Shown in pieces: positions 1 to 64,000 of a stretch of DNA of 64,000 bases; positions within the stretch are counted from its first letter, which is position 1; the number at the start of each line of letters is the position of its first letter. This DNA is from Candidatus Omnitrophota bacterium (GTDB lineage: Bacteria; Omnitrophota; Gorgyraeia; Gygaellales; Profunditerraquicolaceae). The position numbers and the translations under genes were made by a program. A model generated the notes under the pieces. It was not told where the DNA came from. It searched no databases and saw nothing but the letters and a program-made list of their open reading frames with translations. The stretch spans positions 25,083 through 89,082 of the forward strand of contig JAKLGJ010000003.1 in NCBI GenBank assembly GCA_022710715.1. Reading direction: 5' to 3'.

Positions 1-225
1 TGGTCCCGTCTGCGGTTGCGGATCGTTTTGCTCCTGCACCGCGGGCTTGCGCTTTTGCGGCGCTTGAGGCTTGATCTCTACCGCCTGCGTCTCAAGCTCA
101 TCTTCGCCGGAATCAGCGCTTTCGTTTCCCCGCTCGCTCTGGTTGATCAGAAAATTGATCCCCATCATCACCAGAACGAAGAAAGCGAAACACAACACCA
201 CTATTATAATCTTTTTTTTATCCAT
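1..225 (-). CDS. membrane protein, 3' end cut by window edge
   Basis: Not in the ORF track. ATG at rc 223-225 sits 7 nt after an AAGGTGG SD. It translates MDKKKIIIVVLCFAFFVLVMMGINFL... with one TM helix and stays open to position 1. Confidence 0.4.
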   Translation of the reverse strand, partial: MDKKKIIIVVLCFAFFVLVMMGINFLINQSERGNESADSGEDELETQAVEIKPQAPQKRKPAVQEQNDPQPQTGP

Positions 226-235
226 GGCAACCACC

Positions 236-2098
236 TTATTCGACTTCTCTCCAGTACGTGCGTTTAGTCAAACCGTCCGTCGGTTCGATATACGAAGTAA
301 AATTATCCAGGTACGGGAAATACGGCGGCGCCATCCCCTGCAGCACCCGGTTATCGTAGACAAAATTACGGCCGTAACCGTGAACATTGGTGGTGCCGGA
401 GAATTGCCCGAATGCGCCGTAAAAATCCGTGATCGCTCCGCCCAGAAGCGTAACCACCCCGCGCGGGTCTCCTTCGTCATAATCGGTCACGGTGAATATC
501 CCGTGCGGAGCCATGACCACCCCGTGAATAACCAGATCGTCGGGAGCGCTGGTGCCGATCTCCACATCGCCGCCCCAGGACAATATGCCCAGCAAATTGG
601 TGAAACCGGCGCAGCTCAATTCATTTACGTCCGCGGTTGCGGGATCGTCAGGCGTAAACTCTTCATAGGTCAGATTATCGTCGATCACGATATCGCGCTC
701 CGCGGAAACGGTTACCTGGGTGTCTTTATCCACCACGCCGGACAACCCCTTGATGTCGTCATTAACATAGATGAGTATCCCTTCATCACCGGTTCCGTCG
801 GGAACTCCGGTAAGGATATGGGTACCGGTGGAATCGACCACCGTGGTCTGATTAGTGGTCGTGTTGACGGTAATAGTCGACGTGCTCGCGCCCCGGACGA
901 CGGTATACTGCGGATTGCCGCTGCCGTCGGAACCCAGGGTGATATCCGGGTTATCCGAACTTTGCCCCTGATTCCCCTTGATATAAATGCCTCCGGTCAC
1001 TGCAGTGCCGTCGGCGCACGGAGAAGCGGGATCATACGGCGGCACATAGACGCCATAAGAGCTTGCGCCGGGTTCACTCATCGTTCCCAGAGCCGCGCTC
1101 TTCAATTCATTCTGCGTGATCGAAGACGGCAGATTGATCAGATCTGCGCCGCGGGTAAAGCCGGTGTCGAACGTCGGCAGATCATGACAGTCTTCCCCCT
1201 CGCAACCCACCGGATACCGGTCGGCGTCAACTCGCTTGGAATTACCGTTGTTGTAAAAACGGGCATCGTTAAAATTCTGCGTTACTTCGTCGGTAAAGGT
1301 GCCGGAAGGGTTATTGGCGAAACTGAAGCGCTCATTGGTATGCACCGGGCCGCTGAATCTGGTGTTATTGGTAAACCAGACGGTTGTCCCTGAAGGAGTG
1401 CCGTGATGGCTGGTAAAAAGGGCAAATTTGGCGAAATTATCCCTGCGCACCACGACGTTGAATTCGCTTGACGGCGACAACGCCACGGTACGCGTCAGAT
1501 ACACATCGTCGGCGGTATTGCTGGTATTGTCGGCTCCGTCATTGAGCAACTGCGTTTTGGTCGTGCATTCCACCTTATACCTGAAAGGGAAATCGCAGGT
1601 TTCGGCGACGTTATTGCAGCAGTCGCCGCCGACGCAGGTACCCGGCAACAGAGTGATCGTGGCGCTGATCACCGGCACCAGCCGGGCCTGGCCTCCCGCA
1701 GGAGTGAAATAATCCACCTCCGCGCCCAGATCTTCAGGGGTCATGTTCAAGGTAAGCGTAGCGTTGTTTTCGTTATCCGTAAACGCGGGGCTGCCGGCGA
1801 AGTTCACCACAAAACCGAGCAGATCCGCGCTATACGGCGTATCGAACCGCTGGGTGAACTGATTCTTGGGCACCGCGCTGACATTATCCCGGAGCACCGT
1901 AGTCAGACGGCGACGCATCTCGGCAACCGCGTAATTGGCTCCCGCTTCCGCCAGATTCAGGGACTGGCCGGTATACCGTTCGCTGTTGACGCTGCGCTTT
2001 TCGGAAATGATCGAGCTCAAATACACGCCGGTCAATGCGGCAACCACCGTCATCACCAGAGAGGCGATGACCAGAAGGATACCTTTATTGTTCTTCAT
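236..2098 (-). CDS. type IV pilus assembly protein with PilX-like N-terminal domain (large minor pilin-like)
   Basis: N-terminus MKNNKGILLVIASLVMTVVAALTGVYLSS is PilX_N-like. The likely start is the internal ATG at rc 2096-2098, which has a GGAAGGAG SD 7 nt upstream and overlaps the upstream stop as TAATG. The longer ATG at 2122 lacks an SD. Confidence 0.6.
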   Translation of the reverse strand: MKNNKGILLVIASLVMTVVAALTGVYLSSIISEKRSVNSERYTGQSLNLAEAGANYAVAEMRRRLTTVLRDNVSAVPKNQFTQRFDTPYSADLLGFVVNFAGSPAFTDNENNATLTLNMTPEDLGAEVDYFTPAGGQARLVPVISATITLLPGTCVGGDCCNNVAETCDFPFRYKVECTTKTQLLNDGADNTSNTADDVYLTRTVALSPSSEFNVVVRRDNFAKFALFTSHHGTPSGTTVWFTNNTRFSGPVHTNERFSFANNPSGTFTDEVTQNFNDARFYNNGNSKRVDADRYPVGCEGEDCHDLPTFDTGFTRGADLINLPSSITQNELKSAALGTMSEPGASSYGVYVPPYDPASPCADGTAVTGGIYIKGNQGQSSDNPDITLGSDGSGNPQYTVVRGASTSTITVNTTTNQTTVVDSTGTHILTGVPDGTGDEGILIYVNDDIKGLSGVVDKDTQVTVSAERDIVIDDNLTYEEFTPDDPATADVNELSCAGFTNLLGILSWGGDVEIGTSAPDDLVIHGVVMAPHGIFTVTDYDEGDPRGVVTLLGGAITDFYGAFGQFSGTTNVHGYGRNFVYDNRVLQGMAPPYFPYLDNFTSYIEPTDGLTKRTYWREVE

Positions 2099-2715
2099 TA
2101 GAACTCTCCTTCCTCGGGCCATTCAGGTTCTGCGGTGCCGCTGGTAAACTCATTGCGTAATTCGATATCCGTAGTGACATTGTATTCCTGAAACTCGACC
2201 TCATCATCATTTGTTCTCACTACCAGCGCGAACCGTACGCGCGGGCAGGTCGTACTTACCGTAGTAGATCCGAACGTAGCGCAATCGCTGCTGGCAAACC
2301 ACTGCGCGTTCTCCACGTTATCGATAAGCGTCGAATAAACCAACTCCCCCTGCTCTCTTTTGAGCAGCTGATTGTTCACCTCGTCGAAGCGGTAGACCAC
2401 CCAGCTGGTGCCGGTATAATTCCCGTCAGCGTCGAACAACGGCCGGTAGAACAGGGTGTAATCGGAAGAATTGCCCAGATCCGTGTTCGAGATACGCACC
2501 CAGCTGGCCTTGGACTGGCGCATCTGCTTGGCCAGATCGATAATGGCCACGCGCGCCTTTGCCTGATAATCGATCTTGGCCTGCCCCCTGGTCCAGTACG
2601 TGTCGGAATGCATGAGAATGAAGAGCATGGCGCTAAGTATCCCCGTGAACAACAGCACCACCATCATCATTTCCACCAGCGTAACGCCTTTTTTCTTTCG
2701 AGCGCGCTTATTCAT
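2098..2715 (-). CDS. prepilin-type N-terminal cleavage/methylation domain protein (minor pilin / pseudopilin)
   Basis: KGVTLVEMMMVVLLFTGILSA matches the G-[FV]-T-L-[IV]-E prepilin motif followed by a hydrophobic helix. Confidence 0.65.
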   Translation of the reverse strand: MNKRARKKKGVTLVEMMMVVLLFTGILSAMLFILMHSDTYWTRGQAKIDYQAKARVAIIDLAKQMRQSKASWVRISNTDLGNSSDYTLFYRPLFDADGNYTGTSWVVYRFDEVNNQLLKREQGELVYSTLIDNVENAQWFASSDCATFGSTTVSTTCPRVRFALVVRTNDDEVEFQEYNVTTDIELRNEFTSGTAEPEWPEEGEF

Positions 2716-2717
2716 GT

Positions 2718-3290
2718 TTAATCCGTATAATTCGCCACCAGCGTGGCGGTCTCCACCTGGGAATTCAGGCGGCCGTTAATACCGCCGTACATCGCGTCAT
2801 CTTCCCCGCTATCCAGGACGCCGTTAAGATTCTGGTCTTCCCCGAATACGCGGTTGCGACTGCGAAACGCGACTGCCGCGCGGACATTTTTCAGATCGGT
2901 AAACGCCGTCGCGCCAATAGTGGCGTTGCTGATCTCCAGTACGCCGACCATAGTGCCGGAAGAGAACGTAGAGCCGTTATAAAAACACTGATTCGAACAA
3001 CTGCACGCGCAGGTGCAGGCCGAAACATTGCTTAAAGAACAATCCGGACAGCCGGTTGCCGGCGTCGCGCACGTATTTAACCGGTTGAACGGGGTAGCTT
3101 TCACCTCTTCGATCTTGGACATAAGCAATCCGTTGGACCGGGCAAGATCGCGGGAAAGATCGGTCATGGTCAGCATATTAGTATACGTCAGCAGCATTCC
3201 CGACAACGCGATCGCCAGGATGACGGCGGCGATCATCACCTCCACCAGCGTAAACCCTTTTTCCGATCGTGCAGCCTTTTTTCGGCGCAT
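2718..3290 (-). CDS. prepilin-type minor pilin (PilV-like)
   Basis: KGFTLVEVMIAAVILAIALSG is a prepilin N-terminus. Cys-rich C-terminal half. Confidence 0.65.
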   Translation of the reverse strand: MRRKKAARSEKGFTLVEVMIAAVILAIALSGMLLTYTNMLTMTDLSRDLARSNGLLMSKIEEVKATPFNRLNTCATPATGCPDCSLSNVSACTCACSCSNQCFYNGSTFSSGTMVGVLEISNATIGATAFTDLKNVRAAVAFRSRNRVFGEDQNLNGVLDSGEDDAMYGGINGRLNSQVETATLVANYTD

Positions 3291-3301
3291 CCGTCAACCC
3301 C

Positions 3302-3718
3302 TTATTCCTTCTTATCGCAATCCTCGGACACGATTACCCCGCCGGTGGTAACGGTAAATTGTTTCGTCCCGCTTAACTGGCATTTTACCGGCTCCGCATA
3401 ACAACTGTATCCCGAAGTCTCCAGCCGCGGGCAACTGAAGCTGTACCCTTTAACCACCGATTCGGAAACGTAGTCCTTATCTATGTACGCCGGCTCGCTT
3501 TTTAACAACATCGAAATAGACGAGGGATACGAACTCAAATGATCCCGCGAGTAATTCTCGATAGCCGTAGACATCAATTTCAATGTTTCAAGAGCGTTCG
3601 CCTCATTCTGCGCGCTGTTGATACGTATGATCTGAACGATAAAAAAACGCAAAAAAAGAGCGATACACGCAATAATCAGTATGAAAGTAAGAAAGCCTTT
3701 GCCGCTTTGTCCGCTCAT
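3302..3718 (-). CDS. pilin-like protein with degenerate prepilin N-terminus
   Basis: GKGFLTFILIIACIALF is followed by a NSAQNEANALETLK segment that resembles the post-helix region of the adjacent pilin. There is no Glu at position +5. Confidence 0.4.
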   Translation of the reverse strand: MSGQSGKGFLTFILIIACIALFLRFFIVQIIRINSAQNEANALETLKLMSTAIENYSRDHLSSYPSSISMLLKSEPAYIDKDYVSESVVKGYSFSCPRLETSGYSCYAEPVKCQLSGTKQFTVTTGGVIVSEDCDKKE

Positions 3719-3744
3719 CTATGGTACTCTACTCTAAAGCCGTT

Positions 3745-3788
3745 ATTAAAAAACTACCCGCACCGGTGTGGTCAGGTGCGGGTAGTTT
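3745..3788 (-). terminator. intrinsic terminator after the major pilin gene
   Basis: Perfect 14-bp stem AAACTACCCGCACC / GGTGCGGGTAGTTT with a 10-nt loop. It is followed on the minus strand by UUUUUU. Confidence 0.6.
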
Positions 3789-3808
3789 GTCTTCACAGAT
3801 GCATGCGT

Positions 3809-4279
3809 TTACTCAATCGGATCCTCGGCTGAACCGTCCCAGGGAACAGCAGTCTGGGCTCCGGGATCAGCTGCGCGGAGAACTCCCGATGTGTCGACAT
3901 AGAAGCACCTGACGCCGGTTGTACCCCAGGTGACCGGACAGGATGAAGCCGTGAATCCCTGCCAGTTGCCTGCGCCTACCGTAGCTTCGTCAATACCGGT
4001 AAGTTCGAAGTTGTAACCCTGTTTGGTACCGGCAGCCAGAATACTGTCGATGTACGGAGGTGTATCGTCGTCAAGAATAGCCAGATTGGTCGGGTATCCC
4101 TGATGCGAAGAACGATACGTATGAGCGCCGGATGAGATCGTCTTGAGTGCTGCGATCGCTGCCGATTCATTCGCCGCCAAACGGGCTCTAAGCAAGTTGG
4201 GAATTGCTATAGCCGCCAGCAACGCGATGATCGCCACAACGATCATGATTTCCACGAGCGTAAAACCTTTCCTATTCAT
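3809..4279 (-). CDS. major type IV pilin / type II secretion pseudopilin G-like protein
   Basis: MNRKGFTLVEIMIVVAIIALLAAIAIPNLLRARLAANESAAIAALK is a canonical PilA/PulG N-terminus. Confidence 0.8.
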   Translation of the reverse strand: MNRKGFTLVEIMIVVAIIALLAAIAIPNLLRARLAANESAAIAALKTISSGAHTYRSSHQGYPTNLAILDDDTPPYIDSILAAGTKQGYNFELTGIDEATVGAGNWQGFTASSCPVTWGTTGVRCFYVDTSGVLRAADPGAQTAVPWDGSAEDPIE

Positions 4280-4407
4280 GTTTCTTCCCCCTTTCTAAGA
4301 TATGATTACAGGTTGCTGCTTCTCTATAACCTTTTGTCTAATAGACAGATGACTTACAATGCCGTAGCTCGGTAGAGGTTATACAGCAGCATGAACACCT
4401 TGACTCT

Positions 4408-4436
4408 TTTATATCACCCCCTTTCCGTTTTGTCAA
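4408..4436 (-). promoter_or_regulatory. sigma70-type promoter of the pilin gene
   Basis: The minus strand reads TTGACA, then 17 nt, then TATAAA (rc of plus tgtcaa 4431-4436 and tttata 4408-4413). It lies about 125 nt upstream of the pilin ATG. Confidence 0.5.
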
Positions 4437-4582
4437 GGAAAATATGTTTGGTTTCAACAACTTAAGATATAAATTTGTTTAATTTCCTCAACACTGCTCC
4501 CCTCCGGTCAAACCGGAGGGGTTCGCTGGAAACAAAACGGCCTTAAGGTAAAACCTTAAGGCCATCTTAATAGTTTTACCCT

Positions 4583-4720
4583 CTTTGGCGGCTAGGCTAT
4601 CCGTATGCGCGAATACCAGGCGCATATGGATCCTTCGGCTTTGCTCCGTAGCCGGCCTTCGGCCGGATACGAACCCGCCAGTCTACGGCGGGGTCGCCCG
4701 ATTACTCGGGTTTTGCCTTT
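4583..4720 (+). ncRNA. candidate structured small RNA (unidentified family)
   Basis: GC-rich multi-hairpin region in a 650-bp gene-free gap. It has two cUUCGg tetraloop hairpins that are stable only in the plus-strand sense, an 11-bp stem AUCCGUAUGCG/CGCAUAUGGAU, and a closing helix UGGCGG...CCGCCA. It ends in a terminator-like CCCGAUUACUCGGG followed by UUUUGCCUUU. Confidence 0.35.
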
Positions 4721-4933
4721 ATCAGTAGGATAAAGATCTTTCTAGCTAAGCATAGCACATTCTACCCCGTTTGTCAAAGATCGAACCTCTTGATCGTCGA
4801 GCTTTAAACAAAAGAAAACATTCGCTACTCATGGTGAGAGGGTCAGTCTCAAACAAAGCATACCATAATTTTAGCCCTTTGTCAACTCATTGTTGATTTT
4901 TTATCAATTGCGATTAGAATACTTCAGGCGGGT

Positions 4934-7111
4934 TTAATTAGCGCCGGACTGACGCCTTTTATAACTTTGTGAAATGCTGAACTCGGTTTCGGGGAAAGCC
5001 TTAAGCCGGAAGATCAACCAGATAGAACTTCCTTCGTCACGATCAACGCTATACGAAACATCCATCAACCAGCAATGCAGATCACGGGATAAAGTGAATT
5101 CCTGTTCGCCGAATCCTTTCTCCAGCGAATCGGTATCGCGCAACTGATAACGCTGATACATAAAAAACTTCCATTTGGGGGTCAACCGGTAATTAAAACT
5201 GCCGGTGATCTCATTGCCCCCCTTGCGTTGATAACGCTGTCCGATCCCAACGGAACGCTCCGGGCCGAAATCATAATAAAAATCGTAGTTGGCGCCGGAA
5301 AAATAATCATACCGGTGGGAATAGGTCGCGTCGGCATCAAAACGCACACGCGTATACGGCTTTATTTCCAGGTCGCCCGTAATATCGCCGAGATAACTGC
5401 CGGCTAGACCGCCGGATTTAAAAAAGTACTGGCTGGCGAGTTTAAAGTACGCTAAATCCACGGTGGATTTGTTGCGTTTGGTCTGCAATCGGTTATCCAG
5501 CTCCAGCAACGCGGAGTTGCTTCCGGCGATAGCGTCAACTGCGTCGAGCTGCTTTAACCGGCTGGTCGGTTCAGTCGGCGTATGAAGATAGTTATAGCCG
5601 ACGGTAGGCGTGATCACATGGCGCAATCCGTTGATATCCAGACCGAAGGCGTTGCTCTGCACGTCGAAAATCCGGTAAAATTTCGTGCTGACATCGGCCC
5701 CGGTAAGGAACTGATTACGCGGCGACGCCCACATATCCCGGTTGTCGATATCGCGGTCATACAGCGTCTGGCGCATACCCGCATACGGAGTGAGGTTGAA
5801 AAAAGCCACCCGCGACGGCAAAGAAAGTTTGTTCGTGGTATCCAGCCGGTTCATGCTCACGTCCGCGCTCGCCGGAGAAGGAACCGCGTTTTTATAATTC
5901 AGGCTGGAAAAAGAACTGGAATCGCTGAAATAAAACGGGGTCTGCCCCAGCTGGATACTGGGCAGGCTGTAGTTGACTTCCGGCAGCTTCTCCAGCTGGC
6001 TGTACCAGCGGTTGACGCGTTTCTGCACCACCGTGTCGATGGTAGAATAACCGAAGGACTGATGCAGCTGCGTGTAGGATAACGGCAACGCATCCTTCTC
6101 GTATTCCCGGTAAAAATAATCCTTGAGAAAATTATGCTCGCTGCCCAGATTCGCGCGTTTGGAGTCGGTGATCCGATAAAACTCGGTAGTCAAGCTGGTG
6201 GAATCGGCTATCTGCCATTGATGACGCAACCGCACCAGGGAGCGTTCGAATTCTCCGGGCTGGTTCTCAAGCAATTCCCGGTCGCGTTCCTGGGTATAAT
6301 AAAATTTGTAATCGCCTTTGCCGTAATCTTCGGTGCGGAAATTCGCGCCCACGCCTTCCGACATACCCAGGCGGCTGCGGTAATCGAGATAGATCCTGGC
6401 GTCAAGACCGGGCATCAGGTTCGACCGCCAGGCGGAAAGCAGGTATTCGCCCCAGTCCTTGCTGCGCCCGGGCACGAATCGCACATGCATAAAAGGATCT
6501 TTCAAACTCTGGCTGTAATAAGGCAGATACGCGATCGGCAGGTTTTTGATCCGCACCGTGTCGGAATAGGTCTGGATCTTCTCCTGCGGGAGTATGCGCA
6601 CCCGCTTCATCCGAATGCGGTAATCCGGCTTGTCCATGGAGCAGGAAGAGACATAGCCGTCGTAGGCGATGAATTCGTCTTCGTTGACCATCTTGATCTC
6701 GCGGGCTATCCCGTAAAACGGATCCGACACAAAGGTGCCGTCGATCGCCTTGCCGCTTTTAGTGTTCAGATTGTAATACACCTGGCTGCCTTCCAGACGG
6801 GCCTGGGGATTCTCGATGCGCACCGTTCCTTCGGCAGTGACGTCCTTGGTTTGGGTATCCACGGTAATCTTATCGCTGGTCAGGGTGGAATCCCCATATT
6901 TGACCACCACATTGCCGGTAGCCGAAACGTGCTGCTGATCGGTCGAGTATTCCACGGTGTCGCCGTTGACGGTAACCGGTTGTTCCAGCCGGCCGGCGCC
7001 TTTGTTAACGTCCGCGGCAAAACTCGAACGAACGGCGCTCTCCCCGATGCAGAACGCCATGAGAATAGCGATTGAAAGCGTGCGAAACAGATGAGTGTAG
7101 TGTGTGGGCAT
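4934..7111 (-). CDS. lptD: LPS-assembly outer membrane protein LptD (OstA)
   Basis: Signal peptide followed by an OstA-like N-terminal domain (VTVNGDTVEYSTDQQHVSATGNVVVKYGDSTLTSDKITVD...). The long C-terminal region is beta-barrel-like, aromatic-rich and ends in an aromatic residue. Confidence 0.7.
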   Translation of the reverse strand: MPTHYTHLFRTLSIAILMAFCIGESAVRSSFAADVNKGAGRLEQPVTVNGDTVEYSTDQQHVSATGNVVVKYGDSTLTSDKITVDTQTKDVTAEGTVRIENPQARLEGSQVYYNLNTKSGKAIDGTFVSDPFYGIAREIKMVNEDEFIAYDGYVSSCSMDKPDYRIRMKRVRILPQEKIQTYSDTVRIKNLPIAYLPYYSQSLKDPFMHVRFVPGRSKDWGEYLLSAWRSNLMPGLDARIYLDYRSRLGMSEGVGANFRTEDYGKGDYKFYYTQERDRELLENQPGEFERSLVRLRHQWQIADSTSLTTEFYRITDSKRANLGSEHNFLKDYFYREYEKDALPLSYTQLHQSFGYSTIDTVVQKRVNRWYSQLEKLPEVNYSLPSIQLGQTPFYFSDSSSFSSLNYKNAVPSPASADVSMNRLDTTNKLSLPSRVAFFNLTPYAGMRQTLYDRDIDNRDMWASPRNQFLTGADVSTKFYRIFDVQSNAFGLDINGLRHVITPTVGYNYLHTPTEPTSRLKQLDAVDAIAGSNSALLELDNRLQTKRNKSTVDLAYFKLASQYFFKSGGLAGSYLGDITGDLEIKPYTRVRFDADATYSHRYDYFSGANYDFYYDFGPERSVGIGQRYQRKGGNEITGSFNYRLTPKWKFFMYQRYQLRDTDSLEKGFGEQEFTLSRDLHCWLMDVSYSVDRDEGSSIWLIFRLKAFPETEFSISQSYKRRQSGAN

Positions 7112-7120
7112 ACCCGTGAA

Positions 7121-7765
7121 TTATTTCGGGACTTTTTTCCAGTCTTCCAGGAACCGCTGCACCCCGATATCGGTTAAGGGATGCTTGATCAACTGCTCGA
7201 TCACCGCGAACGGGATAGTGGCGATATCCGCGCCGATCTTCGCGGCATCCGCCACGTGCACCGGATTGCGCACCGAGGCGACGATGATCTCGGTCTTGAA
7301 CCGGTAATTCGCGTAAATCTGCTTGATATCCCGGATCAGGTCCATCCCGGTCTGACTGATATCGTCAAGGCGGCCGATGAACGGGGAAATATAATCCGCG
7401 CCGGCCTTAGCCGCCAGCAAAGCCTGCGTGGCGGAAAAACACAAAGTAACGTTGGTTTTGATCTTTTTCGCCGCAAGCACGCGCACGGCCTTCAATCCCT
7501 CCCTGATCAGAGGGATCTTGATCACGATATTCGGGGCGATCTTCGCCAGTTCCGCGGCTTCTTTGCACATCCCGTCAGCCTCAAGACTGATCACTTCCGC
7601 GCTGACCGGCCCCTCCACCAGCGAGCAGATCTCTTTGAGCAACGCCTGCGCCGGACGGTTTTCTTTGGCGATCAGGGTAGGATTGGTGGTTACACCGTCT
7701 ATCACCCCCAGGAGCACCGCTTCCTTTATCTGCGCCACATTCGCCGTATCGATAAATATTTTCAT
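7121..7765 (-). CDS. tal: transaldolase / fructose-6-phosphate aldolase family (short Tal/Fsa type)
   Basis: [10 protein letters not shown]...GVTTNPTL...IKIP... matches the 215-aa Fsa/TalC family. Confidence 0.8.
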
Positions 7766-7767
7766 GG

Positions 7768-8685
7768 TTAGCCTCTTTCGAACAATAAAGCCGCTCCGAT
7801 CATGCCGGCCTCGTTACCCAGTTTAGCCTTGACCACTTTCACCTGTTTTGCCTGCACGATCATAGCCCGGATATAAATCGTCTCTTTGATGGTATCGAAC
7901 AGAATTTTTCCCGCGTTAGCCACGCCGCCGCCGATAACGATGCAATCGGGATTCAAAAGATTCACCACTCCCGTCAGCGCCACTCCCAGCTTCAGGCCGA
8001 CTTCCGACCACAAAGCGATGGCTTTACGGTCGCCCCGCTGCGCCCGGCGGCTCAACTCTTCCAAAGAAATCTGACGCTTGAAAACGCGTCTCGCCCGGGA
8101 CAGGATCCGTTTGTTGCCCACGTACGCCTCCAGACACCCGCTGCCGCCGCAATTACAATCCGGCCCTTCCTCGTTCACCGGCATATGGCCGATCTCGCCG
8201 GCGGCAAATCCCGAACCGCGGTACAGCGCCCCGTCGATGATCAACCCTCCGCCCACGCCGGTACCCAGCGTGATACAGACGGCGTTACGGCTGCCGCGGG
8301 CCGCGCCGCGCTTGAATTCCGCCAGGGCCATGACATTCGCGTCGTTATCGATGCGCACCGGCAACTGCAACGCCTTTTCCAGTATCCGCTCCAGAGCCAC
8401 ATCCTTCCAGCCGGGTATATTCGGAAAGAAATGCACCACGCCTTTTTCCACGTCGATCGGCCCGGGAAGCCCCATCCCCACGCCGACAACCTGCTCGCGG
8501 GAAATGCGATTCCGGGCGAGTATAGCCCGCACGGAACCGATTATCGCGGCGATAAGCGCATCTTTATTCCCCAGCGCAGTGGTGCTTAAAATATGACGGT
8601 TGATACAGCGAAGGTTTTTATTGAAGAGGGCGATTTTAAGATTGGTCCCGCCGAGATCGATACCGATGGTAAAAGTTTTAGCCAT
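7768..8685 (-). CDS. ROK family sugar kinase (glucokinase-like)
   Basis: [13 protein letters not shown] matches the ATP-binding motif. The ROK zinc motif [12 protein letters not shown] is also present. Confidence 0.75.
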
Positions 8686-8814
8686 GCACTAATTGTATAG
8701 TAGAGTCGGTTTTTTTGCAAGCATTAAATCGCGACAAACAAAAAAATGCTTGTGCCTTTCGGGTAAACCATGTTATTATTTACCCGTTAATAGCACAACC
8801 ACCAAGGAGACCCC

Positions 8815-9354
8815 ATGCGCATACACGTGCCACTCTGTTTACTGTTGATTTTAGTGTCAGCGACTTCCGCTTGTGCCGCGGCGAAAAATGAGGAAACAGT
8901 CACCATTACCACGTACTATCCCTCCCCTTATGGAGTGTATAACGTCATCCGTCTGCATCCTGACACCAAAGCCGAAGGTTCGGAATGCAAAACCGGTGAA
9001 TTATACTACGAGAACATGGGGACCTCTACCCGTCCGACCGGATTGTATTTCTGCAACGACACCGAACGCTGGGAACGCTTAAACTATAAACCCCAGTTCG
9101 AGCTGGGCGGAATGTATCAAAACGGTGAATATCCATCCGCCACATCGACCAACTGTCCAAAAGGTCCGGCGCAAAATTCCTTCACTCCGTCTCGCAACCC
9201 TTGTTGCGAACACGTCAATCCATTGAACAACAACCAATGCGGCTGCCCGGAAGGATACATTGCGGTGTGCATGGACGACGCGATCGAACCACAGGACACT
9301 GACGGACGCGACCGGCGCGACGAGACCTGCTACTGCTACAAAAAGAACTTCTAA
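8815..9354 (+). CDS. secreted Cys-rich hypothetical protein
   Basis: Signal peptide MRIHVPLCLLLILVSATSACAA, about 10 Cys, GGAGA SD upstream. Confidence 0.55.
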   Translation: MRIHVPLCLLLILVSATSACAAAKNEETVTITTYYPSPYGVYNVIRLHPDTKAEGSECKTGELYYENMGTSTRPTGLYFCNDTERWERLNYKPQFELGGMYQNGEYPSATSTNCPKGPAQNSFTPSRNPCCEHVNPLNNNQCGCPEGYIAVCMDDAIEPQDTDGRDRRDETCYCYKKNF

Positions 9355-9484
9355 ACAGAAAGCGCTTCCAAACCGAACCGTCTCTAACTGACTGATAAAA
9401 TTAGAGTTACATCACGGCTTGTTAACAAAGTCAATATCTGGCTTCCAGGCCTTGAATTCCTTCTTTCCCCCTGTTACACTTAAT

Positions 9485-9622
9485 TGGAGTTAAAGTATTC
9501 TTATCGAAAAGGGCTCCGGGGGGATTACTGGGGGCCAAAGCCACGGATCGGTAAGCATTATTCTTTTATGCGTTTCGATAACCGGGTTGCCGAAATAAGA
9601 ATCAGCGGCGACGCGGTTTTTT
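9485..9622 (+). promoter_or_regulatory. conserved structured 5' leader with intrinsic terminator (possible divergent c-di-GMP-I/GEMM-like riboswitch)
   Basis: Contains CAAAGCCACGGAUCGGUAAG and UUUCGAUAACCGGGUUGCC...GGCGACGCGGUUUUUU. Both blocks are shared with the two minus-strand leaders at 31.7 and 34.2 kb. It ends 40 nt before the ATG at 9664. Confidence 0.45.
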
Positions 9623-9663
9623 CATTTCTTACACAACAGCTCATCTACCTGGGGGGGGGAACG

Positions 9664-12600
9664 ATGCTGACACGCTGCCTGAAATTTCTTTCTGCTTTCC
9701 TTATTATCTTCAATCTGGCAATTCCGGCAAGTTACGCTGATTTCGCGGTAGCGCCGTATAAACGCTATCCGCTGGCTTCAGGCCGCTCCGCTGCGCCGGC
9801 AACTCCAACTACTCAACAACCGGCCAACGCTGTGACACCTGCGGTAACTCCCGCTGCGACCCCGGCGCAATCAACGCCGGCAGCGCGGACAAGTACGCCT
9901 TTTGTGCGCTCAACCCCCTTGCAGACGAAACAGCCCGCGACTACGACCGCTCCGGCGGCTTCAAAATCGTCCACTTCACCGGCGCCGGTTGTAACTCCCG
10001 CGACGCCCCCGGCGCAGTCAACGCCGGCAGTGCGAAGAACCACTCCATTCGTGCGCTCCACTCCCTTGCAGACTAAACAACCCGCGACCACGGCCGCTCC
10101 GACTACTCAACAACCGTCCAGCACTCCTGCGCCTGCGGCAACTTCGGCACAGACAACTCCGGTAGCACGGACAAGCACGCCTTTTGTGCGCTCGACTCCC
10201 TTGCAGACGAAACAGCCCGCTACCACGGCCGCTCCGGCAGCCCAACAGCCAGCGGTGACTCCGGCGCAGACAGTTCCGGCGGTTACTCCCGCAGCAGCGC
10301 CAGCCACACCGGCTGTCGCGGCTAATCCGGTATCCCTGATCCCCGCTTATCAAAACCCGACTCCGGCATTCGGAACCAGACATACAACTGCTGCAACTAC
10401 AGCTACCAGCCTGGCGCAGATGAGCCCGGAGCAACAGGCCAGTCATATCAACTCTTTATCCGGATATGACGCCGCCCAGATGCTTGCCCGGCTCGACCAG
10501 AACCAGCTCAAACAGGTCATGGCCCAGCCCGGACTGAAGACCGACCTGCTTTCTAAAGTCAGCCCGTTCATTACCCCTGCTTCTTTTGCCGGGCTCACTC
10601 AATCCATGAACGCCGAGCAGATTTCCGCAGCCCTTTCCGCTGCGCCGCTGAACGCGGAAACTTACGCAAAAATACTGGAAAACTGCCCCCAGGCCGCGAC
10701 TGGAATGAAAACATTGATCAAGTCAGACCCGAATAAAGCTTTAAGCGCCATTACGGGGATGAGCGTAAACAAACAGGGCGAAGTATTCAGCCAGCTCGAC
10801 AGCAAAGATATCGCCGCACTGTTCAATGCCCGGACTTCCGACGGCTCGGACCCCAGGGACAACTCCGATCTTTTCGCCCGGCTTTCCCCGGACCAGCAAA
10901 ACAGCGTGTTGAAGGAATTGAGCGCGGTTAACCCGGCGCTGGCCCAGAAATACCTGTACGCGACCACCCAGTCCCTTACCAGAGGCACCAGCGAAGACGC
11001 AAAAGCCAAGCTTTCCGGCGACAGCGCATCTTCCGTTGACCATCCCGGATTGCTGGTAAACGATATGAACCCGGATCAACTTAAAGCGCTTCTGGGCGTG
11101 TGTCAGCCCGGAACTCTCGGCGCGATCCTGGCGGACAGCAAACTGAATACGGCGACCCGCAAACGCATCCTGGATATCATGAAAACCAGCTTCGAGAAAG
11201 CCGGGAATATCGAACAGACCGTGCTCTCTGCCAATGCCAACAAAGTTCCGCAGGACCCGCAACAGTACCTTTTCGATCTGGCCTGGACAACCTACTCCAC
11301 GCTCGATCCGGAAGGCGCTAAGGAAGATTTGAACTCGATCCAGTCCGCGGTAACCGGCTACAACCAGCGCCGCCAGGAATCGGTATTGAAACAGATCGCC
11401 GGAATGGATACCTCACGGGCAGGCGAGCTTCTGGCGCAAACCGACATTTCGGTAGCCCAGACCGCGCAGTTGATCATGTCCGCCTCCGGAGAGCAGAAAG
11501 CGAAGCTGCTGTCCGCGCTGGAACAATCCGATCCGGAGAAGGCAAAAGAAACCAAAACCATGATCAGCCGGATCGAGGAAAACAACCGCAAAGCCGCGCA
11601 GATAGAGAAAAACAACGAACAGGTGCGCAGCACCCTGAAGAAAGTCGGGCCGTCACCGGTAGCCGACTATTTCATCCGGAAAGGCAGTTCCGAACAGACT
11701 ATCGGGGAGCTGGCCCTGATGGACCAGAAATTCATCGACCAGACCCTGTCTTTGATCGAAAAGAAATCGCCCAAGACTGCCGCGCAGGTGCGCAAAGACC
11801 TGGCCGCATACCGGCAAAAAGCTTCTGCTTCGACCACCGTAGATCAACACCTGGACAATCTGGTGAAAGGCTCGGCGCAGGATGCGGCGCTTTTCATTGC
11901 CGCGCAGACTCCGGCAAACGCTAAGAATATTCTTTCGGAACTGGCCAAACGCAACGCATCGTTTGCGGAAGCAACCCTGGCGCAGCTCAAGAAGGTTGAC
12001 TACCAGCTTGCCGACGAAACCCAGAAAAAAGACACCCGCCGCCTGACCAAGAACGAACTGGGGCAACCCATCATTATCGACGGAGAGAACGTCTATCAAG
12101 TGGAAGAGCTTTCCGACGGCACCATCCTCACCCACAGGAGCACCGGAACGGTCAACAACACGAATCTCGGTAAGATCAACGATTCTCCGCAGAATACCGA
12201 GCTGGCCGCGGGCGTTAAGCCAGTCGATATCGACCTGCAGAAGCCCAGGATATACCTTACCGGACAAACCGCCACCGATAACAGCGTAACGATCACCCCG
12301 GGTTCCGGCAGCTCTACTCCCAAGGACGCCTGGTACGATCCGGTGAACAAGCGCTACGGCGACAGCACCAGCATCGGCAGCACGCCCAAGCCGGAATGGA
12401 ATATCAAACGGGAAATAACCTATGACGGGATCGGCAAGCTGACCTTCAAAGGTCAGCTTGACCCGCAAACAGGCGCGCCCCTCGACGGAACAGAGATGAC
12501 CGACGAGAAAGGGCACATCTTCACCGCGGTCACCAAAACCAGCCCGACTTCAGACAAACAGGTCGCCATCCCCGTGCAGACAACCTACCATGCCGGGGAC

Positions 12601-13023
12601 AATCTAACTCTGACTGACGGAACCGAATTGACTTTCAAGAGAGATACCCGGGTGAACCCGGGAATCGGAGAACTGCCGGCAGGCACGGAATTAACCGACA
12701 AAAAAGGCCGGCTGTTCGCTGTGGCGCCGGTCACCAATCCGGCCACAGGCAACCAGGTCTTCACCTACCAGCAGATAAGCTATAACGCCGGAGACACCGT
12801 TGAACTGAAAGACGGGACCACATTGACCTTCAAACAGGACACGATAGCCGACCCGAACACCCTGAAGTTCAAAACCAATGCAATACTCACGGATAAGGAC
12901 GGAAACTACTGGGAAGCCTTCGGAACTGTGACCAGCTTGCAATTCAAACAAATCAATCCAGCGACAGTTGAAAAAGACTGGAAGGTGTTCGACCCGGCAA
13001 CCGGACGTTTAGCCGGTAAATAA
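9664..13023 (+). CDS. giant secreted repeat protein (Pro/Thr/Ala-rich tandem repeats, helical middle, C-terminal beta repeats)
   Basis: The start is moved to ATG 9664 (MLTRCLKFLSAFLIIFNLAIPASYA signal peptide, G-rich SD). The track's longer N-terminus translates the upstream leader RNA. The protein has 3.5 tandem repeats of about 45 aa (STPFVRSTPLQTKQPATTAAP). At the C-terminus LTLTDGTELTFKRDT and VELKDGTTLTFKQDT are duplicated. Confidence 0.6.
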   Translation: MLTRCLKFLSAFLIIFNLAIPASYADFAVAPYKRYPLASGRSAAPATPTTQQPANAVTPAVTPAATPAQSTPAARTSTPFVRSTPLQTKQPATTTAPAASKSSTSPAPVVTPATPPAQSTPAVRRTTPFVRSTPLQTKQPATTAAPTTQQPSSTPAPAATSAQTTPVARTSTPFVRSTPLQTKQPATTAAPAAQQPAVTPAQTVPAVTPAAAPATPAVAANPVSLIPAYQNPTPAFGTRHTTAATTATSLAQMSPEQQASHINSLSGYDAAQMLARLDQNQLKQVMAQPGLKTDLLSKVSPFITPASFAGLTQSMNAEQISAALSAAPLNAETYAKILENCPQAATGMKTLIKSDPNKALSAITGMSVNKQGEVFSQLDSKDIAALFNARTSDGSDPRDNSDLFARLSPDQQNSVLKELSAVNPALAQKYLYATTQSLTRGTSEDAKAKLSGDSASSVDHPGLLVNDMNPDQLKALLGVCQPGTLGAILADSKLNTATRKRILDIMKTSFEKAGNIEQTVLSANANKVPQDPQQYLFDLAWTTYSTLDPEGAKEDLNSIQSAVTGYNQRRQESVLKQIAGMDTSRAGELLAQTDISVAQTAQLIMSASGEQKAKLLSALEQSDPEKAKETKTMISRIEENNRKAAQIEKNNEQVRSTLKKVGPSPVADYFIRKGSSEQTIGELALMDQKFIDQTLSLIEKKSPKTAAQVRKDLAAYRQKASASTTVDQHLDNLVKGSAQDAALFIAAQTPANAKNILSELAKRNASFAEATLAQLKKVDYQLADETQKKDTRRLTKNELGQPIIIDGENVYQVEELSDGTILTHRSTGTVNNTNLGKINDSPQNTELAAGVKPVDIDLQKPRIYLTGQTATDNSVTITPGSGSSTPKDAWYDPVNKRYGDSTSIGSTPKPEWNIKREITYDGIGKLTFKGQLDPQTGAPLDGTEMTDEKGHIFTAVTKTSPTSDKQVAIPVQTTYHAGDNLTLTDGTELTFKRDTRVNPGIGELPAGTELTDKKGRLFAVAPVTNPATGNQVFTYQQISYNAGDTVELKDGTTLTFKQDTIADPNTLKFKTNAILTDKDGNYWEAFGTVTSLQFKQINPATVEKDWKVFDPATGRLAGK
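9840..10270. repeat. imperfect tandem DNA repeats (about 135-147 bp period) inside the giant secreted protein gene
   Basis: cttgcagac(g/t)aaaca(g/a)cccgc recurs at 9918, 10065 and 10200. Confidence 0.7.
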
Positions 13024-14004
13024 TTCCACTTTATTGCGCCCGGATTTTTTGGCCTGATACAACGCTTTGTCCGCGTTATCCAGCAATCCCGCCAGCTCTT
13101 TACCCTGCTGCGGGAACAATGAGATCCCGACACTCACCGTGACGTCTATCCGCTCGTCATATGCCACTACCGGTTTGCTCTGTATGCCCGCGCGGATACG
13201 CTCCGCCACGAACAACGCCCCCTCTTTATTGGTTTCGGTCAAGAGAATGGCGAACTCCTCCCCCCCGTATTTACCGATAAGATCGACCTGACGGATGTGC
13301 GCTTTGATCCGCTGCGCGACTTCCTTGAGTATCGCGTCCCCTACCAGATGGCCGTAATGATCGTTGATATCCTTGAAATGGTCGACATCAAGCATCAAAC
13401 AGGCGCAGGCATAATTAAAAGCCCTGGAACGGGATAATTCCTCCGACGAACGCCCCCACCAGTACCTGCGCGCCGATACCTGGGTCAGTCCGTCGATAGT
13501 GGCCATCTCCTGCACTTTCTGATACAGAATGGCGCGTTTCATTCCCAGCAGGAATTGCTGGGAAAGAATGGTGAATTTATCCCGGTCTTCCCGGCGTACC
13601 GGCGCGACGACCAGATAATTCATCAGCTGGTCTTCCAGCCGCAGAGGCACTATCGCGTATTCCTTGAACGCCGCCAGATCGGCGTCCGCGGGAACGAACC
13701 GGCAGTCTTCGACAGCCAGCATTTTGTGCAGCTTCTCCTTAAAAACCGAAAACACCTTATCCTGATCGAGATGGCTGCACAATTCCCGGGTGATATCGTA
13801 TAAGGTCATGGTCTGCTCCAGCCGGTTGCGTAAATCCATGTTCTGCCCGGTAAGCTGATCGTATTCCTGCAGCAGCCGCTGATAATCAGCCTGACGCAGC
13901 TTCCCTTCGCGCTGCGCCGACAGCACGCGCCTGGCGAAAAACCGCTCCAGCCTGAAATAGAGAAGCATGGTGAGCAAAACAAGGATCGCAATCTGGATAA
14001 ACAT
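13009..14004 (-). CDS. membrane-anchored diguanylate cyclase (GGDEF domain)
   Basis: N-terminal TM helix. C-terminal motifs are RYGGEEFAILL (GGEEF active site) and DVDHFKDINDHYGH. Confidence 0.8.
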   Translation of the reverse strand: MFIQIAILVLLTMLLYFRLERFFARRVLSAQREGKLRQADYQRLLQEYDQLTGQNMDLRNRLEQTMTLYDITRELCSHLDQDKVFSVFKEKLHKMLAVEDCRFVPADADLAAFKEYAIVPLRLEDQLMNYLVVAPVRREDRDKFTILSQQFLLGMKRAILYQKVQEMATIDGLTQVSARRYWWGRSSEELSRSRAFNYACACLMLDVDHFKDINDHYGHLVGDAILKEVAQRIKAHIRQVDLIGKYGGEEFAILLTETNKEGALFVAERIRAGIQSKPVVAYDERIDVTVSVGISLFPQQGKELAGLLDNADKALYQAKKSGRNKVELFTG

Positions 14005-14005
14005 G

Positions 14006-15178
14006 CTAAGCTCCGATCACCAAATTCCTGCCCTTACTTTTGGCTTCATACAGGGCGCGGTCCGCTTTCATAAGCAACTCGATCTCTTCCTGCGCGTCAT
14101 GGGGAAATTCCGCTACACCCACGGAGATAGTGCACTGATTACGCTGCCTGCGCAATAAGAGCTCCCTGGCGGCAACCGCTTTGCGCAGGTTTTCCGCGAT
14201 CTTCAACCCGGTATTCTTATCGGTATCCGGCAGCAATACGCAAAACTCTTCTCCGCCGAACCGGCAGACTACGGCGGGTATCTGCGCGAGAGCCTCGCTC
14301 ACCGCTTTACTGATGGTTACCAGCACGATATCCCCCGCGGCGTGACCGAACGTATCGTTGAGTTTCTTGAAATTATCGATATCCAGCATCAGCAGGCAGA
14401 GCGAGCGCGGATGCCGGTACGTTCTTCGGCATTCGGTCTTAAGCATCTCCAGAAAATACCCTTTATTGAACAACCCGGTCAATCCGTCATGAATGGCCAT
14501 GGTCCGCGCGTCCTTGTACAGCTGCGCATTCTCCAGAGAAACCGCTCCCAGCTCCGCGATGGTCATGAAGAAACGCAGATCGTCCTGGGCGAAGAAACGC
14601 TTGTGCTGATGCTCAAGACGGATCAAACCAATGACCTTTCCCCCGCTGATCAGCGGCACTTCGATCAACGAAGCGATCGGGCGCGGGTCGGCGCGGCGCA
14701 CTTTATCAGCGTCGAAGCGGAAATCCTTGGAGATATCCTCGACCAGCAGCGGACTGGCGTGGCGCAGCACCCAGTGATCGAAACTGTCCCCCTCCTTGGC
14801 TTTGATCACGATCGCGCGTTCGTCTTTAAGTGTCTTGAAGAGGACTAACTTCTGGGTTGAACCGTCGAGCAGATATAACAGGCACTCTCCCTGATTATCG
14901 GCCAGCAGGAAGAACGAAATTGCGCAGAGCTGCTCGGCAACCGCATCCAGGGAAAGCTCCTGGTTCAGCAGTTCGATGATACGTTTAAGATTTTCGTAGC
15001 GTTCGATGCGCCGCTGCAGGAACTGGGTGTTCGCGCGCTCCTGCTGATTGGATGCCGACTGAACATTGATGTTCTCCTGAACGCCGTCACCGTCGAGTTT
15101 GAGCTTATAGAGTTGCCGGGAATTTCGCTGGGCGAGCCAGATGACCGCGGGGAGATTGCCCAGATAAAAAACCGCCAA
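14006..15178 (-). CDS. GAF-domain diguanylate cyclase (GGDEF)
   Basis: TM N-terminus, central GAF-like region, then RFGGEEFCVLL and DIDNFKKLNDTFGH. Confidence 0.8.
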   Translation of the reverse strand: MAVFYLGNLPAVIWLAQRNSRQLYKLKLDGDGVQENINVQSASNQQERANTQFLQRRIERYENLKRIIELLNQELSLDAVAEQLCAISFFLLADNQGECLLYLLDGSTQKLVLFKTLKDERAIVIKAKEGDSFDHWVLRHASPLLVEDISKDFRFDADKVRRADPRPIASLIEVPLISGGKVIGLIRLEHQHKRFFAQDDLRFFMTIAELGAVSLENAQLYKDARTMAIHDGLTGLFNKGYFLEMLKTECRRTYRHPRSLCLLMLDIDNFKKLNDTFGHAAGDIVLVTISKAVSEALAQIPAVVCRFGGEEFCVLLPDTDKNTGLKIAENLRKAVAARELLLRRQRNQCTISVGVAEFPHDAQEEIELLMKADRALYEAKSKGRNLVIGA

Positions 15179-15294
15179 AATGCCGGGGCGGAAAAAACCG
15201 AATCGAGCGGCAACGACAGGCGCGACGATAAAGAGGATACTAAAGAAAAGCAGGAATGCGACTGTGTGGAGGGATTTTTTATTGATCTTTACAC

Positions 15295-16398
15295 CTAAAC
15301 GATGGTTTCTTCGGTGTCCTTATCAAAAAAATGGACCTTGCTCATGTCGAATACCAGGTCCAGATCTTCGTTCACTTTCGGGCGGTCATGCGCGCCCACC
15401 CGGGCAATAAAGGTATGCTTGCCGGTAGTCAGATAGAGAAAAACTTCCGATCCCATCGGTTCAACCACTTCGCAGGTAACCCGCACGATATTCTCACCGG
15501 GCGCTTCGGAGACGAAGAGCTTGTCGTAAATGTCCTCCGACCGGATGCCGAAAATGATTTCCTTGCCGGCGTACGGCTCCAGGCGTTTAAGCATCTCCTC
15601 AACCACCTGGACTTTCAGCTTTCCTTCGTCGAAATAAACCTTATCCTTGACCCTGACCAGGCGGCCATTCATGAAGTTCATCGGCGGCGTGCCGATGAAT
15701 CCCGCGACGAACTTGTTGCGCGGACGGTCGTAAATGGTAATAGGATCGGCGACCTGCTGGAGCACGCCGCTCTGTATCACCGCGATACGATCGCCCATGG
15801 TCATAGCTTCGGTCTGATCGTGGGTGACATAGATAATGGTGGTCTGCAGACGCTGATGCAGCTTATGGATCTCCGTGCGCATCTGCACGCGCAATTTTGC
15901 GTCCAGATTGCTCAAGGGTTCGTCGAATAAAAAAACCATCGGCTTTCGCACGATGGCACGCCCCACGGCAACCCGCTGACGCTCGCCGCCGGATATTTCC
16001 CGGGGCTTGCGATTCAACAGATGCCTGATCCCCAGAATATCCGCGGCTTCATTGACCCGCTGGAGGATCTCGGCTTTCGGGTACCGGCGCAGTTTCAGGC
16101 CGAAAGCCATATTCTCGAAAACGGTCATGTGCGGATACAAAGCGTAGTTCTGGAAGACCATGGCGATATCGCGGTCTTTCGCCGGCACATCGTTGACCAT
16201 CTTATTACCGATGTAAACTTTTCCCTCGGTGATCTCCTCCAGCCCCGCGATCATGCGCAGGGTGGTGGATTTTCCGCACCCGGACGGTCCGACCAGGACC
16301 ATGAATTCCTTGTTCTCGATGCCGAGATTGAAGTCATGCACGACCTTCATCCCGTTGGCATACACTTTGGATACATTCTGAAGACTTACCTGCGCCAT
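15295..16398 (-). CDS. sugar ABC transporter ATP-binding protein (MalK/UgpC/MsmX family), orphan
   Basis: GPSGCGKSTTLRMIAGLEEIT Walker A. LSGGERQRVAVGRAI signature. C-terminal TOBE-like domain. No permease nearby. Confidence 0.8.
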   Translation of the reverse strand: MAQVSLQNVSKVYANGMKVVHDFNLGIENKEFMVLVGPSGCGKSTTLRMIAGLEEITEGKVYIGNKMVNDVPAKDRDIAMVFQNYALYPHMTVFENMAFGLKLRRYPKAEILQRVNEAADILGIRHLLNRKPREISGGERQRVAVGRAIVRKPMVFLFDEPLSNLDAKLRVQMRTEIHKLHQRLQTTIIYVTHDQTEAMTMGDRIAVIQSGVLQQVADPITIYDRPRNKFVAGFIGTPPMNFMNGRLVRVKDKVYFDEGKLKVQVVEEMLKRLEPYAGKEIIFGIRSEDIYDKLFVSEAPGENIVRVTCEVVEPMGSEVFLYLTTGKHTFIARVGAHDRPKVNEDLDLVFDMSKVHFFDKDTEETIV

Positions 16399-16448
16399 GA
16401 TCTCCTCGCTTCACAATGCACCAGTACCCGGAGAAAAAATCAATACCG

Positions 16449-17288
16449 TCAGCCGGTAAAATCGATCAACTGACCGATGCGCTGCTTCAATTCTTTGCGG
16501 TGGACGATCATATCGATCAATCCGTGCTGCAGCAGGAATTCCGACCGCTGAAAACCGGGCGGCAGCTTCTGGCGGATAGTCTGCTCGATGACGCGCGGCC
16601 CGGCAAAGCCGATCAACGCTTTGGGCTCCGCCATGATCACATCGCCCAATCCGGCAAAAGACGCCATGACCCCGGCCATGGTCGGATTGGTCAACACCGA
16701 CACGTGCAGCAAACCGGCGCGATGATGATATTCCAGAGCCGCCGAAGTCTTGGCCATCTGCATCAGGCTGAACATGCCTTCATACATGCGCGCGCCGCCT
16801 CCGGTGCCGGAAACGATGATCGCCGGAAGCTTCTGTTTGGTGGCGCTTTCGATGGCCCGGGTAACTTTCTCTCCCACCACCGATCCCATAGTGCCCATGA
16901 TAAACCGGGAATCCGTGACCGCGATCACTATCTTTTTGCCGCTTAAAAAACCCTCTCCGCTGATCACCGCATCTTTCAAACCGGTGGCGGCCTGATCCTG
17001 CGACAGCTTTTCCTTATACGTCTTGGGCCCCTTGAAATCGATGGGGTCCCCGGAAATCATATCCTTGTCGTATTCGACAAACGTACCCTCGTCGATAAGC
17101 ATCTTGATCCGCTCCGGCGCGGTGAGCAGGAAATGAAAATCGCATTTCGGGCACACTTTCAGCCCCTCGTCAAGCGCTTTGTTGAAAAGAACTTCCCCGC
17201 AGGATTCGCATTTGGTCCACAATCCGTCGGGGATCTCTTTCTTCTTGACCCGGACGATGGTATATTTGGGCTTACCGAACAGAGCCAT
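16449..17288 (-). CDS. accD: acetyl-CoA carboxylase carboxyltransferase beta subunit
   Basis: CESCGEVLFNKALDEGLKVCPKCDFH zinc ribbon followed by the carboxyltransferase domain. Confidence 0.85.
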   Translation of the reverse strand: MALFGKPKYTIVRVKKKEIPDGLWTKCESCGEVLFNKALDEGLKVCPKCDFHFLLTAPERIKMLIDEGTFVEYDKDMISGDPIDFKGPKTYKEKLSQDQAATGLKDAVISGEGFLSGKKIVIAVTDSRFIMGTMGSVVGEKVTRAIESATKQKLPAIIVSGTGGGARMYEGMFSLMQMAKTSAALEYHHRAGLLHVSVLTNPTMAGVMASFAGLGDVIMAEPKALIGFAGPRVIEQTIRQKLPPGFQRSEFLLQHGLIDMIVHRKELKQRIGQLIDFTG

Positions 17289-17307
17289 ACGTTCGTCTCC
17301 TTACCGT

Positions 17308-18588
17308 TTAATCTTCATGCGGGTTGATCACCAGTCCCGAAATGACTTTGGGATAGAAATACGTCGATTTCGGCGGCATCTTCTCCCCTTTAAGCGCCAC
17401 CGCTACGATCTGTTCCATCTTGGTAGGATTGAGGAAAAAGGCAATAAAGGAAGAATCCGTATCGGCTTTCGTCAGAAGCTCGTCCTTTTCCGGGATAAAC
17501 GCCACGTTGCCTTTTTCCGTGACATCCAGATCAAGGATCCTGCGCAGCACCAGGGAATTAAGGATGGAAACATCCAGAGACCGGTATTCCGGCGGCTTAT
17601 CCGTGATCATCTTGTCCAGGACTTTCACGTTCTTGAGCCGCAACAACCAGTGCCGTTTGTGATTATACATCCCGATCACATGCTCGGAACGCCCCGCCTT
17701 CTCGAGCAGGAAGAAGAATCTGGTGCGGTCCTTGATTTCCTCCACGAAGAAATGCTCGTTGAGCTGCGCGACTATCGCATTCATGTCCGGCCGGGCAGGC
17801 ATCTTTACCAGACGATGGATGGGCAGTATGGTCAACCCCGACGGGTCGATATTAGTAAAATACGCCATGATATAGTTGAACGGCTCTTCGCCTTCGATCT
17901 TTTCGAGATGTTCCTTCATTTCATTACGATAGGTGCTGGCGACCTCATAACGATGATGGCCGTCCGCGATAAACATGTTCTCCTGCTCCATCTGGTCGGA
18001 GATCTTCTTGAGCACGACCGGATCGGTGATCTTCCAGAGCCGGTGCATACTGCGTTCGTCGTCCGCGACTTCGATGAAAGGTTTTTTGCTTTTGACATGC
18101 TTGTCCCAGAGGAACGGCACCAGCCGCTTCTTATCCGCGAAGACGACGAAGATCGGGCTTAAATTAGCTTTCACCTGACGCAGCAGGCGCAGGCGATCCT
18201 CTTTCGGCTCGGTATGAGTATGTTCATGACCGAATACCGACGATTTTTTTTCTTCGAGGCGCAACAGGGCGATAAAACCGAAGCGGACTTTCTTCTCCCG
18301 TTTGATCCAGTATTCATGGCTGTAAAAATACAGAGCCGGTTCAGCCTGGCGCTCCAGGATGCCTTCTTTACGCCATTGTCTGAAGATCTCCCCGGCTTTC
18401 TGGTATTTATCCTCGCCGGGCGCATCCTTGCGCAAAAGAACGTGGATGTAATTCTGGGGGTGACGCTCCAGCAGCGCGTCCTGCTGCCTGGGCGAAATGA
18501 TATCGTAGGGCGGACAAACGACATCGGCGAGAGACTTGATCTTTTCCTGATTGTAAGTTAATGCGCGAAAAGGAGCGACTTTACTCAT
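17308..18588 (-). CDS. DUF1015 family protein
   Basis: FRALTYNQEKIKSLADVVCPPYDIIS is a DUF1015/COG4198 N-terminal signature. Confidence 0.6.
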   Translation of the reverse strand: MSKVAPFRALTYNQEKIKSLADVVCPPYDIISPRQQDALLERHPQNYIHVLLRKDAPGEDKYQKAGEIFRQWRKEGILERQAEPALYFYSHEYWIKREKKVRFGFIALLRLEEKKSSVFGHEHTHTEPKEDRLRLLRQVKANLSPIFVVFADKKRLVPFLWDKHVKSKKPFIEVADDERSMHRLWKITDPVVLKKISDQMEQENMFIADGHHRYEVASTYRNEMKEHLEKIEGEEPFNYIMAYFTNIDPSGLTILPIHRLVKMPARPDMNAIVAQLNEHFFVEEIKDRTRFFFLLEKAGRSEHVIGMYNHKRHWLLRLKNVKVLDKMITDKPPEYRSLDVSILNSLVLRRILDLDVTEKGNVAFIPEKDELLTKADTDSSFIAFFLNPTKMEQIVAVALKGEKMPPKSTYFYPKVISGLVINPHED

Positions 18589-18932
18589 CGCAGGAATAAA
18601 CCTCCAGCCAGGCCGCCCAGGAGAGAACCGATCGTATCGATCGTCAGGTCAAATCCCGAGCAGCTTCTGCTATATACGAAAAGTTGATGAAATTCGTCGG
18701 TTAATCCGTAACCGCCGCCAAAAATGACAGTCAGCACCACCAAGCCGGCGACAGTATAACGGTTGGTCGTACTTTTAAGGGCACGGTAAAAAAAGAGCCC
18801 CAGTAGAAGATAAATTATACCATGAAAGATAATGTCTTGAAAAGAGAATAAACTCGGGATAGACGTACCGGGCAGCGAGGATGCGGTGAAAATCGCGGCC
18901 ATGATCAAAACTACCGGCCCCCAGAAGACCAT
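18585..18932 (-). CDS. VanZ-like family membrane protein
   Basis: Start at the internal MVFWGP to avoid overlap with the fmdB-like gene. Multi-TM with a DEFHQLFVYSRS motif. Confidence 0.5.
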   Translation of the reverse strand: MVFWGPVVLIMAAIFTASSLPGTSIPSLFSFQDIIFHGIIYLLLGLFFYRALKSTTNRYTVAGLVVLTVIFGGGYGLTDEFHQLFVYSRSCSGFDLTIDTIGSLLGGLAGGLFLR

Positions 18933-18972
18933 CCACCAGCCCGCGCCTCTCTGATACGGCTTTACGGCGGTA

Positions 18973-19248
18973 TTACTCTGATTGTTTGCTGCAGCCACGG
19001 CACCCTTCCTTCTGTTTGGGGCAGGATTGGACAGCAGCATCCGCCTGGGCCTTCGTACTTTTAGCGGGCCTCTTGTAATCGGTAGCGTAGAACCCGGAGC
19101 CTTTGAAAATAATCCCCGCGCCGGCGCCGATCAACCGCTTGATCTTGCCCTTGCACTGCGGGCAGCTCTTGAGCGGCTTATCGGTCATGGATTGAAAGGC
19201 CTCGAAAACATGGCCGCATTTCGTGCATTCGTAATCGTAGGTTGGCAT
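18973..19248 (-). CDS. FmdB family zinc-ribbon protein
   Basis: MPTYDYECTKCGHVFE...CPQCKG: CxxC, then 17 residues, then CxxC. Confidence 0.7.
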   Translation of the reverse strand: MPTYDYECTKCGHVFEAFQSMTDKPLKSCPQCKGKIKRLIGAGAGIIFKGSGFYATDYKRPAKSTKAQADAAVQSCPKQKEGCRGCSKQSE

Positions 19249-19275
19249 TGGTTTATCGGGGACGCGCCCCTCTCC

Positions 19276-20442
19276 TTATCTGAATGTTTTCTTGATCTTC
19301 TCGCCGAAACTTTCCCTGGATGCATCTTCTCCGGATAGACGCGCGAAATCTTCGATCAACTTACGCTGTTCGGCAGTCAGCCGGGTAGGAATATCCACTT
19401 CCACCTGAACCAACTCGTCGCCTACCCCGTGGCCGTGCACATCCGGAACGCCTTTTTCCTTGAGCCGGAAAATCTTGCCGCTCTGCGTTCCCGGCGGGAT
19501 CTTCATCGATACTTTCCCCTCCAGAGTGGGCACATCCACGTCAGCCCCCAGGATCGCTTTAGTCACGCTGATCGAAATACGGGTGATCAGGTCGTTGCCG
19601 CGACGCACAAAAACCGAATGCGGCTTAACCTCGATGATCACGTACAGGTCGCCCCGTCCGGCAGTCCCGGCTTCTCCTTCGCCGCGCACGCGCAGATTCG
19701 AACCGTTATCCACTCCCGGCGGCACCTTGACCCGGATAGTGCTGGTTTTACGCTGCCTGCCTTCGCCGCCGCAAGCAGGACACGGTGTCTGGATAAACTC
19801 GCCCTGCCCCCGGCATTTCGGACAGGTCTGCGCCAGCTGAAAGAATCCGCTGGATACGACTACCCGGCCGGACCCTTTACACTGGGTGCAGGTGATCTTT
19901 TTGGAACCGGGTTTAGCGCCGCTGCCGCCGCAGGTCTCGCACATCTCGTACCGCGGCACCGTGATCGATTTCTCCACTCCCCCGGCCGCCTCTTCCAGGG
20001 TGATCGAAACGGTTATCTCCAGATCGCGGCCGCGCCGCGCCCGCGGGTTTTGCCTGCCGCCCGACCGGCTGCTCCCGCCGCCGCCGAAAATATCGAACCC
20101 GAGATCCCCGAAAATATCCTCAAAGATACTCCCGCTGAAACCTCCGCCGCCGCCGAAAACGCTGGAGAAATCCGCGCCTTTGAAAATATCTTCATAGGCG
20201 TATTTCTGGTCGATACCGGAATGACCGTATTGATCGTAGAGCTGGCGCTTCTGGGTATCGGAAAGAACCGCGTACGCTTCCGAGATCTCCTTAAATTTCT
20301 CTTCCGCTTCTTTTTTCTGCGCCGGTTCAACCCGATCCGGATGGAATTTCATCGCCAGCTGACGATAAGCCTTTTTGATCTCATCGACGCTGGCGGACTT
20401 GGCGACGCCCAGCACTTCGTAGTAATCTTTCTTCGTAGACAT
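19276..20442 (-). CDS. dnaJ: molecular chaperone DnaJ
   Basis: J domain KDYYEVLGV...HPDR. G/F-rich linker. Four CxxCxGxG zinc repeats. Start set at MSTKK; the alternative upstream ATG at 20520 has an AAGGA SD. Confidence 0.85.
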   Translation of the reverse strand: MSTKKDYYEVLGVAKSASVDEIKKAYRQLAMKFHPDRVEPAQKKEAEEKFKEISEAYAVLSDTQKRQLYDQYGHSGIDQKYAYEDIFKGADFSSVFGGGGGFSGSIFEDIFGDLGFDIFGGGGSSRSGGRQNPRARRGRDLEITVSITLEEAAGGVEKSITVPRYEMCETCGGSGAKPGSKKITCTQCKGSGRVVVSSGFFQLAQTCPKCRGQGEFIQTPCPACGGEGRQRKTSTIRVKVPPGVDNGSNLRVRGEGEAGTAGRGDLYVIIEVKPHSVFVRRGNDLITRISISVTKAILGADVDVPTLEGKVSMKIPPGTQSGKIFRLKEKGVPDVHGHGVGDELVQVEVDIPTRLTAEQRKLIEDFARLSGEDASRESFGEKIKKTFR

Positions 20443-20574
20443 ATTCTTCACAAGATCAGCTAACAGGCTTTCCGGGGACAGGTTATTACTCGCCCGTTGT
20501 AGACGCGCGGGCGGCGTCATAATCCTTATGTCCCCTGCAAGCCTGTTAGCTGCTCTCCTTAACCTTTATTTGAT

Positions 20575-20634
20575 GGGGACGTTCCCCAAGGTACCACCCC
20601 TGGTTCCAGGGGTGGTACCTTGGGGAACGTCCCC
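20575..20634 (-). promoter_or_regulatory. 29-bp perfect inverted repeat between dnaK and dnaJ
   Basis: ggggacgttccccaaggtaccacccctgg / ccaggggtggtaccttggggaacgtcccc, 5 nt after the dnaK stop. No U tract follows. Confidence 0.6.
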
Positions 20635-20639
20635 GATTT

Positions 20640-22556
20640 TCATTTCTCCTCTTTGAACTCGGCGTCGATGACGTCGTCGCCTTTACCTTTGCTTCCGGCG
20701 CCGGACTGCTGCTGCGGTCCGGATGACTGTTCCGCTTCGGCTGCGCCGCCCGGCTGCGGACCTGCGCCTGCGCCGCCACCGGCTGCGCCGGCCTGCTGTT
20801 TGGCAGCCGCCTGCTTGTAGATCTCTTCAGCCAGCTTATGCGACACTTTGGTCAGCTCTTCCATCTCTTTTTTGATGCGATCGGTATTCTTGTCCTTGAT
20901 CGCGCTCTTGAGATCGTTGAGCTTGGCCTCGATGCTCGCCCGTTCCTCCTGATTCACCTTATCGCCGTAATCCTTCAACGACTTCTCGGTGGCGTACGCG
21001 AGCGTATCGGCCTGATTGACCAATTCCACCTGTTCCTTGCGTTTGACGTCTTCGGAGGCGAATTTCTCCGCATCCTTGACCATCTTGTCGATCTCTTCCT
21101 TGGACAGTTTCTTGGGAGCGGTAATGCGGATGGATTGCTCTTTCCCCGTGCCCAGGTCCTTGGCGGAAACGTGCACAATACCGTTAGCGTCGATATCGAA
21201 GGTCACCTCCACCTGCGGAATGCCGCGGGGCGCCGGAGGAATACCTACCAGGTCGAAACGACCCAGTTCCACATTGTCATCCGCCATCTGGCGCTCGCCC
21301 TGCAGGACCCGGATAGTCACCGCGGTCTGGTTATCGGACGCGGTAGAGAACACCTGGCCCTTGCGGGTAGGAATAGTGGTGTTGCGTTCGATCAAACGGG
21401 TGCAGACGCCGCCCAGGGTTTCAATGCCCAGCGAAAGCGGGGTCACATCCAGAAGCAAAACATCCTTCATCTCGCCCTTGATGATCGCCGCCTGGATCGC
21501 CGCGCCCATAGCCACGCACTCCATGGGATCGATGCCGCGTTCGATCTTCTTGCCCACGTAATCCTCGACGAATTTCTGGACGATAGGCATGCGGGTCGGA
21601 CCGCCGACCAGAATGACCCGGTGCACGTCCGCGGGAGAGAGTTTGGCGTCCTTCAATGCCTCTTCCATGGGCTTGCGGCAGCGCTCGATGATCGGCCCTA
21701 CCAGCTCTTCCACTTTCGCCCGGTTCAAAGACATGGTCAGATGCTTCGGCCCGGTAGCATCGGCAGTGATAAAAGGCAGGTTGATATCCGTAGTTACGCT
21801 CGATGACAATTCGATCTTGGCCTTTTCCGCGCCTTCCTTAAGCCGCATCATCGCCATTTTATCCTTGCGCAGATCGATGCCGGTCTCTTTCTGGAACTGT
21901 CCGGCGATATAGTCGATCAACACATTGTCCATGTCCGTACCGCCCAGCTGCGTGTCGCCGTGGGTGGATTTGACTTCGAAAACGCCTGAAGCCATTTCCA
22001 TGATGGTCACGTCCAGGGTTCCGCCGCCGAGATCGAACACCATGATCTTCTGTTCCTTCTCCGATTTTTCCAACCCGTAGGCAAGACAGGCTGCCGTAGG
22101 TTCGTTGACGATCCTTAGGACCTTCAACCCGGCGATCTCCCCGGCGTCCTTGGTCGCCTGACGCTGGTTATCGTCGAAATACGCCGGACAGGTGATCACC
22201 GCTTCTTCCACCTTGTCGCCCAGGTAGGCTTCGGCATCCTGCTTTATCTTCTGCAGGATAAATGCCGAAATCTGCTGCGGCGTATAATCCTTGCCCATCA
22301 CCTTGAAGTGATAATCCTGCCCCATCTTGCGTTTGGCGGCATAGATCGTGCCTTCAGGATTGATCGCTGCCTGCCTGCGCGCCGGCTCCCCTACCAGCCT
22401 CTGACCATCCTTGGTGAACGCCACATAGGACGGGAATGCCTTTCCCGACGCCACGCCCGCGCCTTCCGCGGAAGGAATGATCACCGGCCTGCCTGCTTCC
22501 ATCACCGATGCCGCTGAATTCGAAGTCCCTAAATCGATTCCGATTACTTTAGCCAT
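20640..22556 (-). CDS. dnaK: molecular chaperone DnaK (Hsp70)
   Basis: GIDLGTSNS...DLGGGTLD...GGTDMD and the full-length Hsp70 architecture. Confidence 0.95.
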
Positions 22557-23160
22557 GGTTAACCTCCTCGTTACCAGCCCCCTCTTGTTTGGGCTGCGTT
22601 TTTTTACGGGACACCTGGACCTTTGCCGTCCGAAGCACCCGGTTACCGATCATATATCCTTTTTGCATCTCCTCCACCACTGTATTTTCAGGCAGGTCAT
22701 CCCGTTCAACCTGCATTAACGCCTCGTGCACATGCGGATCGAAACACTTGCCCTTCGACTCCATGCAACAGACTTTATTCCTGCGCAGCATGTCGTGCAG
22801 CCGCGACAGGATCATTTCCACGCCTTTTAAAAAAGCCGTGAAATCCTCGTGCTTTTGCTGCGACAACTCTATACTGCGTTCCAGATCGTCTATGCTGTTG
22901 AGCATCTCGCAGAGTAATTCCTCATTGGCATAGCGGGTATATTCTTCACGGTCCCGTTCCCAGCGCTTGCGCGCATTCTCGAATTCCGCCTGCAAACGCA
23001 CCAGCTTATCCCAGTTCTCCGCGGCTTTTTGAGACTGCTCTTTCAACTGGTCGTACTCGGCCTGCGTCAGGGTAACCGTTTTCTGCGCTTCGGCGCCGCT
23101 TTTTTTCGCTGCTTCCTGCTCGTCTTTCTGATTTTTCTTATGTTCGTTCATATGCCACAT
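22549..23160 (-). CDS. grpE: nucleotide exchange factor GrpE
   Basis: [19 protein letters not shown] and the C-terminal GrpE fold motifs. Confidence 0.85.
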
Positions 23161-23165
23161 ACCGG

Positions 23166-23906
23166 TTAAAATTCGTCGAGTAACGTATTGAGCGTATTGG
23201 AAATGAACGCAAGCGTGGAAACCGTCTGTTCATAGCTCATCCTGCGCGGCCCCAGCACTGCGATCTTTCCCTTCCCCTTCTTCCCCTTGTGATACGAAGA
23301 AACCACCAGCGAACATTCCTCGCTGATATTCGGACAGGATATCTCTCCGCCTATAAACACGGTCAGCGGCTTATCCTGGTCCTGATTCAACAGATGCAGC
23401 AACTGGCTTTTCTCCTCCAGCAAATGCACCAGAGCCTGCAATTTGGCGTTATCGTGAAACTCCGGTTCCTTGATGATATTGCTCAAGCCGGTGTACAGGA
23501 TGCGATCGCGCCATTCCGAAAAAGAAATGATCGCGGTATAATGGGTCAAACGGGCGATCATCTCCGAGGTCTTCTCCAGGACGTCTTCAAAAGAACTCAA
23601 CCGCTTTTTATACTCCGAAATAATGCTTTCCTTCTGTTCTTCGGACAGGCTGAATTCGCCCATCAGGAAATCCACGTAATAGCGGTACCCTTTGTCGGTA
23701 GGCACCCTGCCCGCGGAAGTGTGCGGCTGATAGAGGTAGCCGTGCTCCTCCAGCTCGGAAAGGATGTTGCGTATAGTGGCCGAACTCAACCCGAAAAAGT
23801 TCATCAAATCGTGCGAACTCACGGGGTTACCGGTCTGAATATACGCGCTCACCGTAGCCGCAAGCACCTGGTTGTTCCTTATGGAATGATCTACTGTCCT
23901 CACCAT
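23166..23906 (-). CDS. hrcA: heat-inducible transcription repressor HrcA (short form)
   Basis: LAATVSAYIQTGNPVSSHDLMNFFGLSSATIRNILSELEEHGYLYQPHTSAGRVPTDKGYRYYVD is the HrcA N-terminal wHTH. Confidence 0.8.
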   Translation of the reverse strand: MVRTVDHSIRNNQVLAATVSAYIQTGNPVSSHDLMNFFGLSSATIRNILSELEEHGYLYQPHTSAGRVPTDKGYRYYVDFLMGEFSLSEEQKESIISEYKKRLSSFEDVLEKTSEMIARLTHYTAIISFSEWRDRILYTGLSNIIKEPEFHDNAKLQALVHLLEEKSQLLHLLNQDQDKPLTVFIGGEISCPNISEECSLVVSSYHKGKKGKGKIAVLGPRRMSYEQTVSTLAFISNTLNTLLDEF

Positions 23907-23929
23907 AACCCTATAATTTTAGCACACAA

Positions 23930-26504
23930 TTACCTGCTGTCAATGGCGATCTCCCCGTTCTTGACCTCAACCGCAACAGCGTCACCGGCTTTGATCTTTC
24001 CTTTAAGCACATCGAGAGCCAGAGCATCAACGATCTTCTTCTGGATCAACCGTTTAAGCGGCCTGGCGCCATAGGCAGGGTCAAACCCTTCCCTGGCCAG
24101 AAACGCCACGGTCTTATCGCTAACCTTCAAAACCACATTGTTGTTTTCCTTGAACCTCCTGGCGATCAACCCCAGCTGGATAGCCACGATTTTTTCCATA
24201 TCCTTCTGGTCCAGATAATTGAATACTACGGTCTCATCGACCCGGTTCAAGAATTCCGGCCGGAAATGAGACTTGAATTCCTGATCGATCTTACGTTCCA
24301 TCACCTCCCTGGGTTCCTCCCGGTTCAAAAGCTGCGTCCCGAGATTGGATGTCATCACTATCACCGTATTCTTGAAATTCACCACCCGGCCCTGCCCGTC
24401 AGTCAATCGGCCGTCGTCGAATATCTGAAGCAGCACATTAAAAACATCCGGATGCGCCTTTTCGATCTCATCGAACAGGATCACTGCGTACGGCCGCCTG
24501 CGCACCGCCTCGGTCAATTGCCCGCCTTCCTCGTAGCCCACGTACCCCGGAGGAGCGCCGATCAATCGTGAAACCGAGTGTTTTTCCATATACTCGGACA
24601 TATCGATGCGTAGCAGCGCCTGTTCATCGTCGAAGAGGAACCAGGCGAGCGATCTGGCCATTTCGGTCTTGCCGACGCCGGTCGGTCCGACAAAAATGAA
24701 GACCCCGGCCGGACGATTCGGATCAGCCAGCCCGCTGCGCGACCTGCGAATGCACGCGGATACCAGCTCTACGGCGTTATCCTGGCCGATCACCCGCTCT
24801 TTAAGCCGGTCTTCCATCTTCAGCAGTTTTTCGGTTTCACCCTCCATCAATTTAGTCAAGGGGATACCGGTCCATTTGGAAACAACCACGGCAATATCGT
24901 CCTCATCCACTTCCTCTTTAAGCAGAGAGCCGTTACGCTGCAGCTGCGCCAGTTTTTCGCCGGAAGCTTTTAACCGCTCTTCCAGTTCCCGGAGCAGTCC
25001 ATACCGTATCTCGGCAACCCTAGCCAGGTTGGCGCCTTTCTCGGCGCTCTTCTCTTCTTTCCTGGCTTCCTCGATCTGTTCCTTGACCCGGCGTACTTCC
25101 AGGATCAGATCTTTCTCTTTGCGCCACTTTTCGGTCAGGTCTTTGCTCTGCTTGCGCAACACATCCAGATCTTCTTCCAGAGCTTTCAAGCGTTCCAGAG
25201 AAGCCTTGTCCTTTTCCTTCTTAAGCGCCTGACGCTCGATCTCCAGCTGCATGATCCTGCGATCGATTTCGTCGAGCTCCTGCGGCTTGGAATCAATCTC
25301 CATGCGCAAACGGCTGGCCGATTCATCGACCAGATCAATAGCTTTGTCCGGCAGGAAACGATCGGCAATATAGCGGGCGGAAAGCCGGGCTGCGGCGATC
25401 AACGCCCCGTCCTTGATCCTTACGCCGTGATATAATTCATAGCGTTCTTTCAACCCGCGCAAAATGCCTATAGTATCTTCCACCGACGGCTGGTCGACGT
25501 ACACCTGCTGGAAACGGCGCTCCAGCGCCGCGTCCTTCTCTATATACTTGCGGTATTCGTCCAGGGTAGTCGCGCCGATACAACGCAGCATGCCCCGGGC
25601 TAGCGCCGGTTTGAGCATGTTCGCGGCGTCCACCGCGCCTTCGGCGGCTCCGGCGCCGACCAGAGTGTGCAGTTCATCGATAAACAGGATGATCTGGCCG
25701 TCTTTTGCCTCGACTTCCTTAAGCACGGCTTTCAGACGATCCTCAAATTCTCCCCTGAATTTCGCGCCGGCCACCAGAGCGCCCATGTCCAGAGCGATAA
25801 TGCGTTTATTCTTCAACCCTTCCGGCACGTCTTTCTGGGCAATACGTTGCGCCAGGCCTTCCACTATCGCCGTCTTGCCGACGCCTGCCTCGCCGATCAA
25901 CACCGGATTATTCTTGGTCCGCCGCAGTATCACCTGGATCACCCTGCGGATCTCATCATCGCGCCCGATCACCGGGTCCAGCTTACCCCGGTTCGCCATT
26001 TCCGTCAGATCGCGGCCGAATTTTTCCAGCGGCTTGTATTTTTCCTCCGGATTGGCGTCGGTAACGTGCTGCGCTCCGCGAATTTTGGCCAGCGCGGTCA
26101 GCACTGCATCCTTTCCTATATTCTGTTGCTTAAAAACCTGCGCAACTGCGCCGCCGCCGTCAAGCTCGGCGAGAAGCACATGCTCGCCGGAAATGAACTC
26201 ATCCTTGAGCTGCCGCGCCTCATGCTCGGCGTCTTTGAATAATTTATTCGTTGCCGGGGATACATACACCTGGTGCGCGCCGCTGACCCGGGTGAATCCG
26301 TTAAGAGCTTCTTCGACTGCCTTAATCAGGCTGAACGAAGATATGCCCAGCTCATCCAGCAGCATCACCAGAACACTCTCGTCCTGGCGCAGCAAAGCGT
26401 AAAACAAATGCTCCGGCTCTACCTGCTGATGCTTCTTTTCTTCAGCCAGGGCGATCGCCTGCTCCACGGCTTCCCGTAATCGTTGAGTCAATTTTTCTAT
26501 CTTC
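23930..26504 (-). CDS. clpB: ATP-dependent chaperone ClpB
   Basis: Two AAA+ modules ([16 protein letters not shown]) and a coiled-coil middle domain. The start is proposed at GTG (rc 26502-26504), 7 nt after a GGAGGG SD. The track's ATG at 26536 lies inside the CIRCE palindrome. Confidence 0.85.
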
Positions 26505-26525
26505 ACCTGGCGTCCCTCCGCAATC

Positions 26526-26552
26526 TTAGCAGTCATATCAAAAGACTGCTAA
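26526..26552 (-). promoter_or_regulatory. CIRCE-like HrcA operator variant (TTAGCAGTC-N9-GACTGCTAA)
   Basis: Perfect 9-N9-9 inverted repeat. It differs from the canonical TTAGCACTC-N9-GAGTGCTAA by a compensated C/G swap at half-site positions 7 and 8. It sits in the clpB 5' UTR, upstream of hrcA in the same strand series. Confidence 0.6.
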
Positions 26553-26569
26553 CAACAAACCAAAAAAAT

Positions 26570-26839
26570 TTAACCCTCGGACTTACTCTCCATCTCTATG
26601 ATCAACTTCACTCCGCTAACATTGACATGCCGGACTTCCATCAGATAATGCACATACTCCAGTTGCCGGACATCGCGATGCGAATACAACCTGATCTTTG
26701 TACCCATCCTTTTCGGTCTGACCACTCCGGCTTTATCCAGCTGGCGTAAGGTCCAAACAGGAAGACCGACCAGCTTGCTTACTACACTGATCACATACAC
26801 AGGTTCATCCGGACTTATACGCACTTCATAGATTCCCAT
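26570..26839 (-). CDS. hspR: MerR-family heat-shock repressor HspR-like
   Basis: YVISVVSKLVGLPVWTLRQLDKAGVVRPKR and VSGVKLIIEME align with HspR ([28 protein letters not shown] and LAGVKRILELE). Confidence 0.65.
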   Translation of the reverse strand: MGIYEVRISPDEPVYVISVVSKLVGLPVWTLRQLDKAGVVRPKRMGTKIRLYSHRDVRQLEYVHYLMEVRHVNVSGVKLIIEMESKSEG

Positions 26840-26867
26840 CTTTCCCCTCTTCTCTTATCACACTAAA

Positions 26868-26896
26868 AGATTATCATGATCTAACTAAATTGTCAA
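26868..26896 (-). promoter_or_regulatory. candidate promoter of hspR with overlapping imperfect palindrome
   Basis: The minus strand reads TTGACA, a 15-17 nt spacer, then GATAAT/TAATCT. AGATTATCATGATCT overlaps the -10 element. A second AGATTATCTAACT copy lies at 26917-26929. Confidence 0.35.
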
Positions 26897-26933
26897 GCAT
26901 TATTTGATAATTTTTATTAGATTATCTAACTGA

Positions 26934-28196
26934 CTAAACGGACTTTATTTCTAAGTCCTTTTCGGAGAGAACTTTATTAAAAAGATGTTTGGGGAGATTT
27001 AATCGAATCTGAACGCCTTTTTGCAGATACTCGACCTCGATCACTTTACCTTGAGTATAAAACCAGTGCACCAGATCCATCCGACCATGAGGCACGACTA
27101 TTTCCAGAGACACCATTTTGGCGGAGAAATGCTTCTGGATCTCCTCCAGCAGCCTGTCGATATGCGCCCCGTTGAGCGCGCTGATGGGAATCGCCTGCTT
27201 GAAATCCTCCTGCAGCCGCAGCAACCAGGCCTGGTCAGCCAGCAGATCTATCTTATTCAGCGCGGTTATCATCGGCTTATCCGCGTAGCCCAACTCCACC
27301 AGCACATTCATCACCGCGGCATAATGCTCATACACCTTAGGATGGTTGACGTCGAGCACATGAATAAGCAGATCGGATTGAGCCACTTCTTCCAGCGTTG
27401 CCTTAAACGCTTCGATCAAACCATGCGGCAGATTATGCAGAAAACCGACCGTGTCCGAGATGACTATCTGGTCGCCGTTAGGCAGCTTGAAACTTTTAGA
27501 AAGCGGATCCAGCGTGGTAAATAAACTCCTGCTTACTTCCTGCCCGGCGTCCGTCAATTTATTCAGCAGCGTCGACTTGCCGGCGCTGGTATAACCTACC
27601 AGAGAAACCGTGGACACCGCGTTTTCCTTGCGCCGCTTGCGCATCAACTCGCGATGCTGCCGCACGCCCCGGAGATCTTCCTTCAACCGTTCGATGCGCT
27701 GCCGGATCCTGCGCCGATCGATCTCCAGCTTCTGCTCGCCGGGACCGCGGGTCCCGATGCCGCCGCCCTGACGGGACAGGATGAGCCCCTTACCCACCAG
27801 CCTGGGCAGTAAATATTGCAGTTGCGCCAGCTCTACCTGCATTTTGCCTTCCGGACTCTTAGCGTGCTGCGCAAAAATATCCAGGATAAGCTGGGTGCGG
27901 TCGATAGTCTTGCAGCCGATCGCTTCTTCCAGATTACGCTGCTGCGTGCCGGAAAGGTCGTGGCTGAAAATCACCGTATCCGCGACCGTCTGGTCGACAA
28001 GCATGCGGATCTCTTCGGCCTTCCCCTTTCCTATAAGCAGGCCGGGCGTGGGACGATCCACCATACATTCCATAGCGCCGGCAATCTCCACGCCGGTAGA
28101 CCGGGCCAGCTCGTCCAGCTCGACAGACAGATCTTCCAGAGACCAGCTGCTCTTCTCCGCTTTCAGCTTCATCGTAACCAGCAATGCTCTTTCCAT
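26934..28196 (-). CDS. hflX: GTPase HflX
   Basis: HflX N-domain, then G-domain motifs GYTSAGKSTLLN, DTVGF, NKID. Start set at the MERALLV Met. Confidence 0.8.
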   Translation of the reverse strand: MERALLVTMKLKAEKSSWSLEDLSVELDELARSTGVEIAGAMECMVDRPTPGLLIGKGKAEEIRMLVDQTVADTVIFSHDLSGTQQRNLEEAIGCKTIDRTQLILDIFAQHAKSPEGKMQVELAQLQYLLPRLVGKGLILSRQGGGIGTRGPGEQKLEIDRRRIRQRIERLKEDLRGVRQHRELMRKRRKENAVSTVSLVGYTSAGKSTLLNKLTDAGQEVSRSLFTTLDPLSKSFKLPNGDQIVISDTVGFLHNLPHGLIEAFKATLEEVAQSDLLIHVLDVNHPKVYEHYAAVMNVLVELGYADKPMITALNKIDLLADQAWLLRLQEDFKQAIPISALNGAHIDRLLEEIQKHFSAKMVSLEIVVPHGRMDLVHWFYTQGKVIEVEYLQKGVQIRLNLPKHLFNKVLSEKDLEIKSV

Positions 28197-28283
28197 GAAG
28201 ATATTATAGCACAAAAAAGTCCCGGGGGGCAGCGAACTGCTCTCCGGGACTTTGAGCAAATGTTTGCGTCGTTAACCGGGCTG

Positions 28284-29537
28284 CTAATTGCCGTTCTGCG
28301 GCCAGACCACAGGTTCCCATTTATTTTCGTTGGTCAGGCCGAGTAGAACATTATTTATCACCTTGTACTGATTGCGGAACTCTTCCCGCATTCCGCCGGG
28401 ACGATACTCCACCGTGTCATCGGCGCTCTTGAACACATCGAAGTATCCGTTGTCGTCGAGATCTATGGCGCCGACGCCGCCATACAGATGATAACCCGCA
28501 TTCCAGTTTATCGCATCCGCCGCGGGCTTGCTCACGGCTGCCGGAACTTCGATGACTGCCTCGCCTGCGTCCGACACAGCATACTCCCCTGCGGTGCGGG
28601 GATTGAAGTTCTCGTTGGGCAGATCGTAGTACGTCCCGGAACCGTCAGGATCCACGGCGATCACCGAGCCCGTGGCGATCATATAATCGTGCGAATTAAG
28701 GACTGCGTTCATATCGCCGTATTTTATCTGCGCCGCCGGATACTGCTTGCCGATGGTATCGAGTATTGCCTTAGCGTCGTCCGGCTGCATCGAATTCAGG
28801 ATATCGTAGGCCTGATCGAGCTGCATGTCTTTCGGATTAGCCAGGATCTGAATTGCCAGGTCCATTCCTCCGCTTGTCGCCTGGCTTTTGTAAATCCCGG
28901 TCATTACCGTCCCCGCCTGTGCGGGGTCCATCGTACCCAGAACCCGGGCGACCTGGCCCACGTCCACTTTGGCCATCGCGCCCATCACCTGCGTCACTTG
29001 AGCGGTATCCATCTGATTGAATATCTGCGCTTTTTCGCCGGCATTAAGATAGGTGCTGCCCATCACCGAGGACAGCTTACCCGTATCCATCTGATTGCCC
29101 ACTATTGCCGCCGCCACCGCAGGCATATTCTTTATGGTATAAGCGGCGCGGTCGGTAGGCAGCGCATTGAATGCGCCCGCAACCAGCGCGGACTTGTTAT
29201 CGGCAACCAGCTGCGTGCTCACCAGGGCATTGACTTTGGTGTCGAGGGTAACCATCAGCCTGGCGGTATCGCCCGCAGTAGTAAAAGCGCTGGCTTTCTG
29301 ATAGGCGTTGCCTGCAGCCAGCTGTTGGCCCGAGCTTAAGGAAGCAGGCGAGGCAAACGTCTTGCTGCCGGTAGACACCTGCTGCTTGCCGCCGCTATCG
29401 ACAGCCTGGCCGGTTTCGGAGCGGGTCCAGACCCCGTTATTCCAGTAATTATAGGCCCAGGCATTCCCGCCTGCGCTTGCCGCTGCCAGGCCGCAGAGCA
29501 CCGCGCAGAGCAATACTACCGAACTGTACTTTTTCAT
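28284..29537 (-). CDS. secreted hypothetical protein
   Basis: Signal peptide MKKYSSVVLLCAVLCGLAAASA. Lies 57 bp downstream of the 29595 gene, so probably co-transcribed. Confidence 0.5.
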   Translation of the reverse strand: MKKYSSVVLLCAVLCGLAAASAGGNAWAYNYWNNGVWTRSETGQAVDSGGKQQVSTGSKTFASPASLSSGQQLAAGNAYQKASAFTTAGDTARLMVTLDTKVNALVSTQLVADNKSALVAGAFNALPTDRAAYTIKNMPAVAAAIVGNQMDTGKLSSVMGSTYLNAGEKAQIFNQMDTAQVTQVMGAMAKVDVGQVARVLGTMDPAQAGTVMTGIYKSQATSGGMDLAIQILANPKDMQLDQAYDILNSMQPDDAKAILDTIGKQYPAAQIKYGDMNAVLNSHDYMIATGSVIAVDPDGSGTYYDLPNENFNPRTAGEYAVSDAGEAVIEVPAAVSKPAADAINWNAGYHLYGGVGAIDLDDNGYFDVFKSADDTVEYRPGGMREEFRNQYKVINNVLLGLTNENKWEPVVWPQNGN

Positions 29538-29594
29538 AACTTCTCCTCTATCGCTGATATACCTGTCGAACTCCTAACCTTAAAGCCGGTAGTA

Positions 29595-31547
29595 TCAACT
29601 CGCTGGATTCAAATCTTTAATATTCACCCTGTAGGGTTCAGCCGGATGATACTGATTCGGCGTCCCGTCTTGATTGTGGATCGAGTAAAACGCATCCTGC
29701 GCCACTTTATTCCATCCGATCAGGGAAGCTTCCCAATTCAACGCGGCATTCCCCATCCCGACACCGACAACCTGCCCCTCGTCATTGACAAACTCCACAT
29801 CGTTGATACCTATAAGACAGGTTGTGTTGATCTGATCCATCGGGAAACCGATCGCGCCTTCTGCCTTATTGAGATCATGTATCCATTGATAGGGATTCGA
29901 CCATTGGCCGAACGGACTGATCGCAGAATTGGTGCCGCAGAGAATGCTGGCGGCGCGGATTTCCGCAGGCGTTTGGCTCAAGGAAGTACCGGTCAGCAAG
30001 GTATTATACCCATTACCCGAGGCAATCTCGAAGTTGCCGTTAAGCAAAGCGACGGGATCAATCCCCCGCATCGCGACATCGCCGGGAGAATCCACATACG
30101 TGACCGGGGTTATATTCCCGGAGGCCATCTCATTTTCGGATAGGTTCTTGGCCGCTACCTGAAACTGCGTACCTGCAGACACATCCTGAATAAGAACAGT
30201 TCCGGTGCCCGGAGTGGTGTAATCCAGCCGCAGGTTGCCTTGCGCATCGGCCGTTGTCGTTCCCATCACCTGTGGCCCAGTACCCTTGCCGTTATCAAAA
30301 CTGACCACAACCTGTCCGCCGGGGGTCAATCCCGCGGCCACGACATTGTAGTTATCCAACCCCGCGCTCAAACAAAGGATATTCGCATTATCTGCCGATT
30401 GGGAAACGCCATTGAGACCTGGCGCCGCCGCCAGGGCATTACCTCCCTGCAAAGTCTGGCTATTGGCTCCCGGAACAACCGTTATCTGTTGCGGCGTGCC
30501 GGTATTGGGATCCTGGCCTGCATATACGGGCGCGAGTTCAGTCATACCTCCCGCTGTGGCAGTCGTGCCGAAAGTCGGGGCGGAAAGAGTGAGCCCGGCA
30601 TTGGCAAAATCCGCCTGGCCGATGCTAAATCCCGGATTCCCGTTATTCGCGCCCGCGGTGACCCCGACCACCTGCCCGTTCTCGAAACTAACGGTTAAAG
30701 GAGCGCCGACAGTGATCCCCAGGCCGTTCTGTCCGGTAGTGGTCTCATTATTGTACATTGACTGGCCCAGTCCTCCGGGAAGCATTGCCTGTACCCCATC
30801 CCCGTAGGAGAATGTTCCGCCGCCGGTATAGCTGGGCGTCGACAGTTGCGCGGAAACCTGGCCGGGAGCGGTCTGTGTGATGGTAGCGAAGGTATTACCG
30901 GTAGTCGGATTGGATAAAGTGATCGAGGTGATATCCCCGTTAGCGGCATAATTGAAATTGCCCGACGAACCCGTGGGCGCGTTCAAATTGCCCATCGTGG
31001 CGGAAATGTTCATGCTGAATGTCGTGCCGCCAGGAGCAGTGGCCGTAGGAGCAGAGGTAAAGCTATTATTCCCGGTGAGCGTGGCTGAAAAAGAACCTGC
31101 GCTGGCTGGGGTGAAACCGAGCAATGAGGAAACGTTGCCCAGCGTACCGGATGACGGCATGGTCAACGAAGAAGAAAATGATCCTGGATTACTGCTGATT
31201 CCGGGCGAATTCATGGAAGAGCTGGAGAAGCTGGGCACGCTCATTCCGGACATCGTTGAAGAAAGGGTAGGATTATTCGCGGCAAAGGAAATTCGCGCGT
31301 CAGCCGCGTGCTGCGAAGCCGAAGGACCGGTCCCCAATCCGGGACTGCCGGAAAAAGAAGCGCTGCTTCCCGGGCTGCTGAAGCTTGGAGATGAACCGCC
31401 GGACATCAGATTACCGCTGGTATCATGCGTCCCGTTGGAAGCAAAAGGACAGGGATCCGAAGCATCCCATACAGCGGCATGAACAGGAACCGCAAACACA
31501 CAAAACAAAACACTTGCTACCAACAACAAACACGCTTTGTTTCTCAT
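29595..31547 (-). CDS. secreted Ser/Gly/Thr-rich large surface protein (adhesin-like)
   Basis: Start at MRNKACLLLVASVLFCVFAVPVHA (signal peptide). Very long low-complexity S/G/T/N tracts. Confidence 0.55.
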   Translation of the reverse strand: MRNKACLLLVASVLFCVFAVPVHAAVWDASDPCPFASNGTHDTSGNLMSGGSSPSFSSPGSSASFSGSPGLGTGPSASQHAADARISFAANNPTLSSTMSGMSVPSFSSSSMNSPGISSNPGSFSSSLTMPSSGTLGNVSSLLGFTPASAGSFSATLTGNNSFTSAPTATAPGGTTFSMNISATMGNLNAPTGSSGNFNYAANGDITSITLSNPTTGNTFATITQTAPGQVSAQLSTPSYTGGGTFSYGDGVQAMLPGGLGQSMYNNETTTGQNGLGITVGAPLTVSFENGQVVGVTAGANNGNPGFSIGQADFANAGLTLSAPTFGTTATAGGMTELAPVYAGQDPNTGTPQQITVVPGANSQTLQGGNALAAAPGLNGVSQSADNANILCLSAGLDNYNVVAAGLTPGGQVVVSFDNGKGTGPQVMGTTTADAQGNLRLDYTTPGTGTVLIQDVSAGTQFQVAAKNLSENEMASGNITPVTYVDSPGDVAMRGIDPVALLNGNFEIASGNGYNTLLTGTSLSQTPAEIRAASILCGTNSAISPFGQWSNPYQWIHDLNKAEGAIGFPMDQINTTCLIGINDVEFVNDEGQVVGVGMGNAALNWEASLIGWNKVAQDAFYSIHNQDGTPNQYHPAEPYRVNIKDLNPAS

Positions 31548-31654
31548 ACAGCCTCCTCGTGGTTTAATCGTTATTCGCATTAGACCTCGAGTAAGGACGG
31601 CCGTTCCCCATCAAACTAAATAAGCCTGATCCCCCCCACAAACGTCTTACTCCC

Positions 31655-31862
31655 CCTTAAAACAAAACAACCGAGTTGCACTATCCAGGCAACCCGGCTA
31701 TCGAATATAATTTATTTCAGGGTTTTTAAAAGACCTTAAAATGAACTCTAACTAATTTCTCCCGTATTTCCCCTGAAACAAACTGCGTGTTACTTTCGAC
31801 CCGTGGCTTTCCGTCCCCGCCTTACGACGGGTTTGGCTTTGTCGTCACAAGTATGCCATATC
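31655..31862 (-). promoter_or_regulatory. c-di-GMP-I (GEMM)-like riboswitch candidate with terminator expression platform
   Basis: The minus-strand RNA reads GACGACAAAGCCAAACCCGUCGUAAGGCGGGGACGGAAAGCCACGGGUCGAAAG. It aligns position by position with the Vc2 GEMM aptamer: GGGCAAACC / hairpin with GNRA loop / GGGACGCAAAGCCUCCGG. It is followed by a 9-bp terminator stem CCGGGUUGC / GCAACUCGG and UUGUUUUGUUUU at 31659-31697. Confidence 0.55.
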
Positions 31863-31950
31863 AACTTCAGAAATTCAAGTCTTTGTTCCCGACTTTTGCT
31901 TCCGTTTACGCTACCAAGATCAAAATCAGGCTCGAACACGCTTATCAATG

Positions 31951-31983
31951 GTCCTGGAGGACAGTTACCTGTCCTCCAGGACC
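31951..31983. promoter_or_regulatory. perfect 14-bp-arm palindrome downstream of the 32064 gene
   Basis: GTCCTGGAGGACAG TTAC CTGTCCTCCAGGAC. No U tract follows. Confidence 0.4.
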
Positions 31984-32063
31984 TTGACCGAACATTCTCT
32001 CGAACGTGCCTGATTGTCTGTTTGCTGCTTTACTTCTCCCCCTCCCTTGTTGTGGTGGTGCGG

Positions 32064-34052
32064 TTAATTCAAAGGTGAAATGCCGATCGTGCTGTACTGG
32101 CCGCCGTAATAGCCGGCCTCAATGATATTATTGTGGTCTCTGACCCGGTCATTCACCACGCCCGAGCCCGAACCCGGTATCATCATACCCATCTCGTCGT
32201 AATGCGCAGTATTGATGGTGAAGAACGGATCCATTACGATATAGTCCTGCAGCTTAGCCGCATCCATCATGCTCCCGGGAAGCGCATTAAAGGAAGCCTG
32301 CATATCCACTTTATCTTCCATAGACAGGCCAAATCCCTTTAAAGCCTCGGTGCTGACATAACCGCAGAACACCTCATCCCAGCGATTATCCACGTAGGTC
32401 AAACCGCCGCTGGGGGTGGTGAACAAGGATCCCTGGCCGATGACCTGCGACCAATTGTTGATCGATACCGGGCCGTAGAGCAAGTTGCTCATATGCTCCT
32501 GGGCCGAGCCGGAAAGATTGGTCACCACCTGCGAGGTAACCTGACCCTGCCCGTACGTTTCCAGAGTAGAGTCGGCAGGAGACACGCCTTTGATATCGTA
32601 GGTCTTGCCGTCGGCAGTCTTCAGATTGTCCACAAAATTCTCGGCAGTGCTGACTTCGTCGATGGAGCGAAAAGCGACCACGCGCTGATTGCCGGCCATA
32701 TCCTCAACCACAGCCCAGACATTATTGCCATAATGCTTGGTCTCGCCCTGATTATTGGGCTGATCTTTCCAGATTCCCGGCAAGGCGCTGATCACCACGC
32801 CATCGGCGGTGGCAAACCACTTCTCCGGGGAAGAGCCGAATATCTGCGCGCCGTCCTCATCATGGAAAGAAAGCACCTTGCTGACTCCGGACAGATACAG
32901 CGTGCCCTGATTGTCGACAATGGTCAAAGGCGCCAATCCCTGCGGCGCTGCCGAAGTCTGCGCGACTGGCTGTTCCTGATCAGAAGCCAGAAGCTGACCT
33001 TGAGCCTGTTCCTGGCCTGAAACTGCCTCTTTGCTGCCAGCCATCGGATCAATGCCTGTTGCCGCCAGGGAACCGGCGATCGGCGTTGCCGCCTGCAACA
33101 GCGCGCTGTCTTCGCCGAAATTCCTGCCGTCAACTACCATCTGGACCAGCTTGCCGTCCTTATAATTCATGGTGAGATCCGAACCGTCTTTAATACCCAG
33201 GGCAGTGGCCACTTCCGACTTATCACCGATGCCTGAAAAGATCATGTATTCGTTATCGTTCATCTTCATCCTGCCGCCTTCGGTAGCTTCGGCTTTCCAG
33301 GTGGAAACCACGCTACCTGACTGGTCGCGGCCGATCGCGCCAACAGACTTGAGATCGCTATTGACAAATGAGATCTCCACGAAGTTATTCCCGCCCACGC
33401 TTGCGCCTTCGGCAGCGCTCATCTGAACGAACACCTTGGTCCCTTCAGTCACTTTTGCCGGGAACGCTCCGTCGAGATTGAAGGTGGCGCTCTGGTTGTT
33501 GAAATCGAAAGTTATCTGATTGGCGCCGTTCCAGACGCCGGTGGCGCCCAGAATGCCGGTGTTGCTGTTATAGAACAACCCCTGGCCGTTGGTAATCGTA
33601 TCGGGACGGGAAGTAGAAATGGAAAAAGTGGGATTATTGAAGAAGCTTCCCACCGCGTTGGAAGAGCTAAGAGCTATGGATTGGGTGCCGAAAGAAGAAC
33701 TGGTGATGGGATTAGTGGTTACGGAAGGAGTCGTACCCCATTGAGCCCAGATGTTGTGATCCGGACCGCCGTAACTCCACATGCCCGTACCGCTGACCAC
33801 CGGACTGGCGCTGATAGCTGCCGCAGGAGTTGACCAGCTGCCGCCTCCTCCGCCGCCGTCAATACTCACTCCGCCGCCGCCAAAAACGCTGCCGCCCATG
33901 GTTTCCGACATACCTGAAGGTGCCAGATCTGCCTGATACGAACCCGGCGCGGACTCCGTAACCCAGCTCGCGCAGACCGGCATACACAGCGGAACAGTCA
34001 AAAGAACAACTGCGAAAAACATACTTCCTGAAGCCAAGGAATGAAATCTCAT
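32064..34052 (-). CDS. large secreted hypothetical protein
   Basis: Signal peptide MRFHSLASGSMFFAVVLLTVPLCMPVCASW. Gly-rich N-terminus. Preceded by the second riboswitch-like leader. Confidence 0.55.
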   Translation of the reverse strand: MRFHSLASGSMFFAVVLLTVPLCMPVCASWVTESAPGSYQADLAPSGMSETMGGSVFGGGGVSIDGGGGGGSWSTPAAAISASPVVSGTGMWSYGGPDHNIWAQWGTTPSVTTNPITSSSFGTQSIALSSSNAVGSFFNNPTFSISTSRPDTITNGQGLFYNSNTGILGATGVWNGANQITFDFNNQSATFNLDGAFPAKVTEGTKVFVQMSAAEGASVGGNNFVEISFVNSDLKSVGAIGRDQSGSVVSTWKAEATEGGRMKMNDNEYMIFSGIGDKSEVATALGIKDGSDLTMNYKDGKLVQMVVDGRNFGEDSALLQAATPIAGSLAATGIDPMAGSKEAVSGQEQAQGQLLASDQEQPVAQTSAAPQGLAPLTIVDNQGTLYLSGVSKVLSFHDEDGAQIFGSSPEKWFATADGVVISALPGIWKDQPNNQGETKHYGNNVWAVVEDMAGNQRVVAFRSIDEVSTAENFVDNLKTADGKTYDIKGVSPADSTLETYGQGQVTSQVVTNLSGSAQEHMSNLLYGPVSINNWSQVIGQGSLFTTPSGGLTYVDNRWDEVFCGYVSTEALKGFGLSMEDKVDMQASFNALPGSMMDAAKLQDYIVMDPFFTINTAHYDEMGMMIPGSGSGVVNDRVRDHNNIIEAGYYGGQYSTIGISPLN

Positions 34053-34117
34053 CTTCCCCCTCCCCGTATTTAAGGGCCCCCCACTTATCCCTTGCGCTCC
34101 GGATTGAGCGACTTAGT

Positions 34118-34370
34118 AGACAACAAAAAAACCGAGTTGCGCTTGTTCGGCAACCCGGCTATCGAATAGATTGTTTGAGGGTTTTAAAAAGAGTTTAAGA
34201 TCAACTCAAAAAAAATTTCTGTTCCCCATTCCCCCAAAACAAATTGTCAGTTACTTTCGACCCGTGGCTTTCCTTCGGCGTGTTCATGCTGCGTTTCAAC
34301 CGAACTCCCGTCTGGGAGGTCCCCGCCTTACGACGAGTTTGGCTTTGTCGTTCAAAGTATGCCATACTTA
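34118..34370 (-). promoter_or_regulatory. second copy of the GEMM-like leader (with ~45-nt hairpin insertion) plus conserved terminator
   Basis: Matches copy 1 (...UAUGGCAUACUU..GACGACAAAGCCAAAC.CGUCGUAAGGCGGGGAC..GGAAAGCCACGGGUCGAAAGUAAC...) except for an inserted CUCCCAGACGGGAGUUCGG...CCGAA block. The terminator CCGGGUUGC / GCAACUCGG followed by UUUUUUUG is at 34121-34158. Confidence 0.45.
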
Positions 34371-34394
34371 ACCGAGGTTTTCAAGAGTCAAAAG

Positions 34395-35318
34395 CTAACT
34401 TTTGTTTCTTTTTACAATTTTTTGCAAAATCACACTTTTAGCAATACCCGGCCCGACCTTCACCCATACAATCCGCCTGTCCTTACGGAACCAGGTCATC
34501 TGCCGGCGGGCGTAGCGGCGGGTATTGCGCTGCATCAATTCTTTTGCGCCCTGCTCATCCAGCCCGCCCTCAAGATAACTTTTAACCTCCTGTATGCCGA
34601 TAGCGCAGGCAGCAGTCCGGCTAAGCTTTTTCTTCAAAAGCCTCTTCACTTCCTTGACCAGCCCCTGATCGAACATTTCCTCTACCCGCCGGTTGATCCG
34701 CTCATACAAAATGTCGCGATCCATATCCAGGCCGATGATCCGGACATCATATTCTTTATCCAATCCTTTGCGGGTTTGCTGCAGCCGGGAGATGGGAACT
34801 CCGGCTACCGCAAAAACCTCCAACGCCCGCACAATACGCTTGGTATCATTGGGATGGATTTTTCGCGCCGCCGGCGGATCGACCTCTTGCAGTCGAGCGT
34901 GCAACGCCGCGCTGCCCTGCTCCCGGGCCTGCTTGAACAACCGCGCCCGCACGCGGGGATCTTCGGTCTTGACTTCAAATATCCCATCCACCACGATCGA
35001 CATATACAATCCGCTGCCTCCCACGAACAACGGGATGCGGCCGAGGTTGATGATCGTTTTGATCGCTTTGAGCGCTCGGCGGCGGTATTCGGAAACATTG
35101 AATTCATCTTCGGGACTGACTATGCCCAGCAGATGATGCGCAACAGCAGCGCGCTGCGCGGCCGTGGGTTTCGAGCTTAAAATATCCATGCCTTTATACA
35201 CCTGCATGGAATCGCAGGAAATGATCTGCGCGCCGATCTTTTTCGCCAGCGGAATGGAAAGACCGGTTTTGCCGACCGCAGTCGGTCCGACCAGAAATAT
35301 GACTTTCGCGCGTTTCAT
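34395..35318 (-). CDS. miaA: tRNA dimethylallyltransferase
   Basis: VIFLVGPTAVGKTGLSIPLAKKIGAQIISCDSMQVYKGMDI is the MiaA P-loop and signature. Confidence 0.85.
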   Translation of the reverse strand: MKRAKVIFLVGPTAVGKTGLSIPLAKKIGAQIISCDSMQVYKGMDILSSKPTAAQRAAVAHHLLGIVSPEDEFNVSEYRRRALKAIKTIINLGRIPLFVGGSGLYMSIVVDGIFEVKTEDPRVRARLFKQAREQGSAALHARLQEVDPPAARKIHPNDTKRIVRALEVFAVAGVPISRLQQTRKGLDKEYDVRIIGLDMDRDILYERINRRVEEMFDQGLVKEVKRLLKKKLSRTAACAIGIQEVKSYLEGGLDEQGAKELMQRNTRRYARRQMTWFRKDRRIVWVKVGPGIAKSVILQKIVKRNKS

Positions 35319-35402
35319 AGGTTATTAACCGGCGACTGAAAGGAGTCCCACGAATAAAAAATTAAAGTGCGGTGGGAGAGCTCCCGGACTGCCTGTGGAT
35401 AA

Positions 35403-36200
35403 CTACGGCAGGATCTTTGTGGGATAGCCTTTTTGTTTGAGCACTTTCTCTGCCGCAACCGCTTCATCCCGGGAAGCATAATTGCCCACCCGGACCTTGA
35501 ATATGTGCCTCGATCCGGATAAAGCTTCCGCCACGATGACCGCGTATCCCTGCCGGCTCAACTTCTCCGCCAGCTTACCGGCATTGATTTTGCTGGTAAA
35601 TGCGCCCACCTGGATCACGAAAACAGGCTTCTTCTCATTTGTTCCCCCAGCGTCCTTGACGGCCTGGGACACGGCCGCCTGAAAATCTTTCTGCATCGCG
35701 GAATTTATCACCTCTTGAGTCACCGCCGGCTGGCTCGTTTTTTCCGCTACCTGTTTTGCCGCTACCTGATCGACGCGCTGCTGAACATCGGCCCTGAACT
35801 TCGTCCGGGGATGCTCCGAGGAAAATTGCTTTAACAATCTGTCCGCCCTGGCATACTCGCCCAGAGCAATGGCCGCGTCAACCGCGCCCAATTGCGACTG
35901 TTCCAGAAACGGGCTGCGTTTGAATTCCTTGCCGATGATATCGAAAATATCCGCGGCGCGCAGCGCGTTGCCGTCCTTGAGATAACACACACCGAGATAA
36001 TAATACAGCTCGTCCAGCCGGGAGCTGCTCTTGCGCGCGCCGGCAAGCAGGCTTTCTCCTTCCCTGATCGCCGCTTTGTATTCCCCCTTAAGAAATGCGA
36101 TCTTGACCTTATCCGGATTCAAACACCAGCCGTTTTGAACCGATAGCACCCATACCAGCGCCAGCAAAACCAAAACGTTCCCAGATCTGCTTGAATTCAT
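35403..36200 (-). CDS. TPR and SPOR domain protein (peptidoglycan-binding, cell-division associated)
   Basis: Signal/TM N-terminus, TPR-like helices, and a C-terminal SPOR-like VFVIQVGAF...KVRVGNYASRDEA. Confidence 0.55.
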   Translation of the reverse strand: MNSSRSGNVLVLLALVWVLSVQNGWCLNPDKVKIAFLKGEYKAAIREGESLLAGARKSSSRLDELYYYLGVCYLKDGNALRAADIFDIIGKEFKRSPFLEQSQLGAVDAAIALGEYARADRLLKQFSSEHPRTKFRADVQQRVDQVAAKQVAEKTSQPAVTQEVINSAMQKDFQAAVSQAVKDAGGTNEKKPVFVIQVGAFTSKINAGKLAEKLSRQGYAVIVAEALSGSRHIFKVRVGNYASRDEAVAAEKVLKQKGYPTKILP

Positions 36201-37429
36201 TTCTTCCTCCTGGAAATTGTTTTCTGCAGGTCCAGTATCAACGCGTGCCTGCGTTCTTTTTCCGCTTGCTCCACGGTATCCGCCCAGGCATACGCCTCGG
36301 AATGCGGGCGCGGAGAGTACTTAAAGATGTACGCCGATTCGAACTCGACATCTCTGACCAGATCGACGGTTTGCTGAAAATCCTCCTGCGTCTCTCCGGG
36401 GAATCCCACGATAATATCCGTGCTTAAAGCGCCGCCGGGGACCAGCTTCCGGTACTGCCGCGCCAGATCGAGATAATACTCGCGGGTATACCCGCGATTC
36501 ATCCGTTTGAGCACCGCATTCGAACCGGCCTGAAAAGGCAGGTGCAGGTACGGCTTGATATTCGCATATTCGGCCATCACGCGGAATATTTCGACCGTGG
36601 TATCCCTGGGATGAGACGTAATGAAACTCAACTCATCCACTCCTTTAAGCTGCGCAACAGTCCGCAGCAGCGCGACAAAATCGCCCTCATCGCCGCGATA
36701 CGCATTGACGTTCTGACCCAGCAGAGTTATCTTGCGCCTGCCGCCGGCAGCCGCCTCCTTGATCTCGCGCACGATCTCTTTATACGGCCGATTGCGCAGG
36801 GCTCCGCGCACGAACGGGACCACGCAATACGCGCACATATTGGAACAGCCTTCGGAAATGACCACATACGCCTGCTCCGGATCCTGGCGGTATCCGGTAT
36901 GGTAGATCTCTTCCGGCCGGGACTCGGCGTCGGTCTCCCAGACCTTGACTTCATATAATGAAGATCCGCCCGATTGCTTCCGCGCGGAAAATAACCGCTC
37001 CAGGATCGCGGGGATTTTGGCGATATCCGCGGGACCGACCACAAAATCCACTGCCGGCGAACGCTCGAACACCGCCTCTTTGTAATTCTGGGCCATACAT
37101 CCCACAAGCCCCACCAGCGGCTTCTGCTTCGGTTTCTTACCGGCCGCGGACTTCCGCTGCGCGCGCGAGCTTTTGGTGAGCCTGCCGATCTCGCTCCAGA
37201 CCTTATCCTCCGCATGCTGGCGCACCGAACAGGTATTGAAGATCACCGCGTCGGCATGCTCGGCGGACTCTGTCAGCGCGTAGCCGGCCTGCTTGAGCAA
37301 CCCGGCGATCACCTCGCTGTCGCGCACATTCATCTGACATCCGAAGGTGCGCAAAAGTATACGCTTTCCATGACCCGGCTTGCCCTCGGATTTGCCTGTA
37401 TTGTCGTCGTTTCGCTCTTTTTCTGCCAT
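36197..37429 (-). CDS. miaB: tRNA-2-methylthio-N6-dimethylallyladenosine synthase
   Basis: TFGCQMN MTTase N-terminus. Radical-SAM CSNMCAYC. TRAM C-terminus. The first 100 nt overlap the recombinase 3' end. Confidence 0.85.
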   Translation of the reverse strand: MAEKERNDDNTGKSEGKPGHGKRILLRTFGCQMNVRDSEVIAGLLKQAGYALTESAEHADAVIFNTCSVRQHAEDKVWSEIGRLTKSSRAQRKSAAGKKPKQKPLVGLVGCMAQNYKEAVFERSPAVDFVVGPADIAKIPAILERLFSARKQSGGSSLYEVKVWETDAESRPEEIYHTGYRQDPEQAYVVISEGCSNMCAYCVVPFVRGALRNRPYKEIVREIKEAAAGGRRKITLLGQNVNAYRGDEGDFVALLRTVAQLKGVDELSFITSHPRDTTVEIFRVMAEYANIKPYLHLPFQAGSNAVLKRMNRGYTREYYLDLARQYRKLVPGGALSTDIIVGFPGETQEDFQQTVDLVRDVEFESAYIFKYSPRPHSEAYAWADTVEQAEKERRHALILDLQKTISRRKK

Positions 37430-39009
37430 TTTAGCCCCTCTTCATAACACATTTTCCAAGGTTCGTTAATCTCGACCTTGACGATCTCTTTGTTTTGAAT
37501 GTAAATGCCCTTGAATATAATCCTCATGAATGTTTTGATGAGATAGTCCATTTTCTCGCTGTTTGGATTGCTCCGCAGGCAAAGCAAAAAGTCCTGCGTT
37601 GCCTTGACCAAATTCACTGCATTGCGCTTTTCAAGAATCTTGATCTGAATCGCCTTCACATCCTGTCGGAGTTTCTTCTCCTCGTTTCTCAAAAGCTCGG
37701 CCCGATCCTTGTAGATATCAATATTGATCTTGTCCTCCGAGAAGACCTCGTAAAGCCCTTTCTGTTTCTCGAGATTTCTGGCAAGATCCTTTTCCTTGCC
37801 ATCCAGCTCTTCAATGATCTTATGCTCCGGCTCGGTGGCGCTAAGTTTGATGACGTCGCTCAATTCTTCAATAACGTGCAGGTTTTTGCTGATAGTGTCA
37901 ATGATATCCCAAACCTGCTTAGTAAGAACATCGGCGCGCACAGCCTTATTCGAACAATTGACATACGATACGCCCAGCGCCGAACACGCATACCACGGCC
38001 TTCTCATTTTGGTGCGGTGATTGCATGTAATCATCAGCCCACGGTAATTGCGGCCGCATTCGTTACATTTAACCACACCGGACAAGTGATACACGTTATT
38101 CCGGAAACGGACAACCGCATTCGTCCGGTTACGCGCTAAAAGTTTCTGCGCGGCATCATGCATCTCTTGCGTGATGATCGGCTCGTGGGCGTTTGGGACC
38201 TCGATCACCTTTGACGGATCATTATTCACGTAGCAATAGCCTTTACCCTCGCCATTCTTCGTCTTGCGCTTCTTATCGTAATGCCGCCGGTTCCACGTGA
38301 TCGTGCCCAAGTAAACCTTGCTATGCAAAATGTCCGAAATAAACTTGCCGTAAAATCTGCCGCCCTGTCTTGCCGAAACTCCAAGATGATAATAATGTCC
38401 GGCGATCTGCGCGGTACTCTTGCCGCCTAAATACTGATCGTAAATGTCCCTGACAATTTTTGCCTCTTCCGGATGAATCTCGAGCTTCTTGGTTTCTTTA
38501 TTGTGGCGATAGCCATACGGCGCAAAGCGTGCGCCTTGCCAGTGGCCGCGCTTAACACCCATGACCATGCCCGGGAATACACGCTCAACCAGACGATTGC
38601 GCTCAAACTCCGCACAAGAACCCAACATTTGAATCGCCATCTTACCGGCGCTGGAAGTCGTATCAAACGGCTCGGTCGCTGATTTATACCCAATGCCGAG
38701 GTTTTCAAACTCTTCGAGCAATCCCAACAAGTCCTTAAGCCGACGACTCAATCGATCCTGCTTATAGACCAAGACCAGATCGAACATCTTATTGCGCGCA
38801 TCGAAAAGAAGCTTTTTTAGCGCTGGCCTGTCCATATTCCCACCGGAAAATCCATCGTCCATGTAAACATCTCTTCCGGAAAGACTGCAAACAACATCCC
38901 AGCCGAAGTTCTTCGCGTATTGCAAAAGATAATTTCTCTGCACCTCCAGCGAAAAACCTTCTCTCGCTTGATCCTCTGTGCTAACTCTCGTATACAATGC
39001 GACTTTCAC
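37330..39009 (-). CDS. large serine recombinase (integrase)
   Basis: (GTG-start) MKVALYTRVSTEDQ...FDLVLVYKQDRLSRR resolvase catalytic domain, then a recombinase domain and a Cys-rich zinc-ribbon region. 559 aa. Confidence 0.85.
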   Translation of the reverse strand: MKVALYTRVSTEDQAREGFSLEVQRNYLLQYAKNFGWDVVCSLSGRDVYMDDGFSGGNMDRPALKKLLFDARNKMFDLVLVYKQDRLSRRLKDLLGLLEEFENLGIGYKSATEPFDTTSSAGKMAIQMLGSCAEFERNRLVERVFPGMVMGVKRGHWQGARFAPYGYRHNKETKKLEIHPEEAKIVRDIYDQYLGGKSTAQIAGHYYHLGVSARQGGRFYGKFISDILHSKVYLGTITWNRRHYDKKRKTKNGEGKGYCYVNNDPSKVIEVPNAHEPIITQEMHDAAQKLLARNRTNAVVRFRNNVYHLSGVVKCNECGRNYRGLMITCNHRTKMRRPWYACSALGVSYVNCSNKAVRADVLTKQVWDIIDTISKNLHVIEELSDVIKLSATEPEHKIIEELDGKEKDLARNLEKQKGLYEVFSEDKINIDIYKDRAELLRNEEKKLRQDVKAIQIKILEKRNAVNLVKATQDFLLCLRSNPNSEKMDYLIKTFMRIIFKGIYIQNKEIVKVEINEPWKMCYEEGLKWQKKSETTTIQANPRASRVMESVYFCAPSDVR

Positions 39010-39188
39010 TATTCTTCCTTTAGCGTCTCACGCCATTCTTTAATCTTGGCGATACACTCGTCCGTAAAAACCGGCCAGTCTTTGTAATCGCGTTTGGGCT
39101 TAACCCAGCCCTTGCGGATCCAATTGATCATGGTCTGCCGGTGAACTCCCAGCACTTTTGCCGTCTCTGTCATGGTGTAAGTTTTCAT
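39009..39188 (-). CDS. excisionase/AlpA-like HTH_17 DNA-binding protein (candidate recombination directionality factor)
   Basis: 59-aa ORF not in the track: MKTYTMTETAKVLGVHRQTMINWIRKGWVKPKRDYKDWPVFTDECIAKIKEWRETLKEE. Its stop overlaps the integrase GTG as TAGTG. Confidence 0.6.
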   Translation of the reverse strand: MKTYTMTETAKVLGVHRQTMINWIRKGWVKPKRDYKDWPVFTDECIAKIKEWRETLKEE

Positions 39189-39235
39189 TTGAATATCCTC
39201 ATCGATTGGGCTTCAGTATACCGTATTATACAACC

Positions 39236-39463
39236 CTATACAAGCGGTTTCTTCTCAAGGTCATAGCAATTTAGGAACATCCGCGACAACAGCTCTATTC
39301 CCTCATCAAACGATTTATGCGCCTCTTGGATTTCAGCACAAGACAGTCCCCGGATCTTTAGCTTTATCTCTAAAGCCTCCCAGCCCCGCGAGGTAACTGC
39401 CTGATCTTTATTCGTGCTTACAACCTTGCTCATCTTCCACTTCCCAATAGGACATTCGGACAT
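39236..39463 (-). CDS. hypothetical small protein
   Basis: 75-aa ORF downstream of regulatory repeat A. Confidence 0.3.
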   Translation of the reverse strand: MSECPIGKWKMSKVVSTNKDQAVTSRGWEALEIKLKIRGLSCAEIQEAHKSFDEGIELLSRMFLNCYDLEKKPLV

Positions 39464-39479
39464 TTTTCGTGTCGTATGA

Positions 39480-39745
39480 TGTCCGGTTTCACTGACATAC
39501 TGACATGACTCGTGTCAGTGAATGTCAGTCAAAACACCCCTCAAAACCCTCGAAATACCCGAAAATTGACGCTTTTTCCGCAAAAAACACCTATTTTGAA
39601 CCCCGTAGACCCTATTTTGACGTTCTCCCAATAGCCACATATGACATGACATCGATTTTTGAAATTTTGTATCACTGACAGAACGCGCCTCGCCCGACCC
39701 TCGGCCGACACCCCCTTCCAAGGACCCGTAGACCAGCATCGAGCT
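39480..39745. repeat. regulatory repeat A (TGACA/TGTCAG palindromes); diverged direct copy of region B at 58.7-58.97 kb
   Basis: Contains ACTGACATACTGACATGACTCGTGTCAGTGAATGTCAGT. The segment gacatgacatcgattttt...cgcctcgcccgaccctc...ccccttccaaggaccc is about 75-80% identical to 58868-58965. Confidence 0.6.
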
Positions 39746-39874
39746 ACCAGTGACAGCAATGACATTTTTTTCCGCACTTAAACTTTTACTTACCACACTC
39801 AATCACCCTGCTCCTTACTCCTAATCTACGAACACAATTAATAAAAAATCCTGTCATAATCGTCATAGCTGTCA

Positions 39875-42004
39875 TTAGAAAGGCCGCTCCGAATAATCAA
39901 CCTCACCCTCCCTGCGGACGCGTATGCCGTCCCACCGGCGAGACGCGCCGCAACGCCCCTTATTGATAGCGGGATATTGACGCAAGAGCTCCCGGCCAAA
40001 CATGATCTTGCTAAGCGGCCGGTACTCGCTCTCCAGACACCATTCCCGGTAAGCCACATACAAAGCATCACTGCCTATATCCGCCTGAGCGTCCAAGACA
40101 CACTGCTCCTCCACAAAGATGATCACGTTATTGTTCTCCTTGCGATAGGCGTCCTTCACGGTCTGCATCGAGGCGCTCTCCTCGAAATACCCGCGCTTCC
40201 TTAAACGCGTAAGGCCGTTAAGCGACCACAAGAAAATGCCGTCCAGCTCACTGGCCACGATCTTATGCTTTAACTTTGGATCGCGTTCCTCTATTGAAAA
40301 CTGCCGGTTAAACGGAAGGATTAAAAGCCGCCGGTAATACCCCTCGGTCTTATCCCCCACGCGCGGCATGTTATTGGTTGAGAAAAGAAGCTTGCAGTAA
40401 GGTTTGAATTGAAACGGCTGGCCGTATTTTTCGTCAGCGGAGATCGTATCGCCGGTCACGATCGCCTTAAACATGTTGTCATAGACATTTGTCTTGGCAT
40501 TGGTTTCAAGACTGATATTGACCAGTTTGTCCCGAAGCCGGGCTATGTAATGGGAATCGTTAAACTTCTCAAGCGGGATGGATGAGCAATTGTCCTTACC
40601 GATAAGCTCCTCGAGCACATACAAAACAACGCTTTTCCCATTGGCCCCCTCGCCAAACAAAAAGAGCGCCTTTTCATAATCATTGTCCCGGGTGAGGCAA
40701 TAGCCGAAATACTCCTGCAAAAGCATGATCCGGGCCGCGTCGCTTTCGAATATCTGATCAAGACTCTTCTGCCACAACAAACACTCGGCGTTTCCGCGAT
40801 ATGTCACATTAAGCTGGTTGATGGAATAGACATCCGCCGAATGCGGCAAGAGCTTCATCTTGTCGATGTCATAAAGCCCGTTTTTGACATTAAAGAGCGT
40901 GATGCCGTTAATGATGTCCGGCTTGATGAAAGTCTCGGTCTTAAGCGCGACAAGAACATTGCGAAGCTTGCTCGCTGAAAACCCGGCCCCGCAAGCATCC
41001 TTGATCCACTTCTGCACCTCCTCAACAAAAAGCGGCCGGTAACACCCGCCTTTGTATTCATAATAGGTGTCAGCGAAATTGATCAACCGATGATGCTTGA
41101 GAATTTCGTCAGCGACCTCATTGGCGTTAACCTTTCTGGCTATAAGCAGGCTTGGCCGCGACGACGCATAAACCTCCCCGCAATCATTCACCGCCTTTTC
41201 GATAACCGATTGGCCATAGGTCCGGCCGTCACCAAAATGCTTCTCATCCCACTTCGGCCGCATGAGGCCTGACTGCCGGAATAACGCGTCCATCTGCCCG
41301 GCGTCTTTGCCTGTCCAGAAGGCTAGCTTATTGCAGAGCGCCAGATCGGCTTCACTTTGAGAGGGATAATCGTTCTGCCATTGGCCGGAATAAAGCCGCT
41401 GAAACCTCTCCGCGTCTTTACTCTTGGCGATTAAGGAAAAGATGTCGTTAGCGGGGGCTTTATCTACAAACCGGCTGAATATGTCTTTAAGCGCATCAGT
41501 GCACTCGTTAAGTTCAGCCGAATAATTTTCAAGGCGTTTACCGGTAACGGTAAAGAATCGGCCCTTGGTATAAATCTCCAAGCCGATCTTTGAAATCTTG
41601 CAGGCCCGGGCGATCTTGCCCTTACAAAGAATATGAATACCTGTGCCGCTTGGCGAATACTCCGAATATGAATCAAGCGCCTTAAGAATCTCAACTGCAT
41701 ACGGCGCGATGGCTCCGTCTTTGACGCAGTGGTCAATATCCACGCCCACATACGGCGGCTGGAATACAAAGCCGACTCCCGCATAGCCGCGCTGAAGCGC
41801 AAGATCGCTTGCGGTCGTAAAGTCCGTCCATGTGCTTGGATCGTTTGTTTTGGCAGGACGTCCGGTAAGGACGTTCATCGGAACCTTGTCGGTGCGGTCT
41901 TTATTGTGCCTGAGCTGATAACCGACCCAACAAGACAGTTTAAGCAATTCCTGAGGAATAACCTCTTCGATCTTTCTCTTCTCTTTTCTTCTCTCGTCTT
42001 CCAT
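39875..42004 (-). CDS. bifunctional prim-pol / P4-type primase-helicase (D5-like NTPase)
   Basis: GVGFVFQPPYVGVDIDHC...SPSGTGIHIL is a prim-pol domain. The C-terminal half has Walker A FGEGANGKSVVL, typical of phage/plasmid primase P4-like proteins. Confidence 0.75.
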   Translation of the reverse strand: MEDERRKEKRKIEEVIPQELLKLSCWVGYQLRHNKDRTDKVPMNVLTGRPAKTNDPSTWTDFTTASDLALQRGYAGVGFVFQPPYVGVDIDHCVKDGAIAPYAVEILKALDSYSEYSPSGTGIHILCKGKIARACKISKIGLEIYTKGRFFTVTGKRLENYSAELNECTDALKDIFSRFVDKAPANDIFSLIAKSKDAERFQRLYSGQWQNDYPSQSEADLALCNKLAFWTGKDAGQMDALFRQSGLMRPKWDEKHFGDGRTYGQSVIEKAVNDCGEVYASSRPSLLIARKVNANEVADEILKHHRLINFADTYYEYKGGCYRPLFVEEVQKWIKDACGAGFSASKLRNVLVALKTETFIKPDIINGITLFNVKNGLYDIDKMKLLPHSADVYSINQLNVTYRGNAECLLWQKSLDQIFESDAARIMLLQEYFGYCLTRDNDYEKALFLFGEGANGKSVVLYVLEELIGKDNCSSIPLEKFNDSHYIARLRDKLVNISLETNAKTNVYDNMFKAIVTGDTISADEKYGQPFQFKPYCKLLFSTNNMPRVGDKTEGYYRRLLILPFNRQFSIEERDPKLKHKIVASELDGIFLWSLNGLTRLRKRGYFEESASMQTVKDAYRKENNNVIIFVEEQCVLDAQADIGSDALYVAYREWCLESEYRPLSKIMFGRELLRQYPAINKGRCGASRRWDGIRVRREGEVDYSERPF

Positions 42005-42006
42005 CG

Positions 42007-42237
42007 TTACACTCCGTTTTGAAATAGATAATCTTTAACCCTTCGGTAACAATCAAACAGCTTGCGCGCCTCTGAATCGGCATAAAAGTCCTCGCAGGCC
42101 TTATGAACAGCCGGGATGTCGTCAAACAAGACACGCTTAAGCCTCCCCGAGCCTTCAATACCCCGCATGGCAAACCCGCAATACAGTAAATACGTAGCCA
42201 AATAGAGATTCCCTGCTTCAAAATGCTTGTTTTTCAT
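42007..42237 (-). CDS. hypothetical small protein upstream of primase
   Basis: 76-aa ORF 3 bp from the primase start. Confidence 0.35.
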   Translation of the reverse strand: MKNKHFEAGNLYLATYLLYCGFAMRGIEGSGRLKRVLFDDIPAVHKACEDFYADSEARKLFDCYRRVKDYLFQNGV

Positions 42238-42249
42238 GTTTTCAATGCC

Positions 42250-42840
42250 TCCTACTAGCTACATACGCAAAGATTTGGAAAACTGACGGAAATATTTTCA
42301 TTTTTTTCGACCCTCTACTAGCTACATACGACGTTTTTTGTAAAACTGCCGGAAATTTCTTCACTTTCTTCACTACTTTCGCTCCCCTAAGCGTATATTC
42401 CGGATTTTTCCGGAAAGTGTCGGGAATATTTGTCCCCTCATAGGTGATTACGCAAAATTTCCAAAAGTGTCGATGCTTTTGGCAAACTTTTTTCACCTTC
42501 CATAGGTAAAGACGACATTTTTTCCAAAGTGTCGGGGCCCTCTACCGTAGGTATTACGTTTTTAGGTCCAAAATTTAGCATGATCCTTCAACTTTCCTTC
42601 CCAAGGCGTATATACAACCTTTTTTGTCAAAGTGTCCCACCCCTCACCGTAGTTATATGCTTTGGAAGGCAAGATTTCGCATCCCCCACATATGAACACG
42701 CAAAAAATCGAAAAGTGTAATACCCCCAAGCCCTCCCATAGGTGATTACAGAAAAAATGCGAAAGTGTAGGGGCCCTCACCTATGTACACGCAATTTTTT
42801 TCAAAGTGTCGAACTACCCTTCTACTAACCCATACAGGAA
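42250..42840. repeat. iteron-like direct repeat array (candidate replication origin)
   Basis: Two 63-bp-spaced copies of ctactagctacatacg...gaaaactg.cggaaat. Then seven degenerate units with an AAAGTGT(C/A) core followed by (C)ATAGGT / CGTAGGT at 40-100 bp spacing, at 42414, 42464, 42526, 42628, 42713, 42763 and 42803. Confidence 0.55.
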
Positions 42841-43125
42841 CTTTCCCGAAACTGGCGTAACTATTTGCGCCTAAAAAAGAAAAAGCCACTTCCGGCCAAT
42901 TGACTGGAAATGGCTTTTCCCGCACAGGCGAAACAGTGATCAGCTGTCTCGTAAGTCTATTTTAATTTTATAACAGCGCGAATCGTTCTCAAGATGGTCG
43001 TTACCAAGATATGGAATAAATCGCGCTTACGATTCCATCATATAACAACGCCAATCTTTCTCAAGGGGGTCGTTACTACAAAATAGCAAAAATTCAGAGA
43101 GGGTTAAAAGCGGGGATTTTGAAAC

Positions 43126-43506
43126 TTAATCTTCATGCTCAAGCGGCTTTTCCGGGATCATATCGTAAACCATGGTCTGGATCTCATATTCAAACCATTC
43201 CTGAAACACCTTCCACGACCTGTCCTTTGGCCACATCTCAGGATCCGTATACCAGCCGCCAAGCTCGTGCTCAAATATTTCTACGCAATGCTTCTTCAGA
43301 AACTTTTCGAACTTCTCATTCTCCTCATAGGCCGGGATCAAATACACATGCTTTGAATCAAAACCGTCGGTCTCAACATCCTCCGGCTTCATCTCATGTT
43401 CCGGCCCGTCATACTCCTTGCTGGTGTAGACCAACCAGTCAATGAAAGGCTTTTTCAGCTTCACGATCAAAGCGGCGCGGTTGATGTCGGGAAAATATTG
43501 TTCCAT
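43126..43506 (-). CDS. hypothetical small acidic protein (last gene of the 13-gene array)
   Basis: 126-aa ORF that directly abuts the stop of the TPR gene. Confidence 0.4.
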   Translation of the reverse strand: MEQYFPDINRAALIVKLKKPFIDWLVYTSKEYDGPEHEMKPEDVETDGFDSKHVYLIPAYEENEKFEKFLKKHCVEIFEHELGGWYTDPEMWPKDRSWKVFQEWFEYEIQTMVYDMIPEKPLEHED

Positions 43507-46362
43507 TTAGCTGATCGGGTAATTTAGTTTTATCCACTGATCAATTTTCTTGTTAACACTATGCATAAGGTGCTCGGCTAAACCAAGTTTCTTAGCAAGG
43601 ACTTGGCCAAACAGCTTGATAATTTTTTGAGGTGATCCACGTTTCGCCAATAATCCTATAATTAGATACAAATATCTATCCTTGATTTCATCGGGCAATG
43701 TCTCAATAAGTATCATCTTCATAAAATCTGTTAACACTGCAAATAACGACTCAACGGATGTTTCCTTGGAATCAAGAACGACGACAGCCATGTCAAATGC
43801 ATTGCCTGACTGTATCTGGAAATTATCTTTTTCTGCATAATAAAAAAGCATTTTTGCGGATATAGAAAGATAAAAATAACCAATCTTCATCAATTCGAGT
43901 ATTTTGTCGCAGTAGTCGTTTTCGGCCAGGGCTCCTTTTTGCAGAGCAACTGCAAGAAAATTCTGAATGCCAAAAGATTCGATTTTATGCTCGTTGCGAA
44001 TTAATTCTCTGAAGAAGACGTCATCACAAAACAATGGTATTTGTTTTTCGACGCACGATTGGATCGAATATATATAGGGCAATCCCAGTATTTTTTCTTT
44101 ACCTTTAAAACTATCATCCAATGGATGCTCTAATCCTATTGTTTTGAAATCCTGCGAATTTCGTATTTTTTCAAGAAAATCAATTTTCATTTTAATATTT
44201 TCAGCAGAGATTTCTTGTCGAAAGGCTTTTCCTTCTCGCGAGAAAATCGTTGTTAGCCCCTCGTCCTTGCTTTTGCTTAACTCCATAATCTCCATATCCA
44301 GCTCATCAAGCGTGGCTTTAAGAACATACACTTCGGAAAACATCTTCAATGGCAAATACAACAAATCCAAAAAGCCTAACGTAAACAATGCGATCGGCTC
44401 AATGATGGCCTTATTAGAATTAAGAACGATCTCCTGCTCTTTTCTTTGCTCAAGAGCACTTCCGTTAGCACAATAAAGCTTAGATCCTTGACCAATAAGT
44501 GCGCCCCAACAGACGAATAGGCTCCTTCCAGAAAAAGCAGAAAGCGCGCCAATGGTAATATTTTTTGATAAATACATTTCCATTATTTTCGTTGATCTGT
44601 CCGATGCTTTACTCAACATATCCTTCAGTCTTTCCGGACTAGCTTCAACTTTCCAAATTGCCTTATTATCAGGGAAAGAAATGTTAAAGTTATCTAAAAT
44701 ATTCTGGAAGGCTTTCACGTATTTACTTTTAATCTCAACTATCTTGATAACGTCATCTGCACCGTATTCATTTTTAACTATTATTTCGTCCATAACCCTT
44801 TTCCCGTAAAGTGCCTTGCCCAAACCGGAATCCTTATATAGCTCGAATTTGGCAATCGACGATTTAGGATTTGCAGTAATCAAGTATTCTTGATCGTGTC
44901 CATTCTTTTTAATCTTCACAAAGAAATTTTCGCGAACAGTTTCGGAATCTAACATTTCGCTCTTTTTATCTTTTCGGCTTGTAAACGTGTAAATATAAAA
45001 CAGTTGGATCTCCGGATTATTGAAATCGATTTCCAACGCTTTAAATAATTGCTTTATAGCTTCGTCATGGTTTTGGATTTTTAAGAATGCTCTCGCCAAA
45101 ATGAGGAAAGAATCCTTGTCTTCAACTTCATCTTTAACCTCAGATAGCAGTTTTATTCCCGCATCCTTTTCCTTTCCTATATCAATCATGACTTTGGCAT
45201 AATTAAGTTTATGACGAATATTCTTTGGCTCACGCTTCGACAGTTCGAGGTATAAAGACATAGCGTCATCTAGTTGATCCATTTCCTCATAAATGGCCGC
45301 TTCCAACTCGAACGTAAAAGGAACAAACTTTCCTGATTTTCTAAGATTTTGGCAAATAGTTAAACATTTCTCGAGGTTCTTGCTTCTATGCTCTTTTGAT
45401 TTGTAAAGACAAATTAAATAATCCCGCAATACATCATCAAACAATGACTCCGAAATAAATGTTTCATATAACGGTATCGCCTTATCATATGCCCCAATAC
45501 TTTTAAAATGCCTCGCTAATTCGATTTCTGCTATGTTTTTTTCTAACCCAACAGAGTTTTGTCTTGCTTCAAGAGACAACTCTTCAAACGCTTTGACATT
45601 TCCTTGGCTTCTTTTCAGTTCTGCCTCTGCCAGCAGAATTCTTGGATTTCTCCCAAACTTTAAATAGAGATTGTCGACTATTTTTTGTGCTTCATCATAA
45701 GCCGCTTTCTTGCTTAAACATTCAATCATGAGTATCCCGGGGATAAGATCCTTTTCAGCCTCACCGTCATAATGCTTTCTTATTGCCTCAATGGCCTCAT
45801 CTACCTTGGAATCAGGACGCTCTAAATAACACGAAACTAAAATCGGAAAGATCTCATCTTTGTTGATACCTTTTTCTATCGCACAAATAAAATCTTTAAT
45901 CGCATCATCTGGTGATTTCCGCAAGGTATTAAGCCGCGCACGATTTGCATAGGCCGCCGCACTATCCGGATTAAGCACGATCGCCGCATTGATATCCTCA
46001 AAAGCTTTTGTAAAATCATCTAATATTATCCTGACGCTGGAGCGATTTATATACGCGTCTTCCAAGACGCCCTTCTTTTCTGAATCTTTTAATAAATCAA
46101 TCCCTTTACTTAATAGCCGTTCCGCCTCTTTCAGCTCTTCTATATGTTCTAGCAAAAGCCCAAATCGCCAAACCCTTTCCTTCATGATTGACTCAAGCAG
46201 ATATGAGCCAAACGAGAAATAGTTTTCGGCAATACCCGGATCAGCATCAATGGCACTTTGAAAATATTGCTTAGCATTTTTCCTATCGCCTTTATCGGCA
46301 TAGGCTATTGCAATATTCAACAATGCTCCGCTATCTTTTTGGAATCTTTTATCTATATTCAT
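43507..46362 (-). CDS. large TPR-repeat protein (951 aa), no NTPase motif seen
   Basis: Many TPR-like helix pairs (AIAYADKGDRKNAKQYFQSAIDADP etc.). Its start overlaps the upstream stop by 4 bp. Confidence 0.55.
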   Translation of the reverse strand: MNIDKRFQKDSGALLNIAIAYADKGDRKNAKQYFQSAIDADPGIAENYFSFGSYLLESIMKERVWRFGLLLEHIEELKEAERLLSKGIDLLKDSEKKGVLEDAYINRSSVRIILDDFTKAFEDINAAIVLNPDSAAAYANRARLNTLRKSPDDAIKDFICAIEKGINKDEIFPILVSCYLERPDSKVDEAIEAIRKHYDGEAEKDLIPGILMIECLSKKAAYDEAQKIVDNLYLKFGRNPRILLAEAELKRSQGNVKAFEELSLEARQNSVGLEKNIAEIELARHFKSIGAYDKAIPLYETFISESLFDDVLRDYLICLYKSKEHRSKNLEKCLTICQNLRKSGKFVPFTFELEAAIYEEMDQLDDAMSLYLELSKREPKNIRHKLNYAKVMIDIGKEKDAGIKLLSEVKDEVEDKDSFLILARAFLKIQNHDEAIKQLFKALEIDFNNPEIQLFYIYTFTSRKDKKSEMLDSETVRENFFVKIKKNGHDQEYLITANPKSSIAKFELYKDSGLGKALYGKRVMDEIIVKNEYGADDVIKIVEIKSKYVKAFQNILDNFNISFPDNKAIWKVEASPERLKDMLSKASDRSTKIMEMYLSKNITIGALSAFSGRSLFVCWGALIGQGSKLYCANGSALEQRKEQEIVLNSNKAIIEPIALFTLGFLDLLYLPLKMFSEVYVLKATLDELDMEIMELSKSKDEGLTTIFSREGKAFRQEISAENIKMKIDFLEKIRNSQDFKTIGLEHPLDDSFKGKEKILGLPYIYSIQSCVEKQIPLFCDDVFFRELIRNEHKIESFGIQNFLAVALQKGALAENDYCDKILELMKIGYFYLSISAKMLFYYAEKDNFQIQSGNAFDMAVVVLDSKETSVESLFAVLTDFMKMILIETLPDEIKDRYLYLIIGLLAKRGSPQKIIKLFGQVLAKKLGLAEHLMHSVNKKIDQWIKLNYPIS

Positions 46363-47336
46363 CTTCCACCCTTCTCGGCATAAAGCTCAATAGCCTCATC
46401 AAGGCGTCCACCGGCTCGCAACAACATGGCTTTAAGATTGATACAGTCATTATTATCCGGTTCCAATGAAATTGCGGCGTCGATAAACGGCAACCCTTCC
46501 AACGGCTTATCATCAAATAGACTTGCAAGCGCTCTATTCTTGCAAGCAATCACGGATTTTTTTCCCAAAATATCAAATGCCAACTTAAAATTAATAGCGG
46601 CAGATTTTCTATCCCCCAACGCCGCTTGACATGCTCCCAAGTTGTTATGAACCTTAAACCTTGCCATAATAGGAACTTGCCCATCAGATTCAAACGCTTT
46701 TAACAGCCCTTCATATATGACCTTTGCCGTACCAAATTTTTCCTTGTCTAATAGGATTTTGGCCTCATCTATGTTTTTCTTATATTTTGAACTGGCTAGT
46801 TCCGCATCGCTATCTATCGCCAAAACTGCCGGTGGTTCTAAAGACGCGCTTTTCTTTGCTTGAGATGCAACGGCGCCTAGAACATTATCCTGTTTGAGTA
46901 TCGACAATATTTCGTTTACACCATTAAGGGTTGCTTCTGAAGTTTGAGCGCTCGAAATAGGAACATTTTCAGATTCAGGTAGCGTTGCGCCAAAGTGCTC
47001 AAGAAATTTTGAAACAATTTTATTAACTGTGGCTTCTGTTTCATTCCCAAAGTCAGCGCCACAATTAATCAGGCTTTGGCGCAGTTCTGCGGTAACAATT
47101 TTAGGATTAGTTCGGTAATTAGTCTTAAGCAATCTAACAAGTTGGCTGTTCTCGCCGAAAGACGATCTCAACAAGTAATCTATCGATTCAATTTGCAAAT
47201 CAATCCCTGTCTTGCTGATTGAAATACTTATGCTCATCAGCAAGGGATCCTTCTTAAAAAGCCACTTTAACGACTTATCTAGCCCATGCTTAATCGCATG
47301 CCCAATAATCAATTGCTGCAACCACAAAAAATTCAT
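46359..47336 (-). CDS. hypothetical protein with C-terminal TPR repeats
   Basis: 325-aa ORF. The C-terminus AKVIYEGLLKAFESDG...AISLEPDNNDCINLKAMLL is TPR-like. Confidence 0.45.
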   Translation of the reverse strand: MNFLWLQQLIIGHAIKHGLDKSLKWLFKKDPLLMSISISISKTGIDLQIESIDYLLRSSFGENSQLVRLLKTNYRTNPKIVTAELRQSLINCGADFGNETEATVNKIVSKFLEHFGATLPESENVPISSAQTSEATLNGVNEILSILKQDNVLGAVASQAKKSASLEPPAVLAIDSDAELASSKYKKNIDEAKILLDKEKFGTAKVIYEGLLKAFESDGQVPIMARFKVHNNLGACQAALGDRKSAAINFKLAFDILGKKSVIACKNRALASLFDDKPLEGLPFIDAAISLEPDNNDCINLKAMLLRAGGRLDEAIELYAEKGGR

Positions 47337-47363
47337 CAGAGTCCTCTTTTATAAAATCCGCGA

Positions 47364-48152
47364 TTATTTTAGTGGCGTGGTACATGTGCCATCGCTATCG
47401 GTACGAAATACCTTAGTGCTATTTGTCCTATATCGCTGAAGGGCTGTGTTACTAGGAAGATTATCAAAAACACCTGACTGAGTTGAAATAATCGTATCTC
47501 TGGGCGATACGGCTTTTATAAAATCCAAATTTGCACCGTTCTCAGAACCATGATGACTTGCACGTAAAACATGGCAATTAGATAGCTTCCAATCGGCCAT
47601 AATGAGTTCGAGCTCAGAATCAGATGCATCTCCGCAGACTAAAAAATTATTGGCAGGACTAGAAACCCAGACGACAAGACTTGCATCATGGCACTCTCGT
47701 GTTTCATTATTATTTACATTCTTTCGTGGCCCCAAGACAAGGAATTCACAGTCGGAAAACTTTTTTCTTACATCTTTCGTGCAAGTAAACCTTTTTTGAT
47801 TATCCGGTACCAGTGCATCCTTCAGCTTGAGGTATTCATTCCAATCATCTAACGACAAGGAATTATCCCCGTGCCTGCGTTGATATGGGGATCCCCAGAA
47901 TTCAGCGACAGTGAAATTACCTACCAAATCCTCCATCCCCAAATAGTGATCGTGATGTGGGTGCGTGATAATCAGCAAATCTATATAAGTTTTCCCGATA
48001 GTCTGTTTTAAATAATTGGCAATGTTTGTTGGTTTTGATGCTCCGTTACTGAAACGTCTATACCCGCAATCTATAACAACAAGATCATTGTCCATCTCAA
48101 AAATTGCGCAATCCGCACACCCGACATTTAAAAAATGAGCTTTAAACGACAC
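47364..48152 (-). CDS. ComEC-type MBL-fold metallo-hydrolase (stand-alone, putative nuclease)
   Basis: ITHPHHDHYLG (HxHxDH) and the ASHHGSENG motif typical of the ComEC/Rec2 beta-lactamase-like domain. Confidence 0.6.
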   Translation of the reverse strand: MSFKAHFLNVGCADCAIFEMDNDLVVIDCGYRRFSNGASKPTNIANYLKQTIGKTYIDLLIITHPHHDHYLGMEDLVGNFTVAEFWGSPYQRRHGDNSLSLDDWNEYLKLKDALVPDNQKRFTCTKDVRKKFSDCEFLVLGPRKNVNNNETRECHDASLVVWVSSPANNFLVCGDASDSELELIMADWKLSNCHVLRASHHGSENGANLDFIKAVSPRDTIISTQSGVFDNLPSNTALQRYRTNSTKVFRTDSDGTCTTPLK

Positions 48153-48155
48153 TTC

Positions 48156-49259
48156 CTATACTCCTATCTTCTTTAATAGGTTTTCAGCATTTGAGTCCAT
48201 GTATACTTTGGGCGTTCCACCAGTGCCCTCAAAAGAAATCAAAATATGATGACCATTTCGCGTGCTTACAGAAAAGCAATCTTCGGTCTCCCCGTCAATA
48301 TCAACGCTTAACCCAGAGGCCCCTTCTGATGATTGGTATCTGCTGTCAATCGATCCATCTTTATCGTCTCCGTGCCGCTTATCAGAAATCACAACCAATG
48401 CAGGTTTATTGTTTTTCATAGAAAGAAACAAGTCTTCAGAAAATCCCGATTCTAATCCGTGATGTGGTGCGATGAGAATTGACAGGCCGTAATCTTTTAG
48501 CAACTTCTTTAATGATGGCTGGTCACCAGAAACAGAGTGCCATTCTGGATGTTCAGAACTTTTTTGCCTGTCGAATATCGTGTAACGCTTTTCAAGCCCT
48601 TTCCCTTCATTTAATAAATGTTTTAGGCAATCAGGTGTTATGTCACCGGGAATCAGCATCGTATGGATTCCATGTCGATAAAAAAGCACTAAGCTCGTCC
48701 CATTTCCATAATCTTGATCATTTTTAGGATGAAGTTCATTTACAACTGGCGGCCTCACATAGAAAAGACCGTACTCGAGATTTGGAACAGACCGCGAAGA
48801 CTCATAACAAATTGTTTGTAGTGGCAATGTCCTAGAAGAATAAAGCTCTTTGTATAGCTTTATATTTTCCTCACTCCCCTCAGGGTTCTTTATTCGCTCC
48901 CAATCAAGCGCCTCGGGTTTTGCGGAACCATCCGTCTTATCATGTGGACAAGTATGGAGAGAAGAATAAAAAAGCGAGTTCTTGCCATCTTTTGATGCAA
49001 GCGAGACTATTTCCGAAATATGATCTGCATGCGGATGCGAAAGAATTGTTTGGGCAACCTTGCATTTTTTGTAATCATCGAGATGCGGGATTACGTGCTT
49101 AGACAGAAATTCGGTGGGGCTGAATTCTTGGCTACACCCAAAATCATATAAGATTCCTTGGTTCAAACCTGTCCGGATAAAAATACTTAATCCACGACCA
49201 ACATTGAATACCCAAATAAAACTTTTGATCGTTTGGGCCCATTGAGGGACTTTTGCCAT
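48156..49259 (-). CDS. ComEC-type MBL-fold metallo-hydrolase paralog
   Basis: SHPHADHISE and LIAPHHGLESG motifs. 367 aa. Confidence 0.6.
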   Translation of the reverse strand: MAKVPQWAQTIKSFIWVFNVGRGLSIFIRTGLNQGILYDFGCSQEFSPTEFLSKHVIPHLDDYKKCKVAQTILSHPHADHISEIVSLASKDGKNSLFYSSLHTCPHDKTDGSAKPEALDWERIKNPEGSEENIKLYKELYSSRTLPLQTICYESSRSVPNLEYGLFYVRPPVVNELHPKNDQDYGNGTSLVLFYRHGIHTMLIPGDITPDCLKHLLNEGKGLEKRYTIFDRQKSSEHPEWHSVSGDQPSLKKLLKDYGLSILIAPHHGLESGFSEDLFLSMKNNKPALVVISDKRHGDDKDGSIDSRYQSSEGASGLSVDIDGETEDCFSVSTRNGHHILISFEGTGGTPKVYMDSNAENLLKKIGV

Positions 49260-49268
49260 ATGCTCACC

Positions 49269-49922
49269 TTATTCCTTGCCAAAAACAGCCGCCGAAGCAG
49301 ATTTATTTTCACGCGAATTTAAATAGCCTATCCCACTGAATAGTTGAATCGCGCAGACCAAAACACACGAAATCGCTATGGTTATTATTGTTTGCCCAGC
49401 GACATATAAAATTACCGCTAATAATGCTGAATTTAGAATTCCCACAAGATACAGCCACCACGATTGAGAACTTAAAATATTGAAGAAAGGCGGCTTTGCG
49501 CAGTTGGTATACATTTTACTTTTGTTCTCAAAACCCAAAGGCTTGGCTGAAAGGAATAATCCCCGCTGTTCGTTGATATACCGCATACAAAAAACAAAAT
49601 AAACCCTATTCCTGACGATCAAAAAGAACATACAAAGACCGAATATAAAAGCAATAGTCAACCCAACAATCAACGCGGCTTTTATATCCAACCCCTTGTC
49701 GATGGAGTACTGATAAAGACCGATCGCGATACCAGCAATTGTCGTATAAAATGTTGCCAGAAATTTAAAAACATCCACTATCTGCGCATCGTAATATCTG
49801 ACTTGGTCAAAGCATTGATTGAAATCATTCTGCAAGAAATCGACGGCCGCTTTCTCCAGCTCCGTATTCTTATCATTGCTCATAACGCCTCCTCTAAATT
49901 TATCCGCGAAAACTTCATACAA
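49269..49922 (-). CDS. membrane protein (about 4 TM)
   Basis: Hydrophobic helices. Its start overlaps the hsdS stop. Confidence 0.45.
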   Translation of the reverse strand: MYEVFADKFRGGVMSNDKNTELEKAAVDFLQNDFNQCFDQVRYYDAQIVDVFKFLATFYTTIAGIAIGLYQYSIDKGLDIKAALIVGLTIAFIFGLCMFFLIVRNRVYFVFCMRYINEQRGLFLSAKPLGFENKSKMYTNCAKPPFFNILSSQSWWLYLVGILNSALLAVILYVAGQTIITIAISCVLVCAIQLFSGIGYLNSRENKSASAAVFGKE

Positions 49923-51252
49923 CCAGCTCCCCGCGGAAGGCTTTGGCTAAAATTGACTGCTCGAGCTTGTCCGTATAGCTTTTTGACTTGATATATCTCT
50001 CGACAAAACCATCAAGCGCACTGAAGCTCGATTTAACTTTACTAACGATCTGATCCTGCTCCGCTTTAGGCGCAAAAACAAAAGGCAATTCTCTGACTCG
50101 TTGACAATTAAGGGCCTGCGGGCCAGACCCACTGCCAAAACTTCTGTTATTTTCATATTGATAATGAAACCAATACCAAAGATATTCGGGATTTACCCGT
50201 CCATGGGCTATTTGAACGGCCGCAATGTTCTGATTTATTGCGGCCTCAATATTAAGAATTGCAGATTGCCCTCTAGTTTTTCCCTCACCTATCATCGCTA
50301 TCAAAACTGTACCCGTAGGAAATAATTTACTTGAGCAGTTATCCAATCCTTCCTGCGTTATCCTTTCGCGAGATGCGCTAATTTTATTATTTCGCACTTC
50401 TCCAGAACTTATCCATGGTATTGAACCATTCCAATATTTGGTAATTTTTCGCGATGGAGTGCTCCCGTTGTTTACAACCCCGATAAACCCGATACAACAC
50501 GCCACCCAAGAAGAAGGAAAATTGAACTGCTCTTCATAGCTCGCTAAAGAAATTTTAGTAATTTCCTCAAAGTTTTTCTTTTCGCGGTTTGTTATTTCTG
50601 ACTTTAGAATAAACTCTCTTATTAAAGCGAGGTCATCTTCAGCGTTTAACGTGTTGTTTTCTATCCTCCACGTCTTCGTCAGCTCACCGGAGAAAGCCGC
50701 GGCAAGGACAGATTGACGAAAACGACTCAAGATCACAGGAATTGTGTCGAGGCGGGATTGGGCGTCTTTGACTTTTGCCAGCAGACTATCGAGCTTGTCT
50801 GCAATGCTCTTTTGTTCTTCTTCATCGGAAGGAAACGAAATCTCGGCAGTCTTAAGGAAATTCTTGTTGATATGCTGAAGCCCTGTACCAGTACTGGTTT
50901 CAAGAATAAAGTTCTTGCTTCTCCGTATAAAATATTCAAGAAACTTGGTATTTAATCCATTTTTAGGCGACAAGACAGCCATTGTGGAGCCAACTGCGCC
51001 AGTCATTCCGCTGGCACATTTGCCTATACTTCCATCCCAAACCAGTAAAACATCCTCTTTTTTTGCTCTGGGTACTTTGGGATCATTGGTAAATGACCGA
51101 GCCGGTTTACCCTCTAATTCATCAATTAAAATATAAGGATCATATCCTTTCTTTTCATGGCTGATGACGGCGGCAGGTTTTTTCCCTTTACGAGAAGAAA
51201 CTACATCCTTTAATGGACTTGAAATCCATCCCTTGGGCAATTTATTCTCCAT
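49915..51252 (-). CDS. hsdS: type I restriction-modification specificity subunit
   Basis: MENKLPKGWISSPLKDVV is an HsdS TRD N-terminus. Two-TRD architecture with conserved central and C-terminal helices. Confidence 0.75.
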   Translation of the reverse strand: MENKLPKGWISSPLKDVVSSRKGKKPAAVISHEKKGYDPYILIDELEGKPARSFTNDPKVPRAKKEDVLLVWDGSIGKCASGMTGAVGSTMAVLSPKNGLNTKFLEYFIRRSKNFILETSTGTGLQHINKNFLKTAEISFPSDEEEQKSIADKLDSLLAKVKDAQSRLDTIPVILSRFRQSVLAAAFSGELTKTWRIENNTLNAEDDLALIREFILKSEITNREKKNFEEITKISLASYEEQFNFPSSWVACCIGFIGVVNNGSTPSRKITKYWNGSIPWISSGEVRNNKISASRERITQEGLDNCSSKLFPTGTVLIAMIGEGKTRGQSAILNIEAAINQNIAAVQIAHGRVNPEYLWYWFHYQYENNRSFGSGSGPQALNCQRVRELPFVFAPKAEQDQIVSKVKSSFSALDGFVERYIKSKSYTDKLEQSILAKAFRGELVV

Positions 51253-52648
51253 TACTCTCCAGCTCCGCTACGATTTCCTTGAGGCTATCAACAACCGTTT
51301 CAAGCTCTGTAATAGCTTCTGATGCCAAGACCTGCGGCTCCGGCAAGTCCTCCGGATCATCTAACGATTCATCCTTTAGCCATGTTATATCCAGTTTATA
51401 ACCTCGATCCTTAATCTCCTTAATATTGAACCGGTGAAAACGGCCATCAACGCCCGAATCTGTTCGCTTGCTTTGGCCGTTGGGATCCGTGCCATAGCAC
51501 TTCTCAAATTCTTTGAAATGTTCAGAGGTAAGCGGCCGGTCTTTTTTGGTAATCCCGGGCACATTGGAACGGCCGTCAAATATCCAGACATTCTCCGTAG
51601 GCAAGCCCTTCTGGAAGAAAATCACGTTCGCCTTGACTCCTTGGCTGTACGGCGTAAATGTTCCTCTGGGCAGGCGCAAAATCGTGTGCAAGTTGCAATC
51701 CTGCGTCAGGATCTCAATCACCTCTCCGGCCTTGTCTTCAAAAAGGCAGTTATCCGGCAAAACCATAGCCGCACGGCCTCCGGGTCGTAGCACATTCACG
51801 ACATGCTGAATAAAGTTGAGCTGTTTGTTGCTCGTTGAAATAGTAAAATCATCTCTCTCCGGAGCTTGATTCGCGCCCTTGGTACCAAACGGTGGATTCG
51901 TAAGAATGCAATCGTATCGTGTTCCTTTTAACGACTCATAAATTGAGTCGCCGAGGTAAATATCCGCGTGAATTCCGTGCAAGTATAAATTCATCAAAGC
52001 AAGGCGGCGCGGCCGGGCAACAAGCTCTGTGCCAGTATAAACTTTCGTTGTGATGCGCTTGGCATCATCCCGCTCAAGACTACCCTTGGTTTGCTCCATC
52101 AACCACTCGTAAGCGCAAACCAAAAAACCCCCGGTGCCTGCCGCGGGGTCATGAATAATAAAATCCTTGGACTTGCGAGGATCCGGCTTCATGCATGTGA
52201 CGATTGACTGAATAAGAACGCGCGGGGTGAAATACTGACCGGCCCCCTTCTTGCCTTCTGATGCGGACTTCTCAAGCAATCCTTCATAAGCGGCCGCTTT
52301 GACATCCACATTCAAACTTGTCCATTCGATCTCATCGATCAGGTTGATAAGCTTCTTTAAGTTGACCGGATTCGCAAATTTCGAGATCGCTCCGGCATAA
52401 ATATCCCCAAGCGTGCCTTTTTGTTTGCCGAGGCCGCGTAAAGCATCCACATAAAAATCAGTTAAATCTGTTCCGGACTTCTCGCGCAAGACTGGCCATG
52501 AATATTCCTTAGGAATATCCGCGCCTTTCTCCTCCGCCATTTTTAAGAACAGCAAATACGTCAGCTGTTCGATATAATCCCCGTAATCCACACCGTCATG
52601 GCGTAGCGTGTGACAAAATCCCCATAATTTTCCGACTACATCGCTCAT
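51242..52648 (-). CDS. hsdM: type I restriction-modification N6-adenine DNA methyltransferase subunit
   Basis: HsdM N-terminal domain, AdoMet motif DPAAGTGGFL, catalytic LTNPPFG. Confidence 0.85.
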   Translation of the reverse strand: MSDVVGKLWGFCHTLRHDGVDYGDYIEQLTYLLFLKMAEEKGADIPKEYSWPVLREKSGTDLTDFYVDALRGLGKQKGTLGDIYAGAISKFANPVNLKKLINLIDEIEWTSLNVDVKAAAYEGLLEKSASEGKKGAGQYFTPRVLIQSIVTCMKPDPRKSKDFIIHDPAAGTGGFLVCAYEWLMEQTKGSLERDDAKRITTKVYTGTELVARPRRLALMNLYLHGIHADIYLGDSIYESLKGTRYDCILTNPPFGTKGANQAPERDDFTISTSNKQLNFIQHVVNVLRPGGRAAMVLPDNCLFEDKAGEVIEILTQDCNLHTILRLPRGTFTPYSQGVKANVIFFQKGLPTENVWIFDGRSNVPGITKKDRPLTSEHFKEFEKCYGTDPNGQSKRTDSGVDGRFHRFNIKEIKDRGYKLDITWLKDESLDDPEDLPEPQVLASEAITELETVVDSLKEIVAELESNGE

Positions 52649-55335
52649 GTAAGCACCGCCTCATTTATCTCTTTTAAGAGTTCATCCAATTTGCCGTCAA
52701 AAAGACGGTTGAGTTTTGAATAATTCATTCCCTGTCTTGTAAAAATGGGCAAAGTATCGATATCATCCTTCTCGATGAGCAAATTAGTCACCAAGTGATA
52801 GCGAATATGCTCAAGCCACGCGCCTTGCGCTTCTGAAAATTGATGCTTGGCTTTTATCTTCGACAAAGCCCGATCAACACGGCTTTCAACGGTTAGAAGC
52901 TCGTCATTTTTAGCCGCATGCCTGATAATAGAAACGATATCGGCGAGCTCCTTGTTATATGCCCGGCGAAGGTTGCGCTCGTTAAACTTATCAACCAGAT
53001 TATCCGGTCTGGTAGCCAGCTTCTCGCGTAACGCTTTAAGCTCATCCGTATGGAATTCTTTTGGCTTATTGAGCAGAATATCTATGGCGTCGATGTGTTC
53101 GGGATTCTTCCGGACAAACTCCTCAAACATCGCCAGATAATCGGCGGGCTTAAGTTCTTTACCGTCAGCCGCCCTGAATGTGACCTCTGAAGTGACAAGA
53201 TCCTCTGCAGTTTCCGCGATGACAAATTCTCGCTTGGGCCTCTGGTAATTTTCGCAGATATGAAGAAACGCTTCGCCCTGAAGAATCTTGATCGTCCCTG
53301 CCCAATTCTTGGAGAGTTTATCCTCCAGAGTCATGGCAAAATCAGCGATGTCTTCACCGATGATATAGTTGAATTCGTTCCTGCTCTCTTGCGTAATGTT
53401 CTTTGAAATACGCTGGAGCCGCTTGGATAAAACCTTGATGTTATACGCCCGGTTTTGATTATCGGCGATCGCCTGCACGATTTCGCGGATGGTTTTTGAG
53501 GGCTTAACCGGAGCTTCAGCAGTGATGCTGGTTGTCTTCTTAAAATACTCAAGCAACGTACCGCCAAAGCAATCAAAAACGGTGAAATGGGTTTTATTGA
53601 TCTCCGGGCATAGACGGGTGCCGCGGCCCATCATCTGCTCAAAGAGGATTCTTGATTTTACGGGACGCAAAAAAACAATATTTTCTATCTTCGGCACATC
53701 AACGCCGGTCGAAAGCATATCAACAGTCACAACAATGCCGGGATTCTGTCTGTTTCTAAACTCCCTGATGCGCTGAAGTGGCCTGTCAACTGTTGGACTG
53801 CCGGTTATCTTCTGAACAAATGAATCGCCACGGTTAAATTCATCCCGTAATATCTCAATCAATTGGTCGCAATGTGACGTATGCGGTAAATCATTGTCCG
53901 CGAAAATTAAGGTTTTGGGGAAATGCCCGATAGATGCTTCTTGAGCCAACAGGTATTTTTTGAGCTCCTGTACGATCTTTTTATTTCTGTCGGGCGCCGT
54001 CCACTCTGCCTCGTTACTTTCAGGCGCAAGGACACGCTCATCCTCGAGCACATCGAAAACCAACTGGCCGGTCTTAGTGTCTTTTAGCCCGACCTCTTCG
54101 CCTTCCTTTAAGAAGGCCCCGTTGAATGTAATATCGGATTTGATCGCAACCGCATCATAATCAACCAAGAAGCCTTCCTTTACAGCGCGTTCATATTCGT
54201 AGCGGAAAACAACTTCCTTGAAGAAGGCGGTTGTATGCGCCGCGGGCGTAGCAGTTAACCCAATCCTAATGCCATCGAAATGCTTCAAAGCTTCGCGCCA
54301 TTTGCTTTCTTCCTGCGCGGTATAGCCACGATGGCACTCATCGGCTATCACCACATCAAAAGCATGAATCGGGATATCCAGCTTTTCATCCGCGTCAGAT
54401 TCATCATCTAAATCGCCGGTTGATTGCCCAAACATACCGTCTTTACCGAAAAGATTAATGCCCATGCGCTGAATGGTACAGACATATACAAAGCTATCTC
54501 GACTTTTCGGATCTACCAGATACTCGGTAGGTAAAACTTTGGGATCATATTTGAGATCCTCATCCAGATCCTCGCGTCTGAAACGTTGGCTGTAAACCTC
54601 ATAACATTTGTCAAACTTGAGTCCCGGCTCTGCCTCAAAGCTCGCAAGCGCGGTCACCGCCTGAGCCGCCAGCGCGCGCCTATCCACAAGGAACAAAATG
54701 CGCTTAGCCAGTTTTGACTTCATCAGCCGGTATATCAGATTAATAATCGTGAATGTCTTGCCTGTGCCAGTTGCCATGGCAACAAGCATGTTGCGTTTTC
54801 GGTCAGCAATAGCCTGTTCAATCGCTGAAATGGCTTCAATCTGATATGGCCGCAAAAAGCGATTGTCTATTGCGTTGCTCTTGAGCCACGCTTTTGCGGC
54901 ATCTTCGTCCCTTGAAAGTAATTCCTCTAAAGCATTAGGCGTGTGAATCGCAGTAATCTCGCGGGAGCGGTTCAACGGATGGCGCAAATCCTGAAACCAA
55001 ATGATCTTGCCATTCGTGGAATAGATAAACGGAAGATGATACTCGCCAAATGTAAAAGGACTATTTTGAAATCCCCGGGCATATCGCTGTGCCTGTTGAA
55101 GCACATTTTGAGGCCCAACCGAAACTTTTTTCCCTTCGACCGCCGCCAAAGGACGCTTGTCATGAAAGAGAGCATAATCACAAGGGCCTGTTTGCGTAGG
55201 ATATTCCTCGACAGAGCCATGCCCATAATGCTTGCCTTCTTCAAAAGGAACGATCGGCCCCCACTTTGAATTGAGCAGGAGCTTGTCGATATATTGTTTT
55301 CTTGTTCTATGTTCGTTCCAATTTTGTTCAGACAT
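52645..55335 (-). CDS. hsdR: type I restriction endonuclease R subunit
   Basis: HsdR N-terminal nuclease domain. Helicase motifs LVAMATGTGKT and IADECHRG. 896 aa. Confidence 0.85.
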   Translation of the reverse strand: MSEQNWNEHRTRKQYIDKLLLNSKWGPIVPFEEGKHYGHGSVEEYPTQTGPCDYALFHDKRPLAAVEGKKVSVGPQNVLQQAQRYARGFQNSPFTFGEYHLPFIYSTNGKIIWFQDLRHPLNRSREITAIHTPNALEELLSRDEDAAKAWLKSNAIDNRFLRPYQIEAISAIEQAIADRKRNMLVAMATGTGKTFTIINLIYRLMKSKLAKRILFLVDRRALAAQAVTALASFEAEPGLKFDKCYEVYSQRFRREDLDEDLKYDPKVLPTEYLVDPKSRDSFVYVCTIQRMGINLFGKDGMFGQSTGDLDDESDADEKLDIPIHAFDVVIADECHRGYTAQEESKWREALKHFDGIRIGLTATPAAHTTAFFKEVVFRYEYERAVKEGFLVDYDAVAIKSDITFNGAFLKEGEEVGLKDTKTGQLVFDVLEDERVLAPESNEAEWTAPDRNKKIVQELKKYLLAQEASIGHFPKTLIFADNDLPHTSHCDQLIEILRDEFNRGDSFVQKITGSPTVDRPLQRIREFRNRQNPGIVVTVDMLSTGVDVPKIENIVFLRPVKSRILFEQMMGRGTRLCPEINKTHFTVFDCFGGTLLEYFKKTTSITAEAPVKPSKTIREIVQAIADNQNRAYNIKVLSKRLQRISKNITQESRNEFNYIIGEDIADFAMTLEDKLSKNWAGTIKILQGEAFLHICENYQRPKREFVIAETAEDLVTSEVTFRAADGKELKPADYLAMFEEFVRKNPEHIDAIDILLNKPKEFHTDELKALREKLATRPDNLVDKFNERNLRRAYNKELADIVSIIRHAAKNDELLTVESRVDRALSKIKAKHQFSEAQGAWLEHIRYHLVTNLLIEKDDIDTLPIFTRQGMNYSKLNRLFDGKLDELLKEINEAVLT

Positions 55336-55343
55336 ACTTTCCC

Positions 55344-56054
55344 TTATTTGTAAGCGACCAGCTCGCCGCTATCAGCGAAGCTGTGATACTGGTTATCCCC
55401 TATAATTAAGTGATCGAGCACTTTGACCTGCATCACATTGCCTGCCTGACAAAGCTCCCTTGTAAAATCTCTGTCTTCCTTGCTGGGTTTCGGATCCCCG
55501 GAGGGGTGATTATGCAGGCAGATGATTGACACAGCGAACTTCTGCAGAGCGCAGTGAATAATCTCTCTAACTATCGGCATCGCACGGTTAACTGTTCCGG
55601 ACGCCGTATCTGTGATGTCTATAATCCGATTGTTTGAATCGAGACAGACGACCTTGAAGACCTCTGTTTTGAGGTCGCGAAGCTGTGGCATGACGATATC
55701 CACAACATCCTTGGCAGAGGCGATCTTCTGCTTCCCGGTGGACACATCATCCTGTCGATAGCGCCGCCCGATTTCAAGCGCGGCCTGAATATGGGCGATC
55801 TTGGCCCCGCCTAAGCCCTTGAACTCCTTCCAGTCCCGGGCGTCGGTGTGAGCCATGTTGCGAAATGTACTGAATTTCTTGAGTATCTTGCGGGCGAGGT
55901 CAATGGCGCTGGTGCCAGCGGTGCCGGTACGAAGAAGAATGGCCAGAAGCTCTGAATTACTCAAAGCCCCCGCACCCTTTTTGAGGAGTTTTTCTCTCGG
56001 CCTGTCATCCTCCGGCCAAGACTTTATGCCTGATATTTTTCTTTCCTTCACCAT
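55344..56054 (-). CDS. RadC-like JAB/MPN domain protein
   Basis: WPEDDRPREKLLKKG HhH N-terminus and the JAMM motif HNHPSGDPKPSKED. Start set at the internal Met with a purine-rich SD. Confidence 0.7.
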   Translation of the reverse strand: MVKERKISGIKSWPEDDRPREKLLKKGAGALSNSELLAILLRTGTAGTSAIDLARKILKKFSTFRNMAHTDARDWKEFKGLGGAKIAHIQAALEIGRRYRQDDVSTGKQKIASAKDVVDIVMPQLRDLKTEVFKVVCLDSNNRIIDITDTASGTVNRAMPIVREIIHCALQKFAVSIICLHNHPSGDPKPSKEDRDFTRELCQAGNVMQVKVLDHLIIGDNQYHSFADSGELVAYK

Positions 56055-56110
56055 TCTTCTCTTCTCTGTTCTTCTCTTGAAGATTCCGCACACACTGTGT
56101 GCAGAATTTT

Positions 56111-56824
56111 TTATAACTGATTCGGCAATCCACCGTATAAATCCTTTGATAACTCCGATTGCCAGTATTCTTTTGTATCAACATCCATAATCGTCAGCTT
56201 GCCCGACCATCCTGCGCCGGTGTCCAAATCCCACACATTGCAAACATGAATCGGCTCAAGCGTTCTATAAAGCTCTGTTGTCGTATGTCCGATAAAAATG
56301 TCGTCATATTTTGTGATCTGGGCTTCCCGTCTATAATTAGCCGCCTCCCAAGCGTCTTTGAGTAAATCCCTGTCCCACACAAGTACCTGAGCGCTATTTT
56401 GTTCCAATGGCAAATCCGGCACAAAACCAGCGTGGACAAAAAGCTTATTCCCGACCTCCAACCAAAGATGTCCGCTTTTTAGGAAGTCGATATGCGTCTG
56501 CGGCATAGGCCCGCTGTTATACGAAGCCATGGTCCGGTCACCGCCTTGCTTCGTCCATATCTCCGGCTTGTCGCCTCTTAAGGCCCAGTCCAGCGCCCAC
56601 TGATCATGGTTGCCAATGATCAGATCGCAATACTTGATCTTTAATAACTCATCGATGCACTGCCTGACATCCGGATACCCATCGCAAACATCGCCCATCA
56701 CGATCAGGCGGTCTTTCTTATAATCGAACTTTGAGCGCTCAAAGCACTGCATCATCGCCTTGTAGGCGCCGTGGATGTCACCGATGGCATAGGTCTTCAT
56801 TCCCATCCCTTCGGAGATGTCCAT
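56111..56824 (-). CDS. PPP-family metallophosphoesterase (Ser/Thr phosphatase / ApaH-like)
   Basis: GDIHG ... GDVCDGY ... GNHD phosphoesterase motifs. Confidence 0.7.
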   Translation of the reverse strand: MDISEGMGMKTYAIGDIHGAYKAMMQCFERSKFDYKKDRLIVMGDVCDGYPDVRQCIDELLKIKYCDLIIGNHDQWALDWALRGDKPEIWTKQGGDRTMASYNSGPMPQTHIDFLKSGHLWLEVGNKLFVHAGFVPDLPLEQNSAQVLVWDRDLLKDAWEAANYRREAQITKYDDIFIGHTTTELYRTLEPIHVCNVWDLDTGAGWSGKLTIMDVDTKEYWQSELSKDLYGGLPNQL

Positions 56825-57711
56825 GTCTTATCAAACGCGACATTCTCACTAATCGCTATAACGGGCTCGATAAGGAAACGCTCTATTTCTTTGGCTGTAG
56901 CCGATAATGTTTCCGGCGCGTGTTGGATATCTCCCTTTTTCACAAAAGCGTTCCAGAGCGTCTGCCTGTCGGATTTCTCATCGTAAATCTCATCAGCAAA
57001 CAAAGGTTTATCATTAGGGATATCCGTCTTTCGATTGTTAAAGGTTTTCTTTATCGCGCTGGCGATACTTGCCCCCTTAAATTCAAATTGCCTCGTCATA
57101 AGCCAGATATCATAAAAGTCTTTCATTCTACTATTCAACAACCCGAGCTTGATCATGGCTTCAAATTTTTCACTGATCACGCTCTCTTGAGGGTATCCGT
57201 TTAAGTGCGGTTTTGGAAAATCCAAAATTACCGGATAATCAATGACCTTGGTTTTTGGATACACGATATCGCCAAAACCCACGTCAATCTGCATTGGGAT
57301 TTCCGCACGATCTAAAAAGCCTGTGAATTTCACGCGCACCCCTTCATAGTCCGCGTCTTCCTTAATCTTCACCCCTTTGACTGTTTGGGAATCAAACTTA
57401 AGCCCATCAGGATCCACGCTTGTTTCGCACACGTCTTTCATCACTTTTTCGATGGTTGCAACCTCGTTATCAAAACGGGCTAAGAAATCAATATCAAGAG
57501 TTGTGCGCCTGTCAGGTATCTGCCATACAGCGAACAAAAGCGCGCCCTTCAGGATAAATTTATCAGCATATTTTGATTTGCTGAACCGGTAGAGAAATCT
57601 TTCCATGCCGTAATACTGCATTACTTCCGCGAAAGGTCGATTTGTTTCCTGCGCTTTATTTTTAAGCCGAGCCTTGATTGAGGCTTCGATATTTTTTAAT
57701 TCTTTTTTCAT
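56797..57711 (-). CDS. nucleotidyltransferase AbiEii/AbiGii toxin family (type IV TA / abortive infection)
   Basis: FILKGALLFAVWQ...TTLDIDFLARF resembles the DUF1814 GG..L...DID signature. Overlaps the abiEi stop by 4 bp. Confidence 0.65.
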   Translation of the reverse strand: MKKELKNIEASIKARLKNKAQETNRPFAEVMQYYGMERFLYRFSKSKYADKFILKGALLFAVWQIPDRRTTLDIDFLARFDNEVATIEKVMKDVCETSVDPDGLKFDSQTVKGVKIKEDADYEGVRVKFTGFLDRAEIPMQIDVGFGDIVYPKTKVIDYPVILDFPKPHLNGYPQESVISEKFEAMIKLGLLNSRMKDFYDIWLMTRQFEFKGASIASAIKKTFNNRKTDIPNDKPLFADEIYDEKSDRQTLWNAFVKKGDIQHAPETLSATAKEIERFLIEPVIAISENVAFDKTWTSPKGWE

Positions 57712-58310
57712 AACATGGTCTCAAGTATAGGTTTAATAATTCTGTCAACGCGGCAAATTTTAGCATACTCCATAATATCCTTAGGTTTGACATGTTTCTC
57801 GGAAACAGCTATCTTAAGCGCTTCTCGGGCCACATTTGTTCCAATTCGGTTGCGAAACTTGAAACAATCGGCCACGGTCTTCGCAAGACTGTAAATCTTA
57901 ACTGGGTGCCCTTCAATCTCGTGTTTCTCCACGCCCGCCTTCCATGTGTCGGGTGAAAAGCTATAGAATTTTACAGGGGGATATTTTATTCTGTTCGCGC
58001 GTGATCCTGTGGGAATAGCTATATCCACAAACCGAGGTATTTCATTGGTCGCCCTATGGAAATATAGCGCGGATACGAGACAAATCACGCCCTTTGAGGT
58101 TTGAAGCGATGCGATGACATAATCTGGGTGAGATCCGATAGTATCCCCCACGAGCCTATACAGCCCCTTTCCTATTTTCTCAATCTTCTTTTCTTTTTCA
58201 TTTTTCTTGATTACATCGGGATGAAATCCAGCTTTTCGAATTGAAGAAAAGCGGGCCACTCCCCCATGTATCTTGAAATATTCAATTATTGTGTCTGTCT
58301 TTTCTCTCAT
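57708..58310 (-). CDS. AbiEi-family antitoxin / transcriptional regulator
   Basis: 200 aa with an N-terminal wHTH (IIEYFKIHGGVARFSSIRKAGFHPDVIKK), immediately upstream of the AbiEii gene. Confidence 0.6.
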   Translation of the reverse strand: MREKTDTIIEYFKIHGGVARFSSIRKAGFHPDVIKKNEKEKKIEKIGKGLYRLVGDTIGSHPDYVIASLQTSKGVICLVSALYFHRATNEIPRFVDIAIPTGSRANRIKYPPVKFYSFSPDTWKAGVEKHEIEGHPVKIYSLAKTVADCFKFRNRIGTNVAREALKIAVSEKHVKPKDIMEYAKICRVDRIIKPILETML

Positions 58311-58535
58311 TATGCCTCCGTACTTTATGTCAGCAGATGTGCATAAGTATATACATTTAGTCCGCTATTGTCAATGATTTTCTCAAGCCTTAAAAACATT
58401 ATCTAACTATGGATGTGGAATTTGCCGCGCCGATTGGCAAGGAATAAATTGGAGTTGCGAGCCTACCCCTCCCACATCAATAATATGCCATAACATGATT
58501 TAATGCAGATAGTTACAGATAATTTTTGAAGGCTA

Positions 58536-58965
58536 TTTTGTCACAAATACTATATACTTTTTGTGACAAGATCTTGAGGCTTAATGTTCACTGTTTAGTG
58601 AACATTAGGGCCTGAGTGAACATTAACGCTGGGCAGGTTTATTACATTTCTTGTAACATTCGCGCAGATTAAATGTCCACCGGGCTGAAATGTCTACTAT
58701 TTACGAGACATTTCGATTTAGTGGACATTTACGTGTCCATCCATGTCCATCAAAATGCCCTTTTTGGACCCTCCCGGACGCCCGCAGGATACCCCTAAAA
58801 CCGCCCATTTTCCGACGCTGGGCGCTTATTTAGGCCGGGTTAACCACTTATGCCCAAACCCTAAAAGTGATGGACATGGACATCGATTTTTTTGACCACT
58901 ATCACTGGCTCCTTGCGCCTCGCCCGACCCTCACCCAAACCCCCCTCCAAGGACCCGGAACCGCC
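58536..58965. promoter_or_regulatory. regulatory region B: operator-like palindromes plus diverged copy of repeat A
   Basis: TTGTCACAAA-N12-TTTGTGACAA at 58538-58569. AATGTTCACT-GTTT-AGTGAACATT at 58582-58605. GGACATTTACGTGTCC at about 58725. Then the roughly 200-bp homologue of 39540-39745. Confidence 0.5.
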
Positions 58966-59026
58966 TCCAAACATAAAAAAACCCTATGACCTCGCTTTTT
59001 AAAACGACCATAGGGATGAGTTGTTA

Positions 59027-59815
59027 TTACAACAGGTTTTGAGACTTAAAGACGCTCTCTATGATCGTCCGGGCAGTCTTGCCCGATGGATTATCGCCTC
59101 CGATAATATTACACGCGAAAACGTAGGTCGTACCGTTATGCTCAAGAAAGCCTATAAACCAGCCCAAGTTCCATTTCCCATCCGGCCCCATGTCAGAGCC
59201 GGTCTTGCCATAAAGCGTTCCTTTATCGGTCTTCTCTGCCTGCATAACATCGCGCAGTATTGCGATATTCTTCTCAGAGAATGGAAGCTGACCGTCCAAA
59301 AGCTTATTCAAAAGAGCAACCTGCTCATCCGCGCTGATCTTGATGGATGTAGTATCCGGACGCGGAAGCCAGAAAATATCGATCCCTGATGAAATATCCT
59401 GTGAGCCGTAGCCGATCTTTTCAATATATTCCTTCATCCGGGCTTCGCCTATTTCCCGCGCCAATATCTGATATGCAGGAACGGCCGACACCCGAAACGC
59501 CTCACGTAGCGTTAAGTCCTGATTCCACCCTTCTATATCACGCTTCACCTCATCCCACTTATACCACGGCTCATCAGCGTCCTTGATAAGCCCGAGCTCC
59601 AGCCCGATAAGAGTGTTGTAAATCTTGAATGTCGAACAGGGCGCAAGGCGCTGGTTAGCGCGCGCGGGATTAATATTGACCATCTCACCGGTTGCGCGAT
59701 TATAGATCACTAGAGCCGCGTCATATCCCTGTAAAAGAGACCTGTCGATCTCTTGAGCAAACGCAACCGCGCTCATAAGCAAAAATCCAACGATCAAAGC
59801 GAATTTTTTCATCAT
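59027..59815 (-). CDS. class D (OXA-type) beta-lactamase
   Basis: Signal peptide. Active-site STFK, SAV (SxV), YGS (YGN-like), KTG and WNLG motifs in the expected order and spacing. Confidence 0.75.
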   Translation of the reverse strand: MMKKFALIVGFLLMSAVAFAQEIDRSLLQGYDAALVIYNRATGEMVNINPARANQRLAPCSTFKIYNTLIGLELGLIKDADEPWYKWDEVKRDIEGWNQDLTLREAFRVSAVPAYQILAREIGEARMKEYIEKIGYGSQDISSGIDIFWLPRPDTTSIKISADEQVALLNKLLDGQLPFSEKNIAILRDVMQAEKTDKGTLYGKTGSDMGPDGKWNLGWFIGFLEHNGTTYVFACNIIGGDNPSGKTARTIIESVFKSQNLL

Positions 59816-59921
59816 GCCCTTTTATTCCCCGACTACCGCCTCTGCCAAGCTCCTCATCGCATTACTATAATCCTGCCACCGGCCAGCCGAACGTATGGAT
59901 ATAAACTTTTCTCAACATACT

Positions 59922-60356
59922 CTACAGAATCTGCTCAAGTATCTCTGCCGCGTCTTTTACGAGCTTCGGGCAAATAGTACCGACAAGTTTTTTCTCTTTT
60001 ATGGCGTTCATTCCTTCGGGAGTACTCATATCATACCCCAGCAGTTCCTTGCAGACGATAGATCTGTTGCGAGCCTTAAAACCATCTACAAATTCTTTAA
60101 CCACCGCATAAACTTTATCCTTGGAGTTCTTGTCTACCGCATATTTAAGCCCGATCACCATAAATGCGCCGGTTACAGCTCCGCAAGTTTCGCCCATCCT
60201 GGCCATCCCGCCGCCAAAGGCCGAAGCGATTTTAAGCGCGGTTTTATTATCTATCCCCAATTCCTTGCCGTATGCAGAAAGTATCGCCTGCGAGCAGCTG
60301 AATCCCTCCTTAAAACAAAAAACCGCATCATCAACCTTTTTCATATCATGCCTCAT
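59922..60356 (-). CDS. C_GCAxxG_C_C family putative redox-active protein
   Basis: FSCSQAILSAYG ... ETCGAVTGAFMVIG ... C ... C pattern. Confidence 0.6.
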   Translation of the reverse strand: MRHDMKKVDDAVFCFKEGFSCSQAILSAYGKELGIDNKTALKIASAFGGGMARMGETCGAVTGAFMVIGLKYAVDKNSKDKVYAVVKEFVDGFKARNRSIVCKELLGYDMSTPEGMNAIKEKKLVGTICPKLVKDAAEILEQIL

Positions 60357-60360
60357 TGCT

Positions 60361-61266
60361 TCATTTCTTTAGCTTTGTCTCCGCAAGGATACTTTTGATC
60401 ATCCGCTCCAGCAGCACATTAAACTGATCAGGGGCTTCCAGCATGATGAAATGGCCATATCCCTTCATCAACGACATTTCGTATGACGGCACAAGTTTTT
60501 TGTTGCCGTCGACATTGGTCGGCCACAGGTCGGCATTCACGCTTTTCAGCGGCACGGTCAGACCTTTAATCAGCTCCGGATCCGACACCTTGAAATATTC
60601 CTTCATCGAGCTCAACGCCACCGTTTGCGGAGCCGATGACATATCCCGGGCGATTGTGTCGACCAGAGCTTTATCGGCGTTGGCCGGGAACATGCTGCGG
60701 ACAAATTCCTGCACTTTCGGCACGAAATCCGCGGCGATCGGCTCATAAATACTGTTTTTCACTTCGTCTGGATACACCTTGCCCAGGTCCTCAAGGGTAT
60801 CGACCCCGACCAGACCGATCACCCTTTCAGGCGAGATCTTAGCCGCATACAGTATGACCTCGCCTCCCATGGAATGCCCGACCAGAACCGCTTGCTTCAC
60901 ATCGAGTTGCTGCAATACTGCAGCCACGTCCCGGCCGAATGCTTCCGTGGTATAGACCTGCCTGCCGAAACCGGAATTGCCGTGACCGGCCAGATCGACG
61001 GTGATCACCCGGTATTTCTTCGAGAAATACGGGATTTGATTGTGCCAGTATCGGCTGTCGCAGCTCCACCCGTGCACAAAGACCACCGCCGGGTCAGTTG
61101 CCGGACCGTACACCGCATAGGCGATCGGCACGTTGTCCGCGGAAAGAACATTGGCCATCGGCTGCGTACGCGCAAGAGGCTCACAACCGCACGTGCACAA
61201 AGCAATGATAAGAACCATAATCATATAACGAGCGAACCTGATCATATGCGTTACTCCTTTTTTCAT
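60361..61266 (-). CDS. alpha/beta hydrolase fold protein (secreted)
   Basis: VVFVHGWSCDSRYW and nucleophile elbow GHSMGG. N-terminal signal peptide. Confidence 0.75.
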   Translation of the reverse strand: MKKGVTHMIRFARYMIMVLIIALCTCGCEPLARTQPMANVLSADNVPIAYAVYGPATDPAVVFVHGWSCDSRYWHNQIPYFSKKYRVITVDLAGHGNSGFGRQVYTTEAFGRDVAAVLQQLDVKQAVLVGHSMGGEVILYAAKISPERVIGLVGVDTLEDLGKVYPDEVKNSIYEPIAADFVPKVQEFVRSMFPANADKALVDTIARDMSSAPQTVALSSMKEYFKVSDPELIKGLTVPLKSVNADLWPTNVDGNKKLVPSYEMSLMKGYGHFIMLEAPDQFNVLLERMIKSILAETKLKK

Positions 61267-61307
61267 TGTTTCCTCATGTTTTGTTTTTGGTAATCCCTGG
61301 CGGCGAG

Positions 61308-62099
61308 CTATTGGATCGAAAAACCGCCGTCAATCACCAATTCCGCACCGGTTACATACCCGGATTCATCCGCAGCCAGGTAAAGAATCCCCGCAGCGAT
61401 CTCTTCCGGCTTAGCCATCCGTTTTAACGGCGAATTCTTAGCCATAATCTCCATCGCTTTTTCGTCGCCCCCGTGGGCGCGAGAAAATTCATTCCACCAG
61501 TTCGATTTCTTCCAGATCGGCGTATCCACGGCTGCAGGATGCACCGAATTGATCCTGATGCCGTCGCCGGCCGCAGCAGATTCCAATGCGGCTGACTTCG
61601 TCAAAAGGCGTATCCCGGCCTTGCTGGCGCAATATGCCGCGGCCCCGGGAGCAGCGACAATCCCCGCCACGGAAGACACATTAATGATTGCGCCGCCCCG
61701 CCCGGCCTTCCTCATCATTTCCAGAGAATATTTCAATCCGAGAAAAACGCTATCCAGATTAATCCTCATCACCGTCTGCCATTCCGCATAAGACATCTCC
61801 GTTATCGTCCCGGCAAATCCGATGCCGGCATTATTCACCAGCACATCCAACCTACCGTATTCTTTTTCGACTTCCGCAATTAACGCTCTCCAGGAATCTT
61901 CGCTTGTCACGTCGTGCTTAATGAACCTGCTCACGCCGCCTTTATGCGCAATGGAATCCGAGACCCTCTTGCCATTCTCCATATCGATATCCGCGATTAT
62001 GACCGAACACCCTTCCCGAGCGAAAAGAACTGACGTTGCTTCGCCGATTCCGGAAGCTCCTCCGGTAATAATGCACGCCTTTTCGGCAAATTTACCCAT
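61308..62099 (-). CDS. SDR family NAD(P)-dependent oxidoreductase
   Basis: ITGGASGIGEA cofactor motif, NNAG, and a YxxxK-like YCASKAG. Confidence 0.85.
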   Translation of the reverse strand: MGKFAEKACIITGGASGIGEATSVLFAREGCSVIIADIDMENGKRVSDSIAHKGGVSRFIKHDVTSEDSWRALIAEVEKEYGRLDVLVNNAGIGFAGTITEMSYAEWQTVMRINLDSVFLGLKYSLEMMRKAGRGGAIINVSSVAGIVAAPGAAAYCASKAGIRLLTKSAALESAAAGDGIRINSVHPAAVDTPIWKKSNWWNEFSRAHGGDEKAMEIMAKNSPLKRMAKPEEIAAGILYLAADESGYVTGAELVIDGGFSIQ

Positions 62100-62128
62100 T
62101 ATCTCTTCTTTTCTTTTTCTTTCATTGT

Positions 62129-62821
62129 TTACTTAGCGGCCAACAGGTTCAGTATCTCTTTTTCCCCCGCCTTTTTCAATCCTTCGATAACTTTCTTTTG
62201 CCATTTCGGAATCATGGAATTAAACATCCGTTGAATAATCGCTGCGTCACCTTTATGCAACAATGCCTTCAAAATATCCACAGCTGTATTCCTGTCTTTT
62301 ATCGCTTTTTCCTCCTTAAATCTGCGCTGGGAAATAATAAGCTTATGGAGAGCAAAAATGGCAGGATGGGGCATTGAGATATGAAAATCCTCGACTTTGA
62401 TTGTAATTAAATTATCTGCGAGCAGATTCAAGAATCTTAGCGCAACTGCATTCATGCCCAACTTTTCCAACAAAACCGGCTTGTCCGTACCTTTGCCTCT
62501 TTCCGGAACGAGGAACTCAAGCAACAAATCAGGATGATCAAGCTTGATATAGCCTTCGCTCCCTTTTAAAATCGTCACAAAGCCTAAATCTTTTAGAAGC
62601 TCGGGAACATTTACGGCGTGCTTTATCTTAGAGGGATTATCGATTAGAAAATCGATATCTCGAGTTCGCATGGCGGCTTGATCAATGTAAGGCACGTTAT
62701 TAAAATACTCTTTATAGAAATACACGCACCAGCTGCCGATAAGAATCAGCTCGTCTAAAATTCCTTCCTTATGAAATCTTTTTAAAATTTCAAAGCATAA
62801 ATCAGATTGCTTCTTTTCCAC
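62129..62821 (-). CDS. nucleotidyltransferase-fold protein (AbiEii/Lnu-like GS...DIDF motif), possible TA/defence toxin
   Basis: LILIGSWCVYFY...MRTRDIDFLI resembles the GG..(D/R)DIDF motif of the AbiEii and Lnu NTases. Confidence 0.35.
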   Translation of the reverse strand: MEKKQSDLCFEILKRFHKEGILDELILIGSWCVYFYKEYFNNVPYIDQAAMRTRDIDFLIDNPSKIKHAVNVPELLKDLGFVTILKGSEGYIKLDHPDLLLEFLVPERGKGTDKPVLLEKLGMNAVALRFLNLLADNLITIKVEDFHISMPHPAIFALHKLIISQRRFKEEKAIKDRNTAVDILKALLHKGDAAIIQRMFNSMIPKWQKKVIEGLKKAGEKEILNLLAAK

Positions 62822-63134
62822 GTAAGGAACTCCTTAAAAATCTTATTTGTTTTTTGACTTGAGCTAATAATTTCTTGTACTTCGCCCTTAGCTCTTTAGC
62901 TTCTCCATATTTCTTTTTTTCTTCTTCAGATATTTTTCCCTTATAGATATACTTGACCTTTCTGTCTATCCTTTTTACTAAATAATAATACTCGTGCCCC
63001 CTGATTCTTCTTATTGCAAGGCACCCCTTGGGCAATCCACTCAATGCCGCTTCATATTCCTTCTTCATACGAAGAGAATTTTCAAGCTCTTCTGCCAATA
63101 CACCTTTTATCACGCCTCTCATAATTCCTCCCAT
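62802..63134 (-). CDS. small basic hypothetical protein, partner of the NTase (overlaps by 20 nt)
   Basis: 110 aa and Lys-rich. Its stop overlaps the start of the downstream NTase gene. Confidence 0.35.
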   Translation of the reverse strand: MGGIMRGVIKGVLAEELENSLRMKKEYEAALSGLPKGCLAIRRIRGHEYYYLVKRIDRKVKYIYKGKISEEEKKKYGEAKELRAKYKKLLAQVKKQIRFLRSSLRGKEAI

Positions 63135-63286
63135 TACCCAACAGACTACGTTAGAATATAACTTGTTGGGTAACCGATGTCAAGAAAAAAATTACCCAAC
63201 GAACGGCGATATTGCGCATTCTGTTGGGTAACAAATATGCATTTGTAAAATCCTCTTTTCATGCCACTGTACTCCATTGCGCTCCG

Positions 63287-64000
63287 CTATTTTTCCGCGA
63301 CCACGAGCATTTCGAAATCTTCCGGGGTCAGCTTGTCTTTCCTCGAAAAAGCCCCGAGTTTCGCGCCGAAGATGTCGATTTTCTTGAACCCGAGCGCTTT
63401 TAAAAGCCACGCTATCTCGCTGGGCACGTAATAACGCTCGTTACACGTAAGCTCCCTTTTATTGCCGGAATCGTCCTCAAAAACAACGGTGTTATGATCC
63501 CGGAAAGTCATCAGATCAAAGGAGCACTCCTTACACTGGGACTGGCCTTCTTTCTGCGCCGACTTATAGAAATCATTGACCGAATGGAACAGCGGAAACA
63601 ACCCGTTTAACGTAGTAAATATGAATTTGCCTTTTTCTTTCAACGCCTTCGTCGCGTTTCTAAGTATCTCGAAATTCATCTCATCTGTTTCCATAAGAGA
63701 AAACCCGCCTTCGCACAACATAATCGCCAGATCAAATTCACCGTCAAACGGAAGATTGCGGGCATCTTGTGTTTGGAAGTCGATGGTCAAGCCTGTCTCC
63801 TGTGCTTTTTCCCGTGCCCTTTTGATCTGATTCTCGGAAAGGTCAACGCCGGTAACGTTGTATCCCCTTTTCGTAAGTTCAATCGAATGCCTGCCTGTCC
63901 CGCATCCGACATCAAGTATTCTTACATTTTTGTTATGCTTTAACTCCTGTTCAATAAAATCGCATTCCCCAAGTGTCCCCTGAACAAAACACTCTTTATC
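63287..64000 (-). CDS. class I SAM-dependent methyltransferase, 5' end beyond window
   Basis: The reading frame is open to the window edge. Upstream in-frame translation gives RILDVGCGTGRHSIELTKRGYNVTGVDLS (motif I). The track's TTG start at 63790 is internal. Confidence 0.6.
   Translation of the reverse strand, partial: DKECFVQGTLGECDFIEQELKHNKNVRILDVGCGTGRHSIELTKRGYNVTGVDLSENQIKRAREKAQETGLTIDFQTQDARNLPFDGEFDLAIMLCEGGFSLMETDEMNFEILRNATKALKEKGKFIFTTLNGLFPLFHSVNDFYKSAQKEGQSQCKECSFDLMTFRDHNTVVFEDDSGNKRELTCNERYYVPSEIAWLLKALGFKKIDIFGAKLGAFSRKDKLTPEDFEMLVVAEK

Follow-up and report, generated by a model that had tools for sequence, protein, structure and literature searches.

The leader at positions 9485–9622 on the plus strand of the window (the whole stretch of 64,000 nucleotides analyzed here), lying in front of a gene for a 1119-residue secreted protein, probably constitutes a complete riboswitch of c-di-GMP class I (the GEMM-I family) that acts as a transcriptional ON switch, a reading to which we assign a probability of roughly 0.6. 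That the leader is a transcriptional ON riboswitch unit derived from GEMM-I appears nearly certain, and it has likely retained c-di-GMP sensing. We file it as a structural variant within an established class of riboswitches, not as a routine member, because it lacks two structural hallmarks of the family and falls short of the Rfam threshold. Its homology, its fold, the terminator overlapping the aptamer, and the recurrence of the variant form are established.

The aptamer, a three-helix one of a variant GEMM-I (c-di-GMP-I) type, spans 9496–9602(+), as delimited by the covariance model R2, by RF03167, and by unconstrained folding. With R2, the second of our covariance models, which was built from relatives in other loci with the window sequences left out, this segment scored 74.8 bits (E ~ 8e-22), whereas the best non-family match in the 64-kb window reached 11.5 bits; the concern that the blocks shared among leaders might be too short to be significant, which had been named as a possible refutation, is thereby dispelled. 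A scan of the window with Rfam at gathering thresholds gave no match at 9503, its sole match being 31684–31846(–) (RF03167, c-di-GMP-I-GGC, clan CL00126, 61 bits). With E-value reporting, RF03167 additionally matched 9503–9595(+) at 31.3 bits (E = 1e-5 in a local scan and 0.002 for the whole window), below its gathering score of 59, and 34145–34352(–) at 31.0 bits, so that RF03167 was the top-scoring Rfam model for all three leaders noted at the outset. Four GEMM-I elements were found in the 64-kb window, and one of the four passes the Rfam gathering threshold. Because these thresholds catch so few of the window elements, c-di-GMP-controlled genes would be under-annotated in these poorly studied lineages, probably Omnitrophota, judging from the sources of the promoter motif and of the nearest relatives; the genes in question encode mostly large secreted proteins without assigned function and a pilin-like protein.

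For the anatomy of the aptamer, numbering was mapped onto that of Vibrio cholerae Vc2, with base pairs taken from PMC11705072 and contact roles from PMC6140456. The 5' strand of P1 (UUCUUAUCG, 9498–9506) pairs with 9591–9601, with an AA bulge (9593–9594) on the 3' side, and is followed by the junction AAAAG (9507–9511), whose G9511 corresponds to Vc2 G20 by model alignment. Then come P1a, a plain hairpin (9512–9536) with the strands GGCUCC and GGGGCC, two further pairs, and a 7-nt loop; the linker AAA (9537–9539), beginning with A9537 at the place of Vc2 A47; and the P1b helix (9539–9588; AGCC-A-CGGAUCG against CGAU-AA-CCGGGUU), in which A9580 and A9581 are bulged and A9581 stands at the position of Vc2 G83. 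A GC junction (9589–9590) supplies C9590 as the equivalent of Vc2 C92. Two hairpins closed by P1, that is, a three-way junction, were obtained both from the covariance-model alignment and from unconstrained folding; indeed, the minimum-energy fold of 9487–9602 computed without constraints consists of exactly P1, P1a, and P1b.

In Vc2, G20 reads one guanine of c-di-GMP and C92 is the Watson–Crick partner of the second (PMC6140456), and the linker of GEMM aptamers is 'virtually always AAA' (PMC1950547). The window element carries the full set, with G9511, A9537, and C9590 by model alignment and AAA at 9537–9539. Position 20 is G in 58 of the 61 relatives and was in none of the search patterns, whereas A47 and C92, which both scan patterns fixed, are conserved in most relatives partly as an outcome of the search itself. 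Because the predicted contacts G9511, A9537, and C9590 are canonical, c-di-GMP, not cGAMP, is the likely ligand of 9496–9602; an A at position 20 marks the cGAMP-type pocket of GEMM-Ib (PMC6140456), and the element has G9511 there. In general layout, too, it resembles c-di-GMP-I/GEMM-I (RF01051, CL00126; represented by Vc2 and by Clostridioides difficile Cd1) in the three-helix junction, the G20/A47/C92 set, the AAA linker, the P1b core GCCACGG...CCGGGUUGC, and its location in the 5' untranslated region of a gene for an extracellular or membrane protein.

The c-di-GMP-I-GGC family (RF03167) has a closely similar P1b and junction sequence but differs in its consensus (GCGAAgCc), where the first linker position is G; the window element has A9537, both sister elements on the minus strand likewise have A, and only the element at 31.7 kb reaches the gathering score. 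The 'GGC' of the family name, which we take to denote positions 20, 47, and 92, is therefore unfit as a label for the window elements, with their linkers starting with A. A changed specificity, toward 3',3'-cGAMP, pGpG, or another dinucleotide as in GEMM-Ib and the Rfam 'GGC/UAU' variant classes, is improbable. It would accord with RF03167, and not RF01051, being the best Rfam match, and with specificity switching nearby, as two relatives in the same clade as the G20 elements (L030:1342–1464(–) and L019:2372–2478(+)) have A20, the signature of cGAMP-sensing GEMM-Ib. However, the pocket holds the c-di-GMP set, with neither A20 nor the linker G of RF03167; the distal part of P1a makes no ligand contact in Vc2 (PMC6140456; PMC11705072); and the preference for RF03167 most likely reflects similarity of lineage.

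Relatives were collected by pattern scans of genome contigs, which yielded 24 loci (10 in Candidatus Omnitrophota MAGs and the rest in Planctomycetia, Desulfobacterales, and others) from contigs that did not include the window's own genome, and of metagenome contigs, which yielded 28 loci with a pattern (30-odd elements) that made no terminator requirement. A covariance model made from these relatives retrieved 69 elements, 63 of them distinct. Among the 63, in counts that come from the model-fitted alignment, 89.3% of the paired cells could pair (73.5% after shuffling); the covariation score was 0.421 (0.148 after shuffling), a value attained by 0 of 500 shuffles. Every slid register scored much worse. 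P1 covaries across relatives (permutation p = 0.0005), and the closing pair of P1a is C–G in 42 sequences and G–C in 19, the window element being of the G–C kind. The invariance of the P1b core is uninformative, as this core was fixed by the search patterns. No synteny was seen between the window and the fetched relative loci. At one of these loci (L021:5222–5326 and 5381–5513, the same as L032), two riboswitches stand in tandem before a single gene for a 716-residue secreted protein, each with its own terminator; the window element has its closest relative in the first of the two. Most of the metagenome loci L027–L053 (e.g., L041:11700–11760) have a conserved extra 5' leader in the interval between promoter and aptamer, composed of a U-run and a hairpin GCUCUUUAAUUAAGACUUUUAAAAAGUCUU, which is absent from all window leaders.

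Upstream of the aptamer lies a sigma-70-like promoter (9452–9480, +), with a –35 box TTGAAT (9452–9457), a 17-nt spacer, and a –10 box TACACT (9475–9480). The promoter block can be aligned at equal spacing in the three leaders (–35, TTGAAT/TTGAAA; –10, TACACT/CATACT), and transcription would start near 9487. A consensus scan of 9300–9700 for promoters and terminators gave no match, because the 13-nt loop of the terminator and the –10 box fall outside the scan rules; alignment and folding reveal both. Further upstream, a motif (A/G)CAAAAGT(T/C) occurs in exact form 8–20 nt before the –35 box in both minus-strand leaders (31874–31898(–) and 34380–34404(–)) and as a degenerate copy (AACAAAGTC, 9424–9432) in the plus-strand one. 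This motif might serve as an UP element or as a site for a regulator, which would add a second layer of control to the same genes. In the extended form (A/G)CAAAAGT(T/C)(A/G)G, it is found 8–20 nt 5' of a –35 box CTTGAA in most related units (e.g., L002, L010, L013, L040, L046, and L047).

The aptamer runs directly into an intrinsic terminator (9581–9622, +), whose 5' arm (ACCGGGUUGCCG, 9581–9592) lies within the aptamer and is followed by a loop (9593–9605), a 3' arm (CGGCGACGCGGU, 9606–9617), and a tract of six U (9617–9622); pairing of the arms amounts to –19.8 kcal/mol. The 5' arm is made up of A9581, the 3' strand of P1b, C9590, and the first two bases of P1. Thus, the aptamer 3' strand including the C92 equivalent serves as the terminator 5' arm, as in the pilM cGAMP riboswitch (GEMM-Ib) of Geobacter metallireducens, where the same sharing makes the two folds mutually exclusive and the ON logic has been documented experimentally (PMC9262584); pilM differs in having A20, sensing cGAMP, and keeping a canonical first hairpin, whereas the window element has G20. 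A terminator competing with the second hairpin was also described for 78 of 322 GEMM instances (PMC1950547). Of 62 relatives, 60 have this overlapping terminator, among them elements retrieved by the pattern without a terminator requirement, and its arms covary among them (UUGCC/GGCAA versus UUACC/GGUAA). The block UUCGAUAACCGGGUUGCC, which the sequence-only reading had taken for the expression platform, belongs to the aptamer as the P1b 3' strand, although it does double as the terminator 5' arm; the block GGAUCGGUAAG proved to be, in part, an alternative partner of the P1 5' strand.

Folding of transcripts of increasing length outlines how the two forms might alternate. With the transcript end at 9560, the minimum-energy fold pairs the P1 5' strand with CGGUAAG (9549–9555), a strand that we designate anti-P1 and that could act as the alternative partner of CUUAUCG (9500–9506); with the end at 9602, it is the complete aptamer (–35.6 kcal/mol, unconstrained); and with the end at 9625, the terminator form (–45.7 kcal/mol) is favored over the aptamer form (–32.4 kcal/mol). 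Among relatives, the anti-P1 pairing follows the sequence of the P1 5' strand (permutation p = 0.0035); it joins this strand to the distal 5' part of P1b and is strong only in the GGAUCG subfamily, which includes the window element. The anti-P1 helix may be a third state. Presumably, then, a nascent RNA started near 9487 would have its P1 5' strand held first by 9549–9555, and the three-helix aptamer (P1, P1a, and P1b) would become the most stable form once the RNA reaches 9602. Binding of c-di-GMP at G9511, A9537, and C9590 would lock P1 and P1b, exclude the terminator, and allow read-through into the gene for the 1119-residue protein, that is, an ON switch; without ligand, the P1b 3' strand, C9590, and the first two P1 bases would re-pair with 9606–9617, giving the form that is more stable by about 13 kcal/mol, and transcription would stop at the U tract. 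We infer the identity of the ligand, the ON logic in vivo, and the shift in affinity discussed below.

It is hardly tenable that the conserved blocks belong to something other than RNA, namely a promoter module repeated in the DNA or an N-terminal extension of the coding region. An open reading frame (9484–13023) does run through the leader from a TTG at 9484, and the promoter blocks are shared as well, but the compensatory changes preserve RNA pairs, a U-tract terminator would lie inside the supposed coding extension, and the G-rich ribosome-binding region, the ATG, and the signal peptide begin at 9664; the data thus already contradict this reading.

What sets the leader apart from RF01051 is its first hairpin, together with a score below the gathering threshold. 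The first hairpin of GEMM consists of 2-bp and 6-bp stems around a highly conserved 3-nt internal loop and is 'almost always' capped by a GNRA tetraloop, the receptor of which is often absent (PMC1950547). The P1a of canonical relatives has the form CC-AAA-6 bp-GNRA-6 bp-GAC-GG (CCAAACCCGUCGUAAGGCGGGGACGG). In contrast, 9512–9536 folds into a continuous 6-bp stem, a G–G mismatch, two pairs, and the 7-nt loop GGGAUUA, with a folding energy between about –11 and –13.6 kcal/mol, according to the register chosen; the AAA/GAC internal loop of 3 nt, the GNRA tetraloop, and the free C44 are all lacking. GGCUCC (9512–9517), a 13-nt loop, and GGGGCC (9531–9536) with no GNRA loop had been described correctly in the sequence-only reading, which had also suggested a comparison with 'type-2 (tetraloop-less)' GEMM variants. 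A literature search found no description of such a type, and the published family has the GNRA loop 'almost always' along with the internal loop (PMC1950547), whereas the element is without both and without the C44–G83 pair. The leader goes beyond the described variation of GEMM.

The missing parts are those that hold the two arms of the aptamer together. The arms of Vc2 are clamped twice, by a tetraloop–receptor stack (A33–A62) and by the C44–G83 Watson–Crick pair, and the G83C mutant is mostly unfolded (PMC11705072); similarly, tetraloop mutants of Cd1 and mutants at its C81 position do not bind (PMC9262584). In the window element, where A9581 stands at G83, neither the tetraloop–receptor contact nor the C44–G83 pair can be drawn, and both inter-arm tertiary contacts of Vc2 are, to judge from the sequence, missing. 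The change of G83 to A goes together with the loss of C44 and the GNRA loop. Indeed, all 40 relatives that have the GNRA loop and the free C44 retain G83, whereas it is altered in 10 of the 14 without both; Fisher tests gave p = 3e-6 for C44 and p = 1.5e-8 for GNRA, values that overstate the independence of these phylogenetically related sequences. A substitute contact in the form of loop–loop pairing between P1a and P1b was no better in the 14 variants than with shuffled loops. From the precedents of Vc2 (PMC11705072) and Cd1 (PMC9262584), an aptamer without both contacts might not bind c-di-GMP.

The plain-hairpin P1a is, moreover, recurrent: of 60 distinct relatives, 14 share it, and most of these come from MAGs of Candidatus Omnitrophota and from metagenomes. 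The 14 hairpins have no sequence relationship to one another; each is stable, with z between –1.9 and –6.1, and is inserted flush between G20 and A47, and position 20 is G in 14 of 14. These features bear on the main rival explanation, which we regard as unlikely: that the leader is a decayed GEMM-I riboswitch, blind to its ligand and acting as a constitutive attenuator that sets a low basal level or is read through by another factor. Decay would be consistent with the loss of both contacts needed by Vc2 and Cd1 (PMC11705072; PMC9262584), with the 13 kcal/mol in favor of the terminator form, and with the fast replacement of P1a that a pair of copies at the locus L040 shows to be possible. However, decay would not be expected to leave 14 unrelated P1a sequences that each form a stable hairpin exactly abutting G20 and A47, nor to keep G20, which lay outside the search patterns, in all 14; P1 covaries; the variant is kept before homologous genes in different MAGs; and a plain attenuator needs no aptamer. 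The L040 copies (137–257 and 1133–1253), 1 kb apart, have the same P1 and P1b, one with a canonical P1a and the other with a plain hairpin, which suggests a recent swap of the P1a arm alone.

If the leader is, as we prefer, a working riboswitch, the stripped aptamer would be expected to capture its ligand more weakly or more slowly, and the gene would thus respond at higher c-di-GMP than its neighbors with canonical aptamers. A wider proposal, which we put forward tentatively and hold to be possible but doubtful, is that a natural and recurrent sub-class of c-di-GMP-I, encountered so far chiefly in MAGs of Candidatus Omnitrophota and in related contigs from metagenomes, has shed both inter-arm contacts and still works as a sensor, that it is used beside canonical copies so that genes within one c-di-GMP regulon differ in threshold or kinetics, and that the covarying anti-P1 helix is a third state tuning the decision. 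Should the stripped aptamer sense c-di-GMP, the clamps deemed essential from Vc2 and Cd1 would be dispensable in nature, and pre-organization of the helices would then be the dial by which evolution sets ligand thresholds inside one regulon; should the element prove a dead relic, the finding would be an ordinary one.

The canonical neighbors are found on the minus strand. The element at 31676–31853(–), which precedes a gene for a 650-residue secreted protein, has a canonical P1a and an insertion of about 93 nt in P1b (RF03167, 61 bits; R2, 68.9 bits), and that at 34138–34359(–), which precedes a gene for a 662-residue secreted protein, has two extra hairpins in P1a and a P1b insertion of about 93 nt (R2, 47.3 bits). 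Both share with the plus-strand leader the promoter type, the P1b core, the junction bases, the overlapping terminator, and the class of target gene. In contrast to that leader, however, both retain G83 and the hairpin CC-AAA-stem-GUAA-stem-GAC-GG, and both carry the P1b insertion. The P1b-loop insertions at 31700–31800(–) and 34165–34265(–) (about 93 nt; 88 nt in the Rfam alignment) are alike by eye.

These comparisons bear out the proposal of the sequence-only reading that the leaders share one riboregulatory module, in that they are homologous GEMM-I units with a common promoter type, aptamer core, and overlapping terminator, and also that they precede secreted proteins, for which signal peptides were found. 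The shared 3' block TTCGATAACCGGGTTGCC occurs at 9574(+) and with one mismatch at 31688(–) and 34149(–), against a chance expectation of 0.03. For the 5' block, AAAGCCACGG.UCG is indeed present in the three leaders, but the 20-mer CAAAGCCACGGATCGGTAAG is unique to 9485–9622 even at 3 mismatches; by eye, about 14 of its 20 positions match the other two leaders, and the common part is the first 15 nt or so. The loci are not unlinked as had been thought, since all three lie within 25 kb, nor are they only three, since R1 and R2 add a fourth GEMM-I-like element at 4576–4733(–) (R1, 26.9 bits; R2, 29.7 bits; E ~ 6e-7), for which no Rfam match was obtained even at E < 0.1. About 296 nt 3' of it lies a gene (3809–4279(–), PF07963) whose pilin-like product bears a methylation motif at the N terminus. 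The P1a of this fourth element has two extra hairpins after GAC, the 3' strand of its P1b is divergent (GCCUAGCCGCC), and its terminator is separate and non-overlapping (approximately 4560–4525). In 34138–34359(–), L026:974–1131, and 4576–4733(–) alike, two extra hairpins are inserted in P1a after the GAC bulge and before the closing pairs, so that the first arm becomes a domain with several branches.

The gene controlled by the leader (9664–13023, +) begins with a ribosome-binding region consisting of a G run and an ATG at 9664–9666 (together 9651–9666, read from the sequence) and encodes a signal peptide, Pro/Thr-rich repeats, a middle part of helical repeats with weak similarity to MgtE_N, and a repeated C-terminal domain. 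The public gene call is an 867-residue protein starting from M253, so that the signal peptide and a Pro/Thr-rich region in which TPFVRSTPLQTKQPATT occurs three times (9664–10419) are left out; the 1119-residue reading is preferred because the riboswitch, the ribosome-binding region, and the signal peptide support it. A homologue search with the whole 1119-residue protein returned only itself, as the 867-residue public call, a search with the C-terminal 268 residues gave no match, and neither did an exact look-up of the 1119-residue form. Homology to proteins in L013, L044, and L041 comes from local BLAST only, in which the C-terminal domain was homologous to the proteins behind L013:560–651 (37% identity over 146 residues, E = 2e-13) and L044:3304–3401 (E = 1e-6). 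The elements of L013 and L044 both have a plain-hairpin P1a and have not kept G83, L013 reading AA and L044 being one bulge base short. No BLAST similarity was detected among the riboswitch-controlled proteins of the window; across the clade, nearly all downstream proteins start with signal peptides, and few have Pfam matches.

Convergent with the regulated gene are two genes of the GGDEF (diguanylate cyclase) type (13009–15178(–); PF00990, E = 1e-45 and 6e-44). A c-di-GMP regulon is a reasonable reading, since the fourth unit precedes the pilin-like gene and there are two adjoining GGDEF genes. Weak MgtE_N-like helical repeats were noticed in the proteins encoded at 28284–29537(–) and 9664–13023(+) (E ~ 1e-6 to 5e-7), which have no mutual BLAST similarity, and also in the protein after L040:1133. 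Runs of 6–9 G lie just 5' of the starts of the three riboswitch-controlled genes (9650–9659, 31640–31630(–), and 34075–34060(–)), and similar AGGGGG runs are found after the terminators of L010, L013, and L044.

Follow-up and report, generated by a model that had tools for sequence, protein, structure and literature searches.

Organization of the Locus

The DNA analyzed here belongs to an uncultured Candidatus Omnitrophota bacterium that is known from anaerobic-digester metagenomes. The locus is present on five public contigs, all of which are approximately 100% identical to each other, and the source contig measures at least 1.6 Mb (a JGI contig of 1.62 Mb; NCBI MAGs also carry the locus). 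Within the window, by which we mean the whole 64-kb stretch that was analyzed, lie three leaders (L1, L2 and L3), the secreted "cargo" proteins encoded downstream of them, a pair of GGDEF genes, and a set of pilin-like genes preceded by a possible fourth leader (L4). Scores labeled R2 come from a covariance model made from 15 sequences, all of them from other organisms and none from the window. The features are as follows:

236..4279, minus strand: pilin-like operon of five genes, two with an N-terminal methylation motif and one DUF4900
4529..4738, minus strand: L4, a candidate degenerate GEMM-I-like element upstream of the pilin operon (R2 15.1 bits)
9452..9480, plus strand: L1 promoter-like site, TTGAAT-17 nt-TACACT, 8/12 to consensus, read from the sequence
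9497..9604, plus strand: L1 aptamer, divergent L1-type GEMM-I (RF03167 31.3 bits, R2 74.9 bits)
9580..9623, plus strand: L1 intrinsic terminator, hairpin of -19.5 kcal/mol (z -3.98), then U6
9664..13023, plus strand: gene 1, a 1119-aa secreted protein under L1 with signal peptide, repeats and an MgtE_N-like helical region
13009..14004, minus strand: diguanylate cyclase 1, 331 aa, with N-terminal TM helix, coiled region and GGDEF domain
14006..15178, minus strand: diguanylate cyclase 2, 390 aa, GAF plus GGDEF, start codon uncertain
28284..29537, minus strand: gene 4, a 417-aa secreted protein 57 nt downstream of gene 2, with an MgtE_N-like region (30.7 bits, weak)
29595..31547, minus strand: gene 2, a 650-aa secreted orphan under L2, starting MRNK...
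31659..31702, minus strand: L2 intrinsic terminator, hairpin of -20.6 kcal/mol (z -4.73)
31684..31846, minus strand: L2 aptamer, canonical c-di-GMP-I core with an 89-nt P3 extension (Rfam 61 bits, R2 31.4 bits)
31850..31878, minus strand: L2 promoter-like site, TTGAAT-17-CATACT, read from the sequence and aligned with the L3 promoter
32064..34052, minus strand: gene 3, a 662-aa secreted orphan under L3 with a Gly-rich stretch
34121..34160, minus strand: L3 intrinsic terminator, hairpin of -17.4 kcal/mol (z -2.87) overlapping the aptamer 3' strand, then U7
34145..34352, minus strand: L3 aptamer, a paralogue of L2 that shares its P3 extension (Rfam 31 bits, R2 31.2 bits)
34356..34384, minus strand: L3 promoter-like site, TTGAAA-17-CATACT with TG

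Two adjacent GGDEF genes, one membrane-anchored and one GAF-linked, had been described in the original prediction, and the profile scores bear this out. Cyclase 1 scores 155.7 bits against PF00990 and 183.7 bits against TIGR00254 (cut-offs 23.8 and 37.4, respectively) and carries a GGEEF active site with an RxxD I-site five residues upstream; cyclase 2 scores 150.1 and 173.3 bits against the same models and has GGEEF without RxxD. DxDxFK and KxxGRN motifs could likewise be read in the cyclases, and both proteins look catalytically competent by their sequence. The genes lie on the same strand, 1 nt apart, and probably form one operon. Neither Pfam scans, which took in practically every long ORF, nor a six-frame motif search turned up EAL, HD-GYP or PilZ anywhere in the whole window, in keeping with the earlier statement that EAL and HD-GYP genes are missing; this absence of a phosphodiesterase covers only 25-64 kb of a contig of at least 1.6 Mb.

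Sec-type signal peptides start genes 1, 2 and 3 by inspection. Gene 1 contains three 49-aa Pro/Thr-rich tandem repeats (147-bp period) and three C-terminal beta-type repeats, along with a weak MgtE_N match of 29.2 bits. Translation of gene 1 most likely begins with the ATG at 9664. The start stated before, 9485, is the TTG of a mechanically called ORF that extends across the leader, and public annotation shortens the gene product to 867 aa. Gene 2, which is preceded by a GAGGAGG ribosome-binding site 4 nt upstream and is Ser/Gly/Thr-rich in its N-terminal third, has been shortened in public gene calls to 472 aa and accompanied by a spurious antisense ORF. Gene 3 similarly has a Ser/Gly/Thr-rich low-complexity N-terminal part, and its AF2 model (pLDDT 37) is uninformative. 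Gene 4 is probably co-transcribed with gene 2 and so also under L2. Its product is weakly similar to the cargo of L134 and L144.

An exhaustive search of 1.84 billion (1.84e9) representative proteins returned no relative of gene 3 at E<=1e-3, while word-indexed searches recovered only gene 1 itself and no homologues of genes 2 and 4; a PDB sequence search with gene 1 gave no match, and Pfam and NCBIfam yielded nothing on the four cargo proteins beyond the weak MgtE_N regions in genes 1 and 4. The expectation of large secreted proteins, repeat-rich or of low complexity, is confirmed by the signal peptides, repeats and low-complexity regions. Their reading as adhesins or matrix proteins is not supported, as no adhesin, S-layer or matrix family was matched (Pfam and NCBIfam; PDB for gene 1), and "adhesin" is unproven because the cargo proteins are without detected homologues.

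The type IV pilin operon that had been noted nearby was recovered in part. There is indeed a pilin-like operon, in which two ORFs match PF07963 (34 bits; MNRKG followed by FTLVEIMIVVAIIALLAAIAIP; N-terminus MNRKGFTLVEIMIV) and a prepilin cleavage/methylation motif is followed by a hydrophobic helix; these features may denote type IV pilins or type II secretion pseudopilins. Upstream, L4 scores 15.1 bits with R2 (E 0.057 over 64 kb) and 24 bits with Rfam (E 0.0027 over 661 nt), with a fold z of -5.99. A promoter (4749-4777) and a strong terminator (4529-4569) belong to L4, and the pilin operon seems to have a promoter of its own downstream of that terminator.

Classification of the Leaders

That the window holds three GEMM-like leaders is upheld by Rfam and by the independent model R2, both of which match all three. 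Between 8000 and 36000, Rfam gives three matches to clan CL00126 and no other credible match. L2 (31684-31846, minus strand; 61 bits, E 6e-12) exceeds the gathering score of 59 and is also matched by a second clan model above that model's own gathering score; L1 (RF03167, 9503-9595, plus strand; 31.3 bits, E 9e-4) and L3 (34145-34352, minus strand; 31.0 bits, E 1e-3) fall under the gathering score of every Rfam model. Scanning the whole window with R2 gave 74.9 bits for L1 (E 4e-20), 31.4 bits for L2 (E 6e-7) and 31.2 bits for L3 (E 7e-7). Each leader reads ...AAAG, P2, AAAGCC...UGCC, with G before P2 and UGCC after P3, and the ligand-contact nucleotides G20, A47 and C92 (Vc2 numbering) are present in all three. 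The role of A47 in ligand contact is known from Vc2 structures. The corresponding roles of G20 and C92 have also been described for Vc2 (PMC11705072).

The three-helix architecture (P1/P2/P3) is present in the Rfam and R2 alignments of all three leaders, and the minimum free energy (MFE) structure of the aptamer alone gives the GEMM-I fold for L1 and L2. In an alignment of 32 sequences (A3), which had been fitted to the model, 86.5% of cells form pairs, compared with 67.5% in shuffles, none of which (0/500) reaches 86.5%; slid controls give 26-45%. Double-sided changes occur in 22 of 29 pairs, with covariation seen in P1, P2 and distal P3. Both the P3 base and the pocket were set by the search patterns, so that conservation there among the retrieved relatives is by construction. 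By sequence and structure, L1, L2 and L3 are GEMM-I aptamers of the c-di-GMP-I clan. They are not equivalent, however: L2 combines the canonical form with a long P3 extension, L3 is its paralogue and carries an insert, and L1 belongs to a divergent subgroup.

L2 and L3 share GAC with C44, the A82-G83 bulge and a GUAA loop, and both lack the 11-nt receptor. In L2, the tetraloop caps P2 and an AAA/GAC loop is present (fold z -3.1), with P1 amounting to 1-2 bp only as aligned. The two leaders are identical at 68 of 69 core positions, at 67% of the P3 extension and at 25% of the terminator loop, a distribution that argues for continued selection on the core. Because all five public contigs that carry the locus are nearly identical, they offer no orthologous comparison for L2 or L3.

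L1 folds, as the aptamer alone, into P1, P2 and P3 in its MFE structure (z -2.75; 0/200 shuffles), with a 10-bp P1, a plain P2 hairpin, and a P3 containing A and AA bulges and a 13-nt loop. The P2 internal loop, bulged C44, G83 (A instead), GNRA tetraloop and receptor are all absent from L1. At least 16 sequences are of this type, comprising L1, the two taxonomically labeled members (L014 and L115, both Omnitrophota) and others on metagenome contigs. P2 is a stable hairpin in all 16 sequences, although the outer six bases of its 5' strand take 15 forms among them (three mis-delimited by script). P1 is 10-11 bp long throughout the subgroup, G20, A47 and C92 occur in all members at pocket positions fixed by the search pattern, and the overlapping terminator described below is kept by every one. 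Among the relatives, L147 precedes a PilZ gene (PF07238, 27.9 bits), others precede small pilin-like proteins with a G-x4-EY motif or, resembling genes 1 and 4, large proteins that combine a signal peptide with low-complexity and MgtE_N-like parts, and a GGDEF gene lies just upstream of one. These associations fit c-di-GMP-controlled surface functions. We tentatively put forward, as a possibility and short of an expectation, that the L1 type is a structurally distinct and previously undescribed c-di-GMP-I subgroup that has dispensed with the C44-G83 and tetraloop contacts and lengthened P1, possibly with retuned affinity, kinetics or ligand preference.

Expression Platforms and Proposed Mechanism

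Downstream of each aptamer lies an intrinsic terminator (-17 to -21 kcal/mol plus a U-tract) whose 5' arm is the 3' strand of the aptamer, such that aptamer and terminator pairings are mutually exclusive in L1, L2 and L3. In L1, this arm comprises the P3 3' strand, C92 and inner P1; in L2, the terminator overlaps the aptamer 3' strand (AGCCGGGUUGCC) and is followed by UUGUUUUGUUUU. Many relatives share the overlapping layout. All three leaders lie 5' of same-strand ORFs with ribosome-binding sites and signal peptides, and promoter-like sites lie upstream. The L1 site scores under the promoter-scanner threshold, and L1 relatives have a similar TAtACT box just 5' of P1. Since the terminator 5' arm is the aptamer 3' strand, ligand-dependent antitermination, that is, an ON switch, is predicted. 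The pilM ON switch of Geobacter follows the same design, with a terminator that sequesters the ligand-pairing C (PMC9262584). The expression platforms of L1-L3 make sense as c-di-GMP-induced ON switches.

In the mechanism that we propose, each leader would be transcribed from its own sigma-70-like promoter, and the nascent RNA would fold into the three-helix aptamer with a pocket containing G20, A47 and C92. Bound c-di-GMP would lock the P3 3' strand, C92 and P1 into the aptamer, while in its absence the aptamer 3' strand would pair downstream to form the intrinsic terminator and halt transcription before the gene. High c-di-GMP would accordingly turn on four secreted, fast-evolving proteins: gene 1 through L1, genes 2 and 4 through L2, and gene 3 through L3. 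The two adjacent cyclases, one membrane-anchored with an I-site and the other GAF-sensing, would be plausible contributors to the c-di-GMP pool. We consider it likely that, taken as a whole, L1-L3 are transcriptional c-di-GMP-I ON riboswitches that gate secreted proteins, with the cyclases as plausible contributors to the pool. Ligand binding, the ON polarity as it would apply in vivo, surface or adhesive roles of the proteins, and coupling to the neighboring cyclases or pilins are each steps that we infer.

Alternative Explanations

The ligand itself is the first matter in dispute. In Rfam, the top-scoring family for all three leaders is RF03167 (c-di-GMP-I-GGC), whose gathering score L2 surpasses, and this would suggest variants that sense another ligand, or c-di-GMP with altered specificity. 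The name GGC is read as positions 20, 47 and 92, and the only pocket position that separates the two families follows P2, where the RF01051 consensus is GACGC-AAA-gCc and that of RF03167 is GACGC-GAA-gCc. L1, L2, L3 and L4 all carry A there, and GGC identity was rejected on that nucleotide. The label instead arises because related models compete for the match. RF03167 is the best-scoring model for 13 of 19 GEMM matches at 18 loci in other genomes (up to 75.9 bits), of which the pattern-retrieved ones carry A by construction; the RF03167 alignments of L007 and L046 show A where the model has G, and aptamers elsewhere with the canonical A often score best with RF03167 when P3 is short or the receptor module is absent. 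Together with the above-threshold match of L2 to a second clan model, this renders the variant reading highly improbable. The refuting outcome that the original prediction had named, a cmsearch assignment to another riboswitch class, seems at first to be at hand in the GGC match, but it falls away once the diagnostic nucleotide is read. The label therefore does not by itself identify the variant nucleotide, which is a practical caution for annotators. The cGAMP riboswitch GEMM-Ib, which is defined by A at position 20 and prefers cGAMP, was rejected as an identity given G at position 20 in all leaders. That preference is consistent with published work (PMC7266159). A related doubt is whether L1 and its relatives are ordinary c-di-GMP sensors at all, rather than weakly binding high-threshold switches, sensors of a related nucleotide, or ligand-independent attenuators. 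The plain P2 hairpin, A83 and missing tetraloop and receptor favor such a departure, as do the 12 of 15 L1-type relatives below the Rfam gathering score, and a G83C mutant of Vc2, made to break the C44-G83 pair, fails to fold into the ligand-bound state (PMC11705072). Yet the pocket nucleotides are retained in every member, the three helices covary, the terminator overlap is universal, one member controls a PilZ gene and another adjoins a GGDEF gene, and the unusually long P1 recalls the longer closing helix that stabilizes ligand-bound Vc2 (PMC11705072). We regard a non-ordinary L1 type as quite unlikely.

Whether every leader still functions, and whether they form one system, are separate matters. 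L3 and L4 could be decaying duplicates in which inserts or mismatches inactivated the aptamer and left a constitutive promoter-terminator unit. L3 contains a 45-nt insert forming two hairpins between GAC and the P2 closing pairs, has a sub-threshold Rfam score, and as the aptamer alone gives an MFE structure that misses P2 (z +1.0); L4 has mismatches at two basal P3 pairs that do not vary elsewhere, and even with no ligand its MFE structure is the P1-plus-terminator state. However, the L3 core has stayed nearly identical to that of L2 despite 33-75% divergence of the flanking parts, its terminator arm is also conserved, and an unrelated Syntrophobacterales aptamer (L054) bears an inserted hairpin at the same site. 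Decay appears unlikely. The evidence on a dedicated system is more evenly divided. The cyclases and gene 1 converge, and between the cyclases and L2/L3 lie 13 kb of housekeeping genes (AccD, DnaK/J, GrpE, HrcA, ClpB, HflX), with DUF1015 and VanZ in the same interval; the "system" is inferred from proximity only, because the cyclases are co-transcribed with no leader and lie at that distance. Cyclases, pilin operon and riboswitch genes may thus be independent loci within 35 kb of a small genome that uses c-di-GMP globally, and the separate promoter that the pilin operon seems to possess agrees with this, as does the finding that roughly 105 kb around related leaders holds no more than a single GGDEF motif, a single PilZ-like motif and the PilZ gene that follows the L147 leader. 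Conversely, the density of GEMM-type leaders is high, with three and perhaps four of them in 34 kb, and cyclases and leaders by definition have their messenger in common. To independent loci we assign an even chance. Of the earlier view of a c-di-GMP regulon, the c-di-GMP-I-class aptamers and the secreted cargo are supported, and the link to the cyclases is one of proximity.

Significance and Comparison with Known Systems

Riboswitches that turn on surface genes in response to c-di-GMP are textbook biology, and the system as such is not surprising. Omnitrophota, however, are uncultured, and their pili and poorly conserved surface proteins are suspected of serving in attachment to other cells or predation on them; orphan proteins gated by riboswitches, together with pilin-like genes, point to genes deployed in an "attached" state. 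The leaders also provide a signal for metatranscriptome studies, in which read-through can be set against termination as a ratio. The L1 type is a natural experiment that shows to what extent an aptamer can do without the Vc2 tertiary architecture. Should the loss of tertiary contacts retune affinity or kinetics, giving a high-threshold c-di-GMP switch, or alter the ligand preference, the L1 type would constitute a natural minimal GEMM scaffold and a regulatory entry point to attachment in a phylum that is suspected to live on host cells.

Relative to the c-di-GMP-I class (RF01051; Vibrio cholerae Vc2), the leaders have in common the three helices, J1/2 AAAG with G20, A47 after P2 and C92 after P3. 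L2 and L3 further resemble Vc2 in the AAA/GAC internal loop, the GNRA loop on P2 and the A82-G83 bulge, but differ in their 89-nt P3 extension and missing 11-nt tetraloop receptor and, for L3, in two hairpins inside P2. L1 departs further, lacking the P2 internal loop, C44-G83 and the tetraloop, with a 10-bp P1 and, like L3, a score under the gathering threshold. With RF03167, the leaders share, besides its rank as top model, a short receptor-less P3 base and a CCACGG...AGCCGGGyUGCC core, whereas all of them have A after P2 in place of the G that defines the variant.

In Clostridioides difficile, Cd1 is an OFF switch on flagella, and class II ON switches act on type IV pili and adhesins. The likeness lies in one messenger acting through several riboswitches to turn surface and adhesion genes on, and L4, if functional, would oppositely control a pilus/motility locus; the phylum is a different one, however, the cargo here has no recognizable adhesin domains, and all switches are class I. 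The pilM leader of Geobacter metallireducens (GEMM-Ib) is likewise an ON switch with mutually exclusive aptamer and terminator, the latter taking the ligand-pairing C, and it controls pilus and surface genes (PMC9262584); the leaders here differ in having G20, which predicts c-di-GMP. Within the phylum, the main genomic survey of Omnitrophota contains no occurrence of c-di-GMP or riboswitches and proposes poorly conserved large surface ORFs, type IVa pili and Tad pili as host-attachment traits (PMC10066038). Although the proteins described here are of 0.4-1.1 kaa and not giant ORFs, they match that survey in being secreted, poorly conserved, domain-poor and accompanied by pilin genes (PMC10066038).

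Leaders with a canonical c-di-GMP-I pocket

The RNA elements considered here are the following:
9497-9604 (+), leader L1
31684-31846 (-), leader L2
34145-34352 (-), leader L3
4529-4777 (-), L4, a candidate fourth element

The original prediction placed three GEMM-like leaders in this DNA, and they are confirmed at all three sites, both by Rfam and by R2, a covariance model built from 15 related sequences of other organisms and hence independent of Rfam and of the window. L2 is the sole riboswitch at the Rfam gathering threshold (c-di-GMP-I-GGC, 61 bits against a gathering score of 59, E 6e-12), and another model from this clan likewise scores above its own threshold there. An E-value threshold adds two c-di-GMP-I-GGC matches, at 9503-9595(+) (L1, 31.3 bits) and 34145-34352(-) (L3, 31.0 bits), each immediately upstream of one of the remaining two large ORFs. 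A search of the full 64 kb with R2 gives 74.9 bits for L1 (E 4e-20), 31.4 bits for L2 (E 6e-7) and 31.2 bits for L3 (E 7e-7).

Taken at face value, the GGC top match would move the leaders into another riboswitch class; the diagnostic nucleotide places them otherwise. The pocket consensuses of RF01051 (GACGC-AAA-gCc) and RF03167 (GACGC-GAA-gCc) differ at a single position, the nucleotide after helix P2, which corresponds to A47 of Vc2, the Vibrio cholerae model aptamer. Every leader carries AAAGCC, together with a G before P2 (G20 in Vc2 numbering) and UGCC after P3 (C92). The variant-defining position is thus occupied by the canonical A instead of G, a nucleotide on which membership of the GGC variant (RF03167) is rejected, and the G at position 20 is evidence against the cGAMP-sensing GEMM-Ib type. 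The core AAAGCCACGG...ARCCGGGYTGCC, scanned across one genome per species with a pattern that itself fixes the A in every match, is present in more than 120 genomes from many phyla. Eighteen core-bearing loci yielded 19 GEMM matches, with RF03167 as the top model for 13 (up to 75.9 bits) and RF01051 for six, and the RF03167 alignments of two fetched loci (L007 and L046) show A at the model's G position. The GGC label tracks a short, receptor-less P3 and not the variant nucleotide, and is an artefact of competition among related models. Judged from their sequence, the leaders are canonical-pocket c-di-GMP-I aptamers. Among the public loci L006-L125, RF03167 outscores RF01051 on many canonical-A aptamers of Bacillota, Thermodesulfobacteriota, Planctomycetota and other phyla, so that an RF03167 annotation alone is no sign of the variant.

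Architecture and predicted switching of L1, L2 and L3

The 5' half of L2 has the textbook form (ACAAAG-CC-AAA-CCCGUC-GUAA-GGCGGG-GAC-GG-AAAGCCACGG) and is separated by an 89-nt P3 extension from its 3' half (GAU-AG-CCGGGUU-GCC); the aptamer alone folds as P2 plus a long P3 (z -3.1; 0/200 shuffles). L3 is a paralogue of L2 (79% identity overall) with the same P3 extension and a further 45-nt insert of two small hairpins between GAC and the P2 closing pairs, a site at which an unrelated Syntrophobacterales aptamer (L054) also has an inserted hairpin. Segment by segment, L2 and L3 agree at 68/69 positions of the aptamer core, and by 90% in the terminator 3' arm, 67% in the P3 extension, 66% in the promoter spacer and 25% in the terminator loop, the pattern that selection on both aptamers would give. 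The minimum free energy (MFE) fold of L3 itself fails to recover P2 (z +1.0), which makes its functionality less certain than that of L2. The P3 extensions and the P2 insert were also considered as copies of a mobile repeat, a reading rejected as neither the window nor some 140 fetched loci held a further copy. The 661-aa ORF behind L2 belongs, at 100% identity, to a cluster named 'Candidatus Omnitrophota bacterium' by NCBI; its copies are on three JGI contigs, one of 1.62 Mb and two shorter, and on two MAG contigs from NCBI, and the leaders and genes of all five are ~100% identical to those of the window; the window accordingly represents one population, and orthologue comparison gives no signal on L2 and L3.

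A sigma-70-like promoter stands before each aptamer (L1, TTGAAT-17-TACACT; L2, TTGAAT-17-CATACT; L3, TTGAAA-17-CATACT), matches 8-9 of 12 consensus positions and ends 3-16 nt from P1; the same TAtACT box occurs in relatives. Each aptamer is followed by a strong hairpin and U-tract (L1 -19.5, L2 -20.6 and L3 -17.4 kcal/mol; z -2.9 to -4.7). The 5' arm of every terminator hairpin consists of the P3 3' strand, C92 and inner P1, and this shared strand makes aptamer and terminator mutually exclusive. In the full-leader MFE folds the terminator wins and the P3 base is open. The same arrangement is found in the Geobacter pilM ON switch, whose terminator sequesters the ligand-pairing C (PMC9262584). 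Binding of c-di-GMP is predicted to permit read-through here. The original prediction is right on riboswitch class and probable logic. Just 3' of gene 3, at 31990-32023(-), lies a perfect 15-bp hairpin (GGUCCUGGAGGACAG-GUAA-CUGUCCUCCAGGACC) without a U-tract, probably an insulator between the L3 unit and the L2 promoter.

A candidate fourth element

R2 returns a weak fourth match at 4575-4734(-) (E 0.057), for which Rfam gives 24 bits (E 0.0027 over 661 nt). This element, L4, is flanked by an LptD-like gene and the pilin operon and has a near-perfect 5' half (GAUAAAG-GC-AAAA-CCCGA-GUAA-UCGGG-CGAC); two hairpins are inserted at the P2 insert site of L3, followed by GC-AAAGCC, GGAU-AG-CC and GCC. 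Mismatches (A.C and C.A) affect two of the four basal P3 pairs, all of which are invariant in the 32-sequence alignment described below. L4 has a promoter (TTGACA-17-TATGCT) and a very strong terminator (-23.6 kcal/mol), with a further promoter-like site downstream of the latter. Its P1 3' strand could alternatively form 9 bp with the apex of the terminator, an OFF-switch topology; however, the P1-plus-terminator state is the MFE as it stands (-93.2 vs -86.2 kcal/mol). Possible readings of L4 are a decaying copy, an OFF switch and a small RNA that stands alone. A second promoter-like site, identical to that of L4, lies at 4857-4885(-).

A divergent subgroup typified by L1

Two long-range contacts are known in Vc2, a GAAA-tetraloop/receptor and a C44-G83 pair; a G83C mutant made to break the pair did not fold into the ligand-bound state, which a longer closing helix stabilises (PMC11705072). 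L1 retains the pocket and P3 base. Its P2 is a plain hairpin with neither the AAA/GAC internal loop, and hence no bulged C44, nor a GNRA loop; its P3 bulge reads AA where the canonical form has AG (G83 to A), and its P1 is 10 bp long. Genome and metagenome scans, which covered the shorter of the two P3 size classes, returned 15 further distinct sequences with these features. Two (L014 and L115, the latter on the same contig as metagenome locus L136) are in labelled Omnitrophota genomes; the others are on metagenome contigs.

The six outer bases on the 5' strand of P2 occur in 15 versions (three mis-delimited by script) across the 16 L1-type sequences, and despite this variety a stable P2 hairpin is present in all 16. 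A model built from them gives its own members 62-98 bits and canonical aptamers 20-46 bits. In a 32-sequence alignment fitted to a covariance model, 86.5% of cells were paired against 67.5% in shuffles (0/500) and 26-45% in slid controls, with double-sided changes at 22 of 29 pairs. These figures carry two caveats: the search pattern itself specified the P3 base and the pocket, which makes their conservation a given, and the alignment follows the model. RNAalifold on a MAFFT alignment gave P3 alone because P1 and P2 were misaligned, and was replaced by the covariance-model alignment and per-sequence hairpin analysis. The Rfam gathering score is reached by 3 of the 15 relatives. Another locus (L131, 8689-8983(-)) carries a tandem pair of L1-type or GEMM-like aptamers (86 and 53 bits), before a signal-peptide protein of 732 aa whose low-complexity region is rich in Ser.

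The genes next to these relatives bear on both ligand and cargo. At L147 the leader (7539-7658(-)) directly precedes a 102-aa PilZ-domain protein (PF07238, 27.9 bits, above the cut-off), and at L132 it sits just downstream of a GGDEF gene; both associations argue for c-di-GMP as the ligand. The leaders of L134 and L144 precede large signal-peptide proteins (MgtE_N, 34 bits) in which low-complexity sequence, an MgtE_N-like region and beta repeats follow one another as in gene 1, and similarity between gene 1 and the L134 protein is not significant. Those of L014, L127 and L133 precede proteins of 56-72 aa with a G-x4-EY motif; at L014 several small ORFs follow, and one neighbouring ORF has a sub-threshold Flp_Fap match. 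As this match and the motif were the only signs of Flp pilin identity, we keep the term pilin-like. By analogy, the genes behind L1-type relatives lend support to a surface role for the cargo.

Secreted cargo

The proteins encoded downstream of the leaders are listed below.
9664-13023 (+), gene 1, under L1; 1119 aa with three 49-aa Pro/Thr-rich repeats, an MgtE_N-like helical region (29 bits) and three C-terminal beta-type repeats
29595-31547 (-), gene 2, under L2; 650 aa with a Ser/Gly/Thr-rich N-terminal third
32064-34052 (-), gene 3, under L3; 662 aa with a Gly-rich stretch
28284-29537 (-), gene 4, 57 nt downstream of gene 2 and so probably also under L2; 417 aa with an MgtE_N-like region

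All four begin with a Sec-type signal peptide, and the claim that the leader-controlled genes encode large secreted proteins with repeats or low complexity holds. Public gene calls on the five contigs shorten gene 1 to 867 aa and gene 2 to 472 aa (window 9664-10600 and 31014-31547), with loss of their signal peptides and low-complexity regions, and a spurious antisense ORF of 156-158 aa is annotated opposite the Ser/Gly-rich stretch of gene 2. Evidence for the longer forms comes from the signal peptides and from a GAGGAGG ribosome-binding site.

Word-indexed searches for cargo homologues returned the query alone in two cases and nothing in a third; an exhaustive HMMER search of 1.84e9 representatives with gene 3 returned nothing but gene 3, a PDB sequence search with gene 1 gave no match, and paralogy among the four is undetectable. 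The AF2 prediction for gene 3, made without an alignment, is unusable (pLDDT 37). The cargo is secreted and fast-evolving. That it consists of riboswitch-gated adhesins and matrix proteins, as originally proposed, is a guess and stands unproven, since Pfam and an NCBIfam scan of all four proteins gave no adhesin, S-layer or other family match.

Cyclases, pilins and surroundings

Two adjacent GGDEF genes are indeed present:
13009-14004 (-), diguanylate cyclase gene
14006-15178 (-), diguanylate cyclase gene

One product has an N-terminal hydrophobic helix and the other a GAF domain, in keeping with their description as membrane-anchored and GAF-linked. Both have GGEEF, DxDxFK and KxxGRN motifs, and the membrane-anchored enzyme has an additional RxxD I-site at PleD spacing. 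Lying 1 nt apart, the genes probably form one operon. They are convergent with gene 1, whose end they overlap by 15 bp, and 13 kb of housekeeping genes separate them from L2 and L3; nothing specific beyond the common messenger ties them to these leaders. The pilin-like operon nearby is real (236-4279(-)). The predicted lack of EAL and HD-GYP genes, to which PilZ can be added, holds for the 64-kb window by Pfam on nearly every long ORF and by a motif search in six frames, and is uninformative as to phosphodiesterases because the contig is at least 1.6 Mb long. A dedicated cyclase-riboswitch-pilin system is unproven, as are the adhesins; what stands of the original prediction is the observation itself, the riboswitch class and the probable logic.

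Two neighbouring features deserve record. The dnaK-dnaJ intergenic region (20441-20561) holds a long near-perfect inverted repeat, with spurious 'mir-584' matches on both strands, which could be an attenuator or terminator inside the hrcA-grpE-dnaK-dnaJ cluster. A low-GC (0.37-0.49) mobile or defence island at 37330-58310, unrelated to the leaders, encodes a large serine recombinase, a D5/NrS-1-type primase-helicase, two MBL-fold proteins, a TPR protein with the PIN domain of the TPR-GreAB-C-PIN system, a complete type I restriction-modification system (HsdS/M/R), RadC, a metallophosphoesterase and an AbiEii toxin.

Relation to known systems

The lineage was rightly called poorly studied: a survey of the Omnitrophota makes no mention of c-di-GMP (PMC10066038), and our literature search turned up no publication that connects the phylum to riboswitches. 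The predicted control by c-di-GMP riboswitches is regulation of a familiar kind, met here in a phylum that is little studied. The most novel element is the L1-type subgroup, which by its sequence drops both tertiary contacts of Vc2 and falls mostly below Rfam thresholds.

Follow-up and report, generated by a model that had tools for sequence, protein, structure and literature searches.

Within a 64,000-nucleotide stretch of the genome of a Candidatus Omnitrophota bacterium (the window), a chaperone gene cluster encodes both an HspR-like repressor and a short HrcA, and carries a CIRCE operator with a symmetric C/G swap in its two arms. Does this swap mark an operator specificity that co-evolved with the short HrcA, as the initial annotation proposed, or is the operator an ordinary one, and how might two repressors encoded in one cluster share its control?

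Gene order and transcription units

Open reading frames and family scans place hflX, an hspR-like gene, the CIRCE-like repeat, clpB, hrcA, grpE, dnaK and dnaJ in this order on the minus strand. The GTPase gene hflX (26934..28259; TIGR03156, 439.1 bits, cutoff 216.75), found upstream of hspR/hrcA in nearly all of 80 related loci, precedes the gene for an 89-aa MerR-family protein (hspR-like, 26570..26839). The genes clpB (23930..26506; TIGR03346, 1315.6 bits, cutoff 1232.1, residues 6-855 of 858), hrcA (23166..23906), grpE (22549..23160; PF01025, 157.8 bits; NF010738, 146.1 bits, cutoff 137), dnaK (20640..22556; NF001413, 909.1 bits, cutoff 648) and dnaJ (19276..20520; NF008035, 450.6 bits, cutoff 338) follow. 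The NF008035 alignment begins at residue 29 of dnaJ, whose true start is likely Met27, at 20442. An FmdB-type zinc-ribbon gene (18973..19248, minus strand; PF09723, 66.2 bits), which follows dnaJ in 30/30 related loci, forms the conserved tail of the cluster. Neither groES nor groEL was found within the 64-kb window. The start of clpB is almost certainly the GTG at 26506, not the listed ATG at 26536 inside the repeat: a Shine-Dalgarno (SD) sequence, GGAGGG, lies before this GTG at 26519..26514, the N-termini of ClpB in relatives (M-K-I/L-E/D-K-L/M-T-Q) align with it, and the ClpB model alignment begins there as well.

The co-directional string that joins the two repressor genes to clpB and the dnaK system therefore stands as first described, since ORF positions and family scans agree with it, while its designation as a single super-operon was overstated. 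Rather than one promoter and none internal, the cluster contains a strong, conserved promoter 9 nt ahead of the ATG of hrcA, and thus comprises at least two transcription units. This promoter (23916..23943, minus strand; TTGACA, 16 nt, TGc and TAAAAT) overlaps the clpB stop codon, matches the consensus at 11 of 12 positions in addition to the TG, and has neither an SD nor a CIRCE. Its layout and 9-nt distance are identical in L121, L122, L123 and L125, and the hrcA transcript of this sublineage is probably leaderless. In other lineages, a CIRCE lies directly before or after the hrcA promoter. A hidden CIRCE in the hrcA promoter of the window (GTGCTAA in the -10 region) was considered and rejected, as a left arm is missing at the distance needed.

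The CIRCE variant and the short HrcA

The repeat (26526..26552) lies between the hspR stop codon (26570) and clpB, 19 nt before the revised clpB start, and reads TTAGCAGTC-N9-GACTGCTAA, a 9-bp inverted repeat with an N9 spacer (plus strand, TTAGCAGTCATATCAAAAGACTGCTAA; spacer on the coding, minus strand, TTTTGATAT). We recovered it as the sole CIRCE-like element, with one match in 64 kb against 0.01 expected by chance, and as the only site in the window within three mismatches of canonical CIRCE. Its perfect dyad symmetry was likewise confirmed: 16 of 18 consensus bases are kept, and the two departures, G at position 7 and C at position 21, leave the symmetry intact. This symmetric G7/C21 variant is common to the window and its close relatives L087 and L121. 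Among the 80 related loci surveyed, essentially all that carry hspR have a CIRCE after it, at the same position.

HrcA is indeed short (246 aa), as are its best 120 homologues (202-257 aa). Its whole-protein score passes the TIGR00331 cutoff (217.9 versus 197.2 bits, the model being matched in two pieces), and in place of the three-domain architecture of ~340 aa it has a winged helix-turn-helix (HTH) and a GAF-like domain, without the inserted domain (~80 aa in the Thermotoga maritima protein). It aligns to residues 18-145 and 225-329 of the structure 1STZ, leaving residues ~146-224, which we take to be the inserted dimerizing domain, without a counterpart; dimerization must therefore use another surface. 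Matched to 1STZ, the predicted structure (pLDDT 83) reaches TM scores of 0.77-0.79 when normalized by query length and 0.61-0.62 when normalized by target length. Both the recognition helix (SSATIRN) and the wing (GRVPTDKGYRYYVD) are conserved.

We then asked how far the variant is tied to such short proteins. We found the identical G/C form in at least 120 species from many phyla, where ~9 chance matches are expected (596 Gb / 4^18), and 111 of 121 variant sites lie directly upstream of groES/EL, hrcA, clpB, dnaK, htpG, hsp20, rpoH-like or Zn-ribbon genes. Of the complete HrcAs adjoining variant sites, 15 of 23 are full length (326-405 aa). Variant and canonical sites also stand side by side within single loci (L074, L017 and L010); because other genomes use both forms simultaneously, a canonical CIRCE at groESL would not be decisive for the status of the present site. 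A literature search for the TTAGCAGTC string returned primers only, and searches yielded no paper linking Omnitrophota with HrcA and nothing useful on Xanthomonas rpoH and CIRCE.

A position matrix was built from 84 CIRCE sites of Omnitrophota relatives with short HrcAs. Most of these sites are canonical, and arm positions 7/21, along with 9/19, vary most: position 7 is C in 51 sites, T in 25, G in 6 and A in 2, and position 21 is G in 70, C in 7, T in 5 and A in 2. At 7/21, 44 pairs are symmetric, and independence of the two positions predicts 43.7. Hybrid sites are found, with G/G in L143, L162 and L185 and C/C in L122, L147 and L173, and the HrcA recognition helix and wing are unchanged across site types.

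The proposal that the symmetric C-to-G / G-to-C change represents an altered operator specificity, co-evolved with the truncated 246-aa HrcA, draws on the perfect symmetry of the change in the window, L087 and L121, and on the joint occurrence of G7 and C21 in 3/84 sites against ~0.5 expected under independence, though these three are phylogenetically linked. Against this, the variant is widespread and mostly adjoins full-length HrcAs, most relatives with a short HrcA have canonical sites, hybrids are frequent, as is a mixture of sites in one locus, and recognition helices and wings are virtually identical between L121 (G/C) and L122 (C/C). Spread, independence of positions 7 and 21, hybrids, mixed loci and an unchanged winged HTH together largely refute the proposal, which we now regard as very improbable. 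Even harder to credit is a decaying, non-functional CIRCE copy. The two departures from consensus would fit such decay, as would the loss here of the hrcA-proximal CIRCE of other lineages; however, 16 of 18 consensus positions and perfect symmetry are kept, the position after hspR and a 9-nt spacing to an upstream T-run are conserved across the clade, and chaperone genes of many phyla are preceded by the identical sequence. These comparisons suggest that the repeat is an ordinary functional HrcA operator, and that the swap is drift at a little-constrained arm position, fixed in a small sublineage with HrcA specificity unchanged.

A proposed model of serial repression

The hspR promoter (26868..26896, minus strand) has a -35 element TTGACA (26896..26891), a 17-nt spacer and a TGa-preceded -10 element TAATCT (26873..26868), and the motif CTTGACAAAATAATTA...TATGTTATAnT is kept at this position in ~40 related loci. 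From this we infer a transcript start at ~26861. Centred at ~-62 from that start lies a 13-bp palindrome, TTAGATAATCTAA (26917..26929), which is unique in the window and is not a HAIR box. The pattern TTAG[AGT]N3[TCA]CTAA occurs at the palindrome position in 38/42 loci with hspR, versus 0/16 loci lacking it, and these 38 account for 38/46 of all such sites in 680 kb. The remaining 4 loci with hspR keep the right half-site, and in L190 the palindrome immediately follows the -10 element. Loci lacking hspR show one-mismatch remnants, consistent with decay where hspR was lost. Additional copies in related loci were set aside, as every one falls within a coding region and resembles a chance match.

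The palindrome is therefore a candidate operator of the HspR-like protein, which has a MerR_1 domain (PF13411, 46.2 bits) and whose gene is the first of the cluster in at least 42 loci. The co-occurrence could merely reflect one inherited cassette, which counts against the link to HspR. The best NCBIfam match of the protein is to HspR (NF047375, E 1.9e-20), scoring 72.6 bits where the cutoff is 105. As initially annotated, no HAIR box is present: the best matches in the 64-kb window have 3 mismatches, their number (four, versus 1.55 expected) is within chance, and none lies in a promoter region. Both the score below cutoff and the absent HAIR box count against the serial model set out below.

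No conserved promoter was found within 300 nt upstream of CIRCE, and none lies between hspR and CIRCE; instead of overlapping or directly following a promoter, the operator lies ~310 nt downstream of the nearest one, that of hspR. A T7 run (26562..26568, minus strand) ends exactly 9 nt before CIRCE. Runs of at least 5 T ending 9 nt upstream accompany 43/46 hspR-proximal CIRCE sites, versus 4/41 other Omnitrophota CIRCE sites and 2/236 flanks in other phyla, so that this rigid spacing is confined to CIRCE sites reached by transcription from hspR. The sequence of the 9-nt spacer is not conserved. The T-run does not follow a G+C-rich stem, which led us to reject an intrinsic terminator after hspR. 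In the window, L087, L121 and L122, the SD begins 6-10 nt after CIRCE, and a transcript starting inside or after CIRCE would therefore lose it.

Taken together, we consider it likely that two chaperone-titrated repressors act in series on this cluster, with an ordinary CIRCE whose swap is drift; every regulatory step is read from sequence conservation. Transcription of hspR would be driven by a promoter of sigma-70 type, extended at the -10 and evident from its conservation, and the HspR-like protein may repress this promoter via TTAGAWWATCTAA near -62, as the strict co-occurrence with hspR suggests. The resulting transcript would cross the intercistronic CIRCE ~310 nt downstream and would be the only visible source of clpB mRNA carrying its SD. 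HrcA bound to CIRCE would block the elongating polymerase, and the T-run ending 9 nt upstream may favour release of the stalled complex. Release of HrcA and HspR by chaperone titration is established; here, unfolded proteins would titrate GroEL and DnaK, both repressors would leave, and clpB would be made. The genes hrcA-grpE-dnaK-dnaJ would also be transcribed from their own strong promoter, itself apparent from conservation, which, lacking CIRCE, may keep a basal DnaK supply outside HrcA control in this sublineage. That HrcA would not control its own proximal promoter here is unusual, and counts against the model.

More tentatively, and as the less probable case, HrcA on the intercistronic CIRCE and the U-tract 9 nt upstream could constitute a protein-dependent terminator. 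Polymerase from the HspR-controlled promoter would stall at HrcA with a weak rU:dA hybrid and then be released, and clpB would be on only when the DnaK- and GroEL-sensing repressors are both off, a serial AND gate. We know of no precedent for HrcA as an elongation roadblock, nor of a fixed U-tract just before the operator as a described feature of bacterial roadblocks, and to our knowledge an AND gate made of an operator and a release element has been described neither for HrcA nor for bacterial roadblocks. Read-through and a roadblock in the serial model draw support from L132, in which one strong promoter and one CIRCE serve hsp20-groESL-clpB-hrcA-grpE-dnaK-dnaJ; in some relatives, the terminator reading would extend to this whole gene set. 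A roadblock is strong or weak according to the speed at which the arrested polymerase is cleared (PMC4132739).

An alternative role for the T-run is that of an UP element, at ~-52 to -45 if TTAGCA is a -35 element. CIRCE would then overlap an internal promoter (TTAGCA, extended -10 TGCTAAnnn), and HrcA would be a classical initiation repressor of clpB, independent of the hspR promoter. The window does contain TTAGCA, 17 nt and a TG-preceded TAAGAT (TAATAT in L121 and L122), with the T-run placed as stated, and a strict 9-nt spacing would suit a promoter element. We nevertheless judge this unlikely: only ~8/18 sites inspected end the -10 in T, which is no enrichment; a start ~7 nt past the -10 would come to lie inside the SD or after it in the window, L087, L121, L122 and L144; the T-run is kept despite a strong promoter directly after CIRCE in L141, L163 and L188; and it is absent at CIRCE sites without a preceding hspR. 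A further alternative is an RNA-level role, reported for CIRCE in other bacteria, in which the repeat would act mainly as a hairpin in the hspR-clpB transcript, either as a stability or processing element or as a FourU-like thermometer for clpB translation, its U-run pairing with the SD. A 9-bp hairpin does appear in the centroid fold, and in the minimum-energy structures of several relatives the purine-rich SD region base-pairs with the U-run across the hairpin, but the fold is not better than that of shuffled sequence (z -0.44), and an Rfam scan of 18.5-28.5 kb matched no family. Complementary arm pairs at 7/21 (44/84) and 9/19 (49/84), without covariation at 7/21, and arms that are each conserved in sequence give the pattern expected for protein recognition. 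Moreover, the CIRCE-SD distance ranges from ~6 to >40 nt while the T-run-CIRCE distance is fixed, and the T-run persists without a following SD. A hairpin as the main function thus appears improbable, and we retain serial repression as the preferred reading.

Significance and relation to known systems

The G/C form of CIRCE is common in nature, and the flagged finding is ordinary. Variation at positions 7 and 21 says little about a change of specificity, a point worth heeding when regulons are called from motifs. More can be learned from the architecture around the operator: in this uncultured phylum, hspR, a palindrome unlike HAIR, a T-run, CIRCE and the chaperone genes stay together as one rigid cassette. 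Its HrcA, without the inserted domain, is a natural minimal HrcA for structure-function work, and the locus also points to an operator candidate for HspR-like proteins of a divergent family. If roadblock plus release is true, it would represent a new use of a classical operator and a natural gate with two inputs, in which folding is sensed through DnaK and through GroEL.

The locus resembles the Bacillus subtilis-type HrcA-CIRCE system (consensus TTAGCACTC-N9-GAGTGCTAA) in its HrcA orthologue above cutoff, its 9-N9-9 repeat with 16/18 consensus bases, the expected genes hrcA-grpE-dnaK-dnaJ and clpB, and the conserved recognition helix and wing. It differs in that the operator is intercistronic, ~310 nt from the nearest upstream promoter and not at a core promoter or start site, in the T-run at a fixed 9 nt before it, in a hrcA-proximal promoter without CIRCE, and in an HrcA without the inserted domain. 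In actinobacteria, HspR acts through HAIR (CTTGAGT-N7-ACTCAAG) on dnaK-grpE-dnaJ-hspR and clpB. Common to both is a MerR-type repressor encoded within a chaperone operon, its autoregulation and its action on clpB and dnaK being predicted here, whereas the present locus has no HAIR but the candidate operator TGTTAGA-N3-TCTAACA, a protein of 89 aa below the HspR cutoff, and hspR first, not last. The HrcA of the window has the fold of T. maritima HrcA (PDB 1STZ) in its winged HTH and GAF-like parts (TM 0.77-0.79, normalized by query length), but lacks a counterpart of residues ~146-224.

The LacI, CodY and CcpA roadblocks (PMC4132739) also involve a repressor site within a transcription unit, far from the promoter, whereas for HrcA such a role is a prediction made here. 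In Helicobacter pylori and Campylobacter jejuni, HspR sites lie upstream of core promoters and HrcA sits over the core promoter (PMC6032397, PMC7464140). As is predicted here, two repressors act there on the same chaperone genes, with HrcA downstream of the HspR site. The H. pylori HspR sites have their centres at -72 and -117 (PMC6032397, PMC7464140), and our candidate has its centre at ~-62. HrcA forms that fall short of the ~340-aa type are also present there (the NCBIfam model NF003033 has 264 positions), but the window HrcA matches this epsilonproteobacterial short-form model at its N-terminus only (53.9 bits, cutoff 248), and the candidate operator of the window is not HAIR-like. In those species both operators flank one promoter and hspR belongs to a separate cbpA-hspR operon, whereas in the Omnitrophota locus hspR heads the cluster and the whole hspR gene separates the two operators.

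Organisation of the heat-shock cluster

All genes of the cluster lie on the minus strand of the window: hflX (28259..26934), an hspR-like MerR-family gene of 89 aa (26839..26570), clpB, hrcA (246 aa, 23906..23166), grpE (23160..22549), dnaK (22556..20640) and dnaJ (listed as 20520..19276). The initial annotation had placed the heat-shock genes in one string, and all of them were found there, with ClpB, HrcA, GrpE, DnaK and DnaJ, as well as HflX, above their curated cutoffs. The 89-aa protein has a MerR_1 domain, and its best NCBIfam match is HspR; as the score of 72.6 bits is below the cutoff of 105, it is named HspR-like. Neither groES nor groEL was found within the 64-kb window.

The listed ATG of clpB (26536), between the hspR-like gene and hrcA, falls within the CIRCE repeat, the HrcA operator. 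However, the ClpB N-termini of relatives (MKIEKLTQ or MKLDKMTQ) align with a GTG at 26506, which has a Shine-Dalgarno sequence (GGAGGG) 7 nt upstream; both point to this GTG as the start, and the repeat is therefore intergenic. The listed dnaJ ORF likewise has an extra 26 N-terminal aa (20442-20520, minus strand), the J domain and family models beginning at Met27, from which the dnaK-dnaJ gap is ~197 nt rather than 119 nt.

At the upstream end, hflX (26934-28259, minus strand) is always directly upstream of the cluster and co-directional, in the window and in most of the Omnitrophota relatives' loci (L121-L200), and 5 nt separate its stop from the palindrome described below; this constant place and proximity suggest that hflX is part of the same stress module. 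Downstream, dnaJ is followed by an FmdB-type zinc-ribbon gene (18973-19248, minus strand), as in 30/30 Omnitrophota loci, and beyond it by a VanZ-like gene on the same strand. In Actinomycetota and Chloroflexota (L088, L091, L101, L104, L120), FmdB-like zinc-ribbon genes also have the CIRCE variant of the window immediately before them, and the zinc-ribbon protein may be an unrecognised HrcA regulon member.

The CIRCE variant and the short HrcA

The repeat TTAGCAGTC-N9-GACTGCTAA at 26526-26552 is the only match in 64 kb, where 0.01 would be expected, and no other site there comes within three mismatches of canonical CIRCE, in agreement with the single G/C-variant element reported initially. 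That annotation had further proposed that the swap (G7/C21 for the canonical C7/G21) arose by co-evolution with the short HrcA. We reject this proposal, as the variant is widespread and found beside full-length HrcAs, and positions 7 and 21 vary independently; we regard the repeat as a normal CIRCE.

Searching one genome per species for the exact variant returned at least 120 stretches, against a chance expectation of ~9 (596 Gb / 4^18), from Clostridia, Chloroflexota, Acidobacteriota, Actinomycetota, Patescibacteria, Xanthomonadales, Cloacimonadota and others. Among the matches listed, 83 of 121 sites lie within 400 nt upstream of groES (47), hrcA (27), clpB (5), groEL (3) or dnaK (1), and 28 of the other 38 are upstream of genes for RpoH-like sigma factors (12), htpG (7), FmdB-type zinc ribbons (5), hsp20 (3) or clpB (1). 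Complete HrcAs adjoining variant sites measure 326-405 aa in 15/23 cases. Variant and canonical sites stand in tandem before groES in two of these stretches (L074, L017), and a third (L010) has a variant site plus a hybrid one.

A separate observation concerns Xanthomonadales and related Gammaproteobacteria (L002, L012, L020, L023, L030, L031, L032, L046, L055, L057, L068, L092), in which the variant lies over the start of, or at most 35 nt upstream of, a gene for a ~290-aa sigma factor resembling RpoH. This position suggests that HrcA controls the heat-shock sigma factor in these groups.

When metagenomes were scanned with 31 aligned short HrcAs as the query, 80 loci (44-65% identity) were retrieved, and their gene order is conserved: hflX, [hspR], CIRCE, [hsp20/groESL/clpB], hrcA, grpE, dnaK, dnaJ. 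Their 84 distinct CIRCE sites have near-invariant arms except at positions 7 and 21, and 9 and 19. Position 7 is C in 51 sites, T in 25, G in 6 and A in 2, and position 21 is G in 70, C in 7, T in 5 and A in 2; independence of the two would give 43.7 complementary sites, and 44 are observed. G7 occurs with C21 in three sites (window, L087, L121) and with G21 in three (L143, L162, L185), and L122, a close relative, resembles an intermediate with its C7/C21. The HrcA recognition helix and wing are unchanged across C/G, G/C and hybrid site types. Independence, hybrid sites and an unchanged recognition surface argue that the symmetric swap is drift at the level of the lineage, in a position under weak constraint. 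In two relatives that lack clpB (L123 and L125, ~9900-9990), CIRCE is kept and is followed by an orphan Shine-Dalgarno sequence and ATG-TAA, which looks like a clpB deletion scar.

The 120 best homologues of the window HrcA are all 202-257 aa long and come from Candidatus Omnitrophota wherever the source is named, which marks the short form as normal for this lineage rather than truncated. Its residues 10-135 align with 18-145 of T. maritima HrcA (1STZ), and residues 130-240 with 225-329. An AlphaFold model (pLDDT 83, pTM 0.79) matches 1STZ with a TM-score of 0.77-0.79 by query length and 0.61-0.62 by target length. This two-piece alignment and model match indicate that the protein consists of a winged HTH and a GAF-like domain and lacks the ~80-residue insert, which we take to be the "inserted dimerizing domain" of the T. 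maritima protein. Short HrcAs (224-245 aa) also occur beside variant CIRCE in Patescibacteria, an unclassified bacterium (L096) and an uncultured gammaproteobacterium (L103), the loci with short non-Omnitrophota forms being L024, L028, L049, L096, L103 and L111; the inserted domain may have been lost more than once.

Promoters and candidate operators of hspR and hrcA

Upstream of hspR, a promoter (-35 at 26896-26891, -10 at 26873-26868, minus strand) is preceded by a palindrome, TGTTAGATAATCTAATA (26917-26929), a candidate operator of the HspR-like protein whose centre lies near -62 as judged from the promoter positions in the window. No HAIR box, the known HspR operator, was found in the window, as first reported. 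Common to ~40 loci upstream of hspR is CTTGACAAAATAATTA...TATGTTATAnT, a -35 and extended -10, with the palindrome (G)TTAGAWWATCTAA(Y) ~18 nt upstream of it. The motif TTAG[AGT]N3[TCA]CTAA occupies this place in 38/42 hspR+ loci versus 0/16 hspR-less loci, and these 38 are among only 46 sites in 680 kb; other copies in related loci are intragenic. The four exceptional hspR+ loci retain the right half-site, the palindrome of L190 is directly downstream of the -10, and several hspR-less loci carry one-mismatch remnants behind hflX. The comparison of loci gives good evidence for a non-HAIR operator linked to HspR, with cassette inheritance as a caveat.

A second, strong promoter (TTGACA, 16 nt, TGcTAAAAT; 23943..23916, minus strand) overlaps the clpB stop. 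The hrcA ATG follows its end at a distance of 9 nt, and this region (23904-23943, minus strand) contains no Shine-Dalgarno sequence. Nearly all related loci have a promoter of this family before hrcA, and in most lineages a CIRCE (TTAGCATTC-N9-GAGTGCTAA) lies directly after it or 5 nt before. In the sublineage of the window (with L121, L122, L123 and L125) it lacks CIRCE and its 9-nt distance is fixed, and because of these features hrcA-grpE-dnaK-dnaJ is probably also expressed as a leaderless, sublineage-specific transcript outside HrcA control. The "super-operon" of the initial annotation thus holds as a one-strand cluster, but should be read as one with at least two promoters, the second before hrcA.

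The hspR-clpB interval and proposed read-through

Downstream of the hspR stop, a T-run (26562-26568) ends 9 nt before CIRCE. This exact spacing recurs at 43/46 hspR-proximal sites, compared with 4/41 of the clade's remaining CIRCE sites and 2/236 flanks in other phyla, and the spacer sequence is not conserved. An intrinsic terminator was ruled out, since no G+C-rich stem precedes the T-run, which may serve to release roadblocked polymerase, act as an UP element or function as an anti-SD. No conserved promoter was found between hspR and CIRCE in related loci. In L132, hflX-hspR-CIRCE-hsp20-groES-groEL-clpB-hrcA-grpE-dnaK-dnaJ lie on one strand (2705-14400); the only CIRCE there is canonical, and hsp20 through dnaJ have one strong promoter, that of hspR.

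We favour a model in which transcription would read through from the hspR promoter toward clpB, HrcA at CIRCE would gate it, and the U-tract would help to free polymerase stalled there; the strength of roadblocks is known to depend on the rate at which stalled polymerase is terminated (PMC4132739). Alternatively, CIRCE itself could embed a promoter (TTAGCA, 17 nt, TGCTAAnnn) with the T-run as its UP element. However, the presumed final -10 base is T in only ~8/18 sites, and because the Shine-Dalgarno sequence begins just 6-10 nt past CIRCE in the window, L087, L121, L122 and L144, the resulting transcript would lack it. The repeat might instead act as an RNA hairpin, but its fold is no better than that of shuffled sequence, and the arms are conserved in sequence rather than in pairing.

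The novelty lies in how this lineage connects familiar components. Its HrcA lacks the inserted domain, the HspR-like gene is linked to a palindrome that is not a HAIR box, the intercistronic CIRCE has a T-run at a fixed distance, and hrcA has a promoter that lacks CIRCE and probably gives a leaderless transcript. Our literature search found no paper linking Omnitrophota with HrcA. In H. pylori and C. jejuni, HrcA binds at the core promoter and HspR sites lie upstream of it, like the palindrome of the window (PMC6032397, PMC7464140).

Follow-up and report, generated by a model that had tools for sequence, protein, structure and literature searches.

The window, that is, the whole 64-kb stretch of DNA that was analysed, belongs to a Candidatus Omnitrophota MAG obtained from anaerobic-digester metagenomes. 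A minus-strand leader within it carries a GEMM-like element and an intrinsic terminator, and precedes two genes for proteins with signal peptides; hflX lies beyond the terminator that closes this operon (28250-28213). The features of the locus are collected in Table 1, together with three further GEMM-like leaders designated A, B and C.

Table 1. Features of the leader and operon, and further GEMM-like leaders in the window.
Feature	Position	Strand	Basis or remarks
Gene 1, 650 aa; signal peptide MRNKACLLLVASVLFCVFAVPVHA; N-terminal third S/T/G-rich	29595..31547	-	ORF translation
Gene 2, 417 aa; signal peptide; weak MgtE_N-like helical region	28284..29537	-	ORF translation, domain search
Strong operon-closing intrinsic terminator	28213..28250	-	-25 kcal/mol, z -4.9, then UUUUUU
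Putative -35 hexamer, TTGAAT	31873..31878	-	By eye; 17 nt upstream of -10
Putative extended -10, TGgCATACT	31850..31858	-	By eye; kept in paralogue
Predicted c-di-GMP-I class aptamer, whole match	31684..31846	-	Rfam RF03167 and folding
P2 (P1a) hairpin	31811..31836	-	CM alignment and pair list
P3 (P1b) 5' strand, AGCC-A-CGGGUCGAA	31795..31808	-	CM alignment, pair list, fold
Hairpin extension at P3 tip, 89 nt, AU-rich (31% GC)	31706..31794	-	CM alignment, fold
P3 3' strand, UUCGAU-AG-CCGGGUU; bulged G31698 = G83 equivalent	31691..31705	-	CM alignment, pair list
Junction: G31690, C31689 (C92 equivalent), C31688 (P1)	31688..31690	-	CM alignment, pair list
Intrinsic terminator	31659..31699	-	5' arm 31699-31687, loop 31686-31683, 3' arm 31682-31669, U-tract 31668-31659
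5' UTR spacer; ribosome-binding site GAGGAGG at 31558-31552	31548..31658	-	Sequence
Element A	9503..9595	+	31 bits; upstream of 1119-aa secreted ORF
Element B	34352..34145	-	31 bits; leader of 662-aa secreted ORF
Element C	4726..4583	-	24 bits, E 0.26; upstream of type IV pilin-like genes

Signal-peptide-like N-termini in both ORFs and the strong terminator after gene 2 agree with the preliminary description of an operon of two signal-peptide proteins. The adhesin-like character also claimed there was not established. Pfam gave no domain for the 650-aa protein, and so no recognisable adhesin or Ig-like repeat domain, and homologues were essentially lacking. Exhaustive HMMER searching with the gene 1 product returned two distant matches, one to a LapA-repeat (E 8e-23) and one of SdrD type (E 2e-7); the first of these values is a faint resemblance over one stretch of about 40 residues, summed over 12 near-identical repeats. 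A single-sequence AlphaFold model of the C-terminal 400 aa had a pLDDT of 32 and was unusable. In the public gene calls, gene 1 is cut to 472 aa and an antisense ORF is added. Exact-protein lookup with the 650-aa product returned nothing, a scan of genome contigs found no relative, and a word-indexed search recovered only the organism's own 472-aa gene call. The five contigs carrying the 472-aa gene were 100% identical over the leader. Covariation was therefore tested on homologous aptamers and not on orthologous leaders. No homologue of the 417-aa protein was found. Paralogy of gene 1 and the upstream 662-aa protein was considered and rejected; the 650-, 417-, 662- and 1119-aa proteins showed no similarity to one another.

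The whole window was searched by cmscan against Rfam 15. The single match above the gathering threshold lay at 31846..31684 on the minus strand and was to RF03167 (c-di-GMP-I-GGC, clan CL00126), with 61.0 bits (gathering score 59), an E-value of 6e-12 and coverage of model positions 1-80. The score exceeds the gathering score by only 2 bits because the 88-nt insertion is penalised. In the same cmscan a second match of clan CL00126 passed its own gathering score, its family and score being masked by clan competition, and a permissive Rfam scan listed two masked same-clan matches at E<=10. Membership of RF01051 was taken to require at least 35 bits. RF01786 (c-di-GMP-II) had zero matches across the 64-kb window, even at E<=5. 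The blocks that had been laid against this class in the preliminary description were all found on the minus strand: ACAAAG-CC-AAACC, the CGUC-GUAA-GGCG hairpin with its GNRA loop, and GGGAC-GG-AAAGCCACGG. The proposed flip of the G21:C46-equivalent pair to C:G is present as well and is scored by the model as a compatible pair. The candidate thus held up, by a match above the gathering score and by canonical binding-site nucleotides. On sequence grounds, 31846..31684 (-) is judged a genuine aptamer of the c-di-GMP-I (GEMM-I) class, with chance resemblance ruled out.

In the CM alignment the equivalents of G20, A47 and C92 are G31837, A31810 and C31689, and those of C44 and G83 are C31813 (in GGGAC) and G31698 (in the bulged AG of P3). 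All five are canonical; for C44 and G83 this refers to the presence of the two nucleotides and not to their pairing. G20, A47 and C92 contact the ligand and C44 and G83 form an interhelical pair (PMC4744006, PMC5888326, PMC6140456); this Watson-Crick pair is universally conserved (PMC4744006). The consensus of RF01051 reads GACGC-A-AAgCc, that of RF03167 reads GACGC-G-AAgCc, and the window reads GACGG-A-AA. At the position-47 equivalent the window thus has A in place of the G of the RF03167 consensus, and its binding site therefore carries the canonical G/A/C triple. The 'GGC' in the RF03167 name presumably denotes positions 20/47/92. The consensus P3 of RF01051 contains a tetraloop-receptor-like CUAAgg...cuAuG, and that of RF03167 is short and receptor-less. 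Sequence inspection located no 11-nt tetraloop receptor (CUAAG...UAUG) in the window's P3. The receptor is not definitive of the whole class, and GEMM representatives without it are known.

Relatives were collected with the pattern AAAGCCAAACC-N8-20-GGGACGGAAAGCC, which specifies the flipped pair and A47. GTDB genomes contained this flipped core in at least 119 stretches, which came mostly from Thermodesulfobacteriota or 'delta proteobacteria' MAGs. Twenty pattern loci yielded 24 Rfam aptamer matches. RF03167 was the best model for 22 of the 24 (59-75 bits) even though all 20 pattern-selected aptamers carry A47, a nucleotide that the pattern itself includes; the RF03167 label therefore follows the short receptor-less P3 architecture and not the binding site. 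Its place as best model at the present locus likewise looks like a product of model competition.

These data bear on whether the same fold might sense another ligand, either 3',3'-cGAMP or the ligand, whatever it may be, of the orphan 'GGC' variant class. Such an assignment would accord with RF03167 outscoring RF01051, and with the taxonomy of the close relatives, which include Geobacter and its relatives, since cGAMP-sensing GEMM-Ib riboswitches have been described in Geobacter (PMC6140456, PMC7266159). The window also contains two GGDEF diguanylate-cyclase genes, at 13009-15178, and GGDEF enzymes can be Hypr cGAMP synthases (PMC6456294). However, position 20 is A in GEMM-Ib (PMC6140456) and G here (G31837), and Vc2, which carries G20, disfavours cGAMP by orders of magnitude (PMC6140456). 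The orphan variant is in turn opposed by A at position 47 and by the behaviour of the relatives described above. A ligand other than c-di-GMP is accordingly considered unlikely.

Within the aptamer, P2 comprises the closing pairs C31836-G31811 and C31835-G31812, an AAA/GAC internal loop, a 6-bp stem and a GUAA tetraloop (31825-31822); G31837 lies immediately 5' of this hairpin and A31810 immediately 3' of it. In an explicit pair list the pairs of P2 and P3 were all standard, and the string GAUAGCCGGGUUGCC in the P3 3' strand matched the family consensus. P1 has a sole Watson-Crick pair, G31843-C31688, with a C.U mismatch at the next position. When 31846-31684 was folded alone, the MFE and centroid structures both consisted of P2 plus the full P3 (-48.5 kcal/mol, z -2.8). 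The 3' half of the aptamer (P3 3' strand, C92 equivalent and P1 3' strand) occupies 31705-31684 and overlaps the terminator. It lies about 100 nt downstream, past the 89-nt insertion, and had been overlooked in the preliminary description.

The P3 extension is drawn in the CM alignment as an insertion of 88 in the second hairpin loop. It was predicted to fold into a 14-bp stem with a variable apex (-20.8 kcal/mol). The lower stem is retained in the paralogue, element B, at 34152-34269; the insert there is homologous, yet has diverged beyond detection by short-word BLAST. BLAST of the insert against the window and all fetched loci gave no further copy, and no Rfam family was found inside it. 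A mobile or repeated element was rejected on these two grounds and because the insert was a singleton among 63 metagenomic long-P3 inserts. Among about 110 aptamers from 100 GTDB loci, aligned to our own model, full-length relatives (model 1-79) spanned 59-122 nt, compared with 163-166 nt for the window's aptamer. When metagenomes were scanned for this core with 88-118 nt within P3, 106 stretches holding 93 unique inserts were recovered; 30 of these were tandem aptamers, an artefact of the pattern, and the remaining 63 were real long-P3 candidates falling in several unrelated sequence families. In those long-P3 candidates that were scanned, Rfam again identified this aptamer, with scores of about 55-65 bits; of the ten complete candidates, six reached the 59-bit cutoff, and the inserts contained no known Rfam families. 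Long P3 insertions are therefore recurrent but a minority. The simplest reading of the 89-nt extension is a tolerated, lineage-specific lengthening of a variable loop.

Pairing was assessed in 48 GTDB relatives aligned with MAFFT. Paired cells amounted to 91.6%, versus 28-50% when the 3' partners were slid by 1-3 columns; since the relatives were chosen by a pattern fixing the 5' core, and the rule for the P3 3' strand demanded seven basal pairs, only the P2 inner helix, distal P3 and P1 are unbiased in this comparison. Many double-sided changes fell in the four inner pairs of P2 and in distal P3, indicating covariation, which is strong in the P2 pairs. P1 effectively comprised about two pairs, the second of which was unpaired in 15 of the 48. 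The relatives' aptamers mostly precede signal-peptide proteins, with PEP-CTERM motifs in three of ten tested.

The leader could also be a relic, in which the aptamer no longer binds ligand and a constitutive attenuator is left. The reduction of P1 to one pair and a mismatch would fit such decay, as would the interruption of P3 by 89 nt, the lack of orthologues to show purifying selection, and the clearly degenerate state, relative to the models, of the other three GEMM-like leaders in the window (24-31 bits). Yet none of the known ligand-contact and interhelical-pair nucleotides is lost, pairing in P2 and P3 is perfect, the extension is predicted to stack on P3 and leave the junction undisturbed, and P1 is often equally short in the relatives. 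Loss of function is therefore quite improbable.

The intrinsic terminator claimed at 31659-31697 is real: a stem at 31699-31669 of about -21 kcal/mol is followed by the U-tract at 31668-31659. It was not called by a simple scanner because of a bulge. Its 5' arm is made of aptamer nucleotides: it takes in the G83 equivalent and the seven basal pairs of P3, along with the C92 equivalent and the 3' strand of P1. The two folds are therefore mutually exclusive, which is the arrangement of an ON (anti-termination) design and departs from the OFF-type platform of the preliminary description. The same layout recurs: in 36 of the 64 GTDB relatives whose P3 3' strand could be placed, the terminator hairpin begins no more than 2 nt from the same AGCCGGGUUGCC, and leaders A and B in the window likewise have overlapping aptamer and terminator.

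The putative promoter was not called by a consensus scanner (8/12 matches). A matching arrangement, TTGAAA, 17 nt and TGgCATACT, is found in the paralogous leader at about 34390-34361, together with an identical 12-mer, TATGGCATACTT. From this arrangement we infer a transcription start at about 31844-31842, at the first nucleotides of the aptamer. In prefix folding from that start, P2 formed immediately and the extension hairpin was present by 31706. The complete aptamer was the MFE structure from 31691 to 31675, and once 31669 had been made the MFE passed to the terminator by opening of only the basal P3 (-48.5 to -55.5 kcal/mol). Over the full length of the leader, the energy was -65.7 kcal/mol in the terminator state and -58.6 when the aptamer was enforced. 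On these energetics, a ligand-stabilised junction would block termination. OFF-type c-di-GMP-I switches exist, and a clean terminator does follow directly after the conserved core, but a switch in which c-di-GMP binding permits the terminator and shuts the operon off is very improbable here, because the 5' arm of the terminator is itself the 3' strand of the aptamer, with the G83 and C92 equivalents in it, a distinct anti-terminator open to disruption by ligand was not seen, and prefix folding gave a direct competition of aptamer and terminator. The overlap is also seen in relatives.

The reading preferred here, with a probability of roughly 0.72, is that the element belongs to the c-di-GMP-I (GEMM-I) riboswitch class and acts as an ON switch of transcription. 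Transcription from a weak sigma-70-type promoter would begin at the aptamer, P2 would fold first and the long P3 extension next. As 31705-31688 emerged, P3 would close and complete the three-way junction, placing the G20, A47 and C92 equivalents for c-di-GMP. The terminator 3' arm would be made only about 6-20 nt after the aptamer 3' strand. Without ligand, this arm would displace the seven basal P3 pairs and transcription would stop at 31668-31659; with c-di-GMP bound, the junction would be locked and the terminator 5' arm sequestered, allowing read-through into the two secreted-protein genes. The setting favours this reading: the window holds the two GGDEF genes, relatives usually stand before exported proteins, and the proven ON switch Bc2 (below) lies ahead of an adhesion protein. 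Several points count against the ON-riboswitch reading: the interval for ligand binding before the terminator is very short, P1 is minimal, the margin over the gathering score is 2 bits, the best model is the variant RF03167, and there are no orthologous leaders in which conservation could be tested.

Compared with known systems, the element has the AAA/GAC loop and GNRA tetraloop of Vc2 from V. cholerae (the RF01051 prototype, PDB 3IRW) and is predicted to form its P1/P2/P3 three-way junction, in addition to the ligand-contact and interhelical-pair nucleotides given above. It differs from RF01051 in having no 11-nt receptor, a flipped G21:C46 pair, the 89-nt P3 extension and a nearly absent P1. 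With RF03167, the highest-scoring model, it has in common the short receptor-less P3 and AgCcAcGG...AGCCggGcUGCc. In Bacillus thuringiensis, the Bc2 RNA, which lies ahead of the collagen adhesion protein Cap, has been proven by experiment to be a c-di-GMP-I ON switch (PMC4933901). There too, an aptamer is followed by an intrinsic terminator ahead of a surface or secreted product, and ligand prevents termination; this is validated for Bc2 and predicted for the window. Bc2 differs in phylum and aptamer subtype, and the window's proteins have no recognisable adhesin domain. The scaffold is also that of the c-GAMP riboswitch (GEMM-Ib, Geobacter Gs1761), and the element's nearest relatives come largely from the Thermodesulfobacteriota and 'delta proteobacteria' MAGs.

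The three sub-threshold leaders A, B and C were found by a permissive Rfam scan and our own covariance model R1. This model was made from short-P3 relatives; the insertion caused it to misalign the 3' half of the window's aptamer, and it located the other three elements. Element B is 81% identical to the main element and has in common with it the promoter, core, P3 extension and overlapping terminator; from this sequence agreement it is evidently a paralogue. It carries a 45-nt insertion directly after the C44 equivalent and has a better P1 than the main element. In element A, P3, the 3' strand and the overlapping terminator are near-perfect, P2 is a plain hairpin, and C44 and G83 are both lost. 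In element C, two hairpins are inserted after GAC, and the base of P3 pairs poorly. Together, elements A-C strengthen the case for placing the main element in a c-di-GMP regulon of this organism.

A more speculative proposal, on which we place little weight, is that this Omnitrophota genome carries a lineage-specific radiation of GEMM-I derivatives, with modules grafted on the c-di-GMP-I scaffold. The modules in question are the P3 extension of about 100 nt (main element and B), hairpins of 45-48 nt right after C44 (B and C), and the reduced P2 with loss of C44 and G83 (A). If the proposal were true, these would be new structural subclasses escaping Rfam thresholds, and some modules may serve to adjust kinetics or to bring in a second input, or may mark a changed ligand.

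The element is unusual in its very long P3 extension, near-absent P1, host phylum and cluster of divergent paralogues, and it leaves the known working of the riboswitch class unchanged. For annotation, two lessons follow from it. Best-hit Rfam assignment labels many canonical A47 aptamers with receptor-less P3 'c-di-GMP-I-GGC', and large insertions drive genuine aptamers down to the gathering score or beneath it. The direction predicted for the regulation is corrected from OFF to ON. Most likely, the element is c-di-GMP-responsive and ON-acting, and controls a two-gene operon of secreted proteins without known relatives. The analysis shows the family match, binding-site nucleotides of canonical type, two folds that exclude each other and the return of this layout in relatives; the ligand, the direction in vivo, the promoter and any role of the 89-nt extension we infer. 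A c-di-GMP-responsive regulon would thereby be added to a poorly studied candidate phylum, and secreted proteins that lack known relatives, two of them and probably more, would be linked to the c-di-GMP lifestyle switch, which would offer a first functional handle on these proteins.

A paralogue of the leader of the main element (the predicted ON riboswitch of the c-di-GMP-I class, GEMM-I) was found ahead of a 662-aa secreted ORF. The two leaders were 81% identical and had the aptamer core, a P3 extension of approximately 100 nt and an overlapping terminator in common. The same putative promoter preceded both, reading TTGAAA-17-TGgCATACT in the paralogue. Immediately 3' of its equivalent of C44 (Vc2 numbering throughout), the paralogue had an additional insertion of 45 nt, made up of the hairpin CUCCC-AGAC-GGGAG and further sequence. 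Its Rfam score was only 31 bits (E 0.0025).

Two further GEMM-I-like elements scored weakly in the window. In the plus-strand element, P3, the 3' strand and the overlapping terminator were intact. P2 was a plain 6-bp hairpin lacking both the AAA/GAC loop and the GNRA, and the P3 bulge read AA in place of AG; C44 and G83, which form the interhelical pair, have therefore been lost jointly. The ORF downstream (9664-13023) encoded 1119 aa with a signal peptide and a faint MgtE_N match. The minus-strand element had the canonical G:C orientation and, 3' of GAC, an insertion of approximately 48 nt forming two hairpins. Its putative promoter was a good match (TTGACA-17-TATGCT with TG). A strong terminator at approximately 4566-4535 was separate from this element, and the type IV pilin-like genes downstream (3809-4279 and 2718-3290) carried the N_methyl motif. 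The window also contained two adjoining GGDEF diguanylate-cyclase genes.

Features of the window and of one metagenomic relative
Feature	Location	Strand	Details
Paralogous leader	34145-34393	minus	ahead of 662-aa secreted ORF (32064-34052)
Sub-threshold GEMM-I-like element	9503-9630	plus	31 bits with RF03167 (Rfam c-di-GMP-I-GGC variant), 32 bits with our covariance model built from short-P3 relatives
Weak GEMM-I-like element	4726..4583, within 4530-4777	minus	24 bits, E 0.26
Diguanylate-cyclase gene	13009-14004	minus	GGDEF domain, GGEEF motif
Diguanylate-cyclase gene	14006-15178	minus	GGDEF domain, GGEEF motif, GAF sensor domain
Perfect 15-bp inverted repeat	31945-31991		GGUCCUGGAGGACAG-GUAA-CUGUCCUCCAGGACC, between stop of 662-aa ORF and riboswitch promoter
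miaA	34395-35318		
hflX	about 26934-28196		
Metagenomic riboswitch	locus L146, 1780-2260	minus	P2 nearly identical to that of main element (CCCGUCGCAAGGCGGG)

The interval between miaA and hflX (window 28284-34400) contained three secreted ORFs that have no known relatives, together with their two riboswitch leaders. These two flanking genes have hfq between them in E. coli and many other bacteria. Gene 1, the first gene downstream of the main element, was cut to 472 aa in public gene calls for the Omnitrophota organism, and its S/T/G-rich N-terminal region (window 30952-31547) was covered there by an antisense ORF of 156-158 aa. A 650-aa reading, in which the riboswitch is followed directly by a ribosome-binding site and then a signal peptide, looks more plausible than the 472-aa call. 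The 110-nt spacer from terminator to start codon (31548-31658, minus) contained several G-runs (GGGGG, GGGGGGG and GGGG) and a possible long-range helix, GAGUAAGACG / CGUCCUUACUC. The inverted repeat upstream of the riboswitch promoter had no U-tract and could be either a terminator of that kind or a protein-binding palindrome.

Relatives from GTDB genomes (loci L006-L124) were compared by Rfam label. In the 20 scanned loci, RF03167 was the best model for 22 of the 24 aptamer matches, and these 22 reached its gathering cutoff. The position-47 equivalent was A, not G, in all 20 pattern-selected aptamers from these loci. Rfam labels taken from the best hit probably assign many canonical receptor-less aptamers wrongly to the GGC variant.

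A conserved 111-117-nt domain inside P3 was common to about 40 distinct riboswitches from metagenomes, all belonging to the main element's subclass (contig loci L125, L128, L132, L137, L140-L143, L145, L147-L149, L151, L154, L156, L160, L161, L164-L166, L168 ... L230). An Rfam scan of the domain matched no family. Within it, a GUGGCU box was invariant and complementary to the P3 5' strand AGCCAC, and every riboswitch with the domain had an ON-type overlapping terminator. The domain may act either as a competitor helix built into the riboswitch or as a second module. The L146 riboswitch, with a good promoter and an overlapping terminator, had a 113-nt AU-rich P3 extension unrelated to that of the main element. 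It was accompanied by a 602-aa signal-peptide protein showing no kinship with the window's proteins or with anything from the retrieved loci. Expansion of P3 seems to be recurrent in the sequence neighbourhood of the main element and L146.
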